NCBI GenBank assembly: GCA_004284765.1
Contig: NQJD01000038.1
Coordinates: forward strand, 1 to 23,259
Reading direction: 5' to 3'
Source: Candidatus Electronema aureum
GTDB taxonomy: Bacteria > Desulfobacterota > Desulfobulbia > Desulfobulbales > Desulfobulbaceae
DNA: 23,259 nucleotides
Shown here: piece by piece, positions 1 to 23,259 of the stretch
How the letters are laid out: each line of letters starts with the position of its first letter
How positions within the stretch are numbered: position 1 is the first letter of the stretch
Made by a program: the position numbers and the translations under genes
The notes under the pieces: model-generated
Databases searched by the model: none
Seen by the model: the letters and a program-made list of their open reading frames with translations, nothing else
Told to the model about the DNA's origin: nothing

Positions 1-117
1 TCAACAATGCTGAAAGACCGGTCGCCGTCGTTTGACCGAAGGAACTAATGAGATACTCGCTGTATAAATCAAGCAGGTTCTTTTTTGTCATGCAGGTATC
101 TTACGCCATCTGGGTGC
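1..117 (-). mobile_element. IS end proximal to the transposase start. It holds the 5' part of a DDE transposase gene (IS4-family-like N-terminus) that reads out of the left edge of the window.
   Basis: ATG at 91 on the minus strand gives MTKKNLLDLYSEYLISSFGQTTATGLSALL. From memory this resembles the conserved N-terminus of IS4-type transposases (DYLISSFGxTTATGLS). The terminal repeat CTCACCTTACGCA (reverse complement of 105-117) matches 23135-23147. Confidence 0.7.
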
Positions 118-714
118 GTAAGGTGAGTTATCCAAATAATTGTAGAACTCATTCAGTTGAGAAAGCAATCCACTTAACAGGTATCTATTAAGTGGGTTTT
201 CATTTGAAAGCCGATCTATAGTTTTTCCCTCATTTGCCAAACGAGGAATGAATTTTGATTTATTCACCACAAATATTTTCCTTTCAGGAAACTTTTTATT
301 TAATCCTTTTTTCAGATCATCCACATCTTTTTTGTCTGTGTTATTTATGAGGATCACCACATTTTCATTTAATCCTTTTAGAGTGTTCACCGTCTTAATG
401 CAGGGCATTAAATCCGCCATAGATTGGTAGAAAAGAGGCACAACCAACACATCACAAATCTTGGCAATGCTCTCTATTCTCTCATCCACCCAGCCCCCGA
501 AGTCAAACACCACATCCAGATCAACGGGCAAATTAAGGCTGTCCTCGTTCCTAATGATATGCAATTGGTCTTCTGGGAAAATATCCTTGTAAATCTCAAC
601 TGTTCCGCTCTCGTAGTCGTTGGTGAAGTACAAAGCCCCCCTATGTTTGGCATAGCTTATGGCATGAGTGGTTTTTCCCTGCCCGCCTTTGGACGAATAA
701 AACAATATTTTCAT
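88..714 (-). CDS. parA: ParA/Soj-type partition ATPase. Its 3' end is replaced by IS-derived codons.
   Basis: Deviant Walker A motif SSKGGQGKTT near the N-terminus. AGGAAG Shine-Dalgarno sequence upstream of the ATG at 714. The last ~13 residues (NSPYAPRWRKIPA) are read from the IS end. With the IS removed the frame reads NYLDKF then TAA (23120-23122). Confidence 0.9.
   Translation of the reverse strand: MKILFYSSKGGQGKTTHAISYAKHRGALYFTNDYESGTVEIYKDIFPEDQLHIIRNEDSLNLPVDLDVVFDFGGWVDERIESIAKICDVLVVPLFYQSMADLMPCIKTVNTLKGLNENVVILINNTDKKDVDDLKKGLNKKFPERKIFVVNKSKFIPRLANEGKTIDRLSNENPLNRYLLSGLLSQLNEFYNYLDNSPYAPRWRKIPA
118..125. repeat. Target-site duplication copy TTATCCAA
   Basis: The same 8-mer lies at 23127-23134, directly abutting the other IS terminus. 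Confidence 0.7.
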
Positions 715-774
715 AATTTCTTCCTGATGAATTATTTAGTTAAGTATATCTTTTTTCTATAAAAAAGCAAGTAT

Positions 775-940
775 TTCTGTGCTTAAAACACTAAATGCTT
801 TTGACACTAAAACATTTAGTGTTTTAAGTCTAAAGTGTTTTAGCTACTTTAGCATTCTGTGCTTTTAGCACTTAGTGCTAAAATGCTAAAAGCATTGAAA
901 CACAAAAGGCTTAAAGCACTAAATGCTTTAAGCCTTTTGT
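775..940. promoter_or_regulatory. Centromere/operator-like cluster of palindromes upstream of parA
   Basis: Perfect inverted repeats at 782-797/813-828 (16 bp) and 904-918/924-938 (15 bp). Palindromes at 863-883 and 882-896. All are built from the CACTAAA/TTTAGTG and GCTTWAA/TTWAAGC units. Confidence 0.6.
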
Positions 941-966
941 TCTGGAAAGTAAATGCGAATAGCCGT

Positions 967-1294
967 TTATCTTTTATTAAATTCTATATCTTCAACAAAT
1001 CTTATCTTCTGTTTTTTATCTTCAGTGTAGCACACAAATTTTAGTACAACGACTGTTGTTAGGTAGTTATTTCTCGGTTTTCTTTTTGGCAAAACTGTAG
1101 GTAATGAAAGATTTTTGTTTAACTCTATATGAATTTCATTCTTTAGTCCGTATGATTTATTTATAATTTTCTCTTATTGTTCAAGCATTCTCAATTCAGC
1201 AGTCTGTAAATAAATCAATGGACACCCAGAAATAAGAACCTACAAAATTTCTAATTTTGTAAGAAGCTGTATCAATTATGTTTACTCTAAACAT
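967..1294 (-). pseudogene. Possible frameshifted small gene of unknown family, perhaps the toxin of a degenerate TA pair
   Basis: ATG at 1294 opens a 45-codon frame with two in-frame TGA that ends at TAA (1157). A second frame with no TAA/TAG runs 1173 to 967. The two overlap at an A-rich stretch, which is consistent with a 1-nt frameshift. Confidence 0.3.
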
Positions 1295-1442
1295 ATTGCT
1301 CTTGTTCTAATTCGGTATTTTTATTCCCTTGTTTTTCCATAAGCAATTTAATAAATCCATCTGCATCTTCTACTGTTTGTTTATAAGCAATATCTAATGC
1401 CTCTTCCATTGTGTAGCATTTCTCTCAGTTGCGAATTATCAT
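1287..1442 (-). CDS. Small hypothetical protein (51 aa under code 25), antitoxin-like by position
   Basis: ATG at 1442, one in-frame TGA (1425-1427), stop TAG at 1287-1289. There is an 8-nt ATGTTTAG overlap with the downstream ORF, as is typical of TA operons. No family recognised. Confidence 0.3.
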
Positions 1443-1700
1443 AATATTTTAATTAAATACCAAATTACAGTAACTATAATAATTTTTCATATAAAAGCAA
1501 AAATATATTATACAACATTATAAAAAATATAATAGCTTGAAATAGCGAAACTTGACATTGAAAAAGAATGCTAAATTTTTCTAAAATTTATAAAACGGCT
1601 TTGTAAAGCTATAAACAACCATTTCATCACACCACATAAGAAGTATTATGTGAAGTAGTAAAAAAGTATAAAATATTGATAGAATATATTTGATAATGAT

Positions 1701-1997
1701 TTAAAAATCACCAAAAAATAATTTTTCTCTATCCTGCCTTTCATCCCATACCCTTAAAACTTCAATTACTTCACCTCTGATTAAGTAAATAAAAGAAAAT
1801 GGTGTTTTATGTATAGAAAATTCCATGATATTATTATCTTGAATAAGATGCCCTATATAAGGATTGTTTTTTATTAAACCTTTTGTGCTATGAAATTGTT
1901 TTTGAGCCTTCTCCAATCACTGAGGAAAAATACTTTCATAATAATACCTGAACCATTTTAAATCATTTAACGAGCTTACTAAAAACCTTATCTGCAT
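1701..1997 (-). CDS. parE: ParE/RelE-family toxin (98 aa when TGA is read as Gly)
   Basis: The track shows only the C-terminal 71 aa. Extending upstream through TGA at 1917-1919 reaches the ATG at 1997 and gives MQIRFLVSSLNDLKWFRYYYESIFPQ-G-LEKAQ...FSFIYLIRGEVIEVLRVWDERQD, a ParE-like pattern. It starts 3 nt after the antitoxin stop. Confidence 0.8.
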
Positions 1998-2000
1998 AAT

Positions 2001-2288
2001 CTATTTAGTGTTAGGAAATATATCTGGTTCAGGTGTAGGAAGTTCTTTTTTATTTCCCCATGAATCAACCCAAGTATTTACAATTTCTTCAGAGATAAAT
2101 ATTCCTTTTTCAGCCTCTTCAATAGCCTTTCTCTTCGCTGTTTTAGCCTGCAAAAAACTCTTAATTGCTTGATTGGCAAGATAGGATGGTGAGCGATCAT
2201 TTCTTTTGGCTTCCTGTTCAAGTAGTGCCTTGGTACTTGGATCAAGTCTAAGAGAAAACGGAACAGTAGCAATAGTATTCATATTCAT
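2001..2288 (-). CDS. Ribbon-helix-helix (CopG-family) antitoxin paired with ParE
   Basis: MNMNTIATVPFSLRLDPSTKALLEQEAKRNDRSPSYLANQAIKSFL is an RHH fold pattern. The start at 2288 is preferred over 2342 because a perfect palindrome operator lies at 2293-2330. Stop is TAG. Confidence 0.8.
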   Translation of the reverse strand: MNMNTIATVPFSLRLDPSTKALLEQEAKRNDRSPSYLANQAIKSFLQAKTAKRKAIEEAEKGIFISEEIVNTWVDSWGNKKELPTPEPDIFPNTK

Positions 2289-2292
2289 AAAG

Positions 2293-2330
2293 TTAAAAAG
2301 TATACAATGTGCACATTGTATACTTTTTAA
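2293..2330. promoter_or_regulatory. 38-bp perfect palindrome, likely autoregulatory operator of the RHH antitoxin operon
   Basis: TTAAAAAGTATACAATGTG|CACATTGTATACTTTTTAA, centred between 2311 and 2312 and immediately upstream of the antitoxin start. Confidence 0.7.
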
Positions 2331-2420
2331 AACATCTGTCAAATTATCATATAAAAATCAATAAGAAGTACTTATTAGTAAAAAATACTAATAATATAAT
2401 ATTTGTTATGTGATGTATTC

Positions 2421-3683
2421 TTAGAATAATGTCTTGATGCTATCCTGTACCTTAAAATTTATTTCATTTTCAGTTAGTACCTTGTCTCTGCTGAATAAAT
2501 AAAATTCTAAAAATGTATCGGTAAATCAATTTATTTTTATTTTCTTAAAAATAGATTTTCAAATACTTGTTGAATTCAAATGCTGTATAAAATCATATTC
2601 CAAAATCTTTTTTCTATCCTCTGAAAGACTGCTGTACTTTGTTTTGAACAGATCTTTTAAGTATAATTCAAATTTCTTTTTCCTTTCGCTTTCCTCCTGC
2701 TCTATCCTCTCCTTTTCTTTCTCTAACTCCTTTTTTGATTTAAGCAATTCCTTGTTAGGCAAGTTTCAAGCATAATTATTATTTATAGCCTTTATTAAGA
2801 AAGATGAAGGATTATTTTTATTTCTTATCTTTCAATTATCAAGCTCGTTTTTGAAATACTTGTAATTGTTTTGAATAATGTTTATTCAATAGCTCTCTAT
2901 GAGTTCGTCAATTGTCTCGTTTGGAATCCACTGCAACAGTTCAGACATAAACGGACAAGCAATTTTCCCCATCCCCTCATTATTTTTTCATTCAAAAGTT
3001 TTTATGATAAATTCAATAGAATGCACCTTATTTTTATCTTTCATTTCTTTATATTCAAAAAAGAATTTTTTATGCTTAGATTCTAGTTCAACCTTTGCTG
3101 GTTCAAGAACCCTTGCCTTGAAATTTGAAAACAATTTATATTGATCCTCTTCAAGATTTAATAATCATCTTAGGAAATCAAGTGTAAAAATAAAATTATT
3201 CTTTTTATATTTTCTGTAATTTGCAAGCAATAATTGAAAAATCCTTATTGTATATGCACTCCTAAACCTTATAGCAATTGAAAAATCATAAGACAGGAAA
3301 TTATTTTTTAGATTTAACAAATATGGCTTTAGCTTAGGGTCAATTGATAATTCAACATATCATTCATTTTTAAAATATTCAGCAGAAGAAAGCCAGTTTA
3401 TTTGCAAATCCCTTTCAGGAGAAGTGAATGTTATTCACCTTCTTATAAGATTTCCAGTTATTATTTGAACCTCTTTGTAGAATTTCTTGTTTTTAATATC
3501 TAAAATATCTAGTAAATCTTTTATCTTCAGCTTATAAACTTTGAAATCTGTATCAGTTGGCTGGATTAATGATATTAAGCATAACATTATTTTTTGCTCG
3601 TTCAATGATAACTTGTATTGTGCTATAACCAAATCGTTTGACTGTGTTACCTTGTTGTTTATGTCTAATTTATCAAAAAACAT
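2421..3683 (-). CDS. Rep_3/RepB-family replication initiator Rep1 (420 aa under code 25, nine in-frame TGA)
   Basis: The N-terminal sequence SNDLVIAQYKLSLNEQKIMLCLISLI is a Rep_3 signature. I translated the frame by hand from 3683 to TAA at 2421-2423. It has no TAA/TAG but has TGA at 3435-3437, 3360-3362, 3165-3167, 2559-2561, 2526-2528 and four more sites. The read-through text continues the family pattern (G-YVELSIDPKLKPYLLNLKNNFLSYDFSIAIRFRSAYTIRIFQLL). Confidence 0.85.
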
Positions 3684-3815
3684 AGTATGTTTTATTATGT
3701 TCTAATACAACAGAAATTGTATTTGCAATAATATTTAAGTCAAATTTTTAGGTATGAAAATGTTGCTTTTCTTTTTTATATAAAAATATAATGTAACTAA
3801 TACATCGTAATCAAT

Positions 3816-3930
3816 CTGTAATAGTTAGGTAGGATTATGTAATAGTTTCGTAAGGAAAAAGTAATAGGTCGGTAGGATTATGTAATAGCTCTGTAAGGAT
3901 TATGTAATAGTTAGGTAGGATTATGTAATA
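3816..3930. repeat. Iteron array for Rep1
   Basis: GGATTATGTAATA occurs at 3832, 3875, 3897 and 3918 (spacings 43, 22 and 21 bp), with partial GTAATAG copies at 3819 and 3861. The array is ~130 bp upstream of the Rep1 start. Confidence 0.8.
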
Positions 3931-4003
3931 ATTGACTGTAAAAAACGGCTTATTAAAGCTGAAAAATAAGGTCTCTAAACATATAAAACAAGTAAAACAT
4001 TAT

Positions 4004-4035
4004 AAAACAACAACGAAAGAAACCGTTGTTGTTTT
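4004..4035 (+). terminator. Rho-independent terminator-like hairpin
   Basis: 12-bp perfect stem AAAACAACAACG/CGTTGTTGTTTT with an 8-nt loop, ending in T residues followed by ATTTAAAATTTTT. Confidence 0.5.
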
Positions 4036-4103
4036 ATTTAAAATTTTTGATTTCTTGTATTTTTTCATATAATAGAGAATATTTAAAAATTAAAATAATA
4101 AAA

Positions 4104-4358
4104 ATGACTAAAATTCATAACATATCAGTTACACTGCCATCACAATTTGAAAATCTTTTATTAAATTGAGTAAAATTAAAAGATGGTAAAGATAAAGAAA
4201 CTTTTTTAAAGGAAGAACTTGAAAGGATGTTGATTGATAAAATAGTAGAAGAGCTTGAAGATTATAATTCTGCTATAGAGGCTCACCATGATTTTATTTC
4301 TTCTTGATGAGAGACTATTTCCTTTAAAGAAATAGAGGAAAAATATAATCTTAAATAA
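4104..4358 (+). CDS. relB: RelB-type (RHH-like) antitoxin, 84 aa under code 25
   Basis: ATG at 4104, in-frame TGA at 4167-4169 and a TGA-TGA pair at 4305-4310, stop TAA at 4356-4358. The C-terminus DFISS-GG-ETISFKEIEEKYNLK resembles RelB-type tails. It lies 2 nt upstream of relE. Confidence 0.7.
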
Positions 4359-4360
4359 AA

Positions 4361-4615
4361 ATGAAGGTAGAATTTACTAAAAATGCTGAAAAAGATATTA
4401 GCAAGTTTGATAAAAATATTCAGCTATTAATTAGGAAAAATATAAAAGAAAAACTGTTGATAAATCCAGAATATTATTTAGTTCCTTTAGTTTGAAATTT
4501 AACAGGTCAGTATAAATTTCGTGTTTGAACCTATAGAATTATTTGTGAAAAGCATTATGACAGGCTTGTTATTCTGGTTGTTAGAATAAAACACAGAAAA
4601 GATGTTTATAAATAG
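4361..4615 (+). CDS. relE: RelE-family mRNA interferase toxin, 84 aa under code 25
   Basis: MKVEFTKNAEKDISKFDKNIQ...PLV-TGA-NLTGQYKFRV-TGA-TYRIICEKHYDRLVILVVRIKHRKDVYK. The two TGA (4493-4495, 4526-4528) sit where RelE families have the conserved Gly (L-x-G and R-x-G-x-YR). Confidence 0.85.
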
Positions 4616-4625
4616 TTTTTTAAAA

Positions 4626-5708
4626 TCAAACCCCAAAAGTTGCCACAGGTATTTTTTCTAAACAAATTTGACATTTTTTTCTATTCCCAGCAATCCCCCT
4701 TTCTCTAACCTTGCAAATCTCTTTTTTCAATTTTTTATTATGCCAACAAGATAATGATTCGTGATATTCTGGCAAACCTTCCTGTATTACATCCAAATTT
4801 ATTTGCTCAATTTCCTTGTTTATTCCCCCAAGCATATATTTAGGCAATAGCCCTTTTTTTTCGTTCCACCTCGCCCTAATTTCGGGCACTTTTTTTATAA
4901 AATGGTTCTCTTTGTTTAATTCACATATCTTTTTTATGTAACTATCTGCAATATTATTTTTTATACCACAAACTAAAAGCATTTTTGATAGAATATTTTC
5001 TGGATTATCTATCTCAATGATATCATCAGTTGGTTTTCTAAATAGGAAAAATTTTAAAGCAACTACAGAATTCCTGTCAATTTCTTTTTCATAACCAACA
5101 TTTAAATCACTTTTTTCGTTAATTTCCTCAATAGCTGGGTCAAGTATTCTCTCTCTAAAAGAATTGAAACGGCTATATTTTTTATCAGCACCAAGATAAG
5201 CTTTTAAAACTTTTATTTCAACATACCAAGAGCAATTTTTTTTCCACCTATTTAAATTTTCATATAATTTCCAAGTATAAGCCGACTTGAATTGATAAAC
5301 ATCAGCTAATCTATAAATAGAAAAACAATCTTTTAATTCAAGTAAATATGGCTGAATGTCTGGGTTAATTCTAAACTCAAATTCCCCCTTTCCTCTCTTA
5401 TAAATAAAACCACTGAACCAGTTCCAAAAATGCCGTTCATTACCCTTATCAAAAACAAGAGGCTTATTATTTAGCTCTAACATAGCATTATAAATGACGG
5501 TATAGGCAACTATCCTCATCCATAGGAAATATTTTACTAAATCCGTAATCTTAGCCGTGAATGTTCTATTTTCAGGCTTCCTACTGTCGTAGTGAGCCAA
5601 GCAATAGGCAATAAGGCGAAGTTCAGGCAGGTCAAACTTCGCTAACTTAGTCACAAGATCGTTTGATTTCGCAACTATTGAATTATGATCAGGTTTTTTA
5701 TTTTTCAT
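4626..5708 (-). CDS. Rep_3/RepB-family replication initiator Rep2 (360 aa) with no in-frame TGA
   Basis: MKNKKPDHNSIVAKSNDLVTKLAKFDLPELRLIAYCLAHY is a Rep_3 N-terminus. The ATG at 5708 is preferred to the track start at 5789. The gene ends TGA (4626-4628), TTT, TAA (4620-4622). The C-terminal tail carries C-x10-C-x13-C-x2-C. Confidence 0.85.
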   Translation of the reverse strand: MKNKKPDHNSIVAKSNDLVTKLAKFDLPELRLIAYCLAHYDSRKPENRTFTAKITDLVKYFLWMRIVAYTVIYNAMLELNNKPLVFDKGNERHFWNWFSGFIYKRGKGEFEFRINPDIQPYLLELKDCFSIYRLADVYQFKSAYTWKLYENLNRWKKNCSWYVEIKVLKAYLGADKKYSRFNSFRERILDPAIEEINEKSDLNVGYEKEIDRNSVVALKFFLFRKPTDDIIEIDNPENILSKMLLVCGIKNNIADSYIKKICELNKENHFIKKVPEIRARWNEKKGLLPKYMLGGINKEIEQINLDVIQEGLPEYHESLSCWHNKKLKKEICKVRERGIAGNRKKCQICLEKIPVATFGV

Positions 5709-5919
5709 ACCAAAAATATACCATTCTAAAAGAACAATTACAATATCTACTTGTTTTTTATGACCGTAAAAATGTTGTCGGCTCTTCAAGTCATTGCATA
5801 ATTTTTAAAATTTAAAATTGATTGCAAGTAAAAACAGTAATTTGAGCTATTCGACAACAATGTAACCTATTTTTTGTCGTATGTGCTTGTGTCGTACTGC
5901 CACATCGTGGCACTTGTTC

Positions 5920-5981
5920 GCAGTAAATTTGTTGTCGGCTCGCAGTAAATTTGTTGTCGTATAGCAGTAAATTTGTTGTCG
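5920..5981. repeat. Iteron array for Rep2
   Basis: GCAGTAAATTTGTTGTCG occurs three times at 5920, 5942 and 5964 (exact 22-bp period). An inverted half-site CGACAACAA and a palindrome GCCACATCGTGGC lie just upstream. Confidence 0.85.
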
Positions 5982-6065
5982 CGGTGTAATTGATCCCCAA
6001 TGAAATCAAGGGGTTTCACGAGCGGAAAAGTATAAATCTTTTTTATCTATATAAAAAAGAAAAAG

Positions 6066-6170
6066 TAAAAGGTGGCGGAGCCACAAAAAGAGCCTTGCGG
6101 CTCACTGGTGGCAAGCCACCTTTCAAATGCTTGGCTTTCGCCTCGATGGAAGCCCATAAAATGGGCTTTT
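6066..6170 (+). other. Cluster of GC-rich hairpins in a non-coding island, possibly a structured RNA or protein-binding sites
   Basis: Hairpins GTGGC-GGA-GCCAC (6072-6084), GAGCC-TTGC-GGCTC (6090-6103) and GGTGGC-AA-GCCACC (6107-6120). An outer pairing AAAGGTGGC/GCCACCTTT is possible. AAGCCCA-TAAAA-TGGGCTT followed by TT then follows. Confidence 0.3.
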
Positions 6171-6601
6171 AGAAAAACAACCCTCCAACAATTTCCCCTT
6201 TCCCTCCCATGCAAGAGTGTTTTTTCCTAGAAAAAGAAAACAAAAGCACCTTGGGGGCAAAACTTCACCTTTGAAACCCCTCTAAAAAGAGATAGAACCA
6301 CCCTCTAAGCTCTCCAAACAAGAAAAACGATAAACCCTACCTTGAGGTTCTATTTTTACAAATACGGGGCAAAAGCAGTGATTCTTGAAGGGGTGAGATA
6401 AAACCACCCTTTGACGGGAAGGAGGGGGGCGGAGAGGCAACTATGAACCATGCTTGAGTGAGGTGCTACCTACACCCCCCAAGAAAGGGGGTAGAATGGT
6501 CTTAAAATCTCTGAAAAAACAAAAAACGACCCAACCTACAGGGGGAGTCGTTCTTTTAACTACGGGGCAAATACACCCCTTCTTGAGGGTGTGTACTATT
6601 T

Positions 6602-6910
6602 TCAGGCTTCTTTCACCAAAAAGTCTTCGATGTTCCCGCCCTTCTCCACCAGTTCTGCAACCCAAACTGGACGGCGACCACGACCAGACCAAGTGTTAGA
6701 GTCCTTCTTGTACTTAATCTTGATTTTTTTCGGTTCCTTCTTGAGGCTCAAAATCTCATCCAGAGACAACCCCGCCTTCTCCGCCAACTCTTGAAACTGC
6801 TTTTTCAGCTCCGCTTTCTTCTCCTTCTGCTTTTGAAGAATTAATTCTTCAATCTCTTTTTGCAAAATAACCAATTCTTCAATTGATTTTTTTTCAAAGT
6901 CTTTGTTCAC
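6602..6910 (-). CDS. hns: H-NS-family nucleoid-associated protein
   Basis: The C-terminal TWSGRGRRPVW matches the H-NS DNA-binding loop motif, and the N-terminus is coiled-coil-like. GTG start at 6910 with AAGGAGA 8 nt upstream. The gene ends TGA (6602-6604), AAA, TAG (6596-6598). Confidence 0.8.
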   Translation of the reverse strand: MNKDFEKKSIEELVILQKEIEELILQKQKEKKAELKKQFQELAEKAGLSLDEILSLKKEPKKIKIKYKKDSNTWSGRGRRPVWVAELVEKGGNIEDFLVKEA

Positions 6911-6912
6911 GG

Positions 6913-7803
6913 CTATTCTCCTTGTTTGTGAGAGTTATTTTTTATACCCCTGATGAAATCATTTAAATCTTTGAAACCAGCATAATAACAATTCTTAGAA
7001 ATGCCTTTCAATCTCAATCAAGTCTCTTTTAAAATTCTATTTTTCGTATTTTCTCCGGCTTTGTCGTTATCAAGATAAAAATGCAGTACCGAAGGATTTA
7101 ATTTTTGAATTTTCTCTATTGCTTTTTCTGTTAAACAAACCGAATTTAAAATGATAATTTGCTCGTTTAAAAACTGCTTTTTAGTATATGTTAGATAGGA
7201 AAGAAAATCAATAAATCATTCAAAAATATAGATTTCTCTGTTCCCCTCTTTTCCTTTGATTGTTGTTATATCTTTCGGGGAGAAACAACCCTTGAAAAGG
7301 TTGTTTCTTATTTCGTATCATCCAGAATCATTTTTGAAACCAATTGCAAAATAATCTTTACTTCCTGCTTTGTAGTAAATTTCAACTAAATAATTTTTAG
7401 CTATAGAAATATTTATTTTTCTTTCCTGTAAATAATTAATAAGAGGAAAATATGACAATGGTTTAATTTCTTTTATTAAAATTTTACTTTTTGGCTCAAT
7501 TTCTTTTTTATCTTTTGTTAATACTTGCCTAAAACCAGTGCTGAAAATACTTTGAAGTTTTTTCAATGCTCCTGAAATATCTGTTTGAAACTGTAAAATT
7601 ACAAGGTCAATGATTGTGCCACCTATACCTTCCCCGTGATCATACCAAACATTCAAAGTTTTATTCACCTTAAAAGAGGCAGTTTTTTCTTTTCTTAAAG
7701 GTGAAAAATACCAAAGTTCATTTTTCTGCACTATTTTTGGAGAAAATCAGAGGAATAATAAATAATCCTCAATAGGGATTTGTTTCGCTTGTTTGAAGTC
7801 CAT
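6913..7803 (-). CDS. Toprim-domain DNA primase of the Bacteroides mobilizable-element type, 296 aa under code 25
   Basis: ATG at 7803, TGA at 7747-7749, 7318-7320, 7216-7218 and 7018-7020, stop TAG at 6913-6915. The translation reads MDFKQAKQIPIEDYLLFL-G-FSPK...ELWYFSPLRKEKTASFKVNKTLNVWYDHGEGIGGTIIDL, then ...REIYIFE-G-FIDFLSYL (Toprim EG motif) and YLDNDKAGE. Confidence 0.8.
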
Positions 7804-7857
7804 TTTTTTTATGAAAATAATCTTTATTTTAACTAAAAAATAGGTTATGCAAATGGA

Positions 7858-8070
7858 TTATTTTTTTCTTTTCACCAGTAACTTTTTTCTTCTATCTTCA
7901 CGGGAAATTCAAGAGAAGAAATTTTGCAAAGTTTTGATACTTCGACGACGAGTTAATAATAATGTGATGCAATTGTAATTTTTGTTTTTCTTGTAAATAT
8001 AGAACTCATCAACACAAGAAAATATTCATACTCTCAAACTTCTCTTTATAATCTGCCGTCCGGTTTCCAT
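7858..8070 (-). CDS. Small basic hypothetical protein (70 aa under code 25)
   Basis: ATG at 8070, two in-frame TGA, stop TAA at 7858-7860. It has 71 codons without TAA/TAG in very AT-rich DNA. No family recognised. Confidence 0.35.
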
Positions 8071-8129
8071 ATTGACTAATAAAAGCCAAAAATTGCATAT
8101 CACATGCTTTATTATTTAATTTATAGTTT

Positions 8130-8486
8130 ATGAAAGCAGAAACAGTTATCTTGTGCGATTTGTTACAATGTGGTTTTTTAGATGTAGAATATTTGTCTGA
8201 TATTTGCGAAAGGAATGAAATAGATATTGATACTCAAGAAATAAAGGAAAGTTTTTGAGAATTGCATATGAATGTTTTAATATATGATGCTTTAAGGCAA
8301 ATAGCGGATAAGTTCTTAGACGAAAATTTATATGAAATATGAGAAATTTTAGAGGTGTCAGATATGAAAGAATACATTGCTGAAAATGAGCTTTATGAAA
8401 TCTATACCAATTATTTAGACAGTCATCTATGGTTTAAAGATCAAGAAATTCAAAATTTATTTGAAAATTCAAAGTACCGGAGATAA
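8130..8486 (+). CDS. Strongly acidic hypothetical protein (118 aa under code 25)
   Basis: ATG at 8130, TGA at 8256-8258 and one more, stop TAA at 8484-8486 followed by a terminator hairpin. By my count it has about 28 Asp/Glu against about 10 Lys/Arg. Confidence 0.6.
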
Positions 8487-8499
8487 TCCGGTGCTTTTT
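8474..8499 (+). terminator. Rho-independent terminator
   Basis: Stem ACCGGA/TCCGGT (8476-8481/8487-8492) extended by G-C and T-G pairs, loop GATAA, then TTTTT. Confidence 0.6.
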
Positions 8500-8595
8500 C
8501 TTTTTTGAAAAACTATTAACCAATCTTAGCATATTTTTGGGAGAAGCAAAATATATTTTGCAAATTTCCCTCGGCTTAGTACACTGCTTTACATC

Positions 8596-8700
8596 CTCGG
8601 CTTTGCCGAGCCGATGGGGGGGGGCAAGATTGAAAGTTTCACCTAAACTTTCATCTTGCAAGGCGGGGACACCCCCCTTGACCCCCCGTTTTGCCGTTGG
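8596..8700. promoter_or_regulatory. Candidate oriT
   Basis: It lies immediately upstream of mobC-relaxase. Hairpin CTCGGC-TTT-GCCGAG (8596-8610), a G9 run, a 16-bp imperfect inverted repeat at 8624-8639/8644-8659, and tandem GAC(A)CCCCCC units. The nick site was not identified. Confidence 0.45.
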
Positions 8701-8728
8701 CAATACACAATCTTTTTAAAAAATAACA

Positions 8729-9103
8729 ATGAAAGACAGAAAAGAATACCAAAAGGAATACCTTAAAAAATGGAGAAAAGAAAATAAGGACATTCATATA
8801 TATTTTACACCAGAAGAATACAAATTTTTTGAGGAACTATCAAAAAAGTATGAAGTAAAAACAAGCTCACTTATAAAAACAATGGCAATTTCTCAGGCAA
8901 ACAAAACTCTTTGCTTGCCTAAAGAAATGCAAGAAAAACTAAACGAGTTCGTTTTTCTCATAAGAAACATAGCAAACAATGTGAACCAAATAGCCAGACA
9001 CTCCAACACCATTAAAACCTTAACCGATGAACACGGTTTATTATCCTACCTCAAACAGCTTGAAGAAGCCGTTAAAGAATATGTGAAAAAAGAAAACAAA
9101 TGA
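8729..9103 (+). CDS. mobC: MobC-type relaxosome accessory protein
   Basis: IRNIANNVNQIARHSN matches the MobC signature (NxNQiAr..N). The gene ends TGA (9101-9103), TTA, TAA (9107-9109). There is an ATGA overlap with the relaxase start. Confidence 0.85.
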   Translation: MKDRKEYQKEYLKKWRKENKDIHIYFTPEEYKFFEELSKKYEVKTSSLIKTMAISQANKTLCLPKEMQEKLNEFVFLIRNIANNVNQIARHSNTIKTLTDEHGLLSYLKQLEEAVKEYVKKENK

Positions 9104-10023
9104 TTATAAAATCAATGTCCAGAAAAGAGCCGAGCTTTGCCCAGCTCTCAAATTATATTTTCAAAGGAGCAGACAACAAATACACCTACACAAGAAACCT
9201 TTATGAAAGGGATACTGAAAGCATAACAAGAGAATTTGAAAAAAACTTTAAGCACCTAAAAAGGCAAAAAAACTCAAATGCAATTTACCACGAAATAATA
9301 TCTATCTCAAAAGCAAGCATTGATACAGAAAAACAAAAAGAAAAACTTTTGGAAATAGCTGGTGAATATGCGGAAATAAGGGCGAAAAATTGCCTTGTTT
9401 TCGGCTCCCTTCACGAAGCAGGCAACAACTTTCATTTTCATTTAATGATTAGTTCAAATGGGATCGAACAGAACAGAAATCACTACCTTTCAAAAAAACA
9501 ATTTGACGAAATAAAGAAGGGCTTAGAAAGGTATGTTTTGGAGAAATACCCTGAACTAGACCAAAAACGGGTTATGAACCAAGAAAGGAAAATAGAAGCC
9601 GTATCGCAAAAAGAATTTGAACTCAAAAAAAGAACTGGTGAGATAACAAAAAAAGAATCTATCCAATATCGATTGACTCAAATATTTAATAGATCATCCA
9701 CTAAAGAAATTTTTTTTACTAACCTTGAAAAAGATAAAATTCAAATTTATATCAGAGGAAACACCGTAGGTTTTATAGATTTGTCGGACGACAAGCAGAG
9801 GAAATATAGATTAAAAAAATTAGGATTATCCGAGGAATTTAATAAAATGAGTGAGGTGCTTGCTCGTGAAGTTCCTCACTGTCAGGAACCAGCAAGCAAG
9901 ACCTTTTCAAGGCAGGAAAAACAGGAACAGAAAAAAGAGGAAGCCAGACCGACAAAAGAACAAGAGGCTTTAGATGAACTGAAAAAAATAAGAGATAGTA
10001 AAATTAAAATCAAAAAGATGTGA
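9100..10023 (+). CDS. Relaxase/mobilization nuclease. It is 307 aa under the standard code and would extend to 10263 (387 aa) under code 25.
   Basis: An N-terminal Tyr region (LSNYIFKG) and a histidine triad HEAGNNFHFHLMIS. The TGA at 10021-10023 is in frame with the ORF at 10069-10263, with no intervening TAA/TAG. Confidence 0.85.
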   Translation: MIIKSMSRKEPSFAQLSNYIFKGADNKYTYTRNLYERDTESITREFEKNFKHLKRQKNSNAIYHEIISISKASIDTEKQKEKLLEIAGEYAEIRAKNCLVFGSLHEAGNNFHFHLMISSNGIEQNRNHYLSKKQFDEIKKGLERYVLEKYPELDQKRVMNQERKIEAVSQKEFELKKRTGEITKKESIQYRLTQIFNRSSTKEIFFTNLEKDKIQIYIRGNTVGFIDLSDDKQRKYRLKKLGLSEEFNKMSEVLAREVPHCQEPASKTFSRQEKQEQKKEEARPTKEQEALDELKKIRDSKIKIKKM

Positions 10024-10068
10024 GAATTTGAAAATACAGTAAAAGCCACTAAAAAGGAGGTAGGAAAA

Positions 10069-10263
10069 GTGTTTGCTGGGATTAAAAGAATTTTAGGAGT
10101 AGATAGGTTGCTTGAAGCAGGAAAAAAAAATGAAAAACCTGAATGGGTCAGGGAAGACGGCACTATTGATAAAGAACAACAGGAGGAAGTCTTGAAGGAA
10201 TTAGAAGCCCAACGAGCTTTGAAAATGGGGAAAAATAAATCGGGATACAAAAAAAGCCTTTAG
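10069..10263 (+). CDS. Either a separate 64-aa ORF (GTG start) or the C-terminal extension of the relaxase
   Basis: Same frame as the relaxase. AAGGAGG lies about 10 nt upstream of the GTG at 10069. Stop TAG at 10261-10263 is embedded in an inverted repeat. Confidence 0.4.
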   Translation: MFAGIKRILGVDRLLEAGKKNEKPEWVREDGTIDKEQQEEVLKELEAQRALKMGKNKSGYKKSL

Positions 10264-10325
10264 TGTCTAAAGGCTTAAATATTTAAGAGCTTGAGAGCTT
10301 AAAGCCTTTAGTGCTTAAAAGTCTC
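10254..10325. repeat. Second cluster of the TTTAGTG/CTTAAAGC palindrome family
   Basis: Inverted repeat at 10254-10262/10268-10276, palindrome CTTAAATATTTAAG at 10274-10287, a GAGCTT doublet, and CTTAAAGCCTTTAGTGCTTAAAAG. The units are shared with 775-940. Confidence 0.5.
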
Positions 10326-10340
10326 AACTAACTAAAAAAT

Positions 10341-11807
10341 ATGATAATTTTTAAATTAATCTTTGGCTGGATCATAGATATTCTCCTTACGGGAGGCAAA
10401 TATTTATTATACGGACGGATACTGAAAAATAAGACGGGTTCAAAAATACTTACCCCTAAAGAGATAAAAAGTTTTCTATCTCCAGCACACAAAGGGCTTT
10501 TAATTGATGGAGCCAAAAACCGACTTTCGGTTGCCGAGAGCTTTCAAAATGTTTGTTTTGTGGCAAGGGTAGGAGCAGGAAAAACCACTAAATATATTAT
10601 TCCAAATGTGCTTGATAAAGGCAGACAAAATGTTTCAATGGTGGTGAATGATCCTAAGGGTGAAGTCTATTCTCTAACCGCAGGATATTTACAAGCTAAC
10701 GGGTATAAAATTATAGTTTATAATCCACATAATCTTCTTAATTCTAATTTATTTAATCCTCTTTTAGAGGCAAAAAATCACATAGAACTCGAACAAATAG
10801 CAGAAACTTTAATTTGGATAGGAAACCCAGGAGATAAAGACCCATTTTGGAACAATGGAGCAAGTAGAATAATTTCAGTTTTATTAAAATGCCTTAGTTT
10901 TTCTAAAAATAAACAAAATTTCAATTTGCCTAATCTCTATTATCTTCTTCAAAATTTCGGAGAAATGGGGGAGGGGTTAGATAAGTGGATTTCTCGGAAT
11001 TGCTGGGATCCGACTTGCCCCAACGACAGGTATGTTTTAAACGAATGGAAAGGGGTTTTGACCGGCAACCAAGAAACCGTGCAAAGTTTTGTAGGGGTCT
11101 GTTTAACCTCTCTCAAAGCTCTTTCAAATAGAGACTTACAAGGATTTTTCAGCGATTCAGACTACAAACTTACAAATTTAAGGAAACAAAAAACAGCTAT
11201 ATTTTTCATCACACCACCTGAACACCAGCAATATTATTCATTTGTTACCAGCCTTTTTTTCCGTGCTGTTTTCAACGAATGTATGAGGGATCAACATTTA
11301 AGAGGGAAAAGCCTACCTGTATATATCCTATATGATGAGTTCGGCAATTCATATATCACCGATTTTGTTTCTGTGGCAAATACCATTAGAGGGTATGGTG
11401 TTTCTTTATCTATTGTTTTGCAATCAATTTCACAACTTGCTATGAAATACGGACAAAACACATCTGAAGCAATTCAAGGAGCTTTAAATACTAATATATG
11501 CCTAAGTTCTTCTGATCCTGTAACATCAAAATTCTTTTCTGAACTTTCTGGAAGGGTGAGAGAAAGGCAGGTCAGGGATATAGAAAAAAACATAGAAGAC
11601 TACAGGGAATACAACTTACTCAATACAGATGATGTAAGAACAATGGGACAGGATGAAGCCTTAATAATTTCTAAAAACCGCTATCCTGTAAGATTAAAAG
11701 TAGTTCCGTATTATAATAATAGAATTTTTAAAAAAGCATCTTTATTCCCGAAGCCTAATTTTTCTAATGATGAGAGAAAAATTAATGTTTCATTTGAACA
11801 GTTATAA
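10341..11807 (+). CDS. Type IV coupling protein (TraG/TraD/VirD4 family)
   Basis: Walker A VGAGKTT, Walker B-like VYILYDEFGN, one N-terminal hydrophobic segment. Stop is TAA. About 31 Gly codons by my count, none of them TGA. Confidence 0.9.
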   Translation: MIIFKLIFGWIIDILLTGGKYLLYGRILKNKTGSKILTPKEIKSFLSPAHKGLLIDGAKNRLSVAESFQNVCFVARVGAGKTTKYIIPNVLDKGRQNVSMVVNDPKGEVYSLTAGYLQANGYKIIVYNPHNLLNSNLFNPLLEAKNHIELEQIAETLIWIGNPGDKDPFWNNGASRIISVLLKCLSFSKNKQNFNLPNLYYLLQNFGEMGEGLDKWISRNCWDPTCPNDRYVLNEWKGVLTGNQETVQSFVGVCLTSLKALSNRDLQGFFSDSDYKLTNLRKQKTAIFFITPPEHQQYYSFVTSLFFRAVFNECMRDQHLRGKSLPVYILYDEFGNSYITDFVSVANTIRGYGVSLSIVLQSISQLAMKYGQNTSEAIQGALNTNICLSSSDPVTSKFFSELSGRVRERQVRDIEKNIEDYREYNLLNTDDVRTMGQDEALIISKNRYPVRLKVVPYYNNRIFKKASLFPKPNFSNDERKINVSFEQL

Positions 11808-12464
11808 ATGAATAACTTTGTGTTGTATCTAATAATTTTTTGTTTTGGGTATGTTGCTGGGAAAATTCTATCAAAATTGCATAGATTTTTCTTTCTTATA
11901 GGGTGTTTCCTGTTGATGCCTAAAATATATCAATACAGAAGCCAACATTTATTGATTGTTACTGTTGTTTTTATTCTCGGTGTTGCAAAAGGTTATAAGC
12001 TGTTTCCTAAATTTACAGAAATGCTGGAAGAAATAAAAATATCTATTCATCTTTTCTTTGCTAAGAGGAGAGAAATATCATACAGAACAGCAAAGGAAGA
12101 CTGGAAAGAACAAGAACACATAAATAGCATGAAAGCAGAGGAACTAAGGCTGAAAGAACAGGAGCTATACAAACAAGCCGAGGAAATCAAACGGCAGAAA
12201 CATCGTGCAGACGAGGACTTGAGGAAGGCACGGGAAAAGCAGGCAAAAAATACAAGCTATCCAAACACCTTGCAGGAAGCCTTTGAGGTTCTGGGAACCA
12301 GATCAGGGCTAACAGTCGAGGAATACAAAAGAATTTGGAAACAAGAGGCTTTGAAATATCACCCAGATAGAACAAAAGGGCTTGGTGAAAGATTGCAAAA
12401 ACAAGCGGAAAGTGAAATGAAATCAATAAATAAGGCTTGGGAGATTATAAAAAATAAAGTCTAA
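11808..12464 (+). CDS. Membrane-anchored J-domain (DnaJ-like) protein
   Basis: Two to three N-terminal hydrophobic helices, a charged coiled-coil region, and a C-terminal J-domain with KYHPDR (HPD motif) and flanking helices. The ATG immediately follows the coupling protein TAA. Confidence 0.8.
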   Translation: MNNFVLYLIIFCFGYVAGKILSKLHRFFFLIGCFLLMPKIYQYRSQHLLIVTVVFILGVAKGYKLFPKFTEMLEEIKISIHLFFAKRREISYRTAKEDWKEQEHINSMKAEELRLKEQELYKQAEEIKRQKHRADEDLRKAREKQAKNTSYPNTLQEAFEVLGTRSGLTVEEYKRIWKQEALKYHPDRTKGLGERLQKQAESEMKSINKAWEIIKNKV

Positions 12465-12553
12465 TTTTTTCTTCTTGACAGCACTCTTTCAATTGTGTTA
12501 AAGCCTATTTTTATCTTTTCAATTTTCAGTTTGCCTGTTTTTGGAGAATTCTT

Positions 12554-15500
12554 ATGTCCAAACAGCCCGCCTCCTTTCGGTCTTTGTGGTCTTTCCTTCC
12601 AGTTTCGATTCTGTTTCTTCTTACAATTTATGAGGGTGTTGCTTTAGCTTGTACCCCGAAAATTGTTTGGGTGGCGGATAACAATATCCCCAATGTCATT
12701 GAAGCAGGAACGGCGGTCACTTTCAAATGGGAAGTGGTCAATAAGTCTTCCTGCAATGCCACCGACCTTCGGGTTGCCTTCTATTCTACCAGCCTAGAAA
12801 GCCCTACTGCCGATTTTGGCGGTGATAATAACCCTTCTTTTTCGCTGAAACCTTGGGAAAAAGGCATTATTGAAGCAAAAATGCCTATTGCTCCAAAAGA
12901 GATAGAGAAATACTTTGAATTAAAATTTGATATTGTCAAAGCTGACGGCACCCCGCTTGTTCCGTTGGCATTAGGACGGTTAGGGGCTGAATTTACAATA
13001 ATCCCCCTTACTGAACCTCCACCAACTCAAAGCTGCACGGCAAATCTTGTATGGGAGGAACCGAAATATGATGCAAAAAAGGTTGCTCCCAGTGTGCCGG
13101 TTCTTTTTGTTTGGACGGTTACAAATATTTCTACAGATTGTGATGCTATAAATTATAGTCCTGTATTTTTTTATGCCGAACCTTCCAGTCAAACCGCAAA
13201 TTATAACGGCACAAGCCACCCTCATTTTGATGCAAAGAGAGGGAAAACAGTCCAAATTCAAGCAAATGTTTTGCTTACACCAGCAGAAGAAGGGAAATAT
13301 AAAGCGGTATTTAATATTTACGATCATAACGGCGATGCTTTGCCTGTTTCGGGTGAAAAGGAACCTCTTTATGCCGAATTTGAGGTCAGCAAAAGTATTC
13401 CGCCCCCGAAAGAACCTTGTGACAGTGTACTTGCTCCGGTGGTGCAGAGTGTTGATTTGGTTCAGCTCGGCAACGACGGCAAGGTGCTTGTAACTGCCAA
13501 TGTTACCAACAGTAGCGGAGAATTAACCGTTACACTGGATTTGAATGGTAAAACCTACACCATGAGTAAGCTCAATTCTGGGGCTTATGGGGCAACAGGC
13601 GAAGGCAATAAGGCGGGAAAAAACGATTACACAGTAACAGCAGGAAACGGCTGCAAATTTCACGGGCTTGACTTCGTTGACGGGGTGCTTTCGTCATACA
13701 ATATGGGCACCTGCTGTCAGGATGCCGATATGTCCTGCAAAAACCAGAGAAAATGCGGACGAAGCCAGTTTGCCGCTTCCAAAGGTCATCCAGTCACCAC
13801 CTACACAGGCAACTTTGCTGAAACCCTGACCGATGGAGCCGTTGCAGGGATAGGCGATGCCGACCTTTTTATAACCAGAGCCTACAACTCCGCCGCCGCT
13901 CTTGCCGATGCCGCCTCTGTTTACAGGCATACAGAGGCGGGAAGGGAAAAGGTTGCAGGCCCGCCCCAGTATTTCGGCACAGGCTGGTCTTCCAATTTGG
14001 ATTCCTTCCTTCTGGCTATGGATTATGCCCCTCTCTACGAGGGAGTGCAGATCAGGTTCCCAGACGGCCACACCCAGAACTTTGAGAAAAGCGGCTCCAG
14101 TTACAAGTCTTCCACACCAGACAACTTTGATGAGCTAACGAAGGAAGGCAACAATTTCGTCCTGAAAAGGAAAAGCAGTCTGGAAACTTGGAGCTTCGGC
14201 TCGGACGGCAAGTTGCTCCAAACCAGCGACCAAAACGGCAACAAAGTTGCCTACACTTATGGCGGCGGATGCCTTGAGAAAATCAGCAGCGGCAGCCGAG
14301 CTGTAACCTTCACTTGCGATGCCAAGGGGCATATCACCAAAGCCCAACTCCCAGAAAATATAGTTATTTCTTACGAGTATAACGATGACCTGCTGACCGC
14401 CATGACGGACGGCAGAGGCAATAAGACCCAGTACACCTACGACGAAAACAAGCAGCTAACCAAAATCAGCACCCCGCTTGGAACACCTTCGGTTCAAATG
14501 AGCTATGACGACCGCTACCGTGTTTCCAGTCAGACCGTGGGGGAAAGCGAGCTGTATGCCTTTGCCTATCAGGGCGAGGATGCGGCAGAAAGCACCACCA
14601 TAACCGACAGCTACGGCAATGCCACCGTGCAGAAGCACGATGAAAAAGGTCGTCAGGTTGAAATAACCCACCCCGACGGCACGACCGAAGAATTTAAGCA
14701 CGACGACCACAACAGCCGCACCTACTACAAAGACCCAGCAGGCGGAGAGTACAGCTATACCTATGATGATAAGGGTAATATGCTTGCTCTGGACGGTCCG
14801 CTTGGGCTGCATAAGGAGTGGAGCTACAGCCAAAGCAACCTTGTGACCGCAACCACGGAAAAGGTGGATGATACCAAAAATAGGAAATTCACCTTTGAGT
14901 ACGATGCCAAAGGCAACCTCTCCAAATTCTGCCTGCCGTTGCAAAACTGCGGCACCGTCACCTACACCGCAGCAGGTCTGCCAGAAAAACTGACCGATCT
15001 TCGGGGTAATATCTCGGTCAATGCCTACAATGCCGAAGGCGACCTCGTGAGTGTGACCGACCCCGAAGGGGCGGTTACAAAGTTCAGCCATGACGGGCTT
15101 GGGCGGACGGTCGGCAAAACCAAACCGCTCGGCAATGCCTACCGCTATGCCTACGACCAAAATTCCAACCTGACCGCCGTTGACGGCCCGCTTGGCTTCC
15201 ATATGGGCTACAGCTACGATGCCAACAACAACCTTGCGGAAAGCACCGATCCGAACGGCGGCAAAAAACGGTACACCTACACCGCCTCTGGCAGTATGAG
15301 TTCCGAGCAGAACCAGCTTGGCTTTGTGACCTCGTTTGCTTACGGGCTGATGAACGAGCGGACAGGGATGACCGATGCCGAGGGCAGGCAGTGGAGCTAT
15401 GCCTATGACTCCATGCTTCGGGTTAAAGAGGTGAGCGGCCCGCTCGGACACCGTCAGGGCTTTGTTTACAATGCCCTTGGAATGATCACCGATGCCACCG

Positions 15501-18500
15501 ACCCCGAAGGCAGTGTGAAGCATGTTGAATATGATGCCCTCGGTCGCCCGCTTGCCGTGACGAAAAACTATGTTGCGGGGGCAGGCGACAGCTCGGACAC
15601 CAATATTACAACCCAGTTCTCCTACGATCTTTTAGGCAACAGGCTTTCCGTTACCGACCCTGAAGGCTACCAGTTTTCCGCTGAATATGACCTGCAAAGC
15701 CGTCTCGTAAAACGGCGGGATGCGGAAAATTACGAATGGGAATACAGCTATGACCCAATGGGAAACCTCCTTGCCGAGCTGAACCCCAGAGGCTACAGCA
15801 CCGCCTACACCTATACCCCAGCAAACCGCCTTCAGTCCGTTACCAACCCAGAACAGCACACCAAAACCCTTGTTTGGAATGCCAACGGCAAGCTGGTTTC
15901 AATCAAAGACCCGCTCGGAACAGTCACAGCCTACGGCTATGACTCCCTTGACCGCAAGACTGCCAAAATCATGAACTACAAGCCGTCTTTCGCCCCAGAC
16001 AGCCAGACCAATGTAACCACCAAGTTTGCTTACGATCTAGCAGGGAATCTTCGGTATATCACCAATCCCCTGAACTACAAGGCGGAAATTCGGTACGATG
16101 CCGCTCAACGAAAAACGGAGCAAATCAATTTTGAGGGCGGCAGAACCAAGTTTGCTTACGACAAGGTCGGCAATCTTCTCAAGGTCACGGATGCCAAGGG
16201 TAATTCCACCAGCTATACAGTAGATGAGCTTGACCGCCTTACAGCCGTCACCAATGCCGAGAACGAGACCACAGGCTATGCCTATGACCTCGTAGGCAAC
16301 CGCACCCAGCTTGTGGAGCCAGACGGCACCGTAACCCTGTATGAATTTGACGGGGTGTACCGCCTGAATAAGGTGCATGAGAACTACCGCCCAGACCAAG
16401 GAACGGGCAACGATGTGAATGCCGTCACCGCCTACGGCTATGACAGGCGAGGACTGCTCACCAGCACAGTGAACCCCAACGGGGCGGAGACCAAGTTTGA
16501 GCACAACGGGGTTGAAAAGCTGGTGAAGGAGGTTGATCCGCTCGGCAAGGTCTGGGAATATGCCTATGACGGCAACAGAAACCGCACCAGCCGAAAGGAT
16601 GCCAAAGGCGATCTGACCGAGTACGAGTTCTACCCAGACGACATGCTGGAGCAGATCAGCTATGCCGACGGCAGCAGTGTGTCCTACGAATACGACCCGA
16701 ACAACAACCGCACAGGGATGACCGACAAGCTCGGCACGACCTCGTGGAGCTTTGACCCGCTGAACCGAACCACCCAGCAGAAAGACCCCTTTGAACGGAT
16801 TTTGCAGTACCGCTACGATGCCGATTCCAACAGGATCGGCATGACCTACCCAGACGGCAACAAGGTTGCCTACCAGTACAGCCCGAACAGCTGGCTGAAA
16901 AAAATGACCGACCCTAAAGGGCAGGTCATCACCTACAGCCGTGATCTGGTCGGCAACACCACCAAAATAACCAACCCCAACAAGACCGAAACCACGGTCG
17001 CTTATGACAAGGTGTACCGCACCTTGCAGAGGGTCAACCGCCAGACCACCAACGGCGGCAAGATCAACTCCGCCTACTGGCACAGTTACAACAAGCTGGG
17101 CAACATCACCAAAACTATGAACCAGTACGGCTGGCGGAAGCCGTCCGTCGTGCAGGAAACCTACAGCTACGACGGTTTGCATCGCCTTGCAGGGTTCAGC
17201 CTCTATCCTCTCCAGAACAACGGCGGCAGAGTTACGGAAACTTGGAACTATGACCCCGCAGGCAACCGTCTGAGCTGGAAAACCAACGACGACCTTCAGA
17301 GCAACACCCCCTTTGATGCCTTCAGCAGAACCTACGAATACAACGAAGCCAGCCAGATGCTTGCCGTGGCACACGATGCAGGCAAGAAAAGCAAGAACTT
17401 CGCCTACGAGTACAGCTACGACGAGAACGGCAATAGAATCAACCGACAGCTTGAGGATGCCAACGGCCCGCAATACGGGGCAGATTACAGCTATGACCCC
17501 GAAAACCGCCTTGTGGAAGTGCAGGACTACCAGCTCACAGGCAAAAACGGAAAGAACCGAATAGACCGAGCCGTAACCTCGCTGGAGTATGACGGTGGCG
17601 GTCGTCGGTTGGTTCAACACTATGACCCCAAGAACGGCGGAAATGGAGTTGATAAACGGGACGAGTATGTGTTTGACGGGCTTGACCCAGTTGCCGAGTA
17701 CGACAAGCTGAACGGGCAGCGGACGGACTACTACAGGGGCGAGGGTGGGGACATTGCCTTAATGCACCAGTATAAGGGTGGCACTCAAGGGCAGATGTAC
17801 TGGTATCACTACAACCAAAAGAAAGATGTTGTAGGATTAACGAAACAAAACGGCAATTCACACCACAACTACCGTTATGATGTGTACGGAGCTGTTTTGC
17901 CTGAAAACGGCAATTTCACTGATCCGCACAACCACTACACTTTGACGGGCAAAGAGTTTGATGAGAACACGGGCTTAGTGTGGTTTGGGGCAAGGCATTA
18001 TGAGCCTGAGACTGGGGTGTGGATGGGGCAGGATAATTTTAGAGGAATTTTAGATATACCTATGACATTGCATAGGTATCAATATAATTATAACAATACA
18101 GTTAATTATTATGATCCTGACGGGAAAAATCCATTGATTGTTATTGGTGCTATTATTGCTGGTGTATTTCTAAATGATATAAATATTGCTAAATCTCTTG
18201 ATAAAGGACAAAAGATTGATGGTGAATCTGTTAATTTGATAGAGGAAGTATTAGATGAAATACCAATTTATAAAGATATTCCAGATGGAGCTAAATTTGC
18301 TGCTGAAATTCTTTATACAAAAGGTAGTAATTTAAAAAATCCTAAAAAAACAAAGTCTATATATAAATCTTCAAAAAAGATATGGAAAAAATATGAGCAA
18401 TATTGTATTGACAAGGGAAATGAAATTAAGAAGGAGATTAAGTCTATATGGAACAGTACAAAGAAAAAAACATCTGTAGAGAGTGCATTTAATCATTGGA

Positions 18501-18772
18501 AAAAACATGGTGATGAATTTCCAGAATTTAATAACGCAAAAGAATATGTTGAGGGGGCAAAAAAATTTATTTCTGATCCTCCAAAAGGAACTATTTCAGT
18601 AGATATGAAAAATGGAGGTAAAATGTTTTACAATCAAGAAACTAATACTTTTGCTATTTCAAATAGTGAAGGTGTTCCTGAAACGATGTTTAAACCTGAT
18701 GTTTCTGATCATGGTTTAAACGATAATATGGCATATTGGCTTCAGGAAGTAGCTAAGTGGGGAGTTAAGTGA
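12554..18772 (+). CDS. Rhs/YD-repeat polymorphic toxin with an N-terminal signal peptide (WapA-like architecture)
   Basis: GGAGA ribosome-binding site. Hydrophobic leader ending VALAC. Tandem Ig-like N-terminal domains. Rhs plug-like GHPVTTYTGNF...FITRAYNS. Dozens of YxYDxxGN repeats. Core end GKEFDENTGLVWFGARHYEPETGVWMGQD...YYDPDGKNPL. Stop is TGA at 18770-18772. Confidence 0.95.
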   Translation: MSKQPASFRSLWSFLPVSILFLLTIYEGVALACTPKIVWVADNNIPNVIEAGTAVTFKWEVVNKSSCNATDLRVAFYSTSLESPTADFGGDNNPSFSLKPWEKGIIEAKMPIAPKEIEKYFELKFDIVKADGTPLVPLALGRLGAEFTIIPLTEPPPTQSCTANLVWEEPKYDAKKVAPSVPVLFVWTVTNISTDCDAINYSPVFFYAEPSSQTANYNGTSHPHFDAKRGKTVQIQANVLLTPAEEGKYKAVFNIYDHNGDALPVSGEKEPLYAEFEVSKSIPPPKEPCDSVLAPVVQSVDLVQLGNDGKVLVTANVTNSSGELTVTLDLNGKTYTMSKLNSGAYGATGEGNKAGKNDYTVTAGNGCKFHGLDFVDGVLSSYNMGTCCQDADMSCKNQRKCGRSQFAASKGHPVTTYTGNFAETLTDGAVAGIGDADLFITRAYNSAAALADAASVYRHTEAGREKVAGPPQYFGTGWSSNLDSFLLAMDYAPLYEGVQIRFPDGHTQNFEKSGSSYKSSTPDNFDELTKEGNNFVLKRKSSLETWSFGSDGKLLQTSDQNGNKVAYTYGGGCLEKISSGSRAVTFTCDAKGHITKAQLPENIVISYEYNDDLLTAMTDGRGNKTQYTYDENKQLTKISTPLGTPSVQMSYDDRYRVSSQTVGESELYAFAYQGEDAAESTTITDSYGNATVQKHDEKGRQVEITHPDGTTEEFKHDDHNSRTYYKDPAGGEYSYTYDDKGNMLALDGPLGLHKEWSYSQSNLVTATTEKVDDTKNRKFTFEYDAKGNLSKFCLPLQNCGTVTYTAAGLPEKLTDLRGNISVNAYNAEGDLVSVTDPEGAVTKFSHDGLGRTVGKTKPLGNAYRYAYDQNSNLTAVDGPLGFHMGYSYDANNNLAESTDPNGGKKRYTYTASGSMSSEQNQLGFVTSFAYGLMNERTGMTDAEGRQWSYAYDSMLRVKEVSGPLGHRQGFVYNALGMITDATDPEGSVKHVEYDALGRPLAVTKNYVAGAGDSSDTNITTQFSYDLLGNRLSVTDPEGYQFSAEYDLQSRLVKRRDAENYEWEYSYDPMGNLLAELNPRGYSTAYTYTPANRLQSVTNPEQHTKTLVWNANGKLVSIKDPLGTVTAYGYDSLDRKTAKIMNYKPSFAPDSQTNVTTKFAYDLAGNLRYITNPLNYKAEIRYDAAQRKTEQINFEGGRTKFAYDKVGNLLKVTDAKGNSTSYTVDELDRLTAVTNAENETTGYAYDLVGNRTQLVEPDGTVTLYEFDGVYRLNKVHENYRPDQGTGNDVNAVTAYGYDRRGLLTSTVNPNGAETKFEHNGVEKLVKEVDPLGKVWEYAYDGNRNRTSRKDAKGDLTEYEFYPDDMLEQISYADGSSVSYEYDPNNNRTGMTDKLGTTSWSFDPLNRTTQQKDPFERILQYRYDADSNRIGMTYPDGNKVAYQYSPNSWLKKMTDPKGQVITYSRDLVGNTTKITNPNKTETTVAYDKVYRTLQRVNRQTTNGGKINSAYWHSYNKLGNITKTMNQYGWRKPSVVQETYSYDGLHRLAGFSLYPLQNNGGRVTETWNYDPAGNRLSWKTNDDLQSNTPFDAFSRTYEYNEASQMLAVAHDAGKKSKNFAYEYSYDENGNRINRQLEDANGPQYGADYSYDPENRLVEVQDYQLTGKNGKNRIDRAVTSLEYDGGGRRLVQHYDPKNGGNGVDKRDEYVFDGLDPVAEYDKLNGQRTDYYRGEGGDIALMHQYKGGTQGQMYWYHYNQKKDVVGLTKQNGNSHHNYRYDVYGAVLPENGNFTDPHNHYTLTGKEFDENTGLVWFGARHYEPETGVWMGQDNFRGILDIPMTLHRYQYNYNNTVNYYDPDGKNPLIVIGAIIAGVFLNDINIAKSLDKGQKIDGESVNLIEEVLDEIPIYKDIPDGAKFAAEILYTKGSNLKNPKKTKSIYKSSKKIWKKYEQYCIDKGNEIKKEIKSIWNSTKKKTSVESAFNHWKKHGDEFPEFNNAKEYVEGAKKFISDPPKGTISVDMKNGGKMFYNQETNTFAISNSEGVPETMFKPDVSDHGLNDNMAYWLQEVAKWGVK
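18125..18769 (+). other. Variable C-terminal toxin tip of the Rhs protein (about 215 aa after the DPDG motif)
   Basis: The sequence turns abruptly AT-rich from about 18040. There is a hydrophobic stretch LIVIGAIIAGVFL and a Lys-rich linker. The final domain reads AFNHWKKHGDEFPEF...AKKFI...GGKMFYNQETNTFAISNSEGVPETMFKP, which from memory is reminiscent of colicin D/BECR-type RNase tips. This is unverified. Confidence 0.6.
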
Positions 18773-18829
18773 TTTGACTTTCAATATAATTTGATAGAAT
18801 GGAAATATTTATTTTGTAATAAATATAAT

Positions 18830-19141
18830 ATGAATAACAACAGATTGACTACAGCATGGTACTGTAGGGTTTGTGGCTTGAATCAAAATTATATTCATTG
18901 GGATGTTGATAAACAACTTCCACCTACTTATGATTTTTGTGATTGTTGTAATGCTCAGTTTGGTTATAATGATTCAAATAATATAGCTATATCTATTTAT
19001 AGAAAAAGATGGATTGATTCTGGAGCTGAATGGAGCAATAGAACCAGAAGAATGGAAGAATGGAATCTTAAGGAACAATTAAAGAATATTCCTGATGAAT
19101 ATAGAGATAATTTTGTATTATCTTTGATTTCTGAGAAATAA
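18830..19141 (+). CDS. Putative cognate immunity protein, Cys-rich (zinc-ribbon-like)
   Basis: It lies immediately downstream of the toxin tip and has the same AT-rich composition. C-x2-C (CRVC) and C-x-C-C (CDCC) pairs sit 23 residues apart. The ATG at 18830 is preferred to the TTG at 18791. Stop is TAA. Confidence 0.55.
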   Translation: MNNNRLTTAWYCRVCGLNQNYIHWDVDKQLPPTYDFCDCCNAQFGYNDSNNIAISIYRKRWIDSGAEWSNRTRRMEEWNLKEQLKNIPDEYRDNFVLSLISEK

Positions 19142-19187
19142 TTATTTAACCTTCGTGATAATTACGATTATTCGCCGCCTGCGAATG

Positions 19188-19610
19188 TCAAAAAGGTTTC
19201 CACGGATTGATTATCACCTGATGACTCGGTGCAAAATCATCCTCATTTCGTGTTACAACCACCATTTGATGAGCTGATGCCGTAGCAGCAATATATCCGT
19301 CAATAACAGACATCCGTTGTCCTGCTTCCTCTGCCATAGCTTGCAGGATTCCCCATGCTTCAGCTATAGCACGATCAACAGGGATAATCCGATCACTGTA
19401 ATCGGCTAAAAGCATTTCAAACCAGCCCGATAGCCGAGTTTTCTTCTTTGAGTCAGGCATTCTTGCAATGCCTCGTTTCACCTCGCCAATCGTGAGAGCA
19501 CTTAAAAAAAGATGCTCGGAAGGAACCGATGCGAGCCAGTTCATTACTGCCTTATTTGGAACTGGTCTCACCAATTCAGAAATTATGCAGGTATCGAGCA
19601 GATAATTCAT
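19188..19610 (-). CDS. vapC: VapC PIN-domain toxin
   Basis: MNYLLDTCIISELVRP...TRNEDDF shows the PIN acidic residues in the usual order. ATGA overlap with the upstream antitoxin. Stop is TGA. Confidence 0.9.
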   Translation of the reverse strand: MNYLLDTCIISELVRPVPNKAVMNWLASVPSEHLFLSALTIGEVKRGIARMPDSKKKTRLSGWFEMLLADYSDRIIPVDRAIAEAWGILQAMAEEAGQRMSVIDGYIAATASAHQMVVVTRNEDDFAPSHQVIINPWKPF

Positions 19611-19861
19611 AGATCAAGCTCCCGTGGATATTCCTGTTGCCGTTGAAACGGATCGTCAGCATCAAGTTTGGGACAGCTTAACAGAAATTCTGTAAATGAT
19701 TGTTTATGCGATGTTAATTTTTCATAATCACGGACTGAAAGCAAAACTGCCGTAGCAACACCCCGCCGTAGAACATATTGCGGTCCTTGTGTCAGAGCTT
19801 CATTGACGAACTGACTGAATTTATTCTTTGCATCCTGAAGTTTCCAGTTTGTTTTGATCAT
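19607..19861 (-). CDS. Phd/YefM-family antitoxin paired with VapC
   Basis: MIKTNWKLQDAKNKFSQFVNEALTQGPQYVLRRGVATAVLLSVRDYEKL. The start at 19861 is preferred to the long track ORF. Stop is TGA. Confidence 0.85.
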   Translation of the reverse strand: MIKTNWKLQDAKNKFSQFVNEALTQGPQYVLRRGVATAVLLSVRDYEKLTSHKQSFTEFLLSCPKLDADDPFQRQQEYPRELDL

Positions 19862-19996
19862 GCTTTTTCTCCAGTTAAGGGGGAATTCATCTAGGTAGGC
19901 TAGCTGAAAAAGGTATCGCCTGTCAAGTTCCAAATGGGGAACACGATACAAAGCCACCCCTTGCCTTTTGTGTTGCACCTGTGCTACACTGCTGTT

Positions 19997-20248
19997 ATGA
20001 AGACCGCAACCATACACACACGAATAGAGCCTGAAATTAAAAATCAGGCGGAACAAATCCTAAGTCGGCTTGGACTCACCCACACCGAGGCAATAGGGAT
20101 ATTTTACCGTCAAATATGCCTTGGCAACGGGCTTCCTTTCCCTGTGGAGATACCCAACAAATGCACCGCCGAGACACTGGCAAAAAGCAGTCGTGGCGAG
20201 GAAGTGAAGACTTTTGCCAGCCTTGAAGAGATGTTTGAGACTTGGTAG
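19997..20248 (+). CDS. dinJ: DinJ/RelB-family antitoxin
   Basis: MKTATIHTRIEPEIKNQAEQILSRLGLTHTEAIGIFYRQI is a typical DinJ N-terminus. Stop TAG lies 2 nt before the toxin ATG. Confidence 0.85.
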   Translation: MKTATIHTRIEPEIKNQAEQILSRLGLTHTEAIGIFYRQICLGNGLPFPVEIPNKCTAETLAKSSRGEEVKTFASLEEMFETW

Positions 20249-20250
20249 GC

Positions 20251-20520
20251 ATGAAAAAAGTATCTCAAACCCGCCAGTTTCTAAGGGATGTTAAAAAGGC
20301 TGCAAAACGGGGGAAGGACTTAAACAAACTCAAGCGGATTGTTTCACTCCTTGCAAAAGGCGAACCGCTTGAAGCCAGTTGCAGAGATCACAGTCTAACG
20401 GGGCAATGGAAGCCGTCCCGTGACTGCCATATTGAACCCGATTGGATTCTTATTTATACAGCAGATGAAGAAAATTTGCTTTTAGAGAGAACAGGCACCC
20501 ACAGTGATCTTTTCAGGTGA
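20251..20520 (+). CDS. yafQ: YafQ-family mRNA interferase toxin
   Basis: RDHSLTGQWKPSRDCHIEPDWILIYTADEENLLLERTGTHSDLF matches the YafQ signature. Stop is TGA. Confidence 0.85.
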   Translation: MKKVSQTRQFLRDVKKAAKRGKDLNKLKRIVSLLAKGEPLEASCRDHSLTGQWKPSRDCHIEPDWILIYTADEENLLLERTGTHSDLFR

Positions 20521-20781
20521 GATTTGAAAAAATTATTATTCTGATTTTCTCAAGCAGTCATTCTTTCTTCTCTTCTTTTCAAAGTAGCAAAGCAAGTCGT
20601 CCTGCCGTCACTGGTTCAGATCGTCTCCCCCACCTCCTCCAAGCCGTCCTTTTCAGCCCTCCAACCACTCCGTCAAAGCCTCTTTTGTTTCTATGCCCCG
20701 TAAAAGGCTCATACAAGCCTGTCACAGCCTTTTTTTGTGGTGAGCAGTACCTTTCCATGCCCAGTGGTGAAAATCACTTAG

Positions 20782-20804
20782 AAGCCCCATAGCGGGCTTT
20801 TTTT
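20782..20804 (+). terminator. Rho-independent terminator
   Basis: Stem AAGCCC/GGGCTT with a 6-nt loop, followed by a T7 run. Confidence 0.6.
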
Positions 20805-20810
20805 GAGGGA

Positions 20811-20836
20811 CAAGGAAAACAGGACTGTTTTCCTTG
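20811..20836 (-). other. Near-perfect hairpin downstream of Rep3
   Basis: CAAGGAAAACAG-GA-CTGTTTTCCTTG has 12-nt complementary arms. No clear U-run on the minus strand. Confidence 0.4.
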
Positions 20837-20896
20837 CCTACCGCCCCGCCTGTTCCCGTCCGCCGAACGGCTGACAAAGCACCCCCTGCAAGGTGA

Positions 20897-21841
20897 TCAA
20901 CCTTGCTCTGCCTGTTGTTTCTTCTGCTCCTGTTCCCGCTCGTCCAAAAACTTGATGTATGCCCCTTGAACCATTAAAGCACGACCGTACTCAAGATAAA
21001 ATTTATAAATAAATTCATCATGTACTTTTGCATGTTCTAAAAATTCATTAAATATTTTCCTATCTAATTCCGCTGTTTCAACCTCCTCATAAGATGATTG
21101 ATTTGTTGTTTCTGGTTTAGTCTTAACAATTGATTTATCTGTATTGTTGTCTAACTCAATAATTATAAATTTTATAACCGCAATTTTCCTACCTTCCCTT
21201 TCTGTTTCAAGTTCAAAAGAAATATCAGATTTATATTTCCCTTTCTCGTTTTTCTCATCAAACTCTTTCTTTGCCTGATTTAAAATCCATTTCTTGAAAT
21301 CTTTATATTCTTTATACTGATTTTCCTTTAAACCAAGAATTTCCCTTAATTCATCAACTCTAAATTTTCTCCAACCAATATTTTTATACTGGCAAAGAAG
21401 CTGATAAATTCGTACAGAATAGATACTTTGAAATTGTGTAAGTCGGTTAAGATTTATAATTGTAAAATGAGACTTTAATTGTAATAAATATGGTTTCATA
21501 AAAGGGTCAAACCTAAAATAGACTATCTTGTTTTTATAGTCGTGATCACAAAAAGAAACCCAATGTGTAATTTTAAGTCTTTTTTCTTCTTTTATATAAA
21601 TAATCCTTTGCATTAAACGAACTGTAATTTTTTTCATTTGATGATGGATATTTTCAATATCCATGTTCATAAGATATGACAATTCTTTAAAAGATATTTC
21701 GTATGTATGAAAATCTTTATCGTCTTTTTGTATCTTTGATACCATAGCTAAAATAAGCCGTTGCTCACTTGTTGTTAAAGTGTATTTTGATTCAATTAAC
21801 TTGTTTGATTGAACAACAAACTTAGGAGCATTTGCCGTCAT
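20897..21841 (-). CDS. Rep_3/RepB-family replication initiator Rep3 (314 aa, standard code)
   Basis: VVQSNKLIESKYTLTTSEQRLILAMVSKI and FRFDPFMKPYLLQLKSHFTIINLNRLTQFQSIYSVRIYQLL are Rep_3 patterns. Stop is TGA at 20897-20899, and no TAA/TAG follows in at least the next ~40 in-frame codons I translated. Confidence 0.9.
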   Translation of the reverse strand: MTANAPKFVVQSNKLIESKYTLTTSEQRLILAMVSKIQKDDKDFHTYEISFKELSYLMNMDIENIHHQMKKITVRLMQRIIYIKEEKRLKITHWVSFCDHDYKNKIVYFRFDPFMKPYLLQLKSHFTIINLNRLTQFQSIYSVRIYQLLCQYKNIGWRKFRVDELREILGLKENQYKEYKDFKKWILNQAKKEFDEKNEKGKYKSDISFELETEREGRKIAVIKFIIIELDNNTDKSIVKTKPETTNQSSYEEVETAELDRKIFNEFLEHAKVHDEFIYKFYLEYGRALMVQGAYIKFLDEREQEQKKQQAEQG

Positions 21842-21933
21842 TGTAACACCTTTAGCTTTTTTTGTATGAAAAATACTGAAACGGCTTTTATCTTACATCG
21901 GTGGAGAATGCTTGGCAAGTCTCCTCTCTATTT

Positions 21934-22061
21934 TCATGTTTTTTTCTCCACCTTTTTAAAAAGTGGAGATAGTTTAGCTATTCTCCACCTATGCTGTTTC
22001 ATGTTTTTTTCTCCACCGTATCCATGTTTTTTTCTCCACCTTTCATGTTTTTTTCTCCACC
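21934..22061. repeat. Iteron array for Rep3
   Basis: (T/C)CATGTTTTTTTCTCCACC at 21934, 21999, 22022 and 22043. Half-sites TTCTCCACC at 21981 and inverted GGTGGAGAA near 21900 and 21963. Confidence 0.85.
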
Positions 22062-22117
22062 TTTAGCTTTTTTCCCTCTGTTATTTCAGATAGTTACAGT
22101 ATCGTAAATCTTTTAAA

Positions 22118-22160
22118 AAAGAAAAACACACACACAAAGTGTGTGTGTGTGTTTTTCTTT
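22118..22160. terminator. Long A-tract/(CA)n - (GT)n/T-tract hairpin, bidirectional terminator-like
   Basis: AAAGAAAA(AC)5 pairs with (GT)5TTTTCTTT. There are A-runs 5' and T-runs 3' of the stem. Confidence 0.6.
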
Positions 22161-22563
22161 CACTTTAAAAGGGGAAAAATGGTTGCTTCGCAACTTGAAC
22201 AGGAGCCGTGCTTGAGGCACGGCAGGGGGGCTATCGCCCCCCGAAAAGTGTTGCGACTGCTCGTCGCAAACGGAAACAGAACTTTCTTTGAAAGAGGGAT
22301 GAAAATCTTGCCGTCCGTCTCCTCCTCAAGCCTCCCGCCCTGTACATGCTCTAAAAGGAGGCATACAAACCCGCTACAGCCTCTTTCAAAACAAAGAGGT
22401 ACTCTGGAATGCCTCAGCTTCAAAAAACAAAACATGACCCAGTGGAGAGCTTTTTTGGAGGTATGTACAAAAACAGCCCTGATCCCGTCTCCTGCGGTTC
22501 GTATCAGCCAAACTCCCGCCAGAGGAAGCGGACAGCCTCACTCTCTGGTAAAAATGAGAAGAA

Positions 22564-22606
22564 GCCCTTTGTTTCCTCGCTTTTGAAAGCGAAAGAAAAC
22601 AAGGCT
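22564..22606 (-). terminator. Extended imperfect hairpin downstream of the minus-strand small gene
   Basis: Inner stem TCGCTTT/AAAGCGA, outer pairing CCTTTGTTT/AAAACAAGG. On the minus strand it is followed by TTCTTCTCATTTTT. Confidence 0.45.
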
Positions 22607-22626
22607 TGCTCATTTTTACACGGAAA

Positions 22627-22809
22627 TTACCTCGGATCAAATCACTTTTCAGCCAAAGACTCTTTTATTTTCACTCAAGCAGTCTGTATTAGATATGCCT
22701 CGTCATCACTTTTTGCATTATTCCTGTAATTGTGGAAAGAAACCCTTTTTAGGAACTCAGAAAAAGCCTCTGCCTCCTTATCAGTTAAGGAAATTGAAAA
22801 TTTAACCAT
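22627..22809 (-). CDS. Small conserved-looking plasmid protein (60 aa under code 25)
   Basis: ATG at 22809, TGA at 22675-22677 and 22642-22644, stop TAA at 22627-22629. The translation reads MVKFSISLTDKEAEAFSEFLKRVSFHNYRNNAKSDDEAYLIQTA-G-VKIKESLAEK-G-FDPR. The ending GFxPR resembles a small plasmid/ICE protein family I recall only loosely. Confidence 0.6.
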
Positions 22810-22833
22810 GAAAAAACATATTAAAAAATAAAT

Positions 22834-23013
22834 CTATTTTCTCCTTTTTCTTATATCATCAAGAATAAGTCCCCTGATTCTATCCGCCACTTTTTCCAGA
22901 GGTTTGAAAGTCTCTATAAAAGCCTCATACTCGCTCTCAGTCAAGTATACAGCAAGCCTTTTATCTTTCTTCTGTGTTTTCTCCTTAGCTGTTGATTTAG
23001 CAGGTATATTCAC
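22834..23013 (-). CDS. Ribbon-helix-helix protein, ParG-like centromere-binding candidate
   Basis: KRLAVYLTESEYEAFIETFKPLEKVADRIRGLILDDIRKRRK fits an RHH strand-helix-helix pattern, with a Lys-rich N-terminal tail. A GTG start at 23013 is assumed. The frame is open further upstream but has no ATG. Confidence 0.55.
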   Translation of the reverse strand: MNIPAKSTAKEKTQKKDKRLAVYLTESEYEAFIETFKPLEKVADRIRGLILDDIRKRRK

Positions 23014-23036
23014 CGTCTTTTTCGCCCCCTTTTGGT

Positions 23037-23117
23037 CTATATAAAGTCAATGGTCGTTTTATCACCCATTTTCTCCGCTGTTTTCTCAAACAAACTGTCA
23101 AATTTATCATGTGCCAT
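23037..23117 (-). CDS. 26-codon ORF directly after the native parA stop, possibly the frameshifted 5' part of the parG-like gene
   Basis: ATG at 23117 lies 2 nt after the reconstructed parA TAA. It encodes MAHDKFDSLFEKTAEKMGDKTTIDFI then TAG. The RHH frame is offset by one nucleotide. Confidence 0.35.
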   Translation of the reverse strand: MAHDKFDSLFEKTAEKMGDKTTIDFI

Positions 23118-23126
23118 AATTAAAAC

Positions 23127-23134
23127 TTATCCAA
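23127..23134. repeat. Target-site duplication copy TTATCCAA
   Basis: Identical to 118-125 and abuts the IS terminus at 23135. Confidence 0.7.
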
Positions 23135-23259
23135 CTCACCTTACGCAACAAGCCTTACAGGATTCAGTTGAAGCAAGGCAACGTAAGCCGATTGAAGGGC
23201 TTTCAGGTAGAGCTTGGATTTGAGTGCAAAGTGATTGATCTGAGTTGAGCGTTTGAGCA
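23135..23259 (-). mobile_element. IS end distal to the transposase start. It holds the 3' end of the transposase gene, which enters from the right edge of the window.
   Basis: Terminal repeat CTCACCTTACGCA at 23135-23147. The minus-strand frame reads ...LKRSTQINHFALKSKLYLKALQSAYVALLQLNPVRLVA and stops at a TAA (23141-23143) inside the terminal repeat. Confidence 0.7.

What the first reader, a model, noticed from the sequence alone, without database searches (positions are those of the whole stretch)
1..23259. One replicon, three codon regimes: a plasmid mosaic spanning a genetic-code boundary
The genes fall into three interleaved classes.
1. TGA-as-Gly genes: Rep1, primase, RelBE, ParE and the small ORFs.
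2. Long AT-rich genes with no TGA at all: ParA, Rep2, MobC, the relaxase core, the J-domain protein and the coupling protein, which has about 31 Gly and no TGA.
3. A visibly more GC-rich block using TGA as a plain stop, with ATGA overlaps: Rhs core, vapBC, dinJ-yafQ and Rep3. Under code 25, YafQ would gain about 60 residues and Rep3 at least 40.

Two readings are possible. A code-25 host plasmid may have captured standard-code modules. Alternatively the element may be able to function in hosts with different codes: Rep1 is translatable only under code 25, Rep3 is correct only under the standard code, and the transfer genes are code-neutral. Either way this is horizontal exchange across a barrier usually assumed to isolate recoded lineages.
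Basis: inference. Interest (0 to 1): 0.9.

Follow-up and report, generated by a model that had tools for sequence, protein, structure and literature searches.

The report
Plasmid carrying genes in two genetic codes
This contig is a real circular plasmid, recovered with a freshwater cable bacterium, that interleaves genes reading TGA as glycine with genes using TGA as a stop, and the same mix recurs in diverged relatives, so the plasmid lineage seems to live on both sides of a genetic-code boundary.

Summary
The core observation holds, but there are two regimes, not three. Eight intact genes carry 22 in-frame TGAs at glycine positions and never end in TGA: Rep1, primase, RelB/RelE, ParE, orfY, orf51 and a DUF7706 ORF. 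Fifteen genes have no in-frame TGA (292 GGN) and ten of them stop with TGA (Fisher p = 6e-21 and 0.003).

"Class 2" and "class 3" are both standard code. Rep2, MobC, relaxase and H-NS end in TGA, and Rep3 is AT-rich (29% GC), not GC-rich.

The contig is not a chimera. Two later assemblies are 100% identical across the boundaries. An IS701-family insertion with a 4-bp target duplication closes the circle. Nine diverged relatives from other samples were read, and seven of them mix TGA-sense and TGA-free genes.

Both gene sets are under purifying selection. Rep1 beyond its first TGA has dN/dS about 0.11. T4CP has 171 Gly codons in six relatives, no TGA, and saturated synonymous sites.

The contig belongs to the Ca. 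Electronema aureum GS MAG, and its Rhs has close homologues only in cable bacteria. No code-25 host was identified.

Best reading: a plasmid lineage selected in both standard-code and code-25 hosts. This is inferred, not shown.

The parts
1..129 (-). Left end of an IS701-family insertion sequence. The transposase ATG is at 91 and the ORF runs off the contig. The terminal inverted repeat ends at 129.
   Evidence: Sequence read. The IR partner is at 23133-23152. Longer relatives of the 30-aa N-terminus match NCBIfam IS701 models. Homology to the L006 ParA stops at window 128.
130..714 (-). ParA-like partition ATPase with no in-frame TGA and 11 GGN. Its last codons are replaced by IS sequence; the called ORF is 88-714 with an IS-derived TGA stop.
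   Evidence: The orthologue in L081 lies next to a DUF7706 gene. Pfam gave no hit, so the name rests on the Walker-type N-terminal motif and on synteny.
954..1294 (-). Pseudogene of a TGA-containing 113-aa gene. It is frameshifted and carries a small deletion.
   Evidence: Three-frame translation compared with the intact L003/L080/L082 copies.
1287..1442 (-). orf51, a small conserved ORF with 1 in-frame TGA.
   Evidence: It is intact in L003 and L080.
1701..1997 (-). ParE-family toxin with 1 in-frame TGA.
   Evidence: Pfam ParE_toxin. The TGA aligns with Gly in the TGA-free L078 orthologue.
2001..2285 (-). RHH antitoxin of the ParE pair (no TGA). A perfect 38-nt palindrome at 2293-2330 lies upstream.
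   Evidence: RelB3_C orthologues are in L006 and L081.
2421..3683 (-). Rep1, a Rep_3 initiator with 9 in-frame TGA (Gly) and a TAA stop. It is translatable in full only under code 25.
   Evidence: Purifying selection against L003/L004 (dN/dS 0.09; 0.11-0.12 after the first TGA), with all 9 TGA conserved.
3807..3933 (.). Iterons of the Rep1 replicon (three 43-nt units).
   Evidence: family D3.
4104..4615 (+). RelB-like antitoxin (4104-4358, 3 TGA) and RelE/ParE-family toxin (4361-4615, 2 TGA).
   Evidence: In the L003 and L080 orthologues every Gly codon is TGA.
4626..5708 (-). Rep2, a Rep_3 initiator with 14 GGN and no TGA. Its stop is TGA followed by TTT TAA.
   Evidence: The L006/L007 orthologues end at the same residue with TAA.
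5918..5983 (.). Iterons of the Rep2 replicon (3 x 22 nt, plus a copy at 5761-5782).
   Evidence: family D7.
6602..6910 (-). H-NS-like protein of the backbone. TGA stop, then 1 codon, then TAG.
   Evidence: Pfam Histone_HNS. Conserved position in L006, L007, L078 and L082.
6913..7803 (-). Toprim/DnaG-like primase of the backbone, with 4 in-frame TGA.
   Evidence: In alignment A4 three TGAs align with Gly in all orthologues and the fourth with Gly or Asn. dN/dS 0.17 against L082, whose primase also has TGAs.
8130..8486 (+). orfY, a conserved ORF of unknown function with 2 in-frame TGA.
   Evidence: The L008 orthologue has 3 TGA; dN/dS 0.24.
8729..12464 (+). Mobilisation block: MobC 8729-9103, relaxase 9100-10023, small ORF 10069-10263, coupling protein (T4CP) 10341-11807, membrane J-domain protein 11808-12464. 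None has an in-frame TGA.
   Evidence: Pfam. Synteny in L006, L007, L008, L009, L077 and L010. T4CP has 0 TGA among 171 Gly codons in six relatives.
12554..19141 (+). Rhs polymorphic toxin 12554-18772 (core 53% GC, C-terminal tip 30% GC, TGA stop) and the downstream orfP 18830-19141 (putative immunity gene).
   Evidence: Close homologues occur only in cable bacteria. The T4CP-J-domain-Rhs linkage is kept in L008 and L009.
19188..20520 (.). Two standard-code toxin-antitoxin pairs. VapC 19188-19610(-) and Phd 19607-19861(-) share an ATGA overlap. DinJ/RelB is at 19997-20248(+) and YafQ at 20251-20520(+).
   Evidence: Pfam. Stops and code-25 extensions.
20897..21841 (-). Rep3, a third Rep_3 initiator: 29% GC, no in-frame TGA, TGA stop (+149 codons if read through).
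21932..22064 (.). Iterons of the Rep3 replicon (4 x ~22-24 nt).
   Evidence: family D4.
22627..23117 (-). Fragmented homologue of the DUF7706 gene that follows ParA in relative L081. It is split into ORFs 23037-23117, 22834-23013 and 22627-22809; the last is a DUF7706 domain with 2 TGA.
   Evidence: tblastn and three-frame translations. Pfam DUF7706, E = 3.7e-20.
23133..23259 (.). Right end of the same IS701-family element. A 4-bp target-site duplication ATCC lies at 23129-23132 and at 130-133.
   Evidence: Both Logan contigs stop about 30 nt into this element (coordinates).

Best explanation
The window is one real, circular, mobilisable plasmid with three Rep_3 iteron replicons. It was recovered with the cable bacterium Ca. 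Electronema aureum GS, and the contig ends lie inside an inserted IS701-family element.

Its genes follow two translation regimes, interleaved gene by gene:
- One set reads TGA as glycine and never stops with TGA: Rep1, primase, RelBE, ParE, orfY, orf51 and a DUF7706 ORF.
- The other set has no in-frame TGA and mostly stops with TGA: ParA, Rep2, H-NS, MobC, relaxase, T4CP, the J-domain protein, Rhs, VapBC, DinJ-YafQ and Rep3.

The best explanation is that this plasmid lineage has long been selected in both a standard-code host and an AT-rich code-25 bacterium.
- In a standard-code cell (cable bacteria or related Desulfobulbaceae), TGA termination truncates Rep1 at codon 83 and the primase at codon 19, and the other TGA-sense genes at their first TGA. 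Replication would rest on Rep2 or Rep3. VapBC, DinJ-YafQ and Rhs would be correctly made.
- In a code-25 cell, Rep1, the primase, RelBE and ParE are made. T4CP and the J-domain gene end in TAA, so they are unchanged. Rep2, H-NS and MobC gain 2 codons each (the TGA plus one). Rep3, YafQ, Rhs and the relaxase are read through into long tails or fusions.

Shown: the anatomy, TGA = Gly, contig integrity, conservation of the mix, and purifying selection on both sets.
Inferred: alternation between two host types, the code acting as an on/off gate, and the identity of the code-25 partner.
For: Integrity:
- Two independent Logan assemblies are 100% identical over window 2301-21807 and 7470-21807.
- The circle closes through an IS with a 4-bp duplication that splits a ParA-DUF7706 operon, which is intact in L081.
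- Diverged relatives keep Rep1 in the same neighbourhood as Rep2 (L003, L006, L007, L080) and keep T4CP-J-domain-Rhs (L008, L009).

Code: TGA aligns with Gly. Counts are 22 TGA / 29 GGN against 0 / 292, p = 5.8e-21; TGA stops are 0 of 8 against 10 of 15.

Selection on the code-25 set:
- Rep1 dN/dS is 0.09 at dS about 0.5, and 0.11-0.12 downstream of the first TGA.
- Primase dN/dS is 0.17 and orfY 0.24.

Selection on the standard set:
- T4CP has pS about 0.75, yet 0 TGA in 171 Gly codons across six relatives.
- Rep2 ends at the same residue with TGA or TAA in different relatives.
- The Rhs N-terminal part has dN/dS 0.22-0.27.

Family-wide bimodality: TGA makes up 69-100% of Gly codons in Rep1, RelB, RelE, the 113-aa gene and NTase-HEPN. 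It makes up 0% in Rep2, T4CP and a lipoprotein-like gene that sits inside the TGA-rich module.

Co-divergence: Rep1 identities are 90 / 64 / 52 / 45% (L003, L080, L007, L006). Rep2 identities are 80 / 57 / 59% (L080, L007, L006). L080 is the nearest in both.

Standard-code link:
- The contig is in the Ca. Electronema GS MAG.
- Rhs homologues at 59-78% identity carry names only from cable bacteria, including 4-5 Mb Electrothrix contigs; the next best hit is 34%.
- A T4CP relative lies in a washed single-filament Electrothrix genome.
Against: - No code-25 organism was linked to the element. No Rep1 relative above 46% identity occurs in GTDB species representatives, and none is in a Gracilibacteria or Absconditabacteria genome.
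- The published HQ/MQ MAG list of the enrichment has no BD1-5 or Gracilibacteria entry. This is weak evidence, because code-25 genomes score poorly when genes are called under code 11.
- The closed-genome paper treats four unaligned contigs of the old MAG as contamination. The window may be one of them, so residence in Electronema is not proven.
- ParA is TGA-free while its likely partner gene is TGA-rich in L081. This does not fit a clean host-specific gating of functions.
- TGA stops in backbone genes of relatives are not always backed by a nearby TAA or TAG (+22 and +47 codons).
- No read, coverage, expression or proteomic data were available.
Confidence: 0.5

Rival explanations
1. The plasmid lives only in a code-25 host. 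On this reading a Gracilibacteria- or Absconditabacteria-like bacterium, perhaps one feeding on cable bacteria, carries the plasmid. The standard-code modules (mobilisation backbone, Rhs, toxin-antitoxin pairs, Rep3) are captured DNA that is tolerated or only partly functional.
For: - Eight intact TGA-sense genes are under purifying selection.
- The backbone primase has gained TGAs in the window and in L082.
- Three backbone TGA stops are followed almost at once by TAA or TAG. Code-11-compatible phages of these bacteria show the same feature.
- ParA and a TGA-rich DUF7706 gene form one operon in L081.
Against: - T4CP, Rep2 and the lipoprotein-like gene stay completely TGA-free across relatives whose synonymous sites are saturated, while neighbouring genes use TGA for 69-100% of Gly.
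- TGA occupies the orthologous stop position of TAA in Rep2, primase, H-NS and MobC.
- Ten of 15 such genes end in TGA.
- Rhs would fuse to its putative immunity gene and Rep3 would gain 149 codons, yet Rhs is intact and under purifying selection on related plasmids.
- No code-25 genome carries relatives.
Confidence: 0.2
2. The plasmid lives only in standard-code hosts (cable bacteria). The TGA-sense genes are untranslated passenger DNA picked up from code-25 plasmids and not yet decayed.
For: - The contig was binned with Ca. Electronema.
- Its Rhs is specific to cable bacteria.
- Two TGA-containing genes are damaged in the window: the 113-aa gene is frameshifted and the DUF7706 gene is fragmented. 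All standard genes are intact.
- An IS with a standard-looking transposase start has inserted.
Against: - Rep1 downstream of its first TGA has dN/dS 0.11-0.12 at dS about 0.5, with all nine TGAs and the frame kept.
- Rep1 orthologues at 45-64% identity are still intact and lie in the same neighbourhood as Rep2.
- The primase and orfY are also constrained.
- Untranslated DNA would not hold 420-codon frames free of TAA and TAG at 27% GC.
Confidence: 0.15
3. Conditional recoding within one standard-code host. A suppressor tRNA-Gly(UCA), supplied by the host, a phage or another replicon, lets the TGA-rich genes be translated in the same cell, as in stop-codon-recoded phages.
For: Recoded phages of standard-code hosts use this strategy (own knowledge: Ivanova 2014, Borges 2022). 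The window is cut at an IS, so a small part of the molecule is unseen.
Against: No tRNA gene was found in the window or in relatives L003, L006, L007 and L008, and there is no Rfam hit. The unseen part is the interior of an IS701-family element. Ten resident genes depend on TGA termination.
Confidence: 0.05
4. Assembly chimera: AT-rich code-25 DNA and GC-richer standard-code DNA from different molecules were joined by the assembler.
For: GC swings from 22% to 58% along the contig. The source is a short-read metagenome bin.
Against: - The original contig and two later assemblies are identical.
- The junctions recur in non-identical relatives from other samples.
- The interleaving is gene by gene, not two blocks.
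- The AT-rich Rhs tip lies inside the same 2072-codon ORF as the GC-rich core.
- The contig ends are joined by one IS with a target duplication that splits a known operon.
Confidence: 0.02

Closest known systems
Code-11-compatible ('code-agnostic') phages predicted to interact with both code-25 CPR bacteria and standard-code bacteria (Liu et al. 2023, mBio, PMC10746230)
   Same: A mobile element apparently crosses the TGA = Gly / TGA = stop boundary. [quoted passage not shown] Here Rep2, H-NS and MobC have TGA followed one codon later by TAA or TAG.
   Different: Those phages avoid in-frame TGA altogether. This plasmid keeps 22 or more in-frame TGA-Gly codons in eight genes, next to ten genes that stop with TGA. 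It is not agnostic: it is bilingual, with parts readable in only one code. It is also a plasmid with code-specific replication initiators, not a phage.
Stop-codon-recoded phages with mixed coding (Ivanova et al. 2014; Borges et al. 2022; own knowledge)
   Same: Within one mobile genome, some genes are standard-compatible and others contain reassigned stop codons. The reassignment may act as an expression gate.
   Different: Those phages usually carry suppressor tRNAs or release-factor genes and recode within a single host. No tRNA is present here. The reassignment matches a known cellular code (25), and the element is a mobilisable plasmid.
Multi-replicon Rep_3 iteron plasmids and cointegrates, and laboratory shuttle vectors (own knowledge)
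   Same: Several Rep_3 initiators, each with its own iterons, sit on one molecule. Carrying several replicons is a classical route to a wider host range.
   Different: No multi-replicon plasmid known to me has replicons that differ in the genetic code needed to translate the initiator. Literature searches found none.
MobC-relaxase-T4CP mobilisable plasmids of Desulfobulbales and Gammaproteobacteria (for example the Desulfotalea psychrophila 14.7-kb plasmid, and Motiliproteus and Pseudoalteromonas elements)
   Same: The same mobilisation block and gene order. T4CP is 38% identical to the Desulfotalea and Sulfitobacter plasmid proteins and 62-67% to isolates.
   Different: The one such relative read here, the Motiliproteus locus, showed no Rep_3 gene among its called genes.

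Membership tests
Genetic code 25 coding regime (TGA = Gly) | In-frame TGA at positions that are glycine in homologues | tested here: met
   Rep1 codon 108 is Gly in all seven standard-code homologues. Three primase TGAs align with Gly in all orthologues and the fourth with Gly or Asn. The GSxxRG motif of an NTase-HEPN gene in relatives uses TGA. No TGA aligns with a conserved Trp.
Genetic code 25 coding regime (TGA = Gly) | TGA not used as a terminator in these genes | tested here: met
   None of 8 TGA-sense genes ends in TGA (5 TAA, 3 TAG), against 10 of 15 other genes.
Genetic code 25 coding regime (TGA = Gly) | The reading frame through the TGAs is maintained by selection | tested here: met
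   Rep1 codons 84-420 have dN/dS 0.11-0.12. Primase is 0.17 and orfY 0.24.
Genetic code 25 coding regime (TGA = Gly) | The host has tRNA-Gly(UCA) and lacks release factor 2 | not testable with these tools
   No host genome is available. No tRNA gene is on the plasmid or on the relatives scanned.
Genetic code 25 coding regime (TGA = Gly) | Relatives found in Gracilibacteria or Absconditabacteria genomes | tested here: not met
   The scan of GTDB representatives with the Rep1 profile returned only standard-code taxa at 46% identity or less. IMG/VR gave only 36% hits.
Rep_3 iteron-type plasmid replicon | Initiator with Rep3_N (WH1) and Rep3_C (WH2) domains | tested here: met
   Rep1 E = 5e-35 / 9e-13 and Rep2 5e-28 / 8e-16. 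Rep3 8e-36 / 7e-15.
Rep_3 iteron-type plasmid replicon | Tandem direct repeats (iterons) next to the rep gene | tested here: met
   3807-3933, 5918-5983 and 21932-22064, each upstream of its rep gene.
Mobilisable (not self-transmissible) plasmid | Relaxase, accessory MobC and coupling protein present; no mating-pair-formation genes | tested here: met
   Pfam Relaxase, MobC/NikA and T4SS-DNA_transf. No other T4SS gene occurs among the window ORFs. oriT was not located.
Code-agnostic mobile elements (Liu et al. 2023) | Absence of in-frame TGA across the genome | tested here: not met
   22 in-frame TGAs in the gene set, plus 2 in the DUF7706 ORF.
Stop-codon-recoded phage-like elements | Element-encoded suppressor tRNA or release-factor gene | tested here: not met
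   ARAGORN found none in the window or in four relatives. Rfam gave only weak sub-threshold matches to unrelated families.
Rhs polymorphic toxin system | RHS/YD repeat shell with DUF6531, a variable C-terminal tip and a small downstream immunity gene | tested here: inconclusive
   RHS_repeat E = 1e-121 and DUF6531. The tip (30% GC) and orfP have no Pfam match, so their toxin and immunity roles are inferred from position.

The most novel reading that the evidence does not exclude
A natural dual-code shuttle plasmid family. One Rep_3 initiator, kept TGA-rich, fires only in a code-25 bacterium. One or two TGA-free initiators work in a standard-code host. TGA content acts as a gene-by-gene switch that decides which replication, addiction and cargo genes are expressed in which host. 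This would imply a physical association and regular DNA traffic between cable bacteria (or related sediment Desulfobulbaceae) and an unrecognised AT-rich Gracilibacteria- or Absconditabacteria-like partner.
Probability: 0.4. Interest if true: 0.95.

Novelty: new variant of a known kind. Interest (0 to 1): 0.85.

Why it matters
Reassigned genetic codes are widely treated as firewalls against horizontal gene transfer. That idea also underlies recoded-organism biocontainment.

Here a plasmid lineage keeps genes of two codes side by side under selection. The firewall would therefore be leaky for plasmids, not only for the TGA-avoiding phages already described. A mobile element could even exploit the code difference as a host-specific expression switch.

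It also gives a concrete, testable lead to an unknown partner of cable bacteria. And it is a practical warning: single-code gene calling fragments such elements, and binning pipelines may discard them as contamination.

Tried and rejected
- Near-identity search of the whole window against PLSDB found no match.
- Rfam and tRNA scans found nothing relevant.
- An exact 30-mer of the IS end was absent from GTDB representatives, and the window itself was not found there either. This gives no host link.
- The Rep1 profile returned only distant standard-code Rep_3 genes in GTDB genomes and in IMG/VR. The relaxase profile found nothing in IMG/VR and only two loci in JGI metagenomes.
- A literature search for the sample accessions found nothing. 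Searches for code-25 plasmids or for CPR bacteria on cable bacteria found nothing direct.
- Relaxase read-through. The TGA at 10021 is in frame with a conserved small ORF, and a 15-codon spacer is kept in five relatives. But the small ORF has its own AAGGAGG site and GTG start, and in Motiliproteus it lies in another frame. I therefore treat the relaxase TGA as a stop.
- Shine-Dalgarno comparison between the two gene sets showed no clean difference.
- The IS transposase N-terminus gave the family (IS701) but no organism link.
- TGA = Trp (code 4) is rejected, because the TGAs align with conserved Gly.

Full report
WHAT IS THERE

Under the standard code the window shows long gene-poor stretches. 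If TGA is read as sense, long ORFs appear. The gene map comes from Pfam, from orthologues and from per-gene counts.

In map order the features are:
- IS end, 1-129.
- ParA, 130-714(-).
- A frameshifted 113-aa pseudogene, 954-1294(-).
- orf51, 1287-1442(-), 1 TGA.
- ParE, 1701-1997(-), 1 TGA, with its RHH antitoxin at 2001-2285(-).
- Rep1, 2421-3683(-), 9 TGA, with iterons at 3807-3933.
- RelB-like 4104-4358 (3 TGA) and RelE 4361-4615 (2 TGA).
- Rep2, 4626-5708(-), with iterons at 5918-5983.
- H-NS-like, 6602-6910(-).
- Primase, 6913-7803(-), 4 TGA.
- orfY, 8130-8486, 2 TGA.
- MobC, relaxase, a small ORF, the coupling protein (T4CP) and a membrane J-domain protein, 8729-12464.
- Rhs, 12554-18772, and orfP, 18830-19141.
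- VapC and Phd, 19188-19861(-).
- DinJ and YafQ, 19997-20520.
- Rep3, 20897-21841(-), with iterons at 21932-22064.
- A fragmented DUF7706 gene, 22627-23117(-).
- The other IS end, 23133-23259.

No tRNA and no relevant Rfam family is present.

CHECK OF THE OBSERVATION

The TGA-sense genes are real.
- Pfam domains run across the TGAs.
- Rep1 codon 108 aligns with an invariant Gly in seven standard-code homologues. Its closest relatives in the database were translated under code 4 and show Trp exactly there.
- Three of the four primase TGAs align with Gly in every orthologue, and the fourth aligns with Gly or Asn.
- In relatives, a nucleotidyltransferase-HEPN gene spells its GSxxRG motif with TGA, and a TPR protein is recognised once TGA is read as Gly.

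So the code is 25, not 4.

The tally of TGA-sense genes (orf51, ParE, Rep1, RelB, RelE, primase, orfY) gives 22 TGA and 29 GGN. The 15 other genes have 0 TGA and 292 GGN (p = 5.8e-21). The DUF7706 ORF adds 2 more TGA. TGA is the stop of 10 of 15 standard genes and of 0 of 8 TGA-sense genes (p = 0.0027).

The three-class scheme does not hold.
- "Class 2" genes Rep2, H-NS, MobC and relaxase end in TGA.
- MobC and the relaxase share an ATGA overlap.
- Rep3 is 29% GC.
- The Rhs tip and orfP are 30% GC, inside or next to the same ORF as the 53% GC Rhs core.

There are two codon regimes plus ordinary GC heterogeneity.

IS IT ONE MOLECULE?

T4CP and Rhs are identical to NCBI proteins of the Ca. Electronema (aureum) GS MAG, whose longest contig is 23,259 bp.

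Two Logan assemblies of other runs (SRR14559659 and SRR14559660) give contigs 100% identical over 2301-21807 and 7470-21807.

The contig ends are the two ends of one IS701-family element.
- The inverted repeats read AACTCACCTTACGCA.
- A 4-bp duplication ATCC lies at 130-133 and at 23129-23132.
- The transposase start is at 91(-).
- The IS separates ParA from a DUF7706 homologue. In relative L081 these two genes form one overlapping pair.

The molecule is therefore circular and the window is nearly complete. By their record lengths, both Logan contigs should stop 30 nt into the IS. That is what a k = 31 assembler does at a multicopy repeat. This last point is my inference from the coordinates.

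RELATIVES

Nine diverged relatives from other samples were read.
- L003 and L004 (82-88% nucleotide identity) carry RelE, RelB and Rep1. L003 runs into the Rep2 3' end.
- L080 has Rep2, RelE, RelB, Rep1, a lipoprotein-like gene, orf51 and the 113-aa gene.
- L081 has Rep1, the ParE pair, ParA and DUF7706.
- L082 has primase, H-NS, NTase-HEPN and Rep1.
- L006 and L007 (T4CP 74-76% identical) carry the backbone Rep2, H-NS, primase, MobC, relaxase and T4CP, plus a 422-codon Rep1 orthologue with 10 and 7 TGAs.
- L008 and L009 (T4CP 84%) keep the T4CP-J-domain-Rhs linkage. L008 also has orfY with three TGAs next to MobC.
- L078 is a TGA-free relative.

Across this family the TGA share of Gly codons is bimodal.
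- It is 69-100% in Rep1, RelB, RelE, the 113-aa gene and NTase-HEPN.
- It is 0% in Rep2, in T4CP (171 Gly codons) and in the lipoprotein-like gene (34 Gly codons), which sits inside the TGA-rich module.
- The primase is intermediate. It has 4 of 21 in the window and 3 of 20 in L082, but none in L006, L007 or L078. The L006 primase even ends with TGA.

SELECTION

The TGA-sense set is constrained.
- Rep1, window against L003/L004: dS about 0.5, dN/dS 0.09, and 0.11-0.12 for codons 84-420, which can be translated only if TGA is sense. All nine TGAs are conserved.
- Primase against L082: dN/dS 0.17. orfY against L008: 0.24.

The standard set is constrained too.
- T4CP has pS about 0.75 against every relative, yet never a TGA, and its stops are always TAA or TAG.
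- Rep2 orthologues end at the same "FGV", with TGA in the window and L080 and with TAA in L006 and L007.
- The Rhs N-terminal region has dN/dS 0.22-0.27 between plasmids.

Rep1 and Rep2 identities to the window give compatible rankings. Rep1 is 90% (L003), 64% (L080), 52% (L007) and 45% (L006). Rep2 is 80% (L080), 57% (L007) and 59% (L006). The pairing is therefore old.

WHO ARE THE HOSTS?

Standard-code side:
- T4CP relatives are named from Ca. Electrothrix GM3_4 (79%) and from Pseudoalteromonas, Motiliproteus and Neptuniibacter isolates (62-67%).
- GM3_4 was sequenced from washed single filaments.
- Rhs homologues at 59-78% identity carry names only from cable bacteria, including 4.1-Mb and 5.1-Mb Electrothrix contigs. 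The next hit is 34%.
- Rep2 and Rep3 have only distant PLSDB relatives, all in standard-code bacteria.

Code-25 side: nothing was found.
- There are no Rep1 relatives in GTDB code-25 genomes.
- The enrichment's published MAG list has no BD1-5 or Gracilibacteria entry.

The closed-genome paper reports four contigs (53.6 kb unaligned) of the old MAG that do not align to the chromosome and calls them contamination. The window may be one of them. A plasmid would behave the same way.

EXPLANATION

Neither single-host model fits all the data.
- A code-25-only life does not explain genes that stay absolutely TGA-free through saturated divergence beside genes at 69-100% TGA. It also does not explain TGA sitting at orthologous stop positions.
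- A standard-code-only life does not explain 420-codon TGA-containing frames held at dN/dS about 0.1.
- A chimera is excluded as far as sequence alone can exclude it.

I therefore favour a lineage selected in both kinds of cell (confidence 0.5). The code would decide which genes are made.
- In code-25 cells: Rep1, primase, RelBE and ParE.
- In standard-code cells: Rep2/Rep3, VapBC, DinJ-YafQ and Rhs with its immunity gene.
- In both: T4CP and the J-domain gene unchanged, and MobC, H-NS and Rep2 nearly unchanged (2 extra codons under code 25, the TGA plus one).

In this copy, the IS insertion, the frameshifted 113-aa gene and the fragmented DUF7706 gene hint that it now sits in the standard-code host. 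This hint is weak, resting on two genes.

COMPARISON WITH WHAT IS KNOWN

[quoted passage not shown] Those phages avoid in-frame TGA and stack alternative stops. This plasmid shares the stacked stops in three backbone genes. Otherwise it does the opposite, because it keeps both meanings of TGA.

I found no report of a plasmid with this property. It is a Rep_3 multi-replicon mobilisable plasmid (a known kind) with a new, conserved dual-code organisation.

Noticed in passing
window 10021-10263; also L006, L007, L008, L079: The relaxase TGA stop is in frame with a conserved 64-77-aa ORF. The 15-codon spacer between them has the same length in five relatives. The small ORF has its own AAGGAGG site and GTG/ATG start. 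Under code 25 the two would fuse. In Motiliproteus the equivalent ORF is in a different frame.
   Followed up: partly
window 18770-19141: The Rhs TGA stop is in frame with the putative immunity gene orfP, with no TAA or TAG between them. A code-25 ribosome would make a toxin-immunity fusion of 2195 residues.
   Followed up: no
window 775-940 and 10265-10320: Clusters of a palindromic motif (AAGCACTAAAGGCTTTAAG and variants) lie upstream of ParA and again between the small ORF and T4CP. There are 3 matches against 0.03 expected. They could be a centromere-like site, an operator, oriT or a terminator.
   Followed up: partly
window 22118-22160: A perfect (CA)n/(TG)n hairpin, 19-21 nt per arm, lies just beyond the Rep3 iterons. 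Its only Rfam matches are spurious sub-threshold microRNA hits.
   Followed up: no
window 1-133 and 23129-23259: An IS701-family element with a 4-bp ATCC target duplication is inserted exactly at the ParA/DUF7706 junction. It supplies ParA's last 13 codons and its TGA stop, with an ATGA overlap onto the transposase start.
   Followed up: yes
window 22834-23013 (-): A 59-aa ORF derives from the N-terminal part of the DUF7706 gene. It has a GTG start, an upstream AAGGGGG, no TGA and a nearby real stop. It could be a shortened partition adaptor compatible with the standard code. Pfam gave no hit.
   Followed up: partly
L003 2376-2786, L080 3635-4045, L081 1421-1846, L082 4181-4555: A lipoprotein-like 136-151-aa gene has 8-10 GGN and no TGA, although it is embedded between TGA-rich genes in relatives. 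In the window its place is taken by the ParE/RHH pair.
   Followed up: partly
window 12554-18772: This Rhs family seems restricted to cable bacteria: 59-78% identity within them, then a drop to 34%. It occurs both on Electrothrix chromosomes and on these plasmids.
   Followed up: partly
window 6602-6910 and 11808-12464: An H-NS-like gene and a membrane-anchored J-domain gene recur in the backbone of this plasmid family. The H-NS-like gene is next to the primase, and the J-domain gene directly follows T4CP in the window, L008, L009 and L077.
   Followed up: no
window 5990-6600: A GC-richer (about 44%) stretch without a convincing ORF lies between the Rep2 iterons and the H-NS gene. It contains a 43-nt repeat at 6353-6395 and 6551-6593.
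   Followed up: no
window 2293-2330: A perfect 38-nt palindrome lies upstream of the RHH/ParE operon and is probably its operator. By its record coordinates, one Logan contig should break 30 nt inside it.
   Followed up: no

What the first reader, a model, noticed from the sequence alone, without database searches (positions are those of the whole stretch)
1287..8486. In-frame TGA at conserved glycine positions: many backbone genes are written in genetic code 25 (TGA=Gly)
The standard-code ORF track fragments several genes that become full-length family members if TGA is read through.
- RelE (4361-4615): the two TGA fall at PLV-x-NLTGQYKFRV-x-TYRII, which are the Gly positions of the RelE L-x-G and R-x-G-x-YR motifs.
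- Primase (6913-7803): four TGA, including the Toprim E-G position (IFE-x-FIDFLS).
- Rep1 (2421-3683): nine TGA and no TAA/TAG across 421 codons of very AT-rich DNA. The translation continues the Rep_3 pattern across every TGA.
- ParE (1701-1997), RelB (4104-4358, including a TGA-TGA doublet giving SS-GG-ET), the acidic ORF at 8130-8486 and the small gene at 22627-22809 (EK-x-FDPR) behave the same way.

In these genes TGA is the dominant Gly codon, for example about 9 of 12 Gly in Rep1. This indicates a Gracilibacteria/Absconditabacteria-type code rather than code 4 (Trp). Plasmids of these lineages are, to my knowledge, very poorly described.
Basis: partly seen in the sequence, partly recalled or inferred. 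Interest (0 to 1): 0.9.

Follow-up and report, generated by a model that had tools for sequence, protein, structure and literature searches.

The report
Plasmid written in two genetic codes
Eight genes of this roughly 23-kb plasmid, filed under a cable-bacterium genome, make sense only if the stop codon TGA is read as glycine, while the other genes on the same molecule never use TGA inside a gene, which suggests a mobile element adapted to cells with two different genetic codes.

Summary
Eight genes carry 24 in-frame TGA codons and no in-frame TAA or TAG: orf1287, ParE, Rep1, a RelB-like gene, RelE, a Toprim primase, an acidic ORF and DUF7706.

TGA means glycine, not tryptophan. Over 12 TGA columns scored against distant homologues, the summed log2-odds are Gly +17.8, Ser -4.4 and Trp -48.3. 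Among orthologues, TGA swaps with GGN and never with TGG. Rep1, with 9 TGA, is under purifying selection (dN/dS 0.08).

The window is a 23,259-bp contig of the NCBI 'Candidatus Electronema aureum' MAG, a cable bacterium. It is a plasmid with three Rep_3 replicons and a mobilisation module. Its other 16 genes have 0 TGA against 293 GGN, and 10 of them end in TGA.

The split holds across 12 related contigs:
- **TGA-rich:** Rep1 58 TGA/24 GGN, HEPN-NT 39/9.
- **TGA-free:** T4CP 0/167, relaxase 0/92, Rep2 0/74.

Both sets diverge together. Where a TGA-free gene ends in TGA, a backup TAA/TAG follows sooner than expected.

No tRNA lies on the window or on the ten related contigs scanned, so a TGA=Gly host must supply the decoding. 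My best reading is a plasmid family with a core readable in both codes plus a code-25-only gene set. The host is not identified.

The parts
88..714 (-). ParA-like partition ATPase. No in-frame TGA (0 TGA/11 GGN). It ends in TGA, and the read-through frame runs off the contig end.
   Evidence: (UniRef name CobQ/CobB/MinD/ParA); orthologues 0/58 family-wide.
779..930 (.). Cluster of inverted and tandem repeats upstream of parA, with a motif like CACTAAATGCTTT. A similar motif recurs at 10253-10318. Candidate centromere or operator; function not tested.
967..1306 (-). Remnant of a TGA-using gene (orf113 family). It is split into two frames in the window but intact in L004, L014 and L015.
   Evidence: family 9 TGA/4 GGN.
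1287..1442 (-). orf1287, 51 aa, with 1 in-frame TGA (1425-1427). The TGA is conserved in L004, L008 and L015.
1701..1997 (-). ParE-type toxin, 98 aa, with 1 in-frame TGA (1917-1919).
   Evidence: Pfam ParE_toxin 22.9 bits, against a cut-off of 23, with X at the TGA. The TGA aligns to Gly in 4 of 4 TGA-free relatives.
2001..2288 (-). RHH (ParD/RelB3-like) antitoxin partner of ParE. No TGA.
   Evidence: relatives carry Pfam RelB3_C.
2421..3683 (-). Rep1, a Rep_3 initiator of 420 aa, with 9 in-frame TGA at codons 83, 108, 173, 232, 266, 284, 306, 375 and 386.
   Evidence: Pfam Rep3_N 5e-35 and Rep3_C 9e-13. dN/dS 0.079 against L008. TGA coordinates.
3817..3930 (.). Iteron-like 21-22 bp repeats (about 5 copies) upstream of Rep1; candidate origin of replicon 1.
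4104..4358 (+). RelB-like antitoxin candidate, 84 aa, with 3 in-frame TGA (4167-4169 and the doublet 4305-4310).
   Evidence: Orthologues in L008 and L015. No Pfam hit.
4361..4615 (+). RelE/ParE-family toxin, 84 aa, with 2 in-frame TGA (4493-4495 and 4526-4528).
   Evidence: Pfam ParE_toxin 2.6e-10. TGA columns are G in 64% and 75% of 149 homologues.
4626..5708 (-). Rep2, a Rep_3 initiator of 360 aa. No in-frame TGA (0/14). It ends TGA-TTT-TAA.
   Evidence: family 0/74.
5918..5981 (.). 22-bp iteron-like repeats (2.9 copies) upstream of Rep2.
6602..6910 (-). H-NS-like protein directly downstream of the primase. No in-frame TGA. It ends TGA-AAA-TAG.
   Evidence: Pfam Histone_HNS 2.6e-13.
6913..7803 (-). 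Toprim (DnaG-like) primase, 296 aa, with 4 in-frame TGA at codons 19, 162, 196 and 262.
   Evidence: Pfam Toprim_2 5e-11. TGA columns are G in 84%, 91% and 96% of homologues. TGA sites differ among orthologues.
8130..8486 (+). Acidic ORF, 118 aa, with 2 in-frame TGA (8256-8258 and 8340-8342). Conserved in L005, L007 and L008.
   Evidence: No Pfam hit.
8729..9103 (+). MobC/NikA-like relaxase accessory protein. No in-frame TGA. It ends in TGA, with an ATGA overlap onto the relaxase start, and TAA follows one codon later.
9100..10023 (+). MobA/VirD2-type relaxase, 307 aa. No in-frame TGA. It ends KKM-TGA, a stop conserved as TGA at this site in six related contigs.
10069..10263 (+). Conserved small ORF (64 aa) with its own AAGGAGG Shine-Dalgarno site and GTG start. 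It lies in the same frame as the relaxase.
10341..11807 (+). Type IV coupling protein (VirD4/TraG). 0 TGA/31 GGN. TAA stop.
   Evidence: Pfam T4SS-DNA_transf 8e-53; family 0/167; dN/dS 0.046.
11808..12464 (+). Membrane protein with a C-terminal DnaJ domain. No TGA.
12554..18772 (+). RHS/YD-repeat toxin of 2072 aa, GC about 0.5. 0 TGA/177 GGN. TGA stop.
   Evidence: (Pfam RHS_repeat, TEN_YD-shell). 83% aa identity to L008 with dN/dS 0.15.
18830..19141 (+). Putative RHS immunity ORF (103 aa). It is in frame with the RHS stop codon.
   Evidence: No Pfam hit.
19188..19861 (-). VapC (PIN, 19188-19610) and Phd/YefM antitoxin (19607-19861). No in-frame TGA; both end in TGA.
   Evidence: The VapC cluster (at least 90% identity) includes 'Desulfobulbus sp. 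F1'.
19997..20520 (+). RelB (19997-20248) and YafQ (20251-20520) toxin-antitoxin pair, GC 0.44-0.49. No in-frame TGA. YafQ ends in TGA.
20897..21841 (-). Rep3, a third Rep_3 initiator (314 aa). No in-frame TGA. TGA stop.
21997..22064 (.). 21-bp iteron-like repeats (about 3 copies) upstream of Rep3.
22627..22809 (-). DUF7706 protein, 60 aa, with 2 in-frame TGA (22675-22677 and 22642-22644). These are its only Gly codons.
   Evidence: Pfam DUF7706 3.7e-20 with TGA read as G.
22834..23010 (-). Small TGA-free ORF homologous to the gene that follows parA in L009 and L012. Its position suggests that the contig ends split one operon of a circular molecule.

Best explanation
**What it is.** The window is a near-complete plasmid of about 23 kb. 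It carries three Rep_3 replicons, each with its own iterons, and a mobilisation module (MobC, relaxase, T4CP). It is deposited as a contig of the 'Candidatus Electronema aureum' MAG.

**Shown.** Its genes fall into two classes.
- Class 1: orf1287, ParE, Rep1, RelB-like, RelE, primase, the acidic ORF and DUF7706. These contain 24 in-frame TGA codons that stand for glycine.
- Class 2: ParA, ParD, Rep2, Rep3, H-NS, MobC, relaxase, T4CP, DnaJ, RHS, VapBC and RelB-YafQ. These contain no in-frame TGA and often end in TGA.

The split is a property of the whole plasmid family and has persisted through divergence of roughly one substitution per synonymous site (dS 0.4-1.8 across genes). Both classes are under purifying selection.

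**Inferred.** No tRNA lies on the window or on the ten related contigs scanned. Class 1 can therefore be translated only in a cell that supplies tRNA-Gly(UCA) and does not terminate at TGA, that is, a code-25 host of the Gracilibacteria/Absconditabacteria type.

Class 2 is kept free of internal TGA because it must also be read by standard-code ribosomes. The contigs are binned with cable bacteria, and the GC-rich RHS and toxin-antitoxin cargo point the same way. Where class 2 genes end in TGA, nearby TAA/TAG backup stops limit read-through in the code-25 cell.

The plasmid family therefore has a core readable in both codes (partition, Rep2/Rep3, transfer) plus a code-25-only set (Rep1, primase, RelBE, ParE and, in relatives, HEPN-NT). 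The second set is silent, and therefore harmless, in a standard-code cell.

**Not resolved.** Whether this reflects real shuttling between two hosts, or residence in one host with frequent exchange, is unknown.
For: **TGA = Gly**
- Summed log2-odds are Gly +17.8, Ser -4.4 and Trp -48.3 over 12 columns. The mean per column equals that of the query's own GGN columns (raw counts).
- The ParE TGA aligns with G in 4 of 4 relatives.
- In orthologue codon columns containing TGA, the partner codons are GGN 40 of 119, with no TGG and no internal TAA/TAG.
- In relatives, the NTase 'GS' and 'RG' glycines of HEPN-NT are TGA.

**Functional genes**
- dN/dS against L008: Rep1 0.079, primase 0.17, T4CP 0.046, relaxase 0.09, RHS 0.15.

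**Not an assembly chimera**
- Identical sequence occurs in two Logan assemblies and the NCBI contig.
- A collinear relative at about 80% nucleotide identity comes from Columbia River estuary sediment.

**Two classes**
- Window: 23 TGA/27 GGN in seven TGA-using genes, against 0/96 in the AT-rich TGA-free genes (Fisher 3e-13) and 0/293 in all TGA-free genes.
- Family of 12 loci, TGA-rich: Rep1 58/24, HEPN-NT 39/9, RelE 8/1.
- Family of 12 loci, TGA-free: T4CP 0/167, relaxase 0/92, Rep2 0/74, ParA 0/58, H-NS 0/43, RHS 0/309.
- GC3 of the AT-rich genes overlaps between the classes: 0.15-0.35 for TGA-using genes and 0.21-0.35 for TGA-free genes.
- On the same plasmids, primase TGA sites turn over between relatives while T4CP gains none.

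**Co-inheritance**
- Rep1 pairwise identities track those of T4CP and relaxase (rho 0.94) and ParA (0.77).

**TGA as a terminus**
- In class 2 families the first stop is TAA 32, TGA 29, TAG 7, and it switches between orthologues.
- After a TGA terminus the next TAA/TAG is a median of 5 codons away, against 26 in controls (p 0.0066, relaxase excluded).

**No suppressor tRNA**
- None in the window or in 10 relatives, and no Rfam family match.

**Cable-bacterium link**
- NCBI names the window proteins Ca. Electronema aureum.
- Two relatives lie in Ca. Electrothrix sp. GM3_4, whose sample came from Gulf of Mexico subtidal sediment (PMC10580974).
Against: - **Host.** No host was identified. Two scans of GTDB species genomes found no relative. 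Binning of a low-GC plasmid contig into a MAG or a filament-derived genome is weak evidence of residence.
- **No code-25 organism shown.** None was shown to be present in these samples. The paper library holds no report of a direct association between cable bacteria and Gracilibacteria or Absconditabacteria.
- **Alternative for TGA avoidance.** Avoidance of internal TGA in class 2 could come from repeated recombination with a standard-code plasmid pool rather than from shuttling of the same molecule.
- **Weak statistics.** The backup-stop test rests on 19 against 39 termini that are phylogenetically related. The co-divergence correlations use 6-10 non-independent pairs.
- **Long read-through products.** Some class 2 genes would gain long extensions in a code-25 cell: Rep3 +148 codons, RHS +122 (fusing to its putative immunity ORF), YafQ +60 and relaxase +79. 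That fits poorly with full dual compatibility.
- **One odd column.** One TGA (acidic ORF aa 71) aligns with Cys in three relatives.
Confidence: 0.55

Rival explanations
1. The plasmid lives only in a code-25 host (Gracilibacteria/Absconditabacteria type). The TGA-free genes are modules imported from standard-code plasmids, repeatedly replaced or not yet adapted. Their terminal TGAs are simply read through.
For: - TGA = Gly is secure.
- Nearby backup stops after terminal TGA fit translation in a read-through host.
- A branch of the family (L010, L012) has no TGA-rich genes at all. The TGA-free core therefore exists on its own in what look like standard-code settings.
- The cargo is compositionally foreign: RHS GC3 0.56.
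Against: - TGA-free genes remain at 0 TGA in about 840 Gly codons across up to 9 lineages, with dS of 1 or more. The primase on the same plasmids gains and loses TGA.
- AT-rich genes of the two classes have overlapping GC3.
- Rep1 co-diverges with T4CP, relaxase and ParA, which argues against independent recent imports.
- TGA and TAA alternate at the same termini among orthologues.
Confidence: 0.27
2. The plasmid lives in a standard-code host such as a cable bacterium and switches TGA decoding itself. This would resemble stop-codon-recoded phages, where early genes are code-compatible and recoded genes are unlocked by a suppressor tRNA.
For: - The element has two gene classes, as in recoded phages (bioRxiv 10.1101/2021.08.26.457843, listed; the details are from my own knowledge).
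- The contig is binned with cable bacteria.
Against: - No tRNA gene occurs in the near-complete 23-kb window or in 10 related contigs.
- No Rfam family matches.
- No release-factor or aminoacyl-tRNA-synthetase gene is among the annotated ORFs.
Confidence: 0.05
3. The TGA-containing genes are dead remnants, pseudogenes captured from a code-25 element and carried passively by a standard-code plasmid that uses Rep2 and Rep3.
For: - Rep2 and Rep3, with their own iterons, could maintain the plasmid without Rep1.
- One TGA-class gene, the orf113 remnant at 967-1306, is frameshifted in the window.
Against: - Rep1 has dN/dS 0.079 with no indels over 420 codons at dS 0.93. The primase has dN/dS 0.17.
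- Full-length TGA-only ORFs are kept in 7 lineages down to 43% identity.
- There is no internal TAA/TAG, although the sequence is 27% GC.
Confidence: 0.03
4. TGA is read as tryptophan (code 4), or the contig is an assembly chimera that joins DNA from organisms with different codes.
For: - The public protein collection translated the close relatives with W at TGA, which is a code-4 gene call.
- GC content is mosaic, from 0.25 to 0.55.
Against: - Trp scores -48.3 bits. Real TGG codons of the same genes align to Trp columns at +3.95 bits per column.
- No TGA-to-TGG exchange occurs among orthologues.
- The joins are identical in three assemblies and are conserved in a relative from another continent at about 80% nucleotide identity.
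Confidence: 0.01

Closest known systems
Genetic code 25 (TGA = Gly) of Gracilibacteria (BD1-5) and Absconditabacteria (SR1)
   Same: In-frame TGA falls at conserved Gly positions. TAA and TAG are the only stops in these genes. The DNA is AT-rich. The method of inference matches published work: alignment to conserved columns, as in PMC4032931, which also used proteomics, with background in PMC11452946.
   Different: Here the code is seen on a plasmid, not a genome. It applies to only 8 of about 24 genes. TGA makes up 70-100% of Gly codons in several of these genes. Neither tRNA-Gly(UCA) nor loss of RF2 could be checked. The contig is filed under a standard-code cable bacterium.
[quoted passage not shown] 2023, mBio, PMC10746230)
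   Same: These are mobile elements linked to code-25 hosts. Their genes lack in-frame TGA and carry several different stop codons close together at gene ends, so they read the same in both codes. Class 2 genes here behave this way.
   Different: Those phages are compatible with both codes throughout. This plasmid family combines a compatible core with genes that can only be read in code 25. It is a plasmid with three replicons, not a phage. No CRISPR-spacer link to a host is available.
Stop-codon-recoded phages with two gene sets (bioRxiv 10.1101/2021.08.26.457843, listed)
   Same: One element holds code-compatible genes and recoded genes side by side, which suggests that expression is controlled through decoding.
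   Different: Those phages recode TAG or TGA to other amino acids, infect standard-code hosts and usually carry suppressor tRNAs (from my own knowledge). Here TGA is Gly, and no tRNA lies on the window or on the ten relatives scanned.
Rep_3 iteron plasmids with a MOB module (MobC, MobA/VirD2 relaxase, VirD4 coupling protein)
   Same: Rep3_N and Rep3_C initiators lie next to iterons. The relaxase, its accessory protein and the T4CP are present, with toxin-antitoxin and ParA modules.
   Different: All proteins are below 40% identity to anything in PLSDB. The T4CP's best hits are plasmids of Sulfitobacter and Desulfotalea psychrophila at about 38%. Rep1's best hits are Clostridium and Bacillus plasmids at about 35%. 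There is no nucleotide match. Three Rep_3 replicons sit on one molecule, one of which is readable only in code 25.

Membership tests
Genetic code 25 usage (TGA = Gly) | Conserved genes are interrupted by TGA only and are full length when TGA is read as sense | tested here: met
   8 genes with 24 TGA and no internal TAA/TAG. Pfam domains span the TGAs. Coding density rises from 0.54 to 0.83.
Genetic code 25 usage (TGA = Gly) | TGA aligns with Gly, not Trp or other residues, in profiles of homologues | tested here: met
   Gly +17.8, Ser -4.4 and Trp -48.3 bits over 12 columns. GGN is the main orthologous partner codon.
Genetic code 25 usage (TGA = Gly) | tRNA-Gly with anticodon UCA present and release factor 2 absent in the translating cell | not testable with these tools
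   The host genome is unknown. No tRNA lies on the plasmid or on 10 relatives.
Genetic code 25 usage (TGA = Gly) | All genes of the replicon follow the code, with TGA never at a gene terminus | tested here: not met
   16 genes have no in-frame TGA, and 10 of them have TGA exactly at the terminus where orthologues have TAA/TAG.
Gracilibacteria/Absconditabacteria plasmid (host assignment) | Physical or phylogenetic link to a genome of these lineages | tested here: inconclusive
   Two scans of GTDB species genomes found no relative. NCBI files the contig under Ca. Electronema aureum. Named homologues are not from the candidate phyla radiation (CPR), the group that includes these lineages, except for one Peribacteria relaxase at 39% identity.
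Rep_3 iteron replicon | Initiator with Rep3_N (WH1) and Rep3_C (WH2) domains | tested here: met
   Rep1 5e-35 and 9e-13; Rep2 5e-28 and 8e-16; Rep3 8e-36 and 7e-15.
Rep_3 iteron replicon | Directly repeated iterons next to the rep gene | tested here: met
   Repeats of 21-22 bp at 3817-3930, 5918-5981 and 21997-22064, each just upstream of one rep gene. Binding was not tested.
RelE/ParE toxin-antitoxin modules | Toxin matches the ParE_toxin/RelE profile | tested here: met
   RelE scores 41.2 bits against a cut-off of 23. ParE scores 22.9 bits with X at the TGA, just under the cut-off, but is 64% identical to a relative that Pfam calls ParE_toxin.
RelE/ParE toxin-antitoxin modules | Adjacent upstream antitoxin of a known family | tested here: inconclusive
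   The partner of ParE is an RHH protein whose relatives match RelB3_C. The RelB-like ORF upstream of RelE has no Pfam hit.
DnaG-type Toprim primase | Toprim domain with the conserved E-G motif, plus an N-terminal zinc ribbon | tested here: met
   Toprim_2 5e-11. The E-G glycine is one of the TGAs, and that column is 96% G. The Zn_ribbon_DnaG match is weak, 19.1 bits against a cut-off of 24.9.
Mobilisable plasmid (MOB module) | Relaxase, accessory protein and coupling protein present; no mating-pair-formation genes | tested here: met
   Relaxase, MobC/NikA-like and T4SS-DNA_transf all hit. No other T4SS component is among the ORFs scanned. oriT was not located.
Dual-code-compatible mobile elements (as in PMC10746230) | No in-frame TGA anywhere, and multiple stop codons close together at gene ends | tested here: not met
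   The feature is met for 16 genes: 0/293, with a backup stop a median of 5 codons away against 26 in controls. It fails for the element as a whole because 8 genes need TGA = Gly.
Recoded elements that carry their own suppressor tRNA | Suppressor tRNA gene on the element | tested here: not met
   ARAGORN finds none in the window or in 10 relatives. Rfam finds none.

The most novel reading that the evidence does not exclude
This is a natural 'bilingual' shuttle plasmid family. It moves between standard-code cable bacteria and an unrecognised TGA=Gly partner, such as a Gracilibacteria/Absconditabacteria-like epibiont or predator of cable-bacterium filaments.

The transfer, partition and Rep2/Rep3 genes are kept readable in both codes. 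A second replicon (Rep1 with the primase) and the toxin modules (RelBE, ParE, HEPN-NT) are written with TGA as the main Gly codon, so they are expressed only in the code-25 cell. Codon reassignment would then act as a host-specific expression lock.
Probability: 0.35. Interest if true: 0.92.

Novelty: new variant of a known kind. Interest (0 to 1): 0.78.

Why it matters
A reassigned stop codon is usually seen as a barrier to gene flow. Here a whole family of plasmids carries, on one molecule, genes that need TGA = Gly and genes that strictly avoid internal TGA and often end in it. Both sets are under purifying selection.

If the dual-host reading is right, three things follow.
- Plasmids can straddle a genetic-code boundary.
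- Codon reassignment can work as a host-specific switch for replication and toxin genes.
- Cable bacteria, a heavily studied group, would have an unrecognised code-25 partner that exchanges DNA with them.

There are also practical points.
- The contig is annotated in code 11 in GenBank under Ca. Electronema aureum, so its Rep1, primase and toxin genes are fragmented or missing there.
- It may not belong to that organism.
- The collection searched here had translated close relatives with TGA as Trp.

Tried and rejected
- **Nucleotide searches.** Megablast of the whole window against PLSDB and the phage collection found nothing.
- **Genome scans for the host.** Two GTDB scans, with the relaxase protein and with a relaxase alignment, found no relative.
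- **Metagenome and viral scans.** A metagenome scan with the relaxase alignment found nothing. A degenerate DNA pattern returned only 3 loci, one of which I already had. A viral-contig scan with Rep1 found nothing.
- **RNA genes.** An Rfam scan gave only sub-threshold microRNA-like hairpin matches.
- **Relaxase read-through.** I first read the relaxase and the downstream small ORF as one protein of about 390 aa read through TGA. A TGA/GGA swap seemed to support this.
- **Why that reading is not proven.** Closer inspection showed a conserved AAGGAGG Shine-Dalgarno site and a GTG/ATG start for the small ORF. The swap lies in the spacer between them. The linker shows no third-position bias (variable sites 11/7/10 by codon position). 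All database relatives end at KKM. A fusion in a code-25 cell remains possible.
- **Backup stops.** The test with the relaxase included was not significant (p 0.22). It becomes significant only when the relaxase, a special conserved case, is left out (p 0.0066).
- **Literature.** Searches for the run accessions and for links between cable bacteria and code-25 lineages found no report of a direct association. Campbell et al. 2013 is not held, so I could not take genome-wide TGA usage in SR1 from a paper.
- **Readings considered and rejected.** Code 4, selenocysteine, pseudogenes and assembly chimera; the reasons are given under the rival explanations.

Full report
**1. The observation**

In-frame TGA counts are:
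- orf1287 (1287-1442, minus strand): 1. This is an extra gene I found.
- ParE: 1.
- Rep1: 9.
- RelB-like ORF: 3, including the doublet at 4305-4310.
- RelE: 2.
- Toprim primase: 4.
- Acidic ORF: 2.
- Small gene at 22627-22809: 2.

The total is 24 TGA in 8 genes, with no TAA or TAG inside any of them.

The 420-codon Rep1 ORF lies far outside what composition-matched shuffles give. The longest TGA-containing, TAA/TAG-free ORF in the shuffles has a mean of 117 codons and a maximum of 223. Reading TGA as sense raises coding density over 1287-8486 from 0.54 to 0.83. It leaves 8700-21900 almost unchanged, at 0.96 against 0.97.

Pfam confirms the families with X or G at the TGA sites:
- Rep1: Rep3_N and Rep3_C.
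- RelE: ParE_toxin. ParE scores 22.9 bits, just under the 23-bit cut-off.
- Primase: Toprim_2.
- Small gene: DUF7706, E = 3.7e-20.

**2. What TGA means**

I collected homologues of Rep1 (64), the primase (120) and RelE (150). I aligned them and left out close relatives, because the source database had translated those with W at TGA, a code-4 gene call.

Glycine fractions at the TGA columns are:
- Primase codons 19, 162 and 196: 84%, 91% and 96%.
- RelE codons 45 and 56: 64% and 75%.
- Rep1 codon 108: 75%.
- Rep1 codon 284: 33%.

Summed over the 12 usable columns, the log2-odds are Gly +17.8, Ser -4.4 and Trp -48.3. The mean per TGA column (1.48) matches the mean for the same proteins' own GGN codons (1.47). 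Their TGG codons sit on Trp columns at +3.95.

The ParE TGA faces Gly in four TGA-free relatives.

In codon alignments of orthologues from related contigs, columns that hold a TGA hold GGN as the commonest partner (40 of 119). The rest are mostly Ser, Glu, Lys, Asn and Asp. They never hold TGG and never hold an internal TAA or TAG. One column is an exception: acidic ORF codon 71 faces Cys in three relatives.

TGA = Gly is therefore secure, and code 4 is excluded.

**3. Where the window comes from**

The window is a 23,259-bp contig of the NCBI MAG 'Candidatus Electronema aureum', a freshwater cable bacterium. Its proteins are TAA74128 to TAA74146.

The same sequence, at 100% identity, was assembled independently from runs SRR14559659 (20.9 kb) and SRR14559660 (15.7 kb and 1.6 kb).

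A collinear relative, L008, is about 80% identical in nucleotides and 23.1 kb long. It comes from Columbia River estuary sediment. It carries the same mix of genes, including Rep1 with 9 TGA, a primase with 4 TGA at other sites, T4CP and RHS. The joins between AT-rich and GC-rich parts are therefore real.

**4. Anatomy**

The element has three Rep_3 initiators, each next to its own 21-22 bp iteron array. The other genes are:
- ParA, H-NS and a primase.
- MobC, relaxase, a small ORF, T4CP and a DnaJ-domain membrane protein.
- A 2072-aa RHS toxin with a putative immunity ORF.
- Four toxin-antitoxin pairs.

No mating-pair-formation genes were seen, so it looks mobilisable rather than self-transmissible.

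The gene that follows parA in relatives lies at the other end of the contig. This suggests a circular molecule cut inside the par operon.

Nothing in PLSDB is close. T4CP and Rep1 are both below 40% identity to any record.

**5. Two classes of genes**

Seven of the eight TGA-using genes (orf1287 was found later and was not in this tally) hold 23 TGA against 27 GGN. The other 16 genes hold 0 TGA against 293 GGN. Restricted to the AT-rich ones, the count is 0 against 96 (Fisher 3e-13). Ten of the 16 TGA-free genes end in TGA.

The split is a family trait. Across 12 loci from different samples:

| TGA-rich | TGA/GGN | TGA-free | TGA/GGN |
|---|---|---|---|
| Rep1 | 58/24 | Rep2 | 0/74 |
| HEPN-NT | 39/9 | Rep3 | 0/20 |
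| RelE | 8/1 | H-NS | 0/43 |
| RelB-like | 8/2 | MobC | 0/13 |
| DUF7706 | 4/0 | relaxase | 0/92 |
| orf113 | 9/4 | T4CP | 0/167 |
| | | DnaJ | 0/46 |
| | | ParA | 0/58 |
| | | ParD | 0/16 |
| | | RHS | 0/309 |

Four families are less extreme: acidic ORF 8/10, orf1287 4/3, primase 13/148 and ParE 3/20.

Several points bear on how this split arose.
- **Selection.** Both classes are under purifying selection between the window and L008. dN/dS is 0.079 for Rep1, 0.17 for the primase, 0.046 for T4CP, 0.09 for the relaxase and 0.15 for RHS, at dS of 0.4-1.8.
- **Composition.** AT-rich genes of the two classes have overlapping GC3.
- **Codon turnover.** Primase TGA sites differ almost completely between relatives, while T4CP on the same plasmids never gains one.
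- **Co-divergence.** Rep1 pairwise identities track those of T4CP and the relaxase (rho 0.94) and ParA (0.77).
- **A TGA-free branch.** One branch (L010, L012) has only TGA-free genes.

**6. TGA at gene ends**

In the TGA-free families the first stop codon is TAA 32 times, TGA 29 times and TAG 7 times. It switches between TGA and TAA/TAG at the same terminus among orthologues, for example in MobC, H-NS, Rep2, DnaJ, T4CP, ParA and the primase. There TGA occupies the position of a real stop.

After a terminal TGA, the next in-frame TAA/TAG is closer than after a TAA/TAG stop. The median is 5 codons against 26 (Mann-Whitney p 0.0066, relaxase excluded). In the window, Rep2, H-NS and MobC each have a backup stop one codon later. 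This pattern is expected if these genes are also translated where TGA is read through.

The GC-rich cargo and Rep3 lack such backups. Their read-through extensions would be 13 to 148 codons.

**7. Mechanism**

No tRNA gene lies on the window or on ten relatives, and no Rfam family matches. TGA = Gly decoding must therefore come from the host cell. That step is inferred.

Absence of internal TGA through long divergence implies selection by a standard-code translation system. Backup stops and the TGA-rich genes imply a TGA = Gly system.

The simplest reading that covers all three facts is a plasmid family with a core readable in both codes plus a code-25-only set. The code-25-only set would be silent in a standard-code cell. 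It includes a full replicon (Rep1 and the primase) and toxins (RelE, ParE and, in relatives, HEPN-NT).

The standard-code partner is plausibly a cable bacterium.
- The window is binned in Ca. Electronema aureum.
- Two relatives are binned in Ca. Electrothrix sp. GM3_4, whose sample came from Gulf of Mexico subtidal sediment (PMC10580974).
- A VapC at least 90% identical occurs in 'Desulfobulbus sp. F1'.

Binning is weak evidence, and no code-25 organism was shown in these samples. I put 0.55 on this explanation. I put 0.27 on residence in a code-25 host alone with imported modules. The remaining rivals get little.

**8. Comparison with known systems**

Code 25 itself is known (PMC4032931, PMC11452946).

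[quoted passage not shown] They lack in-frame TGA and stack different stop codons at gene ends (PMC10746230).

This element differs in three ways. It is a plasmid. Only part of it is compatible with both codes. The rest is written with TGA as the main Gly codon.

Recoded phages that hold two gene sets are a looser parallel, and they carry suppressor tRNAs, which are absent here.

In the paper library I found no description of a code-25 plasmid and no report of a direct association between cable bacteria and code-25 lineages. That is a limited search, not proof of absence.

**9. Verdict**

The more interesting result is the strict, conserved two-class use of TGA on one plasmid family. I rate it a new variant of a known kind, with interest 0.78.

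Noticed in passing
window 9100-10263; also L005, L007, L008, L009, L013, L014: The relaxase ends at KKM/KKK-TGA. The stop is TGA at this same site in the window and all six relatives, never TAA/TAG or GGN. In five of the relatives a 45-nt linker with no in-frame TAA/TAG then leads into a conserved small ORF in the same frame. That ORF has its own AAGGAGG Shine-Dalgarno site and GTG/ATG start. Under code 25 the result would be a fusion of about 390 aa; under code 11, two proteins. Whether the fixed TGA and the fixed frame are selected is open.
   Followed up: partly
window 18770-19141: The RHS toxin stops at TGA (18770-18772). It is in frame with the putative immunity ORF (18830-19141), with no TAA/TAG between them. 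A TGA=Gly cell would make a toxin-immunity fusion of 2195 aa.
   Followed up: no
window 3817-3930, 5918-5981, 21997-22064: Three different iteron-like arrays of 21-22 bp, each just upstream of one of the three Rep_3 genes. The plasmid appears to carry three separate replicons.
   Followed up: partly
window 967-1306 (minus strand): The homologue of a 113-aa TGA-using ORF is split over two reading frames in the window. The ORF is intact in L004, L014 and L015. The cause could be a frameshift, a pseudogene or an assembly error.
   Followed up: partly
window, 25 nt upstream of each start codon: None of the 8 TGA-using genes has a Shine-Dalgarno-like motif 5-15 nt upstream; their leaders are A/T runs. 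About 7 of 15 TGA-free genes do have one: ParA, H-NS, the small ORF, RHS, VapC, Phd and Rep3. The two classes may also differ in how translation starts.
   Followed up: partly
window 8340-8342 (acidic ORF codon 71): This TGA aligns with Cys (TGY) in three relatives and with TGA in a second L008 paralogue. It is the only TGA column that points away from Gly.
   Followed up: partly
window 779-930 and 10253-10318: Dense inverted and tandem repeats upstream of parA share a motif (roughly CTTTAGTGCTTAA / CACTAAATGC) with a 24-bp tandem repeat between the small ORF and the T4CP gene. L008 has similar repeats after its small ORF. These could be a centromere, an operator or oriT.
   Followed up: partly
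window 22118-22160: A perfect 19-bp hairpin (AAAGAAAAACACACACACA / TGTGTGTGTGTTTTTCTTT) lies beyond the iterons upstream of Rep3. It produced spurious microRNA hits in Rfam.
   Followed up: no
window 5990-6600 and 22100-22600: Two GC-rich stretches (0.42-0.50) have no convincing ORF in either code and no Rfam match. The first is not conserved in L008.
   Followed up: no
L004 1375-2253, L008 5280-6155, L005 4039-4947, L014: Relatives carry a fused nucleotidyltransferase-HEPN protein of about 290 aa that is absent from the window. In it, 8-12 of 10-13 Gly codons are TGA, including the catalytic 'GS' motif. In L005 and L008 the source gene calls leave it uncalled or in fragments.
   Followed up: partly
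L010/L011 and L012 (GCA_002754885.1, PDWJ01 contigs): A very AT-rich branch of the same plasmid family (GC 0.25) has no in-frame TGA in any gene. The shared core therefore also exists in a purely standard-code-compatible form.
   Followed up: partly
Public protein collection entries P0001-P0005, P0066, P0185: The source pipeline translated close relatives of Rep1, the primase and RelE with TGA as Trp. These database sequences carry W where Gly is meant.
   Followed up: yes

Follow-up and report, generated by a model that had tools for sequence, protein, structure and literature searches.

Why would a single small DNA molecule carry three replication initiators of the same family? The question is raised by a 23,259-nt contig (hereafter, the window) binned as Candidatus Electronema aureum, a freshwater cable bacterium, for which the original prediction suggested either a cointegrate history or host-range extension. 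We found that all three initiators (Rep1, Rep2, and Rep3; Table 1) indeed belong to the Rep_3 family, with matches to both Pfam Rep3_N and Rep3_C (WH1+WH2; E-values of 1e-28 to 1e-36), and that their pairwise identity is only 27–33%. The claim that each Rep has a private, unrelated iteron array with helical spacing also proved correct (21- to 22-bp period). Specifically, the iteron copies begin at positions 3832, 3854 (degenerate), 3875, 3897, and 3918 in ori1 and at 21935/41, 21978 (degenerate), 22006, 22029, and 22050 in ori3, while ori2 contains perfect 18-mers at 5920, 5942, and 5964 (to 5981) that recur at exactly 22 bp (chance expectation, 0.01). The position and period of ori1 are kept in relatives, with a sequence that co-varies with Rep1; likewise, ori2 is kept in place and period in seven relatives and co-varies with its own Rep. 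No DnaA boxes were found near any of the three origins.

The three replicons reside on one molecule, as an independent assembly (Logan, SRR14559659) yielded a contig 100% identical to positions 2301–23162 of the window and a second sample yielded one 100% identical to positions 7470–23162. The Logan contigs end 28 nt inside the left end of an insertion sequence (IS), which is expected at a repeat boundary. On the opposite side, the N-terminus of the transposase (91→2) runs past the contig edge, and the relatives of this 30-aa fragment are DDE_5/DDE_Tnp_1 transposases; the last 13 codons of parA and its TGA stop also derive from the IS. In relatives L009, L010, and L011, position 128 is joined directly to 23134, and the DUF7706 region directly follows parA in relatives, so the contig closes into a circle. 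The window represents a circular mobilizable plasmid; its size is ~23.3 kb without counting the IS interior, which is missing, the assembly having broken within the IS. Its GC content varies from 24% to 55%, with an AT-rich backbone (27–35%), and its mobilization genes are limited to a relaxase and a coupling protein, with no mating-pair apparatus.

Table 1. Features of the window (TGA, in-frame TGA codons)
Feature	Coordinates	Strand	Details
IS right end (IS4/IS701-like)	1–127	−	13-bp terminal inverted repeat CTCACCTTACGCA at 115–127
ParA-type partition ATPase	88–714	−	KGGQGKTT; TGA absent
Target-site duplication TTATCCAA	128–135 (right copy); 23127–23134 (left copy)		
Short direct and inverted repeat cluster	760–940		Upstream of parA; conserved in L006
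Small conserved ORFs	967–1442	−	orf113, 967–1294; orf51, 1287–1442; with TGA
ParE-like toxin	1701–1997	−	One TGA
RHH antitoxin, partner of ParE-like toxin	2001–2288	−	TGA absent
Rep1, Rep_3 initiator	2421–3683	−	420 codons; nine TGA (=Gly); TAA stop
ori1	3812–3931	+	Five iterons GGATTATGTAATAG; 21- to 22-bp spacing; upstream of rep1
RelB-like antitoxin	4104–4358	+	Three TGA
RelE/ParE-family toxin	4361–4615	+	Two TGA, one in RV-TGA-xYR motif
Rep2, Rep_3 initiator	4626–5708	−	360 aa; internal TGA absent; ends TGA TTT TAA
ori2	5852–5981	+	Inverted half-iteron (5852–5860) and three perfect GCAGTAAATTTGTTGTCG iterons
H-NS-family protein	6602–6910	−	TWSGRGRRPVW; internal TGA absent; ends TGA AAA TAG
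CHC2/Toprim primase	6913–7803	−	296 codons; four TGA (=Gly), e.g., FE-TGA-FIDFLS
orf118, conserved ORF	8130–8486	+	Two TGA; followed by terminator-like hairpin
Mobilization module	8729–11807	+	Internal TGA absent from all its genes
MobC	8729–9103	+	
MOB relaxase	9100–10023	+	Conserved TGA, then conserved 80-codon in-frame extension to 10263
T4 coupling protein (T4CP)	10341–11807	+	
J-domain protein	11808–12464	+	
RHS/YD-repeat toxin	12554–18772	+	2072 aa; 49–55% GC; 0 TGA versus 177 GGN; TGA stop
Putative immunity ORF	18830–19141	+	
PIN and Phd	19188–19610 and 19607–19861	−	Standard-code toxin-antitoxin pair
RelB and YafQ	19997–20248 and 20251–20520	+	Standard-code toxin-antitoxin pair
Rep3 cassette (~2.1 kb)	20521–22601		Extent set against L009, which is without it
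Rep3, Rep_3 initiator	20897–21841	−	314 aa; internal TGA absent; TGA stop
ori3	21900–22061	+	Inverted GGTGGAGA (21900, 21962) and four to five CATGTTTTTTTCTCCACC iterons
DUF7706-homologous region	22625–23134	−	Degenerate in the window
IS left end	23135–23259		Terminal inverted repeat 23135–23147

The important clue proved to be the suggested difference in codon regime among the rep genes. One correction concerns Rep1, which is not open in the standard bacterial code and is intact only if its nine in-frame TGAs are read as glycine (code 25). All nine fall in a single frame at glycine positions, and one alignment column contains TGA in 7/7 family genes and glycine in 17/18 standard-code (code 11) outgroups. 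The Rep1 TGA columns correspond to Gly in code-11 outgroups, and Trp is essentially absent at TGA columns. Read with code 25, Rep1 is under strong purifying selection (dN/dS of 0.08 at a dS of 0.9), and every ortholog contains 6 to 9 TGAs, whereas eight Rep2 orthologs have no internal TGA against ~120 GGN codons. Those Rep1 relatives that carry a name come from standard-code Firmicutes and Desulfobacterota. Among NCBI proteins, Rep2 matches one from Ca. Electronema aureum at 100% identity, and Rep2 relatives lie on standard-code contigs (50% GC) of Ca. Electronema sp. PJ. Relatives of Rep3 occur in Ca. Electrothrix, Desulfopila, Desulfobulbus, and Thiomargarita; Rep2 and Rep3 are both cable-bacteria types.

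The same division runs through the rest of the plasmid, whose genes seem to follow two genetic codes, standard and TGA=Gly. Rep1, the primase, RelBE, ParE, and the small ORFs reach full length only with UGA decoded as glycine (set A; about a third of the window genes), whereas set B, functional in a standard-code cell, comprises Rep2, Rep3, ParA, H-NS, MobC, the relaxase, T4CP, RHS, the J-domain protein, and two toxin-antitoxin pairs. In-frame TGA versus GGN counts are 24 versus 30 in set A and 0 versus 285 in set B (Fisher, 4e-22), and TGA is the terminal stop of 10/14 set B genes but 0/6 set A genes. In the standard code, Rep1, the primase, and the recoded toxin-antitoxin genes are cut off after 26–137 codons; under code 25, ORF coverage of positions 1–8510 rises from 0.34 to 0.69, the primase and RelE show dN/dS values of 0.16 and 0.31, and set A genes that neighbour set B genes use TGA for 20–75% of their glycine codons. 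The two sets are interleaved along the molecule (B-A-A-A-A-B-B-A-A-B). We found no tRNA genes on the window or any of 10 related loci, and Rfam likewise gave none.

Selection acts on set B as well. TGA is avoided there despite saturated dS (>1), indicating selection against TGA and, hence, standard-code translation. At the termini of Rep2, ParA, MobC, H-NS, and YafQ, TGA swaps with TAA/TAG among orthologs, and all Rep2 orthologs ending in TGA have TAA/TAG 2–6 codons downstream. Rep3, RHS, and YafQ are without such back-up stops, and readthrough of TGA would give long extensions of 61–149 codons (149 for Rep3); these genes are therefore not adapted to a code-25 host.

Next, we considered the history and host of the plasmid. 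At least five divergent relatives show the A/B split too, one of them a single-filament Electrothrix genome, and it is conserved in L006–L011 though synonymous divergence is saturated. Four other datasets or studies yielded relatives with the interleaved mosaic. It was seen in contigs of other studies (JGI, ENA, NCBI, and Logan) as well as in the finished small plasmid of Desulfotalea psychrophila LSv54 (NC_006140, 14.7 kb), an axenic isolate that uses the standard code, in which the primase and a DUF2958 gene contain five TGAs each, two of the primase TGAs at positions identical to those in the window primase. Relatives are present in Electrothrix genomes assembled from washed single filaments; the family is associated with Desulfobulbales (cable bacteria, Desulfotalea), a host assignment based on binning and physical co-isolation, not linkage. 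Rep1 and Rep2 form a conserved pair, and Rep3 is a variable cassette that is present in some family members (e.g., L015, 72% identical at the same locus) and absent from others. Replicon modules reassort among relatives, as seen where pairs of relatives give conflicting identities for Rep1 and Rep2. A simple, recent cointegrate does not account for the Rep1+Rep2 pair with its interleaved recoded and non-recoded genes, given its conservation in no fewer than five divergent relatives. The original interpretation is thus partly supported, its underlying observation being confirmed: host-range extension survives in a stronger form, with replicons separated by genetic code, beyond host factors.

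Comparison with known systems revealed both parallels and differences. As in iteron-regulated Rep_3 theta replicons (pPS10 RepA, F RepE, R6K pi, and pSC101 RepA), each initiator has WH1 and WH2, and tandem 18- to 22-bp iterons spaced by two helical turns adjoin rep; ori2 and ori3 also share operator-like inverted partial iterons between array and rep. In contrast to this class, nearby DnaA boxes are absent and one initiator is untranslatable in the standard code. The presence of several Rep_3 genes on one plasmid, previously thought unusual, is not so in itself, since PLSDB records show two to four Rep_3 places. Multi-replicon plasmids (IncF FIA/FIB/FII; Acinetobacter and lactococcal plasmids with several Rep_3) likewise have several compatible same-family replicons per molecule and reassort replicon modules among relatives, but the window replicons are split by genetic code, Rep1 needing TGA=Gly and Rep2/Rep3 avoiding TGA. 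Set B resembles the phages of a 2023 mBio study (PMC10746230) in lacking in-frame TGA and in often carrying a second, different stop near the terminus; those phages are code-neutral throughout (PMC10746230), whereas the window is a plasmid with a conserved code-25-only gene block and Desulfobulbales on the standard-code side. Partly recoded phages of standard-code hosts (Lak, crAss-like) also combine standard-compatible and recoded genes. They use TGA=Trp or TAG=Gln, many with suppressor tRNAs (Borges et al. 2021/22), unlike the window, which uses TGA=Gly, has no tRNA, and recodes replication, primase, and toxin-antitoxin genes, not lysis or structure. The recoded gene fraction is reported as 26–71% for such phages, intermediate as in the window, and ~90% for elements of code-25 hosts. 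The Desulfotalea plasmid shares the backbone (ParA, 42%; MobC, 48%; relaxase, 52%; T4CP, 38% identity; a J-domain protein in both), AT richness (28.6% GC), a Rep_3 with 21-bp iterons, and primase TGAs at the window's glycine positions. It differs in having a single TGA-free Rep, no Rep1, Rep2, or Rep3 ortholog closer than 28%, and only the primase and DUF2958 gene as recognized recoded genes.

As a tentative explanation, we favor a mobilizable plasmid lineage under selection in both codes, in which the code in use switches the Rep1 replicon on or off. The lineage would alternate between standard-code Desulfobulbales and a UGA=Gly host (code 25, Gracilibacteria/Absconditabacteria type), with transfer probably occurring by mobilization via its own relaxase and T4CP. 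In the standard-code host, Rep2 and Rep3 would drive replication from ori2 and ori3, with Rep1, the primase, and the recoded toxins remaining untranslated; a code-25 host would activate Rep1/ori1 together with the primase and the additional toxin-antitoxin modules, and set B proteins would still function there, nearby TAA/TAG back-up stops keeping C-terminal extensions short. If so, multiple replicons would widen host range across a genetic-code boundary. Against two hosts stand the long extensions of Rep3, RHS, and YafQ, the Rep1 relatives outside the candidate phyla radiation (CPR), the missing mating-pair apparatus, and a host assigned without linkage. Moreover, no code-25 organism is shown in these samples or associated with cable bacteria, and, since Desulfotalea was grown as a pure culture, the recoded genes of its plasmid, at least, sit in a cell without a partner.

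The Desulfotalea plasmid, the washed single-filament genomes, the TGA stops in set B, and a recoded fraction (~35–40%) inside the phage range and far under that of code-25-host elements would suit a single standard-code Desulfobulbales host, a possible but somewhat doubtful reading. Here, set A would stay silent until UGA-to-Gly decoding arrives in trans (e.g., a suppressor tRNA-Gly(UCA) from a co-resident or infecting phage, other element, or host), and Rep1 would act with the primase and the recoded toxins as an inducible module (runaway replication, establishment, or abortive infection), as in partly recoded phages infecting such hosts. However, the window and the 10 related loci have no tRNA, a UGA-to-Gly suppressor is not known in standard-code bacteria or phages, and a gene with nine TGAs could be translated only by efficient, dedicated decoding. 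Conversely, residence only in a mis-binned code-25 host, a Gracilibacteria/Absconditabacteria-like partner of cable bacteria, is unlikely. Rep2, Rep3, RHS, and the mob genes would then have been taken from a Desulfobulbales neighbour and not yet have gained TGA codons, but set B is itself AT-rich with dS above 1 and yet has no TGA among its own glycine codons or those of Rep2 orthologs, its conserved termini alternate TGA with TAA/TAG, and Rep3, RHS, and YafQ are without back-up stops. The axenic isolate and the washed filaments also speak against it, although the AT-rich backbone, purifying selection on set A with TGA=Gly, and the gain in ORF coverage would fit, as would four short-read contigs left unaligned beside the closed E. 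aureum chromosome and called contamination by its authors. It is very improbable that a cable-bacterium plasmid carries Rep1, the primase, and the recoded toxin-antitoxin genes as decaying relics of a captured code-25 plasmid, with Rep2/Rep3 alone working: their truncation in the standard code and the primase fragments in the RefSeq annotation of Desulfotalea would agree, but selection analysis contradicts decay, with dN/dS of 0.08–0.3 at saturated dS, six to seven Rep1 and four primase orthologs free of frameshifts and of TAA/TAG stops, and conserved ori1 iterons co-varying with Rep1. Fusion of a code-25 contig to a standard-code contig during assembly, which the GC range might suggest, is scarcely credible given the identical Logan contigs from two runs, the interleaving of sets A and B, and the same mosaic in contigs of other studies and the finished plasmid.

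The repeat cluster upstream of parA may be a centromere or operator, and orf113 of the window is frameshifted relative to L006. The toxin-antitoxin block at positions 19188–20520 is 95% identical to L009.

All three Rep_3 initiators that the original prediction placed in the window match Pfam Rep3_N (WH1) and Rep3_C (WH2) with E-values of 1e-28 to 1e-36, but Rep1 passes the Pfam thresholds only with TGA translated. Their proposed coordinates were accurate, and tandem repeats adjoin each rep gene, confirming that every initiator has a private, unrelated iteron array; compared pairwise, as had been proposed, the three Reps are only 27–33% identical. The observation stood as a whole and its interpretation in part. 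A correction that changes the picture concerns Rep1, which no open frame spans in the bacterial code: its frame is interrupted nine times, always by TGA, before a TAA terminator. In-frame TGAs with a true TAA/TAG stop also occur in a CHC2/Toprim primase, a RelB/RelE pair, a ParE toxin, and three small conserved ORFs, so that eight window genes (set A; ~8/23 genes recoded) contain 1 to 9 TGAs each, with TGA as terminator in 0 of 6 set A stops. A conserved 113-aa ORF among these small ORFs, intact in the related contigs L006, L007, and L010, is split in the window by a frameshift in an A/T run, reflecting either a pseudogene or a sequencing error.

The residue encoded by these TGAs was read from motifs and by aligning Rep1 genes from seven family members against 18 outgroup Reps that use the standard code. 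TGA occupies the Gly of the Toprim motif in the primase (FE-TGA-F) and the Gly of RV-TGA-xYR in RelE, and the peptide contexts of TGA sites include ...ILIFEGFIDFLSFLTDK (primase) and ...NEGYVELSIDPK (Rep1). At one alignment column, every family member (7/7) has TGA and 17/18 outgroup Reps have Gly; across the Rep1 TGA columns, Gly was the commonest outgroup residue and Trp was essentially absent, which indicates reassignment of TGA to Gly (code 25) and rules out TGA=Trp (code 4). Selenocysteine was ruled out by the presence of 4–9 TGAs per gene, located at Gly rather than Cys positions. Under code 25, dN/dS was 0.08 for Rep1 (dS 0.9), 0.16 for the primase, and 0.31 for RelE, and set A genes are therefore translated genes under purifying selection, not relics. 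No tRNA was found by ARAGORN on the window and 10 relatives, and an Rfam scan of the window revealed nothing relevant (no tRNA or suppressor).

The TGA-free genes (set B: Rep2, Rep3, ParA, H-NS, MobC, relaxase, T4CP, J-domain protein, RHS, and two toxin-antitoxin pairs) interleave with set A along the molecule. They contain 0 in-frame TGAs versus 285 GGN Gly codons, compared with 24 TGAs versus 30 GGN in set A (Fisher 4e-22); the 2,072-aa RHS toxin alone runs its full length with no in-frame TGA. Of the 14 set B stops, 10 are TGA. Orthologs of Rep2, ParA, MobC, H-NS, and YafQ have conserved termini at which TGA swaps with TAA/TAG, and every TGA-ending Rep2 ortholog has a TAA/TAG 2–6 codons further on. 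Code 25 as an element-wide rule, under which TGA is never a terminator, is thus broken by the set B stops and the alternating ortholog termini. Because synonymous sites are saturated between family members, a lag after import cannot explain why the AT-rich set B genes lack TGA altogether; this requires selection against TGA and hence translation where TGA is a stop.

Coordinates of features in the window and, where indicated, in related contigs
Feature	Position (nt)	Strand	Remarks
IS element, IS4/IS701-like transposase	1-135 and 23127-23259		inserted between parA and DUF7706 region
Short-repeat cluster	760-940		upstream of parA
Conserved ORF	967-1294		113 aa
ParE toxin	1701-1997		set A
Rep1	2421-3683	−	set A; beside ori1
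ori1	3832-3931		five GGATTATGTAATAG copies, spacing 21-22 bp
RelB/RelE pair	4104-4615		set A
Rep2	4626-5708	−	set B; beside ori2
Inverted half-iteron of ori2	5852-5860		operator-type position, between array and rep start
ori2	5920-5981		three perfect 18-mers GCAGTAAATTTGTTGTCG, exact 22-bp period
GC-richer stretch	5985-6605		by ori2
CHC2/Toprim primase	6913-7803		set A
GC-richer stretch	8540-8730		upstream of mobC
TTWTNCACA match	9082		sole match in window
Relaxase terminator and in-frame stretch	10021-10263		TGA terminator
Short-repeat cluster	10253-10318		gap between relaxase extension and T4CP
RHS/YD-repeat toxin and downstream putative immunity ORF	12554-19141		toxin 49-55% GC
PIN-Phd/RelB-YafQ block	19156-20516		15302-16662 in L009
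Rep3 + ori3 cassette	20521-22601		~2.1 kb
Rep3	20897-21841	−	set B; beside ori3
Inverted GGTGGAGA copies of ori3	21900, 21962		closer to rep3 start
ori3	21935-22061		four to five CATGTTTTTTTCTCCACC copies
GC-richer stretch	22066-22625		by ori3
DUF7706-homologous region	22625-23134		TAA/TAG stops in homologous frame
Short-repeat clusters, L006	4954-5233		conserved
Rep_3 gene, L059	887-1990		three in-frame TGAs
Primase, L069 (D. psychrophila plasmid)	6844-7737		297-codon frame
DUF2958 ORF, L069	8634-8945		unannotated

Judged by their repeats, the origins look functional, and as Rep_3/iteron replicons all three are ordinary. The ori2 array would be expected 0.01 times by chance, and inverted iteron copies accompany ori2 and ori3; an inverted partial iteron between array and rep start was not found for ori1. 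No DnaA boxes were detected at the three origins, the single TTWTNCACA match in the window being fewer than chance; a DnaA box is not universal among Rep_3/iteron replicons. Relatives retain the upstream arrays of Rep1 and Rep2 at an unchanged position and with the 21–22 bp period, and the array sequence co-varies with Rep: a Rep1 relative at 86% identity has an identical iteron (TATTACATAATCC), one at 62% identity has an unrelated iteron (GGGGTGAAAGAGATAC), and Rep2 iterons share one half (CGACAACA) and vary in the other. Rep1 and Rep2 are 86% and 72% identical, respectively, to their counterparts in L009 and 63% and 79% identical to those in L006, and because these identities disagree between relative pairs, the replicon modules reassort. 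The Rep3 + ori3 cassette is missing from L009, and a 72%-identical Rep3 copy occupies the same locus in L015. Three GC-richer (40–48%) stretches in the window have no convincing ORF, no similarity to one another, and no Rfam match; the one beside ori2 has no counterpart in L009.

That the three replicons lie on one molecule, as the original prediction required, is borne out by Logan contigs 100% identical to the window at 2301-23162 (SRR14559659) and 7470-23162 (SRR14559660). In three relatives, position 128 of the window is joined directly to 23134, and the intervening 253 nt contain a transposase N-terminus together with an 8-bp target duplication (TTATCCAA) and inverted repeats of 13 bp that match perfectly (CTCACCTTACGCA); thus, the contig is circular and was opened by an assembly break within an IS, the insertion accounting for the linear assembly of a circular plasmid. 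The Logan contigs likewise end 28 nt within the IS, which replaced the last two ParA codons with 13 IS-derived codons. A search with the 30-aa transposase fragment, which might have pointed to a host, matched only truncated transposases, and a near-identity DNA search of PLSDB with the window gave no match. The DUF7706-homologous region next to the IS contains several TAA/TAG stops in the homologous frame and is probably degenerate in the window; its L008 counterpart is an uninterrupted ORF of 262 aa that contains an internal duplication. The window is a whole contig from a cable-bacterium bin, as shown by the 100% identity of its Rep2 with an NCBI protein encoded on a 23,259-nt contig of "MAG: Candidatus Electronema aureum." In the study that closed the E. 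aureum GS chromosome, four contigs of the earlier MAG were unaligned and called minor contamination, and only circular contigs >500 kb were binned (PMC10030654), a procedure by which a 23-kb plasmid would have been missed.

The backbone and the set A/set B split are common to related contigs from unrelated datasets, namely, L006, L007, L008, and L015 (Logan), L009 (JGI, 23.1 kb), L010 (ENA), and L011, the last belonging to Ca. Electrothrix sp. GM3_4, whose genome was built from washed single filaments (PMC10580974). Every Rep1 ortholog has 6–9 TGAs, RelE has 3, and the primase has 2–4, whereas eight Rep2 orthologs have 0 internal TGAs versus ~120 GGN codons. Named relatives of Rep2 and Rep3 come nearly all from cable bacteria or other Desulfobulbales, plus Thiomargarita; a genome scan with Rep2 matched only cable-bacteria genomes, and distant relatives of Rep2 were located in Ca. 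Electronema sp. PJ on contigs that are standard code and 50% GC. Relatives of the Rep1 clade are all distant (≤44% identity) and standard code, and a metagenome scan for more members returned just such genes and one unrelated recoded gene, on contig L059 (JGI, 21% GC). This distant Rep_3 gene suggests that recoded Rep_3 plasmids also occur beyond this family. The PIN-Phd/RelB-YafQ block is 95% identical between the window and L009, compared with 67–83% for the remaining backbone, which points to recent exchange of this toxin-antitoxin module between family members.

A Sulfitobacter plasmid has the same backbone (ParA, primase, MobC, relaxase, T4CP, and J-domain protein) but is entirely standard code, its primase having 25 GGN and 0 TGA. 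The backbone also recurs in axenic Desulfotalea psychrophila LSv54, on a finished plasmid of 14.7 kb (NC_006140; 28.6% GC). The primase of this plasmid is one frame interrupted at five Gly positions by TGA, two of them exactly at the window's positions, and is annotated in RefSeq as two fragments. The DUF2958 ORF of the plasmid likewise has TGA in frame at five Gly positions, and all its other recognizable genes are TGA-free. Therefore, recoding is a feature of the AT-rich Desulfobulbales branch, and it is present in a plasmid kept in pure culture of a standard-code bacterium.

How one molecule came to hold both gene sets admits several explanations. An assembly chimera is excluded by the identical Logan contigs and the same split in relatives from unrelated datasets, and dead cargo by purifying selection on the code-25 reading (dN/dS 0.08–0.31). 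A host using only code 25, with the contig wrongly binned, would account for set A but leaves unexplained the sustained TGA avoidance and TGA terminators, the missing back-up stops of Rep3, RHS, and YafQ, the Desulfotalea plasmid, and the single-filament genomes, and it is not among the two readings that remain. We tentatively favor a lineage that would alternate between standard-code Desulfobulbales and a host decoding UGA as Gly, the former served by Rep2 and Rep3 and the latter by Rep1 along with the primase and additional toxin-antitoxin modules, although a code-25 partner of cable bacteria or Desulfobulbales was not found in searchable literature. We are more doubtful of the proposal that the lineage shuttles between Desulfobulbales, cable bacteria included, and an as yet unrecognized UGA=Gly partner, the code deciding in each host which replicon, primase, and toxin-antitoxin genes are expressed. 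Somewhat less likely than two-host alternation, in our judgment, is the second remaining reading, a plasmid confined to standard-code cells, in which set A would be expressed only with UGA=Gly decoding in trans: no family member carries a tRNA, and we know of no UGA-to-Gly suppressor in standard-code systems. Such a plasmid would nonetheless resemble partly recoded phages (Borges et al.). Under two-host alternation and decoding in trans alike, Rep1/ori1 would be a replicon that the code in use turns on or off.

Horizontal gene transfer is usually taken to be impeded by a difference in genetic code. In this family of natural plasmids, selection maintains two sets of genes, of which one depends on TGA=Gly and the other on TGA=stop, and both code sides appear to have complete replication and maintenance functions. 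If the lineage does shuttle, plasmids would cross the code boundary by means of multiple replicons, cable bacteria would have an unseen partner in a hidden physical association with code-25 (CPR-type) bacteria, and the plasmid would be a naturally occurring shuttle vector that functions under both codes. If decoding in trans is correct, standard-code Desulfobulbales would read UGA as Gly by an unknown route that plasmids exploit for regulation. In either case, such contigs are now discarded as contamination (Ca. E. aureum MAG) or annotated as pseudogene fragments (D. psychrophila small plasmid), and because D. psychrophila is culturable, the question is directly testable.

Among known systems, the code-neutral phages of a 2023 mBio paper (PMC10746230) are neutral to code throughout, with no in-frame TGA in any gene, whereas the window's plasmid carries genes for each code and has eight TGA-bearing genes. 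Different stops close together at gene termini, a feature of these phages, are found as TGA-N-TAA/TAG in Rep2, H-NS, and MobC but not in Rep3, RHS, YafQ, and the relaxase. The recoded fraction of the window is intermediate, as in partly recoded mobile elements, in which 26–71% of genes are recoded (Borges et al.); unlike code-switch elements encoding suppressor tRNA, release-factor, or aaRS genes (Borges et al.), it has none of these. An earlier description of a two-code plasmid family was not found in searchable literature on cable-bacteria plasmids, recoded plasmids, or the Desulfotalea primase. The division of Rep_3 replicons and a whole plasmid family between two TGA readings is new.

The plasmid is of the mobilizable type, with MobC/NikA-like, Relaxase (PF03432), and T4SS-DNA_transf proteins and without mating-pair formation genes; the GC-richer stretch upstream of mobC is probably the oriT region. 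The relaxase TGA terminator is conserved in L009 and is followed by an in-frame stretch of 80–83 codons with 51% aa identity and a dN/dS of 0.18 (purifying selection), which in the window has no start codon in at least its first 13 codons; the relaxase may have a long form in code 25 and a short form in code 11. The RHS/YD-repeat toxin stands out by its GC content from the ~30%-GC plasmid, and reading through its TGA stop in code 25 would give an in-frame fusion to a downstream putative immunity ORF. RHS relatives occur in L009 and L011, the C-terminal region being different in L011 (DUF4329). Finally, short-repeat clusters around AGCACTAAA/TTTAGTGCT and AAGGCTTAAAG, which are conserved in L006, may act as a centromere or bind a regulator.

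What the first reader, a model, noticed from the sequence alone, without database searches (positions are those of the whole stretch)
4620..9109. Three TGA-free genes all end TGA-NNN-TAA/TAG (backup stop exactly one codon later)
The three endings are:
- Rep2: TGA TTT TAA (4628-4620, minus strand).
- H-NS: TGA AAA TAG (6604-6596, minus strand).
- MobC: TGA TTA TAA (9101-9109).

In each gene this is the only TGA, and it sits at the penultimate codon. Under the standard code the proteins stop at TGA. Under code 25 they gain only Gly plus one residue. Three out of three is unlikely by chance even in AT-rich DNA. It fits either ancestral standard-code stops retained after transfer into a TGA=Gly host, or selection for termination that works under both codes.
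Basis: seen in the sequence. Interest (0 to 1): 0.7.

Follow-up and report, generated by a model that had tools for sequence, protein, structure and literature searches.

The report
Plasmid genes obeying two genetic codes
The three TGA codons are the ordinary, ancestral stop codons of standard-code plasmid genes and the nearby second stop looks like coincidence, but the same plasmid, found with cable bacteria, also carries conserved genes in which TGA means glycine, so one DNA molecule holds two gene sets written in two genetic codes.

Summary
They were picked from 10 TGA-free genes in the window whose first stop is TGA. The other seven reach the next TAA/TAG only after 7 to 148 codons, or beyond the window end. 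Chance gives this pattern with p about 0.01, or 0.05-0.07 after allowing for free choice of offset.

The MobC case is forced. Its TTA-TAA lies inside the conserved relaxase start, ATG ATT ATA AAA. Homologues of all three proteins end at the TGA position. In related plasmids that position holds TGA or TAA interchangeably, and the distance to the next stop varies from 0 to 18 codons. So these are real ancestral stops, and the backup stop shows no sign of selection.

The window is a circular plasmid of about 23 kb, binned with Candidatus Electronema aureum, a standard-code cable bacterium. Its genes fall into two classes:
- Class B has no internal TGA and uses TGA as a stop.
- Class A (Rep1, a Toprim primase-like gene, toxin-antitoxin genes) is full of in-frame TGAs at conserved glycine positions.

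Both classes are under purifying selection across at least nine related plasmids, one from the axenic isolate Desulfotalea psychrophila. No plasmid carries a tRNA. A plasmid alternating between standard-code and TGA=Gly hosts is the leading explanation, but it is unproven.

The parts
4620..5708 (-). Rep2, a Rep_3 iteron-type replication initiator (360 aa, ATG at 5708). It has no internal TGA. The stop TGA is at 4626-4628, followed by TTT TAA (4620-4625).
   Evidence: Pfam Rep3_N and Rep3_C. 100% identical to an NCBI protein of a Ca. Electronema aureum MAG. Homologues end at the same residue.
5918..5983 (.). Three tandem 22-bp iterons upstream of Rep2, with a fourth copy at 5761-5782.
   Evidence: the repeat finder.
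6596..6910 (-). H-NS-like protein (102 aa). It has no internal TGA. The stop TGA is at 6602-6604, followed by AAA TAG (6596-6601). Its start lies 2 nt after the stop of the TGA-containing Toprim gene.
   Evidence: Pfam Histone_HNS matches residues 66-99. PDB alignments to Ler, H-NS and StpA. Orthologues in L051, L052, L055 and L056.
8729..9109 (+). MobC/NikA-like relaxosome accessory protein (124 aa). The stop TGA is at 9101-9103 and overlaps the relaxase ATG (9100-9102). The following TTA TAA (9104-9109) lies inside relaxase codons 2-4.
   Evidence: Pfam MobC and NikA-like. DNA comparison with L051 and the D. psychrophila plasmid. Homologue C-termini.
9100..10023 (+). MOB relaxase (307 aa), TGA-free, ending in TGA. 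A small ORF follows in the same frame at 10069-10263, with AAGGAGG plus GTG.
   Evidence: Pfam Relaxase. Alignment with L051. In the D. psychrophila plasmid the relaxase ends in TAA/TAG and the small ORF is separate.
10341..12464 (+). Type IV coupling protein (488 aa) and a J-domain protein (218 aa). Both are TGA-free and both end in TAA.
   Evidence: Pfam T4SS-DNA_transf, DnaJ, codon counts.
2421..3683 (-). Rep1, a second Rep_3 initiator (420 codons) with 9 in-frame TGA read as Gly. Its own repeats (43-bp spacing) lie at 3807-3933.
   Evidence: dN/dS is 0.08 against L051.
6913..7803 (-). Toprim / CHC2-like primase-type protein (296 codons) with 4 in-frame TGA. Three of them fall on near-invariant Gly columns of 118 standard-code homologues; the fourth falls on a variable column.
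4104..4615 (+). Antitoxin-like ORF (4104-4358, 3 TGA) and RelE/ParE-like toxin (4361-4615, 2 TGA, one inside an RVxTYRII stretch).
   Evidence: The match of RVxTYRII to the RelE/ParE RVGDYRII motif rests on my own knowledge.
1701..2282 (-). RHH antitoxin-like ORF (2001-2282, no TGA, only 2 Gly codons) and ParE-like ORF (1701-1997, 1 TGA).
8130..8486 (+). Conserved ORF of unknown function (118 codons, 2 in-frame TGA).
20897..22064 (-). Rep3, a third Rep_3 initiator (314 aa, TGA-free). It ends in TGA, and the next TAA/TAG is 148 codons away. Its 4-5 iterons of about 22 bp lie at 21932-22064.
12554..20520 (.). TGA-free cargo: Rhs toxin (12554-18772, core about 52% GC, ends in TGA); putative immunity ORF (18830-19141); VapC/PIN (19188-19610, minus strand); Phd (19607-19861, minus strand, ATGA overlap with the PIN start); RelB (19997-20248); YafQ (20251-20520).
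88..714 (-). ParA-like ATPase, TGA-free. Its last residues differ from those of its orthologues because about 250 bp of extra sequence lies at the window ends.

Best explanation
Shown: the three TGA codons are the original stop codons of three standard-code backbone genes (Rep2, H-NS, MobC) of a circular, mobilizable plasmid of about 23 kb with three replication genes, found with cable bacteria.

Inferred: in a Desulfobulbales host these TGAs are read as stops by release factor 2. The TAA/TAG one codon later is not a selected device. For Rep2 and H-NS it is a lineage-specific accident in AT-rich flanking DNA. For MobC it follows from the overlapping relaxase start, ATG ATT ATA AAA.

Shown: what makes the endings look special is a property of the whole plasmid family. 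Its genes fall into two classes that have evolved side by side.
- Class B never uses internal TGA, and uses TGA or TAA/TAG interchangeably at the ancestral stop position. It comprises Rep2, Rep3, H-NS, ParA, MobC, relaxase, coupling protein, J-domain protein, Rhs, VapBC and RelB/YafQ.
- Class A uses TGA for roughly half of its glycine codons. It comprises Rep1, the Toprim primase-like gene, RelE and ParE modules and orf8130, plus HEPN, DUF2958-like and DUF7706 genes in relatives.
Both classes are under purifying selection.

Inferred: the plasmid lineage is therefore translated under two decoding regimes. The most likely way is alternation between standard-code Desulfobulbales hosts and a TGA=Gly (code 25, Gracilibacteria/Absconditabacteria-type) host, reached by mobilization. 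Class A would supply functions needed only in the second host.
For: Anatomy and counts.

The TGA sits at the ancestral stop position:
- Rep2.
- MobC.
- H-NS.

The stop codon varies at a fixed position, and the tail length varies:
- Rep2: window TGA+1 codon, L061 TAA, L062 TGA+8, L052 TAA (with the same downstream DNA as L062), L051 TGA+5, L053 TGA+4, L056 TAA/TAG.
- H-NS: TGA+1, +2, +16, +18, or no TGA at all.
- MobC: in L051 a TAA precedes the same TGA TTA TAA. In the D. psychrophila plasmid, at 49% protein identity, TGA TTA TAA recurs on the MIIK relaxase start.

Chance estimates. Ho and Hurst 2019 (PMC6764699) found no selection for additional stop codons in eubacteria.

The two classes:
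- Window: 21 TGA against 27 GGN in class A; 0 TGA against 90 GGN in the AT-rich class B genes. Fisher p = 6.5e-12.
- D. psychrophila plasmid: 10 against 13 in class A; 0 against 133 in class B. Fisher p = 6.5e-10.
- The same partition holds in L051-L056 and L062.

TGA means Gly: three of the four Toprim TGA columns of the window gene, and a fourth such column in its L051 orthologue, are Gly in 89-116 of 118 standard-code homologues. One Rep1 column is Gly in 39 of 50. TGA never aligns with Trp.

Purifying selection on both classes, with dS about 1-2 between the window and L051.

Hosts:
- The contig is an NCBI record of a Ca. Electronema aureum MAG.
- Relatives occur in a single-filament genome of Electrothrix sp. 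GM3_4.
- Relatives also occur in the complete small plasmid of axenic D. psychrophila LSv54.

No tRNA or Rfam RNA on any of these plasmids.

Three separate iteron sets, one per rep gene.
Against: - No TGA=Gly organism has been linked to these plasmids. The paper searches found nothing connecting cable bacteria with Gracilibacteria or Absconditabacteria.
- The D. psychrophila plasmid persists in a pure culture without any such partner.
- I could not inspect host chromosomes for a UCA-anticodon tRNA-Gly.
- Counting both MobC ends, TGA-NNN-TAR is nominally enriched in the family (5 of 25, p 0.006-0.03).
- Rep2 tails are all 8 codons or fewer, so weak selection for short read-through tails is not excluded.
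- Class B synonymous sites are somewhat richer in GC than class A sites. This could also reflect gene flow from host-like DNA.
Confidence: 0.6

Rival explanations
1. The plasmid lives in a TGA=Gly (code 25) cell. Rep2, H-NS and MobC are recent immigrants whose old TGA stops are now read as Gly, so each protein gains Gly plus one residue.
For: In-frame TGA does mean Gly in other genes of the same molecule. Under that code the three tails in this window would be only two residues long.
Against: - Class B genes have stayed free of internal TGA over dS of about 1 or more, while neighbouring class A genes use TGA for about half of their Gly codons. The chance of no TGA in the AT-rich class B genes under class A usage is about 3e-23.
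- The stop position holds only TGA or TAA/TAG in relatives, never a sense codon.
- In such a host Rep3, YafQ, the relaxase and Rhs would carry tails of 60-148 residues.
- The backbone is found in standard-code Desulfobulbales, including an axenic isolate.
Confidence: 0.1
2. The backup stop is a selected feature. TGA followed by TAA/TAG one codon later has been selected so that the three proteins terminate almost identically under both codes.
For: Nominal p = 0.01 in the window. In the family 5 of 25 TGA ends show the pattern. Two or three such ends occur in the D. psychrophila plasmid. If the plasmid sees two codes, such selection is conceivable.
Against: - The pattern is not conserved in any orthologue of Rep2 or H-NS.
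- MobC's second stop is dictated by the relaxase N-terminus.
- Without MobC the family-wide excess disappears (p 0.09-0.24).
- Seven other TGA-ended genes in the window have long tails.
- No general selection for additional stop codons is seen in eubacteria.
Confidence: 0.1
3. One standard-code host with conditional UGA-to-Gly suppression. The plasmids stay in Desulfobulbales. Class A genes are translated only when a suppressor tRNA-Gly(UCA) is supplied by the chromosome, a phage or another element. This would resemble code-switching phages.
For: - The plasmid is maintained in axenic D. psychrophila with intact class A ORFs.
- A relative was recovered from a single-filament genome of a cable bacterium.
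- Mixed-code genomes are known in recoded phages (my own knowledge: Ivanova et al. 2014; Borges et al. 2022).
Against: - No tRNA is present on any family member or on the large D. psychrophila plasmid.
- No sequence context surrounds the class A TGAs.
- UGA-to-Gly suppression in a cell with release factor 2 has no natural precedent that I know of.
- Host chromosomes could not be searched.
Confidence: 0.15
4. Artefact or decay. The contig is a chimeric assembly of two plasmids, or the TGA-containing ORFs are pseudogenes.
For: The contig comes from a short-read MAG. About 250 bp at the window ends and the ParG-like gene look damaged.
Against: - The same interleaved order recurs in independent assemblies from NCBI, JGI, ENA and Logan, and in a finished isolate plasmid. 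This includes Toprim (class A) ending 2-22 nt before H-NS (class B).
- Class A ORFs of 296-420 codons at about 27% GC contain no TAA/TAG, and their dN/dS is 0.08-0.31.
Confidence: 0.02

Closest known systems
Genetic code 25 (UGA = Gly) of Gracilibacteria (BD1-5) and Absconditabacteria (SR1)
   Same: In class A genes TGA falls at conserved glycine positions and exchanges with GGN codons between orthologues.
   Different: Only part of the molecule follows this code. The rest treats TGA as a stop. The plasmids are found with, and in one case inside, standard-code Desulfobulbales. No code-25 organism has been linked to them.
Stop-codon-recoded bacteriophages with mixed-code genomes (my own knowledge: Ivanova et al. 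2014; Borges et al. 2022)
   Same: One mobile DNA molecule carries a block of genes readable in the standard code and a block that needs a reassigned stop codon.
   Different: Here the element is a plasmid and the reassignment is TGA to Gly, not TAG to Gln or TGA to Trp. The two classes are interleaved, even within one operon. No suppressor tRNA or release-factor gene is encoded.
Additional ('fail-safe', tandem) stop codons downstream of leaky stops
   Same: An in-frame TAA/TAG lies two codons after a TGA stop in three genes.
   Different: There is no conservation in orthologues and no excess once the overlap-constrained MobC is removed. Ho and Hurst 2019 found no such selection in eubacteria.
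Desulfotalea psychrophila LSv54 'plasmid small' (NC_006140.1)
   Same: It shares the Toprim / MobC / relaxase / coupling protein / J-domain / ParA backbone at 38-52% protein identity. It has the same split into TGA-free genes and TGA=Gly genes, and the same TGA TTA TAA at the MobC-relaxase overlap.
   Different: It is smaller (14.7 kb), has a single TGA-free rep gene, and lacks the Rhs, H-NS and Rep1 genes. RefSeq annotates its Toprim gene as two fragments. A 2014 review notes only its unusually low GC content.
Multi-replicon, broad-host-range mobilizable plasmids
   Same: Three iteron-type rep cassettes, plus a MobC-relaxase-coupling protein module without a mating-pore system.
   Different: One of the three initiators can be made full length only where TGA is a sense codon.

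Membership tests
Selected backup (tandem) stop codons | An in-frame stop lies within a few codons after the primary stop. | tested here: met
   TGA TTT TAA, TGA AAA TAG and TGA TTA TAA.
Selected backup (tandem) stop codons | The frequency exceeds what flank composition predicts. | tested here: inconclusive
   p = 0.010 nominal. p = 0.05 for any shared offset. p = 0.067 without MobC. In the family, 3 of 23 without MobC gives p 0.09-0.24.
Selected backup (tandem) stop codons | The second stop is conserved in orthologues. | tested here: not met
   Rep2 tails are 0, 0, 0, 1, 4, 5 and 8 codons. H-NS tails are 1, 2, 16 and 18 codons, or there is no TGA. Only MobC keeps the pattern, because of the relaxase start.
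Code-25 (TGA = Gly) coding genes: Rep2, H-NS, MobC | In-frame TGA at positions where homologues have Gly. | tested here: not met
   These genes have no internal TGA. Their single TGA aligns with the stop of homologues.
Code-25 (TGA = Gly) coding genes: Rep1, Toprim, RelE-like, ParE-like, orf8130 | Long ORFs are open only if TGA is a sense codon; TGA aligns with Gly; purifying selection acts on them. | tested here: met
   9, 4, 2, 1 and 2 in-frame TGA with no TAA/TAG. Gly columns. dN/dS 0.08-0.31.
Code-25 host lineage (Gracilibacteria / Absconditabacteria) | The element resides in a genome that has tRNA-Gly(UCA) and lacks release factor 2. | not testable with these tools
The only hosts named by records are Desulfobulbales.
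Recoded mobile element with its own decoding machinery (as in recoded phages) | A suppressor tRNA or release-factor gene is encoded on the element. | tested here: not met
   ARAGORN finds no tRNA in the window, L001, L002, L051-L056 or L064-L067. There is no Rfam match above the gathering score.
Rep_3 iteron replicon (Rep2) | Rep3_N and Rep3_C domains, with tandem iterons next to the gene. | tested here: met
   Pfam E-values 4.7e-28 and 7.7e-16. Three 22-bp iterons at 5918-5983.
H-NS family | A C-terminal H-NS DNA-binding domain preceded by a coiled-coil N-terminus. | tested here: met
   PF00816 at E 2.5e-13, covering profile positions 2-38 of 38. PDB matches to Ler, H-NS and StpA. The coiled-coil was not tested.
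MobC / NikA-like relaxosome accessory protein | A MobC or NikA-like domain, with the gene directly upstream of and coupled to a relaxase gene. | tested here: met
   PF05713 and PF21983 at or above their cut-offs. ATGA overlap with the relaxase (PF03432) at 9100-9103.

The most novel reading that the evidence does not exclude
This is a natural shuttle plasmid family that crosses a genetic-code boundary. It alternates between standard-code Desulfobulbales (cable bacteria, Desulfotalea) and TGA=Gly Patescibacteria that presumably live on them. One TGA-free gene set works in the first host, or in both. A TGA-locked set (Rep1 replicon, primase, addiction modules) is expressed only in the second host.
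Probability: 0.35. Interest if true: 0.9.

Novelty: new variant of a known kind. Interest (0 to 1): 0.7.

Why it matters
An altered genetic code is usually seen as a barrier to gene exchange. It is now being engineered as one.

Here a plasmid lineage has kept two sets of working genes, each following a different meaning of TGA, over long evolutionary time. It carries no tRNA of its own. If the plasmids really move between hosts with different codes, they would show:
- how mobile DNA can cross that barrier;
- that unrecognised code-25 partners of cable bacteria and their relatives may exist;
- that codon choice can act as a host-specific expression switch.

If a standard-code host reads these TGAs as glycine instead, that would be a new natural decoding mechanism. 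One member sits in a culturable isolate, D. psychrophila LSv54, so the question can be tested directly.

For the narrow finding the lesson is practical. A TGA just before a TAA/TAG in AT-rich DNA is not evidence of selection until orthologues are compared.

Tried and rejected
- Megablast of 4000-12500 against PLSDB found nothing.
- The genome-collection scan with the single Rep2 protein found nothing. An alignment was needed.
A TGA-free fragment was used instead. Its nearest named relatives were Bacteroidota mobile elements, which did not identify a code-25 host.
- The Rep1 search gave only unnamed Logan contigs, plus distant Firmicutes and Desulfobacterota Rep proteins.
- Idea: the relaxase TGA (codon 307) is a sense codon, because 80 conserved codons follow in frame. 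Rejected. A conserved AAGGAGG plus GTG start lies 15 codons downstream. In the D. psychrophila plasmid the relaxase ends in TAA/TAG and the small ORF is separate.
- Idea: TGA = Trp (code 4). Rejected by the alignments. The Logan translations of these contigs do show W at those positions.
- Idea: a read-through context around class A TGAs. None was found.
- Idea: Shine-Dalgarno usage separates the classes. The signal is weak: 0 of 12 class A genes against 6 of 19 class B genes, and the MOB genes also lack it.
- tRNA and Rfam searches were negative.
- Ten literature searches found nothing on cable-bacteria plasmids, on a link between cable bacteria and code-25 bacteria, or on plasmids with two codes.
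- Assembly chimera and pseudogene explanations were rejected (see the rival explanations).

Full report
**1. The observation**

The three endings are present exactly as described.
- Rep2, minus strand: GTT TGA TTT TAA, at 4631-4620.
- H-NS, minus strand: GCC TGA AAA TAG, at 6607-6596.
- MobC, plus strand: AAA TGA TTA TAA, at 9098-9109.

Each gene has no other in-frame TGA. Pfam confirms all three identities: Rep3_N plus Rep3_C, the H-NS C-terminal domain, and MobC/NikA-like.

The phrase 'three out of three' is a selection effect. Fifteen genes in the window have no internal TGA. Ten of them have TGA as their first stop. For the other seven, the next in-frame TAA/TAG lies 7, 13, 60, 79, 122 or 148 codons away, or beyond the window end.

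Using the base composition of each 3' flank:
- At least 3 of 10 with exactly one intervening codon: P = 0.010.
- At least 3 sharing any one offset from 0 to 5: P = 0.05.
- At least 2 of 9 once MobC is set aside: P = 0.067.

**2. MobC is not an independent case**

The MobC TGA overlaps the relaxase start (ATGA at 9100-9103). The following TTA TAA lies inside relaxase codons 2-4, ATG ATT ATA AAA (M I I K).

The related plasmid L051 reads AAA TAA TGA TTA TAA. There MobC stops one codon earlier at a TAA, yet the TGA TTA TAA string is still present. The Desulfotalea psychrophila plasmid shares only 49% MobC identity. It also reads ..KI-TGA-TTA-TAA on a relaxase that begins MIIK. The relaxase N-terminus therefore dictates the second stop.

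**3. Homologues end at the TGA**

- Rep2: seventy homologues end at the same ..FGV/FGI/FGL residue. In 31 loci fetched from genomes and metagenomes the stop there is TGA 17 times, TAA 12 and TAG 2. None shows TGA-NNN-TAR.
- MobC: homologues of 61% identity or more all end at residue 124.
- H-NS: the Pfam domain ends 3 residues before the TGA, and solved Ler, H-NS and StpA domains align up to that point.

Within the clade of closest relatives the stop position is fixed, but the codon and the tail vary.
- Rep2: TGA+1 codon (window), TAA (L061), TGA+8 (L062), TAA (L052), TGA+5 (L051), TGA+4 (L053), TAA/TAG (L056). L052 and L062 share the same downstream DNA.
- H-NS: TGA+1, +2, +16 or +18; in L051, GCC TAA.

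This is how interchangeable stop codons behave. It is not how a conserved two-stop device behaves.

Across the family, 5 of 25 TGA-ended class B termini have one intervening codon (p 0.006-0.03). Without the two MobC ends it is 3 of 23 (p 0.09-0.24). Ho and Hurst 2019 found no selection for additional stop codons in eubacteria, only a preference for T at +4 after TGA. Two of the three window cases have T at +4.

**4. What the window is**

Rep2 is 100% identical to an NCBI protein on a 23,259-bp contig of a Candidatus Electronema aureum MAG, with locus tags CDV28_138xx. This is a freshwater cable bacterium of the Desulfobulbaceae and uses the standard code. Identical DNA occurs in two Logan assemblies. 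Synteny with L051 joins the two window ends, so the molecule is a circle of about 23 kb.

It carries:
- three Rep_3 initiators, each with its own iteron array;
- ParA;
- a MobC-relaxase-coupling protein module without a mating-pore system;
- an H-NS-like gene;
- an Rhs toxin with a core of about 52% GC;
- several toxin-antitoxin pairs.

**5. Two classes of genes**

Reading ORFs delimited by TAA/TAG only reveals six further genes with in-frame TGA:

| Gene | In-frame TGA |
|---|---|
| Rep1 (420 codons) | 9 |
| Toprim/CHC2-like primase-type gene | 4 |
| Antitoxin-like ORF (4104-4358) | 3 |
| RelE-like toxin (4361-4615) | 2 |
| ParE-like ORF (1701-1997) | 1 |
| orf8130 | 2 |

I call these class A, and the TGA-free genes class B.

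Class A has 21 TGA against 27 GGN codons. The AT-rich class B genes have 0 TGA against 90 GGN. Fisher p = 6.5e-12, and the chance of no TGA under class A usage is about 3e-23.

TGA means glycine here, not tryptophan.
- Three of the window's four Toprim TGA columns are Gly in 89, 110 and 114 of 118 standard-code homologues, and a TGA column of the L051 orthologue is Gly in 116 of 118. These include the motifs GGYE[I/L]RN, FEGF and DNDxAGE. The window's fourth column is variable.
- The conserved Rep1 column is Gly in 39 of 50 homologues.
- Between orthologues TGA most often exchanges with GGN and never with TGG.

The two classes are interleaved. The Toprim stop (class A) lies 2 nt from the H-NS start (class B).

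**6. The partition is old, conserved and not an artefact**

The same gene order and the same partition recur in:
- L051 (JGI, 23.1 kb);
- L052 (ENA);
- L053-L055 and L061 (Logan);
- L062 (JGI);
- L056, a contig of Electrothrix sp. GM3_4. The Electrothrix genomes of that study were built from individually picked, whole-genome-amplified filaments.

Between the window and L051, synonymous sites are saturated (dS 0.9-2.0) and both classes are under purifying selection. dN/dS is 0.08-0.31 for class A and 0.05-0.22 for the class B backbone.

Over that distance TGA and GGN swap freely in class A. Class B gained no TGA at all, and kept only TGA or TAA/TAG at its stop positions.
- A resident of a TGA=Gly cell would not show the class B pattern.
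- A resident of a standard-code cell would not keep 300-420-codon class A frames open at about 27% GC.

**7. A finished example in a pure culture**

A tblastn search of the relaxase against PLSDB hit the complete 14.7-kb small plasmid of D. psychrophila LSv54 (Desulfobulbales, an isolate, standard code).

It shares the Toprim / MobC / relaxase / coupling protein / J-domain / ParA backbone at 38-52% identity, and it shows the same split.
- Toprim: 297 codons, 5 in-frame TGA, two at the same Gly motifs as in the window. RefSeq annotates the gene as two fragments.
- A DUF2958-like ORF has 5 TGA.
- The 15 other genes have 0 TGA against 133 GGN. Fisher p = 6.5e-10.

A 2014 review noted only that this plasmid has the largest GC gap to its host chromosome among plasmids of cold-active bacteria.

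Neither this plasmid, nor the strain's 121-kb IncP-like conjugative plasmid, nor any other family member encodes a tRNA. Rfam finds nothing relevant. The class A TGAs have no special sequence context.

**8. Interpretation**

Shown:
- The three TGAs sit at ancestral stop positions of genes that treat TGA as a stop.
- The one-codon-later TAA/TAG is not conserved.
- The plasmid family holds two co-evolving gene sets that obey different meanings of TGA.

Inferred: the lineage is translated under two decoding regimes.

The reading I favour is alternation between Desulfobulbales hosts and a code-25 (Gracilibacteria/Absconditabacteria-type) host. My estimate is about 0.35 for this specific reading. 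Several features fit it:
- The multiple replicons, one of which is locked by TGA.
- Separate addiction modules in each class.
- A self-encoded relaxase and coupling protein.
- The extreme AT-richness.
- The epibiotic lifestyle and widespread type IV secretion genes of Patescibacteria (lifestyle partly from my own knowledge).

The main rival is a single standard-code host with conditional UGA-to-Gly suppression supplied in trans. The pure-culture plasmid and the single-filament recovery favour that rival. I could not test it, because host chromosomes were out of reach.

I found no paper describing either situation for plasmids.

**9. Verdict**

The narrow finding is ordinary. The TGAs are real stops, and the extra stop is coincidence plus an overlap constraint. 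The finding did, however, point at a genuinely unusual property of the element: a plasmid family written in two genetic codes. That deserves follow-up, and it can be tested in a culturable host.

Noticed in passing
window 10021-10263; L051 3163-3411: The relaxase TGA (codon 307) is followed in the same frame by about 80 codons conserved between the window and L051. A conserved AAGGAGG plus GTG lies 15 codons downstream. It is probably a separate small protein, as in the D. psychrophila plasmid. Under code 25 it would be fused to the relaxase.
   Followed up: partly
window 1-127 and 23135-23259; 22834-23134: About 250 bp at the two window ends has no counterpart in L051 or L052. It replaces the last residues of ParA. 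The neighbouring ParG-like gene is frameshifted and has an in-frame TGA. The cause could be an insertion or a contig-end artefact.
   Followed up: partly
window 12554-19141: The Rhs toxin has a core of about 52% GC and an AT-rich C-terminal tip. Its TGA stop is followed in the same frame by a putative immunity ORF (ATG at 18830). A TGA=Gly cell would make a toxin-immunity fusion.
   Followed up: no
window 5990-6595: A non-coding stretch of about 42% GC lies between the Rep2 iterons and H-NS. It has runs of G and C and two repeat pairs (43 nt at 6353 and 6551; 16 nt at 6289 and 6395). There is no Rfam match.
   Followed up: no
window 19156-20516 against L051 15302-16662: The VapBC and RelB/YafQ block is 95% identical between the window and L051, while the rest of the plasmid is 67-88% identical. 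The VapC cluster (90% identity or more) includes a protein of Desulfobulbus sp. F1. This points to recent exchange of the toxin-antitoxin cassette.
   Followed up: partly
window-wide: GC at fourfold-degenerate sites differs by class and by gene. Class A is 0.09-0.22. The MOB and Rep2 genes are 0.23-0.33. H-NS and ParA are about 0.5. The Rhs core is 0.63. This holds despite saturated synonymous divergence between relatives.
   Followed up: no
L064 (NC_006140.1) 6844-7737 and 8634-8945: RefSeq splits the TGA-containing Toprim gene of the D. psychrophila small plasmid into two 'genes' and does not annotate the DUF2958-like ORF. Logan translated relatives of Rep1 with W at TGA (code 4).
   Followed up: yes
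L054 4234-5034: In L054 the TGA-free ParG-like ORF runs without a stop into a DUF7706 region that has 7 in-frame TGA. This looks like a class B to class A fusion in one reading frame.
   Followed up: no
window 2293-2330; 782-828; 902-940: A perfect 38-nt palindrome lies at the start of the RHH/ParE operon. Two imperfect palindromes lie upstream of ParA. They are possible operator or centromere-like sites.
   Followed up: no
start regions of 31 genes in the window, L051 and L064: None of 12 class A genes has a Shine-Dalgarno-like motif upstream, against 6 of 19 class B genes. The MOB genes also lack one.
   Followed up: partly

Follow-up and report, generated by a model that had tools for sequence, protein, structure and literature searches.

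Type IV coupling proteins (T4CPs) devoid of a membrane domain pair with small membrane proteins, as TraJ of pIP501 does with TraI, and TraG-TraJ pairs (R27, IncHI1) are encoded side by side (PMC7434980). The locus analyzed here, carried by a 23,259-base contig of Candidatus Electronema aureum (hereafter the window, i.e., the whole stretch of DNA that was analyzed), resembles these systems in that a multi-helix membrane protein of ~200 aa is encoded by a gene adjoining that of a T4CP, which itself lacks a full membrane domain. However, the R27 and pIP501 partners are devoid of a J domain, whereas the protein encoded by the window (hereafter the J protein) carries one. Comparison of R27 TraJ (DUF4400) with the family of the J protein gave an hhalign probability of 7%, and no Pfam match to DUF4400 was obtained.

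Another point of comparison is MobB of R1162/RSF1010, a small membrane-associated protein promoting relaxase transport. Furthermore, the window resembles the mobilizable plasmids of the CloDF13 type, which are small, have no mating-pair apparatus and encode a relaxase, an accessory protein and their own T4CP (PMC7434980). No J domain has been described in the CloDF13 or R1162/RSF1010 MobB systems, unlike in the cassette of the window.

Sec63, with BiP, and Pam18/Tim14, with mitochondrial Hsp70, are membrane-tethered J proteins of translocases. The likeness lies in a J domain fixed beside a translocation machine, where Hsp70 acts on the polypeptide in transit. However, homology to the protein of the window is confined to the J domain, and the J domains of Sec63 and Pam18/Tim14 are located on the exit side, where they help to pull, whereas that of the window would be on the cytoplasmic side, where the substrate enters, and its action would be limited to unfolding, holding or release. 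The J protein also resembles DjlA, a membrane-anchored J-domain partner of DnaK in proteobacteria, with its N-terminal anchor, linker, C-terminal J domain (cytoplasmic by prediction in the window protein) and extended segment after the HPD motif; this segment of the window protein, GLGERLQK, resembles that of E. coli DjlA. DjlA, however, is encoded by a chromosomal gene, has a single anchor helix and contains a TerB-like domain (Pfam DjlA_TM, TerB), whereas the window protein has three predicted helices and no TerB domain and is encoded in a putative plasmid mobilization operon. Work cited in PMC5825899 and PMC2938332 connects DjlA with the virulence of Legionella dumoffii and Vibrio tapetis.

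The mobilization cassette of the window

The window is the whole contig C38 of a 2.76-Mb metagenome-assembled genome that is 92% complete. It encodes Rep_3 initiators (two of them confirmed), a primase fragment, an H-NS-like protein, toxin-antitoxin pairs and a 2072-aa Rhs protein, and it looks like a mobilizable plasmid; its G+C content is 26-34% in the backbone and 48-55% in the Rhs core. Neither a VirB4 family member nor a second T4CP was found in this genome (G000), so that transfer would need a helper system. DnaK is encoded in the same genome.

The cassette consists of four genes of the forward strand, all complete under the standard code. The first one (8729..9103) encodes a 124-aa MobC/NikA-like relaxosome accessory protein (Pfam MobC, E 2e-6; NikA-like, E 5e-6), the second (9100..10023) a 307-aa relaxase (translation table 11) with a MobA/VirD2-like nuclease domain (PF03432, E 5.1e-8), the third (10341..11807) a 488-aa T4CP and the fourth (11808..12464; P0001) the J protein. 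The interval from the stop codon of the relaxase gene (TGA at 10021) to the start of the T4CP gene contains a 64-aa ORF (10069-10263); two small genes occupy this place in the plasmid of Desulfotalea psychrophila presented below. The sequence-only reading had placed the gene of a 218-aa protein directly behind that of a coupling protein, and both statements held: the upstream product is a VirD4-type T4CP (PF02534, E 7.8e-53, together with TrwB_AAD_bind and TraG-D_C), and translation of the ORF 11808-12464 yields 218 aa. The junction is also as it had described it, the TAA stop (11805-11807) being immediately followed by the ATG (11808-11810). Over positions 10341-12464, this TAA alone parts the T4CP and J genes (TAAATG), which share the same reading frame, and no recognisable Shine-Dalgarno sequence precedes the ATG of the J gene at this junction. 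This arrangement suggests termination-reinitiation coupling. Judged from the sequence, the J gene would thus be the fourth, translationally coupled gene of a mobilization cassette comprising MobC/NikA, relaxase, T4CP and J protein.

The J protein and its family

Membrane helices at the N-terminus of the J protein had been claimed from the letters alone, and they are predicted by both hydropathy and AlphaFold2 (AF2; 58 family sequences as input, mean pLDDT 86.9). The membrane region covers residues 2-63 (11811..11996, forward strand), with three helices in the AF2 model (residues 2-23, 26-42 and 47-63) and two hydrophobic windows in the hydropathy analysis (residues 3-24 and 47-67). The N-terminus carries no charge, while the loop K19-R26 contains three basic residues (K19, K23 and R26) plus H25. 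According to the positive-inside rule, an N-out, C-in orientation fits this charge pattern and would place the J domain in the cytoplasm.

The following region (residues 66-147; 12003..12248, forward strand) was delimited by AF2, conservation and heptad analysis. In the model it forms one long helix rich in E, K, R and Q, with a pLDDT of 88-97 at residues 91-140. L113, L120 and I127 are kept in close relatives, and the best heptad register is hydrophobic at only one position (L113, L120, I127, A134 and A141), the other one being polar. The description of this region as a highly charged coiled-coil therefore stands for the long charged helix, but with such a one-sided register the coiled coil is not established: a charged single helix or a rigid charged spacer is just as possible.

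The C-terminal part (residues 155-217; 12270..12458, forward strand) is a J domain according to Pfam, to profile matches in the PDB and to a fold search, in agreement with the canonical J domain containing ALKYHPDR that had been proposed. PF00226 (DnaJ) matches residues 158-217 above its cut-off (E 3.2e-8; 34 bits versus 27.8). ALKYHPDR corresponds to residues 181-188 of the 218-aa protein, and its HPD motif (H185-P186-D187) is encoded by nucleotides 12360-12368. HPD is invariant in 16 close relatives (44-71% identity), as is much of the J domain. A search of the PDB sequence set with the family profile retrieved J-domain chains only. The AF2 model shows helix I (residues 155-162), helix II (170-183), the HPD loop and helix III (194-217), with a pLDDT of 87-95. 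Among the matches listed by Foldseek in the PDB, all are J-domain proteins or J-domain-containing chains, with E-values of 0.05 or above because the J domain makes up little of the query; 5nro_B, the J domain of E. coli DnaJ bound to DnaK, superimposes on the model with an rmsd of 1.4 Å over 57 columns. DnaJ is the sole Pfam family matched by the J protein, and the Gly/Phe region, zinc finger and DnaJ C-terminal domain are absent. From its sequence and model, it would be a class III/C co-chaperone (J domain only), predicted to stimulate DnaK.

The family extends well beyond the window. A large protein collection contains 17 relatives (47-100% identity), two of them named, from a Candidatus Electrothrix genome, and when 1.84 billion representatives were searched with a profile, eight matches reached E<=1e-30 and 379 reached E<=1e-10. 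In about 45 clusters of 210-260 aa, the similarity starts at the first membrane helix and extends through the J domain. The 58-row family alignment shows a linker of 78-134 residues, of which ~63% are E, D, K, R or Q. HPD is present in 46 of the 58 rows; the 12 others, including the protein of the genome G362 discussed below, carry triplets such as HAD, HSD, HVD, HED, HPN, DPN, SPD, NPS, DPS and APD, which implies that activation of DnaK is not kept everywhere. The nearest clusters of the protein atlas are labelled "hypothetical protein". The ten clusters that were looked up are all located on short contigs (1-29 kb); where a source name was available, which was seldom, it was a DnaJ-domain annotation.

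Among the long matches of the profile search, no fusion of a T4CP with a J domain was found. Three candidates of 676-710 aa (P0070, P0105 and P0162) were rejected as they consist of an unrelated N-terminal region, devoid of any Pfam or T4CP domain, followed by membrane helices, and the other long matches are TerB-, TPR- or Mrr-J proteins. Multiple J domains also occur: P0028 is a 679-aa protein with six of them, and a 401-aa membrane protein (G056:C129; L011:907-2112), which is not encoded in a mobilization context, combines a linker rich in Glu, Arg and Gln with two tandem J domains of the same HPDR..GLGE type. Viral contigs gave no match for the J protein or the T4CP. A first pattern scan of representative genomes found nothing, and a second one retrieved only the contig L041, presented below, and unrelated J proteins. 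An 85-aa DnaJ-domain protein encoded by a Bacillus thuringiensis plasmid was discarded because its gene lies among hypothetical genes and is unrelated to transfer.

Conservation of the linkage between the T4CP and J genes

A survey of T4CP neighbourhoods revealed that the adjacency is not unique to this contig, since it is also found on plasmids and in metagenome loci. In total, the linkage was detected at seven T4CP loci (the window and six others) from two phyla, plus one unrelated relaxase operon. The metagenome locus L006 carries the whole cassette, with a T4CP and a J protein respectively 71% and 44% identical to those of the window, and L005 and L007 carry the T4CP-J junction. In these three loci, a GGAG is found and the J gene starts with a TTG overlapping the stop codon of the T4CP gene. 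The small plasmid NC_006140 of Desulfotalea psychrophila LSv54 (14.7 kb) encodes a MobC-like protein, a relaxase, two small proteins, a 488-aa T4CP and, after a gap of 37 nt, a "J domain-containing protein". On the plasmid NZ_CP083562 of Sulfitobacter sp. S223 (25.7 kb), the T4CP gene spans the record origin and shares an ATGA overlap with the start of a gene annotated as "DnaJ domain-containing protein". Finally, an integrated element from another family of the phylum (G362:C108) encodes MobC, a relaxase and a T4CP, with a J-like gene located 2 kb downstream on the same strand; its product (L092:6699-7490) carries APD instead of HPD. PF00226 is also passed by the proteins of Desulfotalea (36.2 bits), Sulfitobacter (33.8 bits) and G362 (36.5 bits).

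Some of these loci have peculiarities of their own. In L005 (600-675), L006 (9950-10020) and L007 (600-675), the TGA of the T4CP gene, which the TTG overlaps, is followed by an in-frame TAG (AAT TGA TAG ATG), which would stop these T4CPs one codon later if TGA encoded an amino acid. The J gene of L007 (631-1348) is split in two frames (631-1119 and 1154-1348), by a frameshift or an assembly error. The Sulfitobacter T4CP (NZ_CP083562.1; L046:5920-7623 continued in L047, minus strand) has 637 aa, with a 150-aa C-terminal extension, and is unannotated in PLSDB because its gene crosses the record origin. Its tail contains KKALLHHPDKK, which looks like helix II of a J domain followed by HPD; a J domain was not retained there, as the tail has no Pfam match and a BLAST E-value of 0.3.

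Both NC_006140 and NZ_CP083562 are complete circular plasmids from cultured isolates. Chance adjacency or an assembly artefact could be suspected in a metagenome-assembled contig with a backbone much richer in A+T than the Rhs core, but the same gene order on these two finished plasmids and on several independent metagenome contigs makes this explanation hardly credible.

In a T4CP search of PLSDB, these two plasmids were the closest plasmid relatives of the window (38% identity), while a tblastn search of the same database with the J protein of the window retrieved only mycoplasma dnaJ; they could be reached only through their T4CP because the J proteins have diverged too far. Pairwise identities of the T4CPs with that of the window range from 35 to 71% (five loci). 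The J protein is the fastest-diverging protein of the cassette, with 24-44% identity to that of the window in four of the five loci; the Sulfitobacter J protein has no significant BLASTP match with it, and the Desulfotalea one can still be aligned over its full length with the family profile (97% probability in hhalign). MobC of the window shows 20-57% identity overall to its counterparts (57% in L006, 49% in Desulfotalea and 32% in G362), and its relaxase is 30-53% identical to those of L006, the Desulfotalea plasmid, G362 and the Sulfitobacter plasmid. The pairwise comparison reveals a single cassette, with homologous MobC, relaxase and T4CP from one locus to the next. MOB-suite classes NC_006140.1 (L057) and NZ_CP083562.1 (L056) as "non-mobilizable" despite their MobC-like, relaxase and T4CP genes. 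The relaxases of both complete plasmids have no Pfam match, yet they are 30-52% identical to that of the window, and it is this divergence that would account for the call.

More distant T4CPs were found without a J gene. The genome G390 has three integrase-linked copies, with an integrase downstream and no member of the J family nearby, and the genes of the CD1115-family T4CPs of Firmicutes are followed by those of a small protein and then of TrbL.

The persistence of the linkage bears on another explanation, according to which the J protein would be a general membrane co-chaperone or a host-manipulation cargo comparable to DjlA (envelope stress, heat-shock modulation) that travels with mobilization genes. 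Its anchor-linker-J architecture is alike, and its best NCBIfam match is DjlA (NF006948; E 1.1e-10). However, this match concerns the C-terminal part only, at 41.6 bits versus a cut-off of 162, and the J protein has no TerB domain, so that its identification as DjlA was rejected. Furthermore, no defence-system model matches the J protein, and a linkage by start/stop overlap that outlasts BLAST-detectable similarity is not expected of a passenger gene. We consider such a cargo role very improbable.

The T4CPs of these loci share another feature. N-terminal hydropathy indicates that the canonical two-helix N-terminal membrane domain is absent from the T4CPs of all five lineages. The Walker A motif is located at residues 75-84 in the T4CPs of the window (GAGKT at residue 78), L006, Desulfotalea and Sulfitobacter and at residue ~95 in that of G362. 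The T4CPs of Desulfotalea, Sulfitobacter and G362 have no hydrophobic helix (maximum hydropathy of 0.2-0.6), and those of the window and L006 have one borderline hydrophobic stretch each, which in the window is the sole one and comprises residues 1-19. Since these T4CPs are devoid of the usual membrane domain, the membrane protein encoded downstream is their likely anchor or partner; the T4CP of the window, having one hydrophobic N-terminal stretch, may also anchor itself.

A second, independent association was found on L041, a 7.1-kb contig of the Desulfobulbaceae genome G035. Its genes are arranged in the order nikA (with an ATGA overlap), J gene, a gene encoding a 958-aa TraI-type relaxase unrelated to that of the window, and then genes encoding ParA and ParE. 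The 246-aa product of this J gene has an intact HPD and a J domain 69% identical to that of the window (hhalign, 71 aligned residues), and its membrane anchor is unrelated. No T4CP is encoded on this 7.1-kb contig.

Possible role of the J protein in conjugative mobilization

Overall, the explanation that we favor, to which we give an even chance, is that the membrane J protein partners a T4CP lacking its anchor and brings DnaK to the relaxosome or T4CP, where the relaxase would be remodelled or unfolded. The J protein would share the inner membrane with the anchor-less T4CP, like the partners of the R27 TraG-TraJ and pIP501 TraJ-TraI pairs, and its charged helix would hold the J domain ~10 nm off the membrane. 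In the structure of TrwB, the height of the T4CP cytoplasmic domain is about that of an 82-residue helix (~12 nm); the length of the charged helix is thus a geometric match to this domain, which is only a suggestion. At the T4CP site, the J domain would switch on the ATPase of the host DnaK, which would remodel the relaxosome or partly unfold and hold the relaxase, enabling the T4CP to deliver the complex of relaxase and DNA to a helper type IV secretion system. Several points count against this proposal: DnaK is a weak unfoldase, 12 of the 58 family rows have lost HPD, the T4CP of the window may anchor itself, and Rep_3 initiators, which offer another possible client, are encoded by each of the four T4CP-J plasmids with a known replicon (the window, L006, Desulfotalea and Sulfitobacter).

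The last point leads to an alternative in which the J protein serves replication or establishment by targeting DnaK to Rep_3 initiators and converting their dimers into active monomers. Members of Rep_3 are known clients of DnaK and DnaJ, and the host DnaJ/DnaK/GrpE monomerises P1 RepA and F RepE. However, the J gene is always located in the mobilization operon and never beside rep, activation of Rep needs no membrane anchoring, and no Rep3_N match was found in G035 (100% completeness), where the HPD of L041 is intact, nor in G362. Since the genome carrying L041 is devoid of Rep3_N, the common denominator of all loci is the relaxase operon and not the replicon, and we regard this alternative as improbable. 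Establishment in a new host had also been put forward by the sequence-only reading. In IncP/RP4, the relaxase operon is the last to enter the recipient, and by analogy the same would apply here if oriT is located upstream of mobC. For this reason, and because a polytopic membrane protein is unlikely to be itself transferred, establishment appears less likely than recruitment of DnaK to the T4CP or relaxosome.

Alternatively, the target of DnaK could be the T4CP rather than the relaxase substrate, with a part in the assembly, membrane docking, hexamer turnover or quality control of this anchor-less ATPase. The tight coupling of the T4CP and J genes and the missing membrane domain of the T4CP are in line with this idea, but the L041 operon, in which a J domain is encoded between nikA and the relaxase gene on a contig without T4CP, points to the relaxosome as the common partner, and we hold an action on the T4CP to be rather unlikely. 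Under the favored proposal of a J protein that brings DnaK to the relaxosome, its client would most likely be the relaxase or relaxosome, because L041 joins a J domain and a relaxase without any T4CP on the contig and because the relaxase has to be unfolded for its transfer; in the words of PMC5826034, "which enzyme/unfoldase is responsible ... remains unclear". Taken further, this reasoning would make Hsp70 (DnaK) a working part of the transfer machine of these mobilizable elements: recruited by the J subunit of the coupling-protein complex, it would unfold or release the relaxase where the latter enters the secretion pathway. We put this view forward tentatively and judge it possible rather than probable.

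Within the literature covered, J-domain proteins do not figure among the standard transfer components, in line with the sequence-only reading: full-text searches of the literature for J domains together with relaxases, coupling proteins or DnaK found no such report, and a 2025 review of T4SSs does not mention DnaK, DnaJ, Hsp70 or J-domain. What appears to be new here is a membrane partner of a coupling protein that carries a co-chaperone domain, and this J protein suggests how T4CPs devoid of a membrane domain are held at the membrane. The cassette can be approached by ordinary genetics, since two cultured hosts, Desulfotalea psychrophila LSv54 and Sulfitobacter sp. S223, carry it on complete plasmids. 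It should also be emphasized that current typing tools call such plasmids, which encode a relaxase and a T4CP, non-mobilizable. Conjugation spreads genes, including resistance genes, and the mechanism by which the relaxase loses its fold before entry into the type IV channel is recognized as an open question (PMC5826034). A conserved gene of a transfer operon whose sole recognisable activity is, by prediction, the switching of DnaK is a testable candidate for this unfolding step. If the proposed role is true, it would be, as far as could be found, the first dedicated link between Hsp70 and bacterial conjugation and would name a candidate for the relaxase unfoldase.

Follow-up and report, generated by a model that had tools for sequence, protein, structure and literature searches.

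The last 245 codons of a plasmid-borne Rhs toxin gene and the gene that follows it form one 1.13-kb cassette of 28% GC. The gene lies in a 23,259-nucleotide contig (the window) that was deposited as Candidatus Electronema aureum, a freshwater cable bacterium. The first 1827 codons of the Rhs gene are typical of the family: a putative signal peptide, Ig-like repeats, DUF6531, a YD-repeat shell, and most of the Rhs-associated core. The left limit of the cassette is set by the invariant codons for ...ETGVWMGQD and the right limit by the spacer ahead of a PIN gene, and in a related plasmid these flanks enclose a different cassette. We consider it likely that the window is a mobilisable multi-replicon plasmid from the family of the Desulfotalea psychrophila small plasmid, most likely carried by Ca. 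Electronema aureum or a close relative in the Desulfobulbales, and that its Rhs cargo has undergone a cassette swap. In this explanation, the cargo is an Rhs toxin gene from a family of cable bacteria only, followed by toxin-antitoxin modules. The relevant features are:

8729–12464, forward: mobilisation block identified with Pfam, comprising MobC (8729–9103), a MOBQ-type relaxase (9100–10023), a small ORF, T4CP (10341–11807), and a J-domain gene (11808–12464)
12554–18772, forward: Rhs/YD-repeat polymorphic toxin ORF, 2072 amino acids, stop codon TGA at 18770–18772
12554–12649, forward: predicted Sec signal peptide, amino acids 1–32, MSKQPASFRSLWSFLPVSILFLLTIYEGVALA with C next, from the pattern of n-region, core, and A-L-A
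12650–13420, forward: two tandem Ig-like repeats, amino acids 33–160 and 161–290, each opening with Cys
13784–14083, forward: DUF6531 domain, amino acids 411–510 (Pfam, 34 bits versus a cutoff of 24.1)
14084–17875, forward: YD/RHS-repeat shell (RHS_repeat, E = 1e-121; TIGR01643, E = 1e-83), 53.5% GC
17876–18124, forward: Rhs-associated core domain (TIGR03696), amino acids 1775–1857, containing GQD1827 and D1854-P-D-G
18032–18036, forward: left recombination junction and GC change-point, at codon D1827 plus the next base
18036–19167, forward: AT-rich tip-plus-immunity cassette, from the limits of homology to the related plasmid and the change-points at 18033 and 19173
18131–18172, forward: hydrophobic helix PLIVIGAIIAGVFL from a hydropathy scan, directly after the predicted cleavage site and followed by a Lys-rich linker
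18440–18769, forward: C-terminal toxin domain, amino acids 1963–2072, of the CdiA-CT (8EY4) type with a colicin D-like fold
18830–19141, forward: candidate immunity gene, 103 amino acids with CxxC...CxCC, from its pairing with a homologous toxin at one other locus
19188–19861, reverse: PIN toxin and Phd antitoxin (Pfam), the conserved right flank of the cassette

The Rhs protein is identical to TAA74141.1 from NCBI ('Candidatus Electronema aureum'). Pfam's RHS_repeat matches it in 14 stretches, and the core model TIGR03696 scores 51.3 bits (cutoff 32.5) at amino acids 1775–1857. The N-terminus has a basic n-region, a hydrophobic core of 15–17 residues (Kyte-Doolittle up to 2.1), and an A-L-A site, and homologs have equivalent N-termini, some with lipoboxes, which supports a signal-peptide-like sequence. 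The two Ig-like repeats share 29% identity (E = 1e-11) and weakly match an NBR1-type Ig domain (PF16158, E = 2e-4, under its cutoff). Using Pfam, we found no PAAR, VgrG, or T6SS domains in the Rhs protein or in the window gene products that were scanned. A preliminary description had proposed just this, a signal-peptide-bearing Rhs polymorphic toxin on a mobilisable backbone and without T6SS context, and the Pfam and TIGR03696 matches and the mobilisation genes bear it out. It also placed the Rhs gene directly downstream of the transfer genes; these are indeed upstream, but the J-domain gene lies in between.

The boundaries of the cassette are defined by comparison with relatives. A related plasmid contig (L102) aligns with the window over 12352–18035 (76.6% identity) and again over 19168–19959, which includes the PIN/Phd flank (93.7% identity). 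Nothing between these segments can be aligned, and L102 has an unrelated, AT-rich tip. Similarly, 13 homologs from cable bacteria are 80–89% identical to the Rhs protein over amino acids 1691–1854 (two extend further at about 61%), and all 13 are invariant through ...ETGVWMGQD and unrelated directly afterwards. The DNA just before the junction contains a near-identical run of about 35 nucleotides. These comparisons put the boundary at 18035/18036, at the GC break, and agree with the earlier proposal that tip and immunity gene were replaced by recombination within the conserved end of the core. We did not find a dissociated tip or core fragment downstream of the Rhs gene, so displacement by insertion of a circle is not directly seen, and a double crossover is needed.

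The GC content is 53.5% across the shell (13400–18035), 28.3% at 18036–19167, and 45.2% at 19168–20520, while the backbone (1–12553) has 31.8%. The maximum-likelihood change-point is nucleotide 18033, with an LLR of 84.3. For comparison, 2000 shuffles gave maximum LLRs with a mean of 2.75 and a highest value of 9.7, and equal-sized windows within the shell gave at most 4.7. GC3 drops from 0.62–0.80 to 0.17–0.27 across the junction. The break falls in codon D1827 (18032–18034) of GQD|NFRG, 26 codons ahead of DPDG (18113–18124), and the AT-rich block ends at a second change-point, 19173, which is 32 nucleotides past the stop of the downstream ORF (19141). The preliminary description had put the discontinuity near 18040, about 25 codons before the cleavage motif, with the AT-rich style running through the tip and the downstream gene, and all of this holds. 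Its statement that the shell is more GC-rich than anything else in the window is true of the largest block, but there are other short patches of 49–52% GC (6401–6800, 20601–21000, and 22201–22600). It also noted that the cassette resembles the backbone in composition. The idea of a shared reason for this is weakened, as two chromosomal homologs (L009 and L010) go from 55% to 39–42% GC at the same codon and rise again past their own cassettes, and Rhs tips that were acquired laterally and are shifted toward AT have been described before (PMC2935791).

At the end of the tip is a domain of roughly 100 amino acids that, by sequence and by predicted structure, is homologous to the solved CdiA-CT of E. 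coli (8EY4), with a fold like that of the colicin D tRNase. The domain matches 8EY4_A with E = 1e-23 (phmmer) or E = 3e-43 (profile). Its AF2 model has a pLDDT of 92.5, and with Foldseek it matches 8EY4 (TM 0.92) and colicin D (1V74/5ZNM/1TFO, probability 1.0). H1981 and H1985 are near-invariant. Pfam and NCBIfam have no model for this domain, whose family comprises 1213 representative clusters and which also occurs on SpvB/TcdB-type Rhs proteins and on CdiA (8EY4). The sole homolog of the candidate immunity protein (P0003, 58% identity) is encoded directly 3' of a toxin domain with 65% identity, at one locus on two contigs (L006 and L007). At that locus, the toxin follows a plain signal peptide and ends at the same residue as the window toxin, and 18443–19117 of the cassette has 66% DNA identity to L006. 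The candidate immunity protein has no match in Pfam, NCBIfam, or the PDB; its model is poor (pLDDT 46), and its similarity to Cys_rich_CPCC proteins is not significant.

We propose that the Rhs protein is exported via Sec with its C-terminal tip enclosed by the YD shell. An autoprotease in the core, formed by D1827 on the shell side and D1854 of DPDG on the cassette side, would free the tip inside the shell. After delivery into a neighboring cell, the hydrophobic helix and linker may aid entry through the membrane, and the colicin D-fold domain would cleave RNA, most likely tRNA. The producer would be protected by the 103-residue, Cys-rich protein. The only lead on how the outer membrane is crossed is that two of the four chromosomal homologs examined have secretin operons immediately upstream.

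The window carries three Rep3 replicons, an H-NS-like gene, two TA modules, and the Rhs cargo. The mobilisation block has the same gene order as in the small plasmid of Desulfotalea psychrophila LSv54 (NC_006140.1), with 32–52% amino acid identity. In that plasmid the order is Rep3, toprim/CHC2 primase, MobC, relaxase, T4CP, J-domain; it has about 28% GC, and in-frame TGA codons interrupt its primase gene. Unlike the window, it has a single replicon, lacks an Rhs gene, and measures 14.7 kb. A GC-rich version of the backbone is found in Sulfitobacter. In-frame TGA codons occur in the window's RepA and primase genes, at glycine positions, and in the Desulfotalea primase gene. As for the Rhs shell, its best 20 matches are 59–78% identical, and those with names are from Electrothrix, Electronema, or Desulfobulbus sp. 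US4. The match that follows has just 34% identity, so the shell family appears, from these searches, to be found only in cable bacteria. The host assignment is based on MAG binning. Sereika et al. reported no alignment to the closed chromosome for four contigs in this short-read MAG, which they called contamination (PMC10030654), so the plasmid could come from a different organism in the enrichment.

The preliminary description raised an epibiotic or predatory host with genetic code 25. The plasmid might belong to Patescibacteria that read UGA as glycine, such as a gracilibacterial or absconditabacterial epibiont of cable bacteria, with the Rhs gene captured from the host. Three backbone ORFs need UGA to be an amino acid, which a standard-code host does not explain, and this counts against our main explanation. 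RepA (2421–3683) has nine in-frame TGA versus only three GGN codons, and five of about seven alignable TGAs sit opposite Gly; in the primase (6913–7803), all four TGAs align with Gly in a Bacteroides homolog, including the E-G motif of Toprim. The nearest plasmid relatives of RepA are from Firmicutes. With code 25, translation of the Rhs ORF would continue past TGA 18770 and in frame into the downstream ORF (12554–19141), giving a 2195-residue toxin-immunity fusion, but fusion to its own immunity protein would disarm the toxin. Also, the homologous toxin in L006 stops at the same residue with TAA, and the L006 immunity gene is in another frame. Ten of the 16 window genes stop at TGA, at positions where homologs also end where this was checked: the relaxase has 307 residues versus 306 (with a TAA stop) in Desulfotalea, and PIN and Phd stop at the same residues as in L102. 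There are no internal TGAs in T4CP (31 GGN codons) or Rhs (177 GGN codons), and the window has no tRNA gene. Finally, D. psychrophila, a standard-code bacterium in pure culture, has the same backbone with five in-frame TGAs in its primase gene, which shows that a standard-code host can carry genes of this kind. Together with the deposited assignment, this makes a code-25 host very unlikely.

That the break arose through chimeric assembly or from amino acid usage, rather than as a recombination scar, has next to no chance of being correct and is already contradicted. The contig does come from a short-read metagenome, and the tip is rich in Lys (16%), Asn (8%), and Ile (10%), which favor AT-rich codons. 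However, the identical 2072-residue protein was independently assembled from three runs (Logan assemblies SRR14559658, SRR14559659, and SRR14559660), so the junction is not the product of a single chimeric assembly. Also, the ORF is unbroken across the junction, GC3 is mostly free of amino acid constraint and still falls to about 0.2, and homology to L102 ends and resumes exactly at the two change-points. Another question is whether the Rhs-immunity pair is mainly a plasmid addiction or exclusion module instead of an interspecies weapon. The periplasm of cable bacteria is common to the cells of a filament, and a Sec-exported toxin there would penalize cells that drop the plasmid-borne immunity gene. 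The pair lies next to two type II TA modules (PIN/Phd and RelB/YafQ), and the same Rhs-PIN/Phd block is on a second Rep3 plasmid. For Salmonella, Rhs loci have been described as TA-like modules (PMC7043789), and in cable bacteria conductive fibers run through the periplasm along the filament (PMC11976967). On the other hand, most of the family members examined are chromosomal (L009 and L010) or in chromosome-like contexts (L012 and L013), and the elaborate N-terminal Ig-like domains and shell better suit delivery to another cell. We think that addiction is unlikely to be the main role, although in our analysis it would not exclude the swapped-weapon explanation.

Among known systems, the locus is most readily compared with the rhs elements of enterobacteria, for which the recombination model and the lateral acquisition of tips are established (Jackson et al. 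2009, PMC2935791). Both have a conserved core with a hyperconserved stretch at its end, variable tips and downstream genes that are decoupled from the core and laterally acquired, homologous recombination in the core end, and a shift in composition at the boundary. Breaks in composition at Rhs tips have been known for a long time, and this locus is a clear but ordinary case of weapon diversification. Unlike the enterobacterial elements, this Rhs is plasmid-borne and from the Desulfobulbales, begins with a putative signal peptide and Ig-like repeats instead of having a PAAR, VgrG, or T6SS context, and lacks a downstream array of dissociated tips. Also, the boundary to the variable part falls between the two aspartates here, about 27 residues ahead of the DPxG cleavage motif.

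The resemblance to WapA of Bacillus subtilis, a Sec-dependent YD-repeat toxin with tRNase tips, was suggested in the preliminary description and stands as an analogy only. Both have a signal peptide, a YD/Rhs shell, no T6SS, a C-terminal RNase-type toxin (predicted here), and an adjoining immunity gene (a candidate here). But WapA is wall-associated and from a monoderm, while we detected no cell-wall-binding domain in the window's Rhs protein, and its close relatives all come from cable bacteria, which are diderm. The likeness is in the way of working, not in family membership. The last roughly 100 amino acids are about 44–50% identical to the CdiA-CT of E. coli O32:H37 (8EY4_A) and share the fold of the colicin D tRNase domain (TMq 0.53–0.56). 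Unlike in those systems, the domain is on an Rhs shell rather than a CdiA filament or a colicin, and the adjoining immunity candidate matches no PDB chain by sequence.

The ORF at 12554-18772 encodes a member of the Rhs polymorphic toxins, and every defining feature of these toxins that can be tested is present. It is followed by a small ORF that is a candidate immunity gene:

12554-18772, plus strand: Rhs (YD-repeat) protein, 2072 aa, from the ORF call
18830-19141, plus strand: candidate immunity ORF, 103 aa, with a CxxC...CxCC pattern, 58 nt past the Rhs stop

The YD/RHS shell contains 14 stretches of RHS repeats (PF05593, E = 1e-121; TIGR01643, E = 1e-83, from Pfam and NCBIfam), and Pfam places DUF6531 at residues 411-510. 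The preliminary description had proposed a Sec-signal Rhs toxin without PAAR, VgrG, or T6SS context and had suggested a search for the Rhs core. TIGR03696, the Rhs-associated core, does match residues 1775-1857, with 51.3 bits against a curated cutoff of 32.5. Judging by sequence features alone rather than by a predictor, the N-terminus resembles a signal peptide: its n-region is basic, its hydrophobic core is about 16 residues long, and it has an A-L-A/C site. The N-termini of the homologues show the same features. Two Ig-like repeats, 29% identical to each other, follow the predicted signal peptide. Near the end of the core are two aspartates, in GQD1827-NFRG and D1854-PDG; the first motif lacks the proline of DPxGL. 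As the preliminary description had stated, Pfam found no PAAR, VgrG, or T6SS domains in the Rhs protein or in the other gene products of the window that we scanned, and we saw no T6SS-type genes beside the four chromosomal homologues that we examined. On these grounds we ruled out a T6SS-delivered Rhs effector.

The composition of the gene changes sharply near the end of the core. The shell (13400-18035) has a GC content of 53.5%, whereas 18036-19167 has 28.3% and 19168-20520 has 45.2%. A two-segment likelihood scan placed the change-point at nt 18033, close to the position of about 18040 that was first read from the sequence. The LLR was 84.3, as compared to a maximum of 9.7 over 2000 shuffles and a maximum of 4.7 within the shell proper. 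GC3 falls as well, from 0.62-0.80 to 0.17-0.27, so the shift involves more than amino-acid usage. The break is at codon D1827 of GQD/NFRG, which is 26 codons upstream of DPDG (18113-18124); about 25 had been estimated. The AT-rich style had also been described as continuing through the tip and the downstream gene, and a second change-point, which ends the AT-rich block, lies at 19173, just past the end of the downstream ORF. The identical Rhs protein was assembled from three separate runs. In the chromosomal homologues, GC drops from 55% to 39-42% at the same codon and recovers past their own tip and immunity genes. An AT-shifted tip is a habit of this family, as in classical rhs elements, and the cassette in the window is more AT-rich than most of the family's tips.

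A related plasmid has a different cassette at this site. Logan contig SRR28273976_31865 (12.6 kb, from another sample) is a Rep3 plasmid with the same order of Rhs and then PIN/Phd. By blastn, it is 76.6% identical to 12352-18035 and 93.7% identical to 19168-19959. Between these flanks nothing can be aligned: the window has 1132 nt and the other plasmid has a different 935 nt at ~30% GC. The limits of homology agree with the GC change-points to within six bases, so the two plasmids carry alternative tips between shared flanks. This bears out the proposal that the tip and the immunity gene were replaced together by recombination in the core end. In the related plasmid, the 77%-identical Rhs, its AT-rich tip, and the 94%-identical PIN/Phd flank span 3359-10761; this Rhs is in three pieces (ORFs of 197, 1214, and 726 aa), and we see no separate immunity ORF.

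We also aligned 13 of the 20 best homologues of the Rhs protein over the C-terminal core region. Homology stops at residues 1854-1857 in 10 of the 13. All of the aligned homologues read ...FGA/SRHYEPETGVWMGQD and diverge thereafter: the next ~27 residues after the invariant SRHYEPETGVWMGQD are loosely similar, and past the cleavage motif the sequences are unrelated. At the DNA level, a run of ~35 nt, TATGAGCCNGAGACTGGGGTNTGGATGGGGCAGGAT, is near-identical in the window and in two Electrothrix chromosomes. The variable cassette boundary falls between the two aspartates of the putative autoprotease, not past the cleavage motif. Alternative tips, which the preliminary description had proposed to look for, are therefore present in the related plasmid and among these 13 homologues; orphan tips are another matter, as the DNA of the window downstream of Rhs holds neither a detached tip nor a fragment of a core. 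Because no displaced old tip lies downstream, double-crossover replacement fits better than insertion of a circle. The toxin-antitoxin modules of the window have no similarity to the chromosomal Rhs loci, including their flanking toxin-antitoxin genes (tblastn, E ≤ 1e-3), which gives no sign that Rhs and these modules were captured together from those chromosomes.

Past DPDG, the tip has a hydrophobic helix, PLIVIGAIIAGVFL, then a Lys-rich linker, and then a toxin domain of ~110 aa. The toxin domain is similar to chain A, the toxin, of PDB entry 8EY4 ([quoted passage not shown]; E = 1e-23 with phmmer and E = 3e-43 with a family profile). An AlphaFold model of the domain (pLDDT 92.5) matches 8EY4 with a TM score of 0.92 and an rmsd of 0.7 Å (E = 2e-10, Foldseek). 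The next Foldseek matches are to the tRNase domain of colicin D (1V74, 5ZNM, and 1TFO/1TFK; probability 1.0, TMq 0.52-0.56). Of 37 members of the toxin family, at least 90% have H1981 and H1985, which are candidates for the equivalent of colicin D's catalytic His611. From the fold, we infer that the domain is an RNase that probably acts on tRNA.

The toxin domain matters beyond this locus: it is widespread (1213 clusters at 50% identity, with E ≤ 1e-3) and has no model in Pfam or NCBIfam, where searches with the tip found nothing. Among the best-scoring proteins, which range from ~110 to 2340 aa, it is nearly always C-terminal, and it is also carried by SpvB/TcdB/FG-GAP/RHS proteins. The tip and the downstream ORF had at most an insignificant match in PADLOC, and we found no literature on 8EY4 or on CdiA from E. 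coli O32:H37. Some matches have repeated domains: P0006, a protein of 1530 aa with no Pfam match, has five toxin-type domains in tandem, which is odd for a toxin domain, and P0043 and P0066 each have three copies.

The 103-aa protein has a single homologue (58% identity) among 5.8 billion sequences. The homologue is encoded one base 3' of the stop codon of a 189-aa toxin with a signal peptide, at one locus on two contigs (L006 and L007). The C-terminal domain of the 189-aa protein is 65% identical to the window's toxin domain and ends at the same residue (...WLQELAKWGAK, then the stop). This conserved pairing, with co-occurrence and co-divergence of the two proteins, supports the identification of the ORF at 18830-19141 as the putative immunity gene. 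The protein has no match in Pfam or NCBIfam and only chance matches to PDB sequences, and its AF2 model (pLDDT 45.8) is unusable. Kinship to Cys_rich_CPCC was rejected: hhalign gave a probability of 4% against the CPCC protein that follows the homologous toxin in another locus, L008. The toxin-immunity pair of L006, in which the toxin stands alone without a shell, is the nearest relative of the window's cassette. In L006, the toxin and immunity genes are followed by a second toxin-like gene and a DUF2247 gene (307-2330), in an island within DNA of 26-37% GC; the second toxin-like gene encodes 189 aa with an N-terminal hydrophobic stretch and has no family match.

Our analysis establishes how the domains are arranged, where the cassette begins and ends, which fold the toxin has, and that the toxin-immunity pairing is conserved; for the mechanism, we draw on established Rhs biology. 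If it works like established Rhs toxins, the protein would be exported by Sec, and the YD shell would encapsulate the tip. A two-aspartate protease would then release the tip, with D1827 as the last conserved residue on the shell side and D1854 supplied by the cassette. The toxin would be delivered to a neighbouring cell, where the tip domain would cleave RNA, while the small Cys-rich 103-aa protein would protect the producer.

The gene neighborhoods of the chromosomal homologues offer a lead as to how the protein might cross the outer membrane of a diderm host. In Electrothrix laxa (locus L009, 1-7783), the Rhs homologue is directly downstream of a T2SS-like L/M/C/D/E secretin operon, and in a JGI contig (L012, 1-6020), it is directly downstream of an operon with PilMNOP, a secretin (PilQ), and SecB. 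Overall, a secretin operon is upstream in two of the four chromosomal loci that we examined, and SecA is nearby in a third. These secretin operons might be the export route for this Sec-signal family.

The Rhs protein and the T4CP of the window are TAA74141.1 and TAA74139.1 in NCBI, from the MAG 'Candidatus Electronema aureum'. The best 20 homologues of the Rhs protein are 59-78% identical over 58-89% of its length, and the next match is at 34%. All of these 20 that carry a name come from Electrothrix, Electronema, or 'Desulfobulbus sp. US4'; the shell belongs to a family of the cable bacteria. We found no literature that joins "cable bacteria" with "Rhs", and this Sec-signal family, specific to cable bacteria, is apparently unreported. 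What is also new is a copy of the family on a Desulfotalea-type plasmid, with both cassette boundaries mapped at base level. Sereika et al. closed the chromosome of this strain of E. aureum; four contigs in the short-read MAG, with 47 genes, did not align to it, which they read as contamination (PMC10030654). The window's contig may be among those four, so Ca. Electronema aureum is the likely, not proven, host.

The order of the backbone genes is that of the small plasmid of Desulfotalea psychrophila LSv54 (14.7 kb, 28.6% GC), a member of the Desulfobulbales in pure culture. Amino acid identities are 49% for MobC, 52% for the relaxase, 38% for the T4CP, 38% for the primase, and 32% for the J-domain protein. 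Sulfitobacter has a version of the backbone with 51.5% GC. The plasmid is mobilisable: it has a relaxase and a T4CP, and the window lacks mating-pore genes. Helper plasmids exist in the Desulfobulbales, as the large plasmid of D. psychrophila is IncP-like. That conjugative plasmid also carries a TpsB/filamentous-haemagglutinin (CDI-like) locus (3294-21898 of our excerpt L098; NC_006139.1, 53294-71898), another plasmid-borne contact-toxin system in the Desulfobulbales. The replication genes and other backbone features of the window are:

2421-3933: Rep3 initiator (gene at 2421-3683, minus strand) with three 43-nt iterons at 3807-3933
4626-5983: Rep3 initiator with four 22-nt iterons at 5761-5983
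20897-22064: Rep3 initiator with four 24-nt iterons at 21932-22064
6602-6910, minus strand: protein with the H-NS C-terminal domain (PF00816, E = 3e-13), in a patch of 45-49% GC within the AT-rich backbone
782-828: palindrome of 20+20 nt, perfect or near-perfect
2293-2330: palindrome of 19+19 nt without a spacer, perfect or near-perfect
22118-22160: palindrome of 19+19 nt around a (CA)n/(TG)n core, perfect or near-perfect

Each of the three Rep3 genes has its own iterons, which makes the plasmid a multi-replicon or a cointegrate. H-NS-like genes are known from other AT-rich plasmids. The whole window had no match in PLSDB (megablast).

With translation table 11, the region 1-8700 seems gene-poor. 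Reading TGA as sense restores three genes, and a similar gene is found in Desulfotalea:

2421-3683, minus strand: Rep3 initiator RepA, 420 aa, with nine in-frame TGA versus three GGN
6913-7803, minus strand: toprim/CHC2 primase, 296 aa, with four in-frame TGA
4026-4358, plus strand: small ORF with three in-frame TGA
6844-7737 of the small Desulfotalea plasmid (NC_006140.1), minus strand: primase gene with five in-frame TGA and no other stop

All four TGAs in the primase align with Gly in a homologue from Bacteroides uniformis, including one in the Toprim E-G motif, and in RepA, 5 of the ~7 alignable TGAs are opposite Gly in homologues. These positions indicate that both genes were shaped by a UGA=Gly code, and code 4 (UGA=Trp) was rejected because the TGAs line up with Gly, not Trp. 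Two TGAs are at the same columns in the Desulfotalea and window primases.

The preliminary description had suspected a host with code 25 (UGA=Gly). This holds up as far as RepA and the primase are concerned, which are intact only with TGA as sense, but not for the host. The backbone has the gene order of a plasmid from a standard-code Desulfotalea in pure culture, whose own primase gene is full of TGAs, and the GC-rich version in Sulfitobacter and the H-NS-type protein also point to a standard-code host. Of the 16 genes in the window, 10 stop with TGA, an unusually high share for AT-rich DNA. Where we checked, these stops match the ends of homologues: the relaxase has 307 aa and its Desulfotalea counterpart, which stops with TAA, has 306 aa; PIN and Phd have identical ends in the related Rep3 plasmid. 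We found no in-frame TGA in 13 other genes of the window, including none within the T4CP (31 GGN) or Rhs (177 GGN). In RepB, H-NS, and MobC, which end with TGA, a TAA or TAG follows two codons on. If TGA were read as in code 4 or 25, translation of Rhs would pass the TGA at 18770, cross a spacer of 19 codons, and carry on in frame through the immunity ORF (12554-19141, plus strand, 2195 aa). The homologous toxin in L006 stops with TAA at the same residue and has its immunity gene in a different frame, so the TGA at 18770 is the natural end of Rhs and the run-on is probably a coincidence. We conclude from these comparisons that the standard code applies to Rhs.

It is still conceivable, if improbable, that the plasmid family moves between standard-code Desulfobulbales (Desulfotalea and cable bacteria) and UGA=Gly Patescibacteria, with code-neutral genes beside UGA=Gly genes. 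In favor of this, the genes with in-frame TGAs stay open for 296-420 codons and have the TGAs mostly at Gly positions, and the pure-culture Desulfotalea plasmid retains its TGA-laden primase gene, which has no other stop. If so, RepA, the primase, and perhaps the ORF at 4026-4358 would be the UGA=Gly-only genes, and this three-replicon plasmid would shuttle across codes and carry a cable-bacterial contact toxin along. We saw no tRNA genes, and hence no suppressor tRNA, on the window or either Desulfotalea plasmid, and Rfam and tRNA scans of these and of related loci gave nothing. Scanning GTDB with the primase alignment gave homologues of ~40% identity, mostly from mobile elements of Bacteroidota and none with TGA, but the main pattern had GGN for Gly and so was blind to TGA variants. 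The pattern FE-TGA-FIDF had only chance matches in JGI metagenomes and IMG/VR, and we found no literature that ties cable bacteria to code-25 bacteria. Should the UGA-as-glycine genes be functional, their occurrence in plasmids of standard-code hosts would carry the widest consequences of all that we found.

For Rhs biology, the locus is a clean natural cassette swap whose two boundaries were mapped by two independent methods, composition and a sister plasmid. A copy of Rhs on a mobilisable plasmid has a bearing on how filaments of cable bacteria compete or discriminate kin, and the plasmid is a candidate backbone for these bacteria, which currently have no genetic tools.

The preliminary description had likened the protein to WapA. 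The Sec signal, the YD shell, and the RNase-type tip are indeed in common, but this is a likeness of working, not kinship. Pfam found no wall-binding domain, and the named close relatives are all cable bacteria of the Desulfobulbaceae, so we rejected a WapA-type Rhs of monoderms. In classical rhs elements, the tips are uncoupled from the cores and acquired laterally, and homologous recombination within the hyperconserved end of the core exchanges them (PMC2935791). For such elements, a break in composition and an exchange of tips are textbook knowledge, and the Rhs gene of the window shows both.
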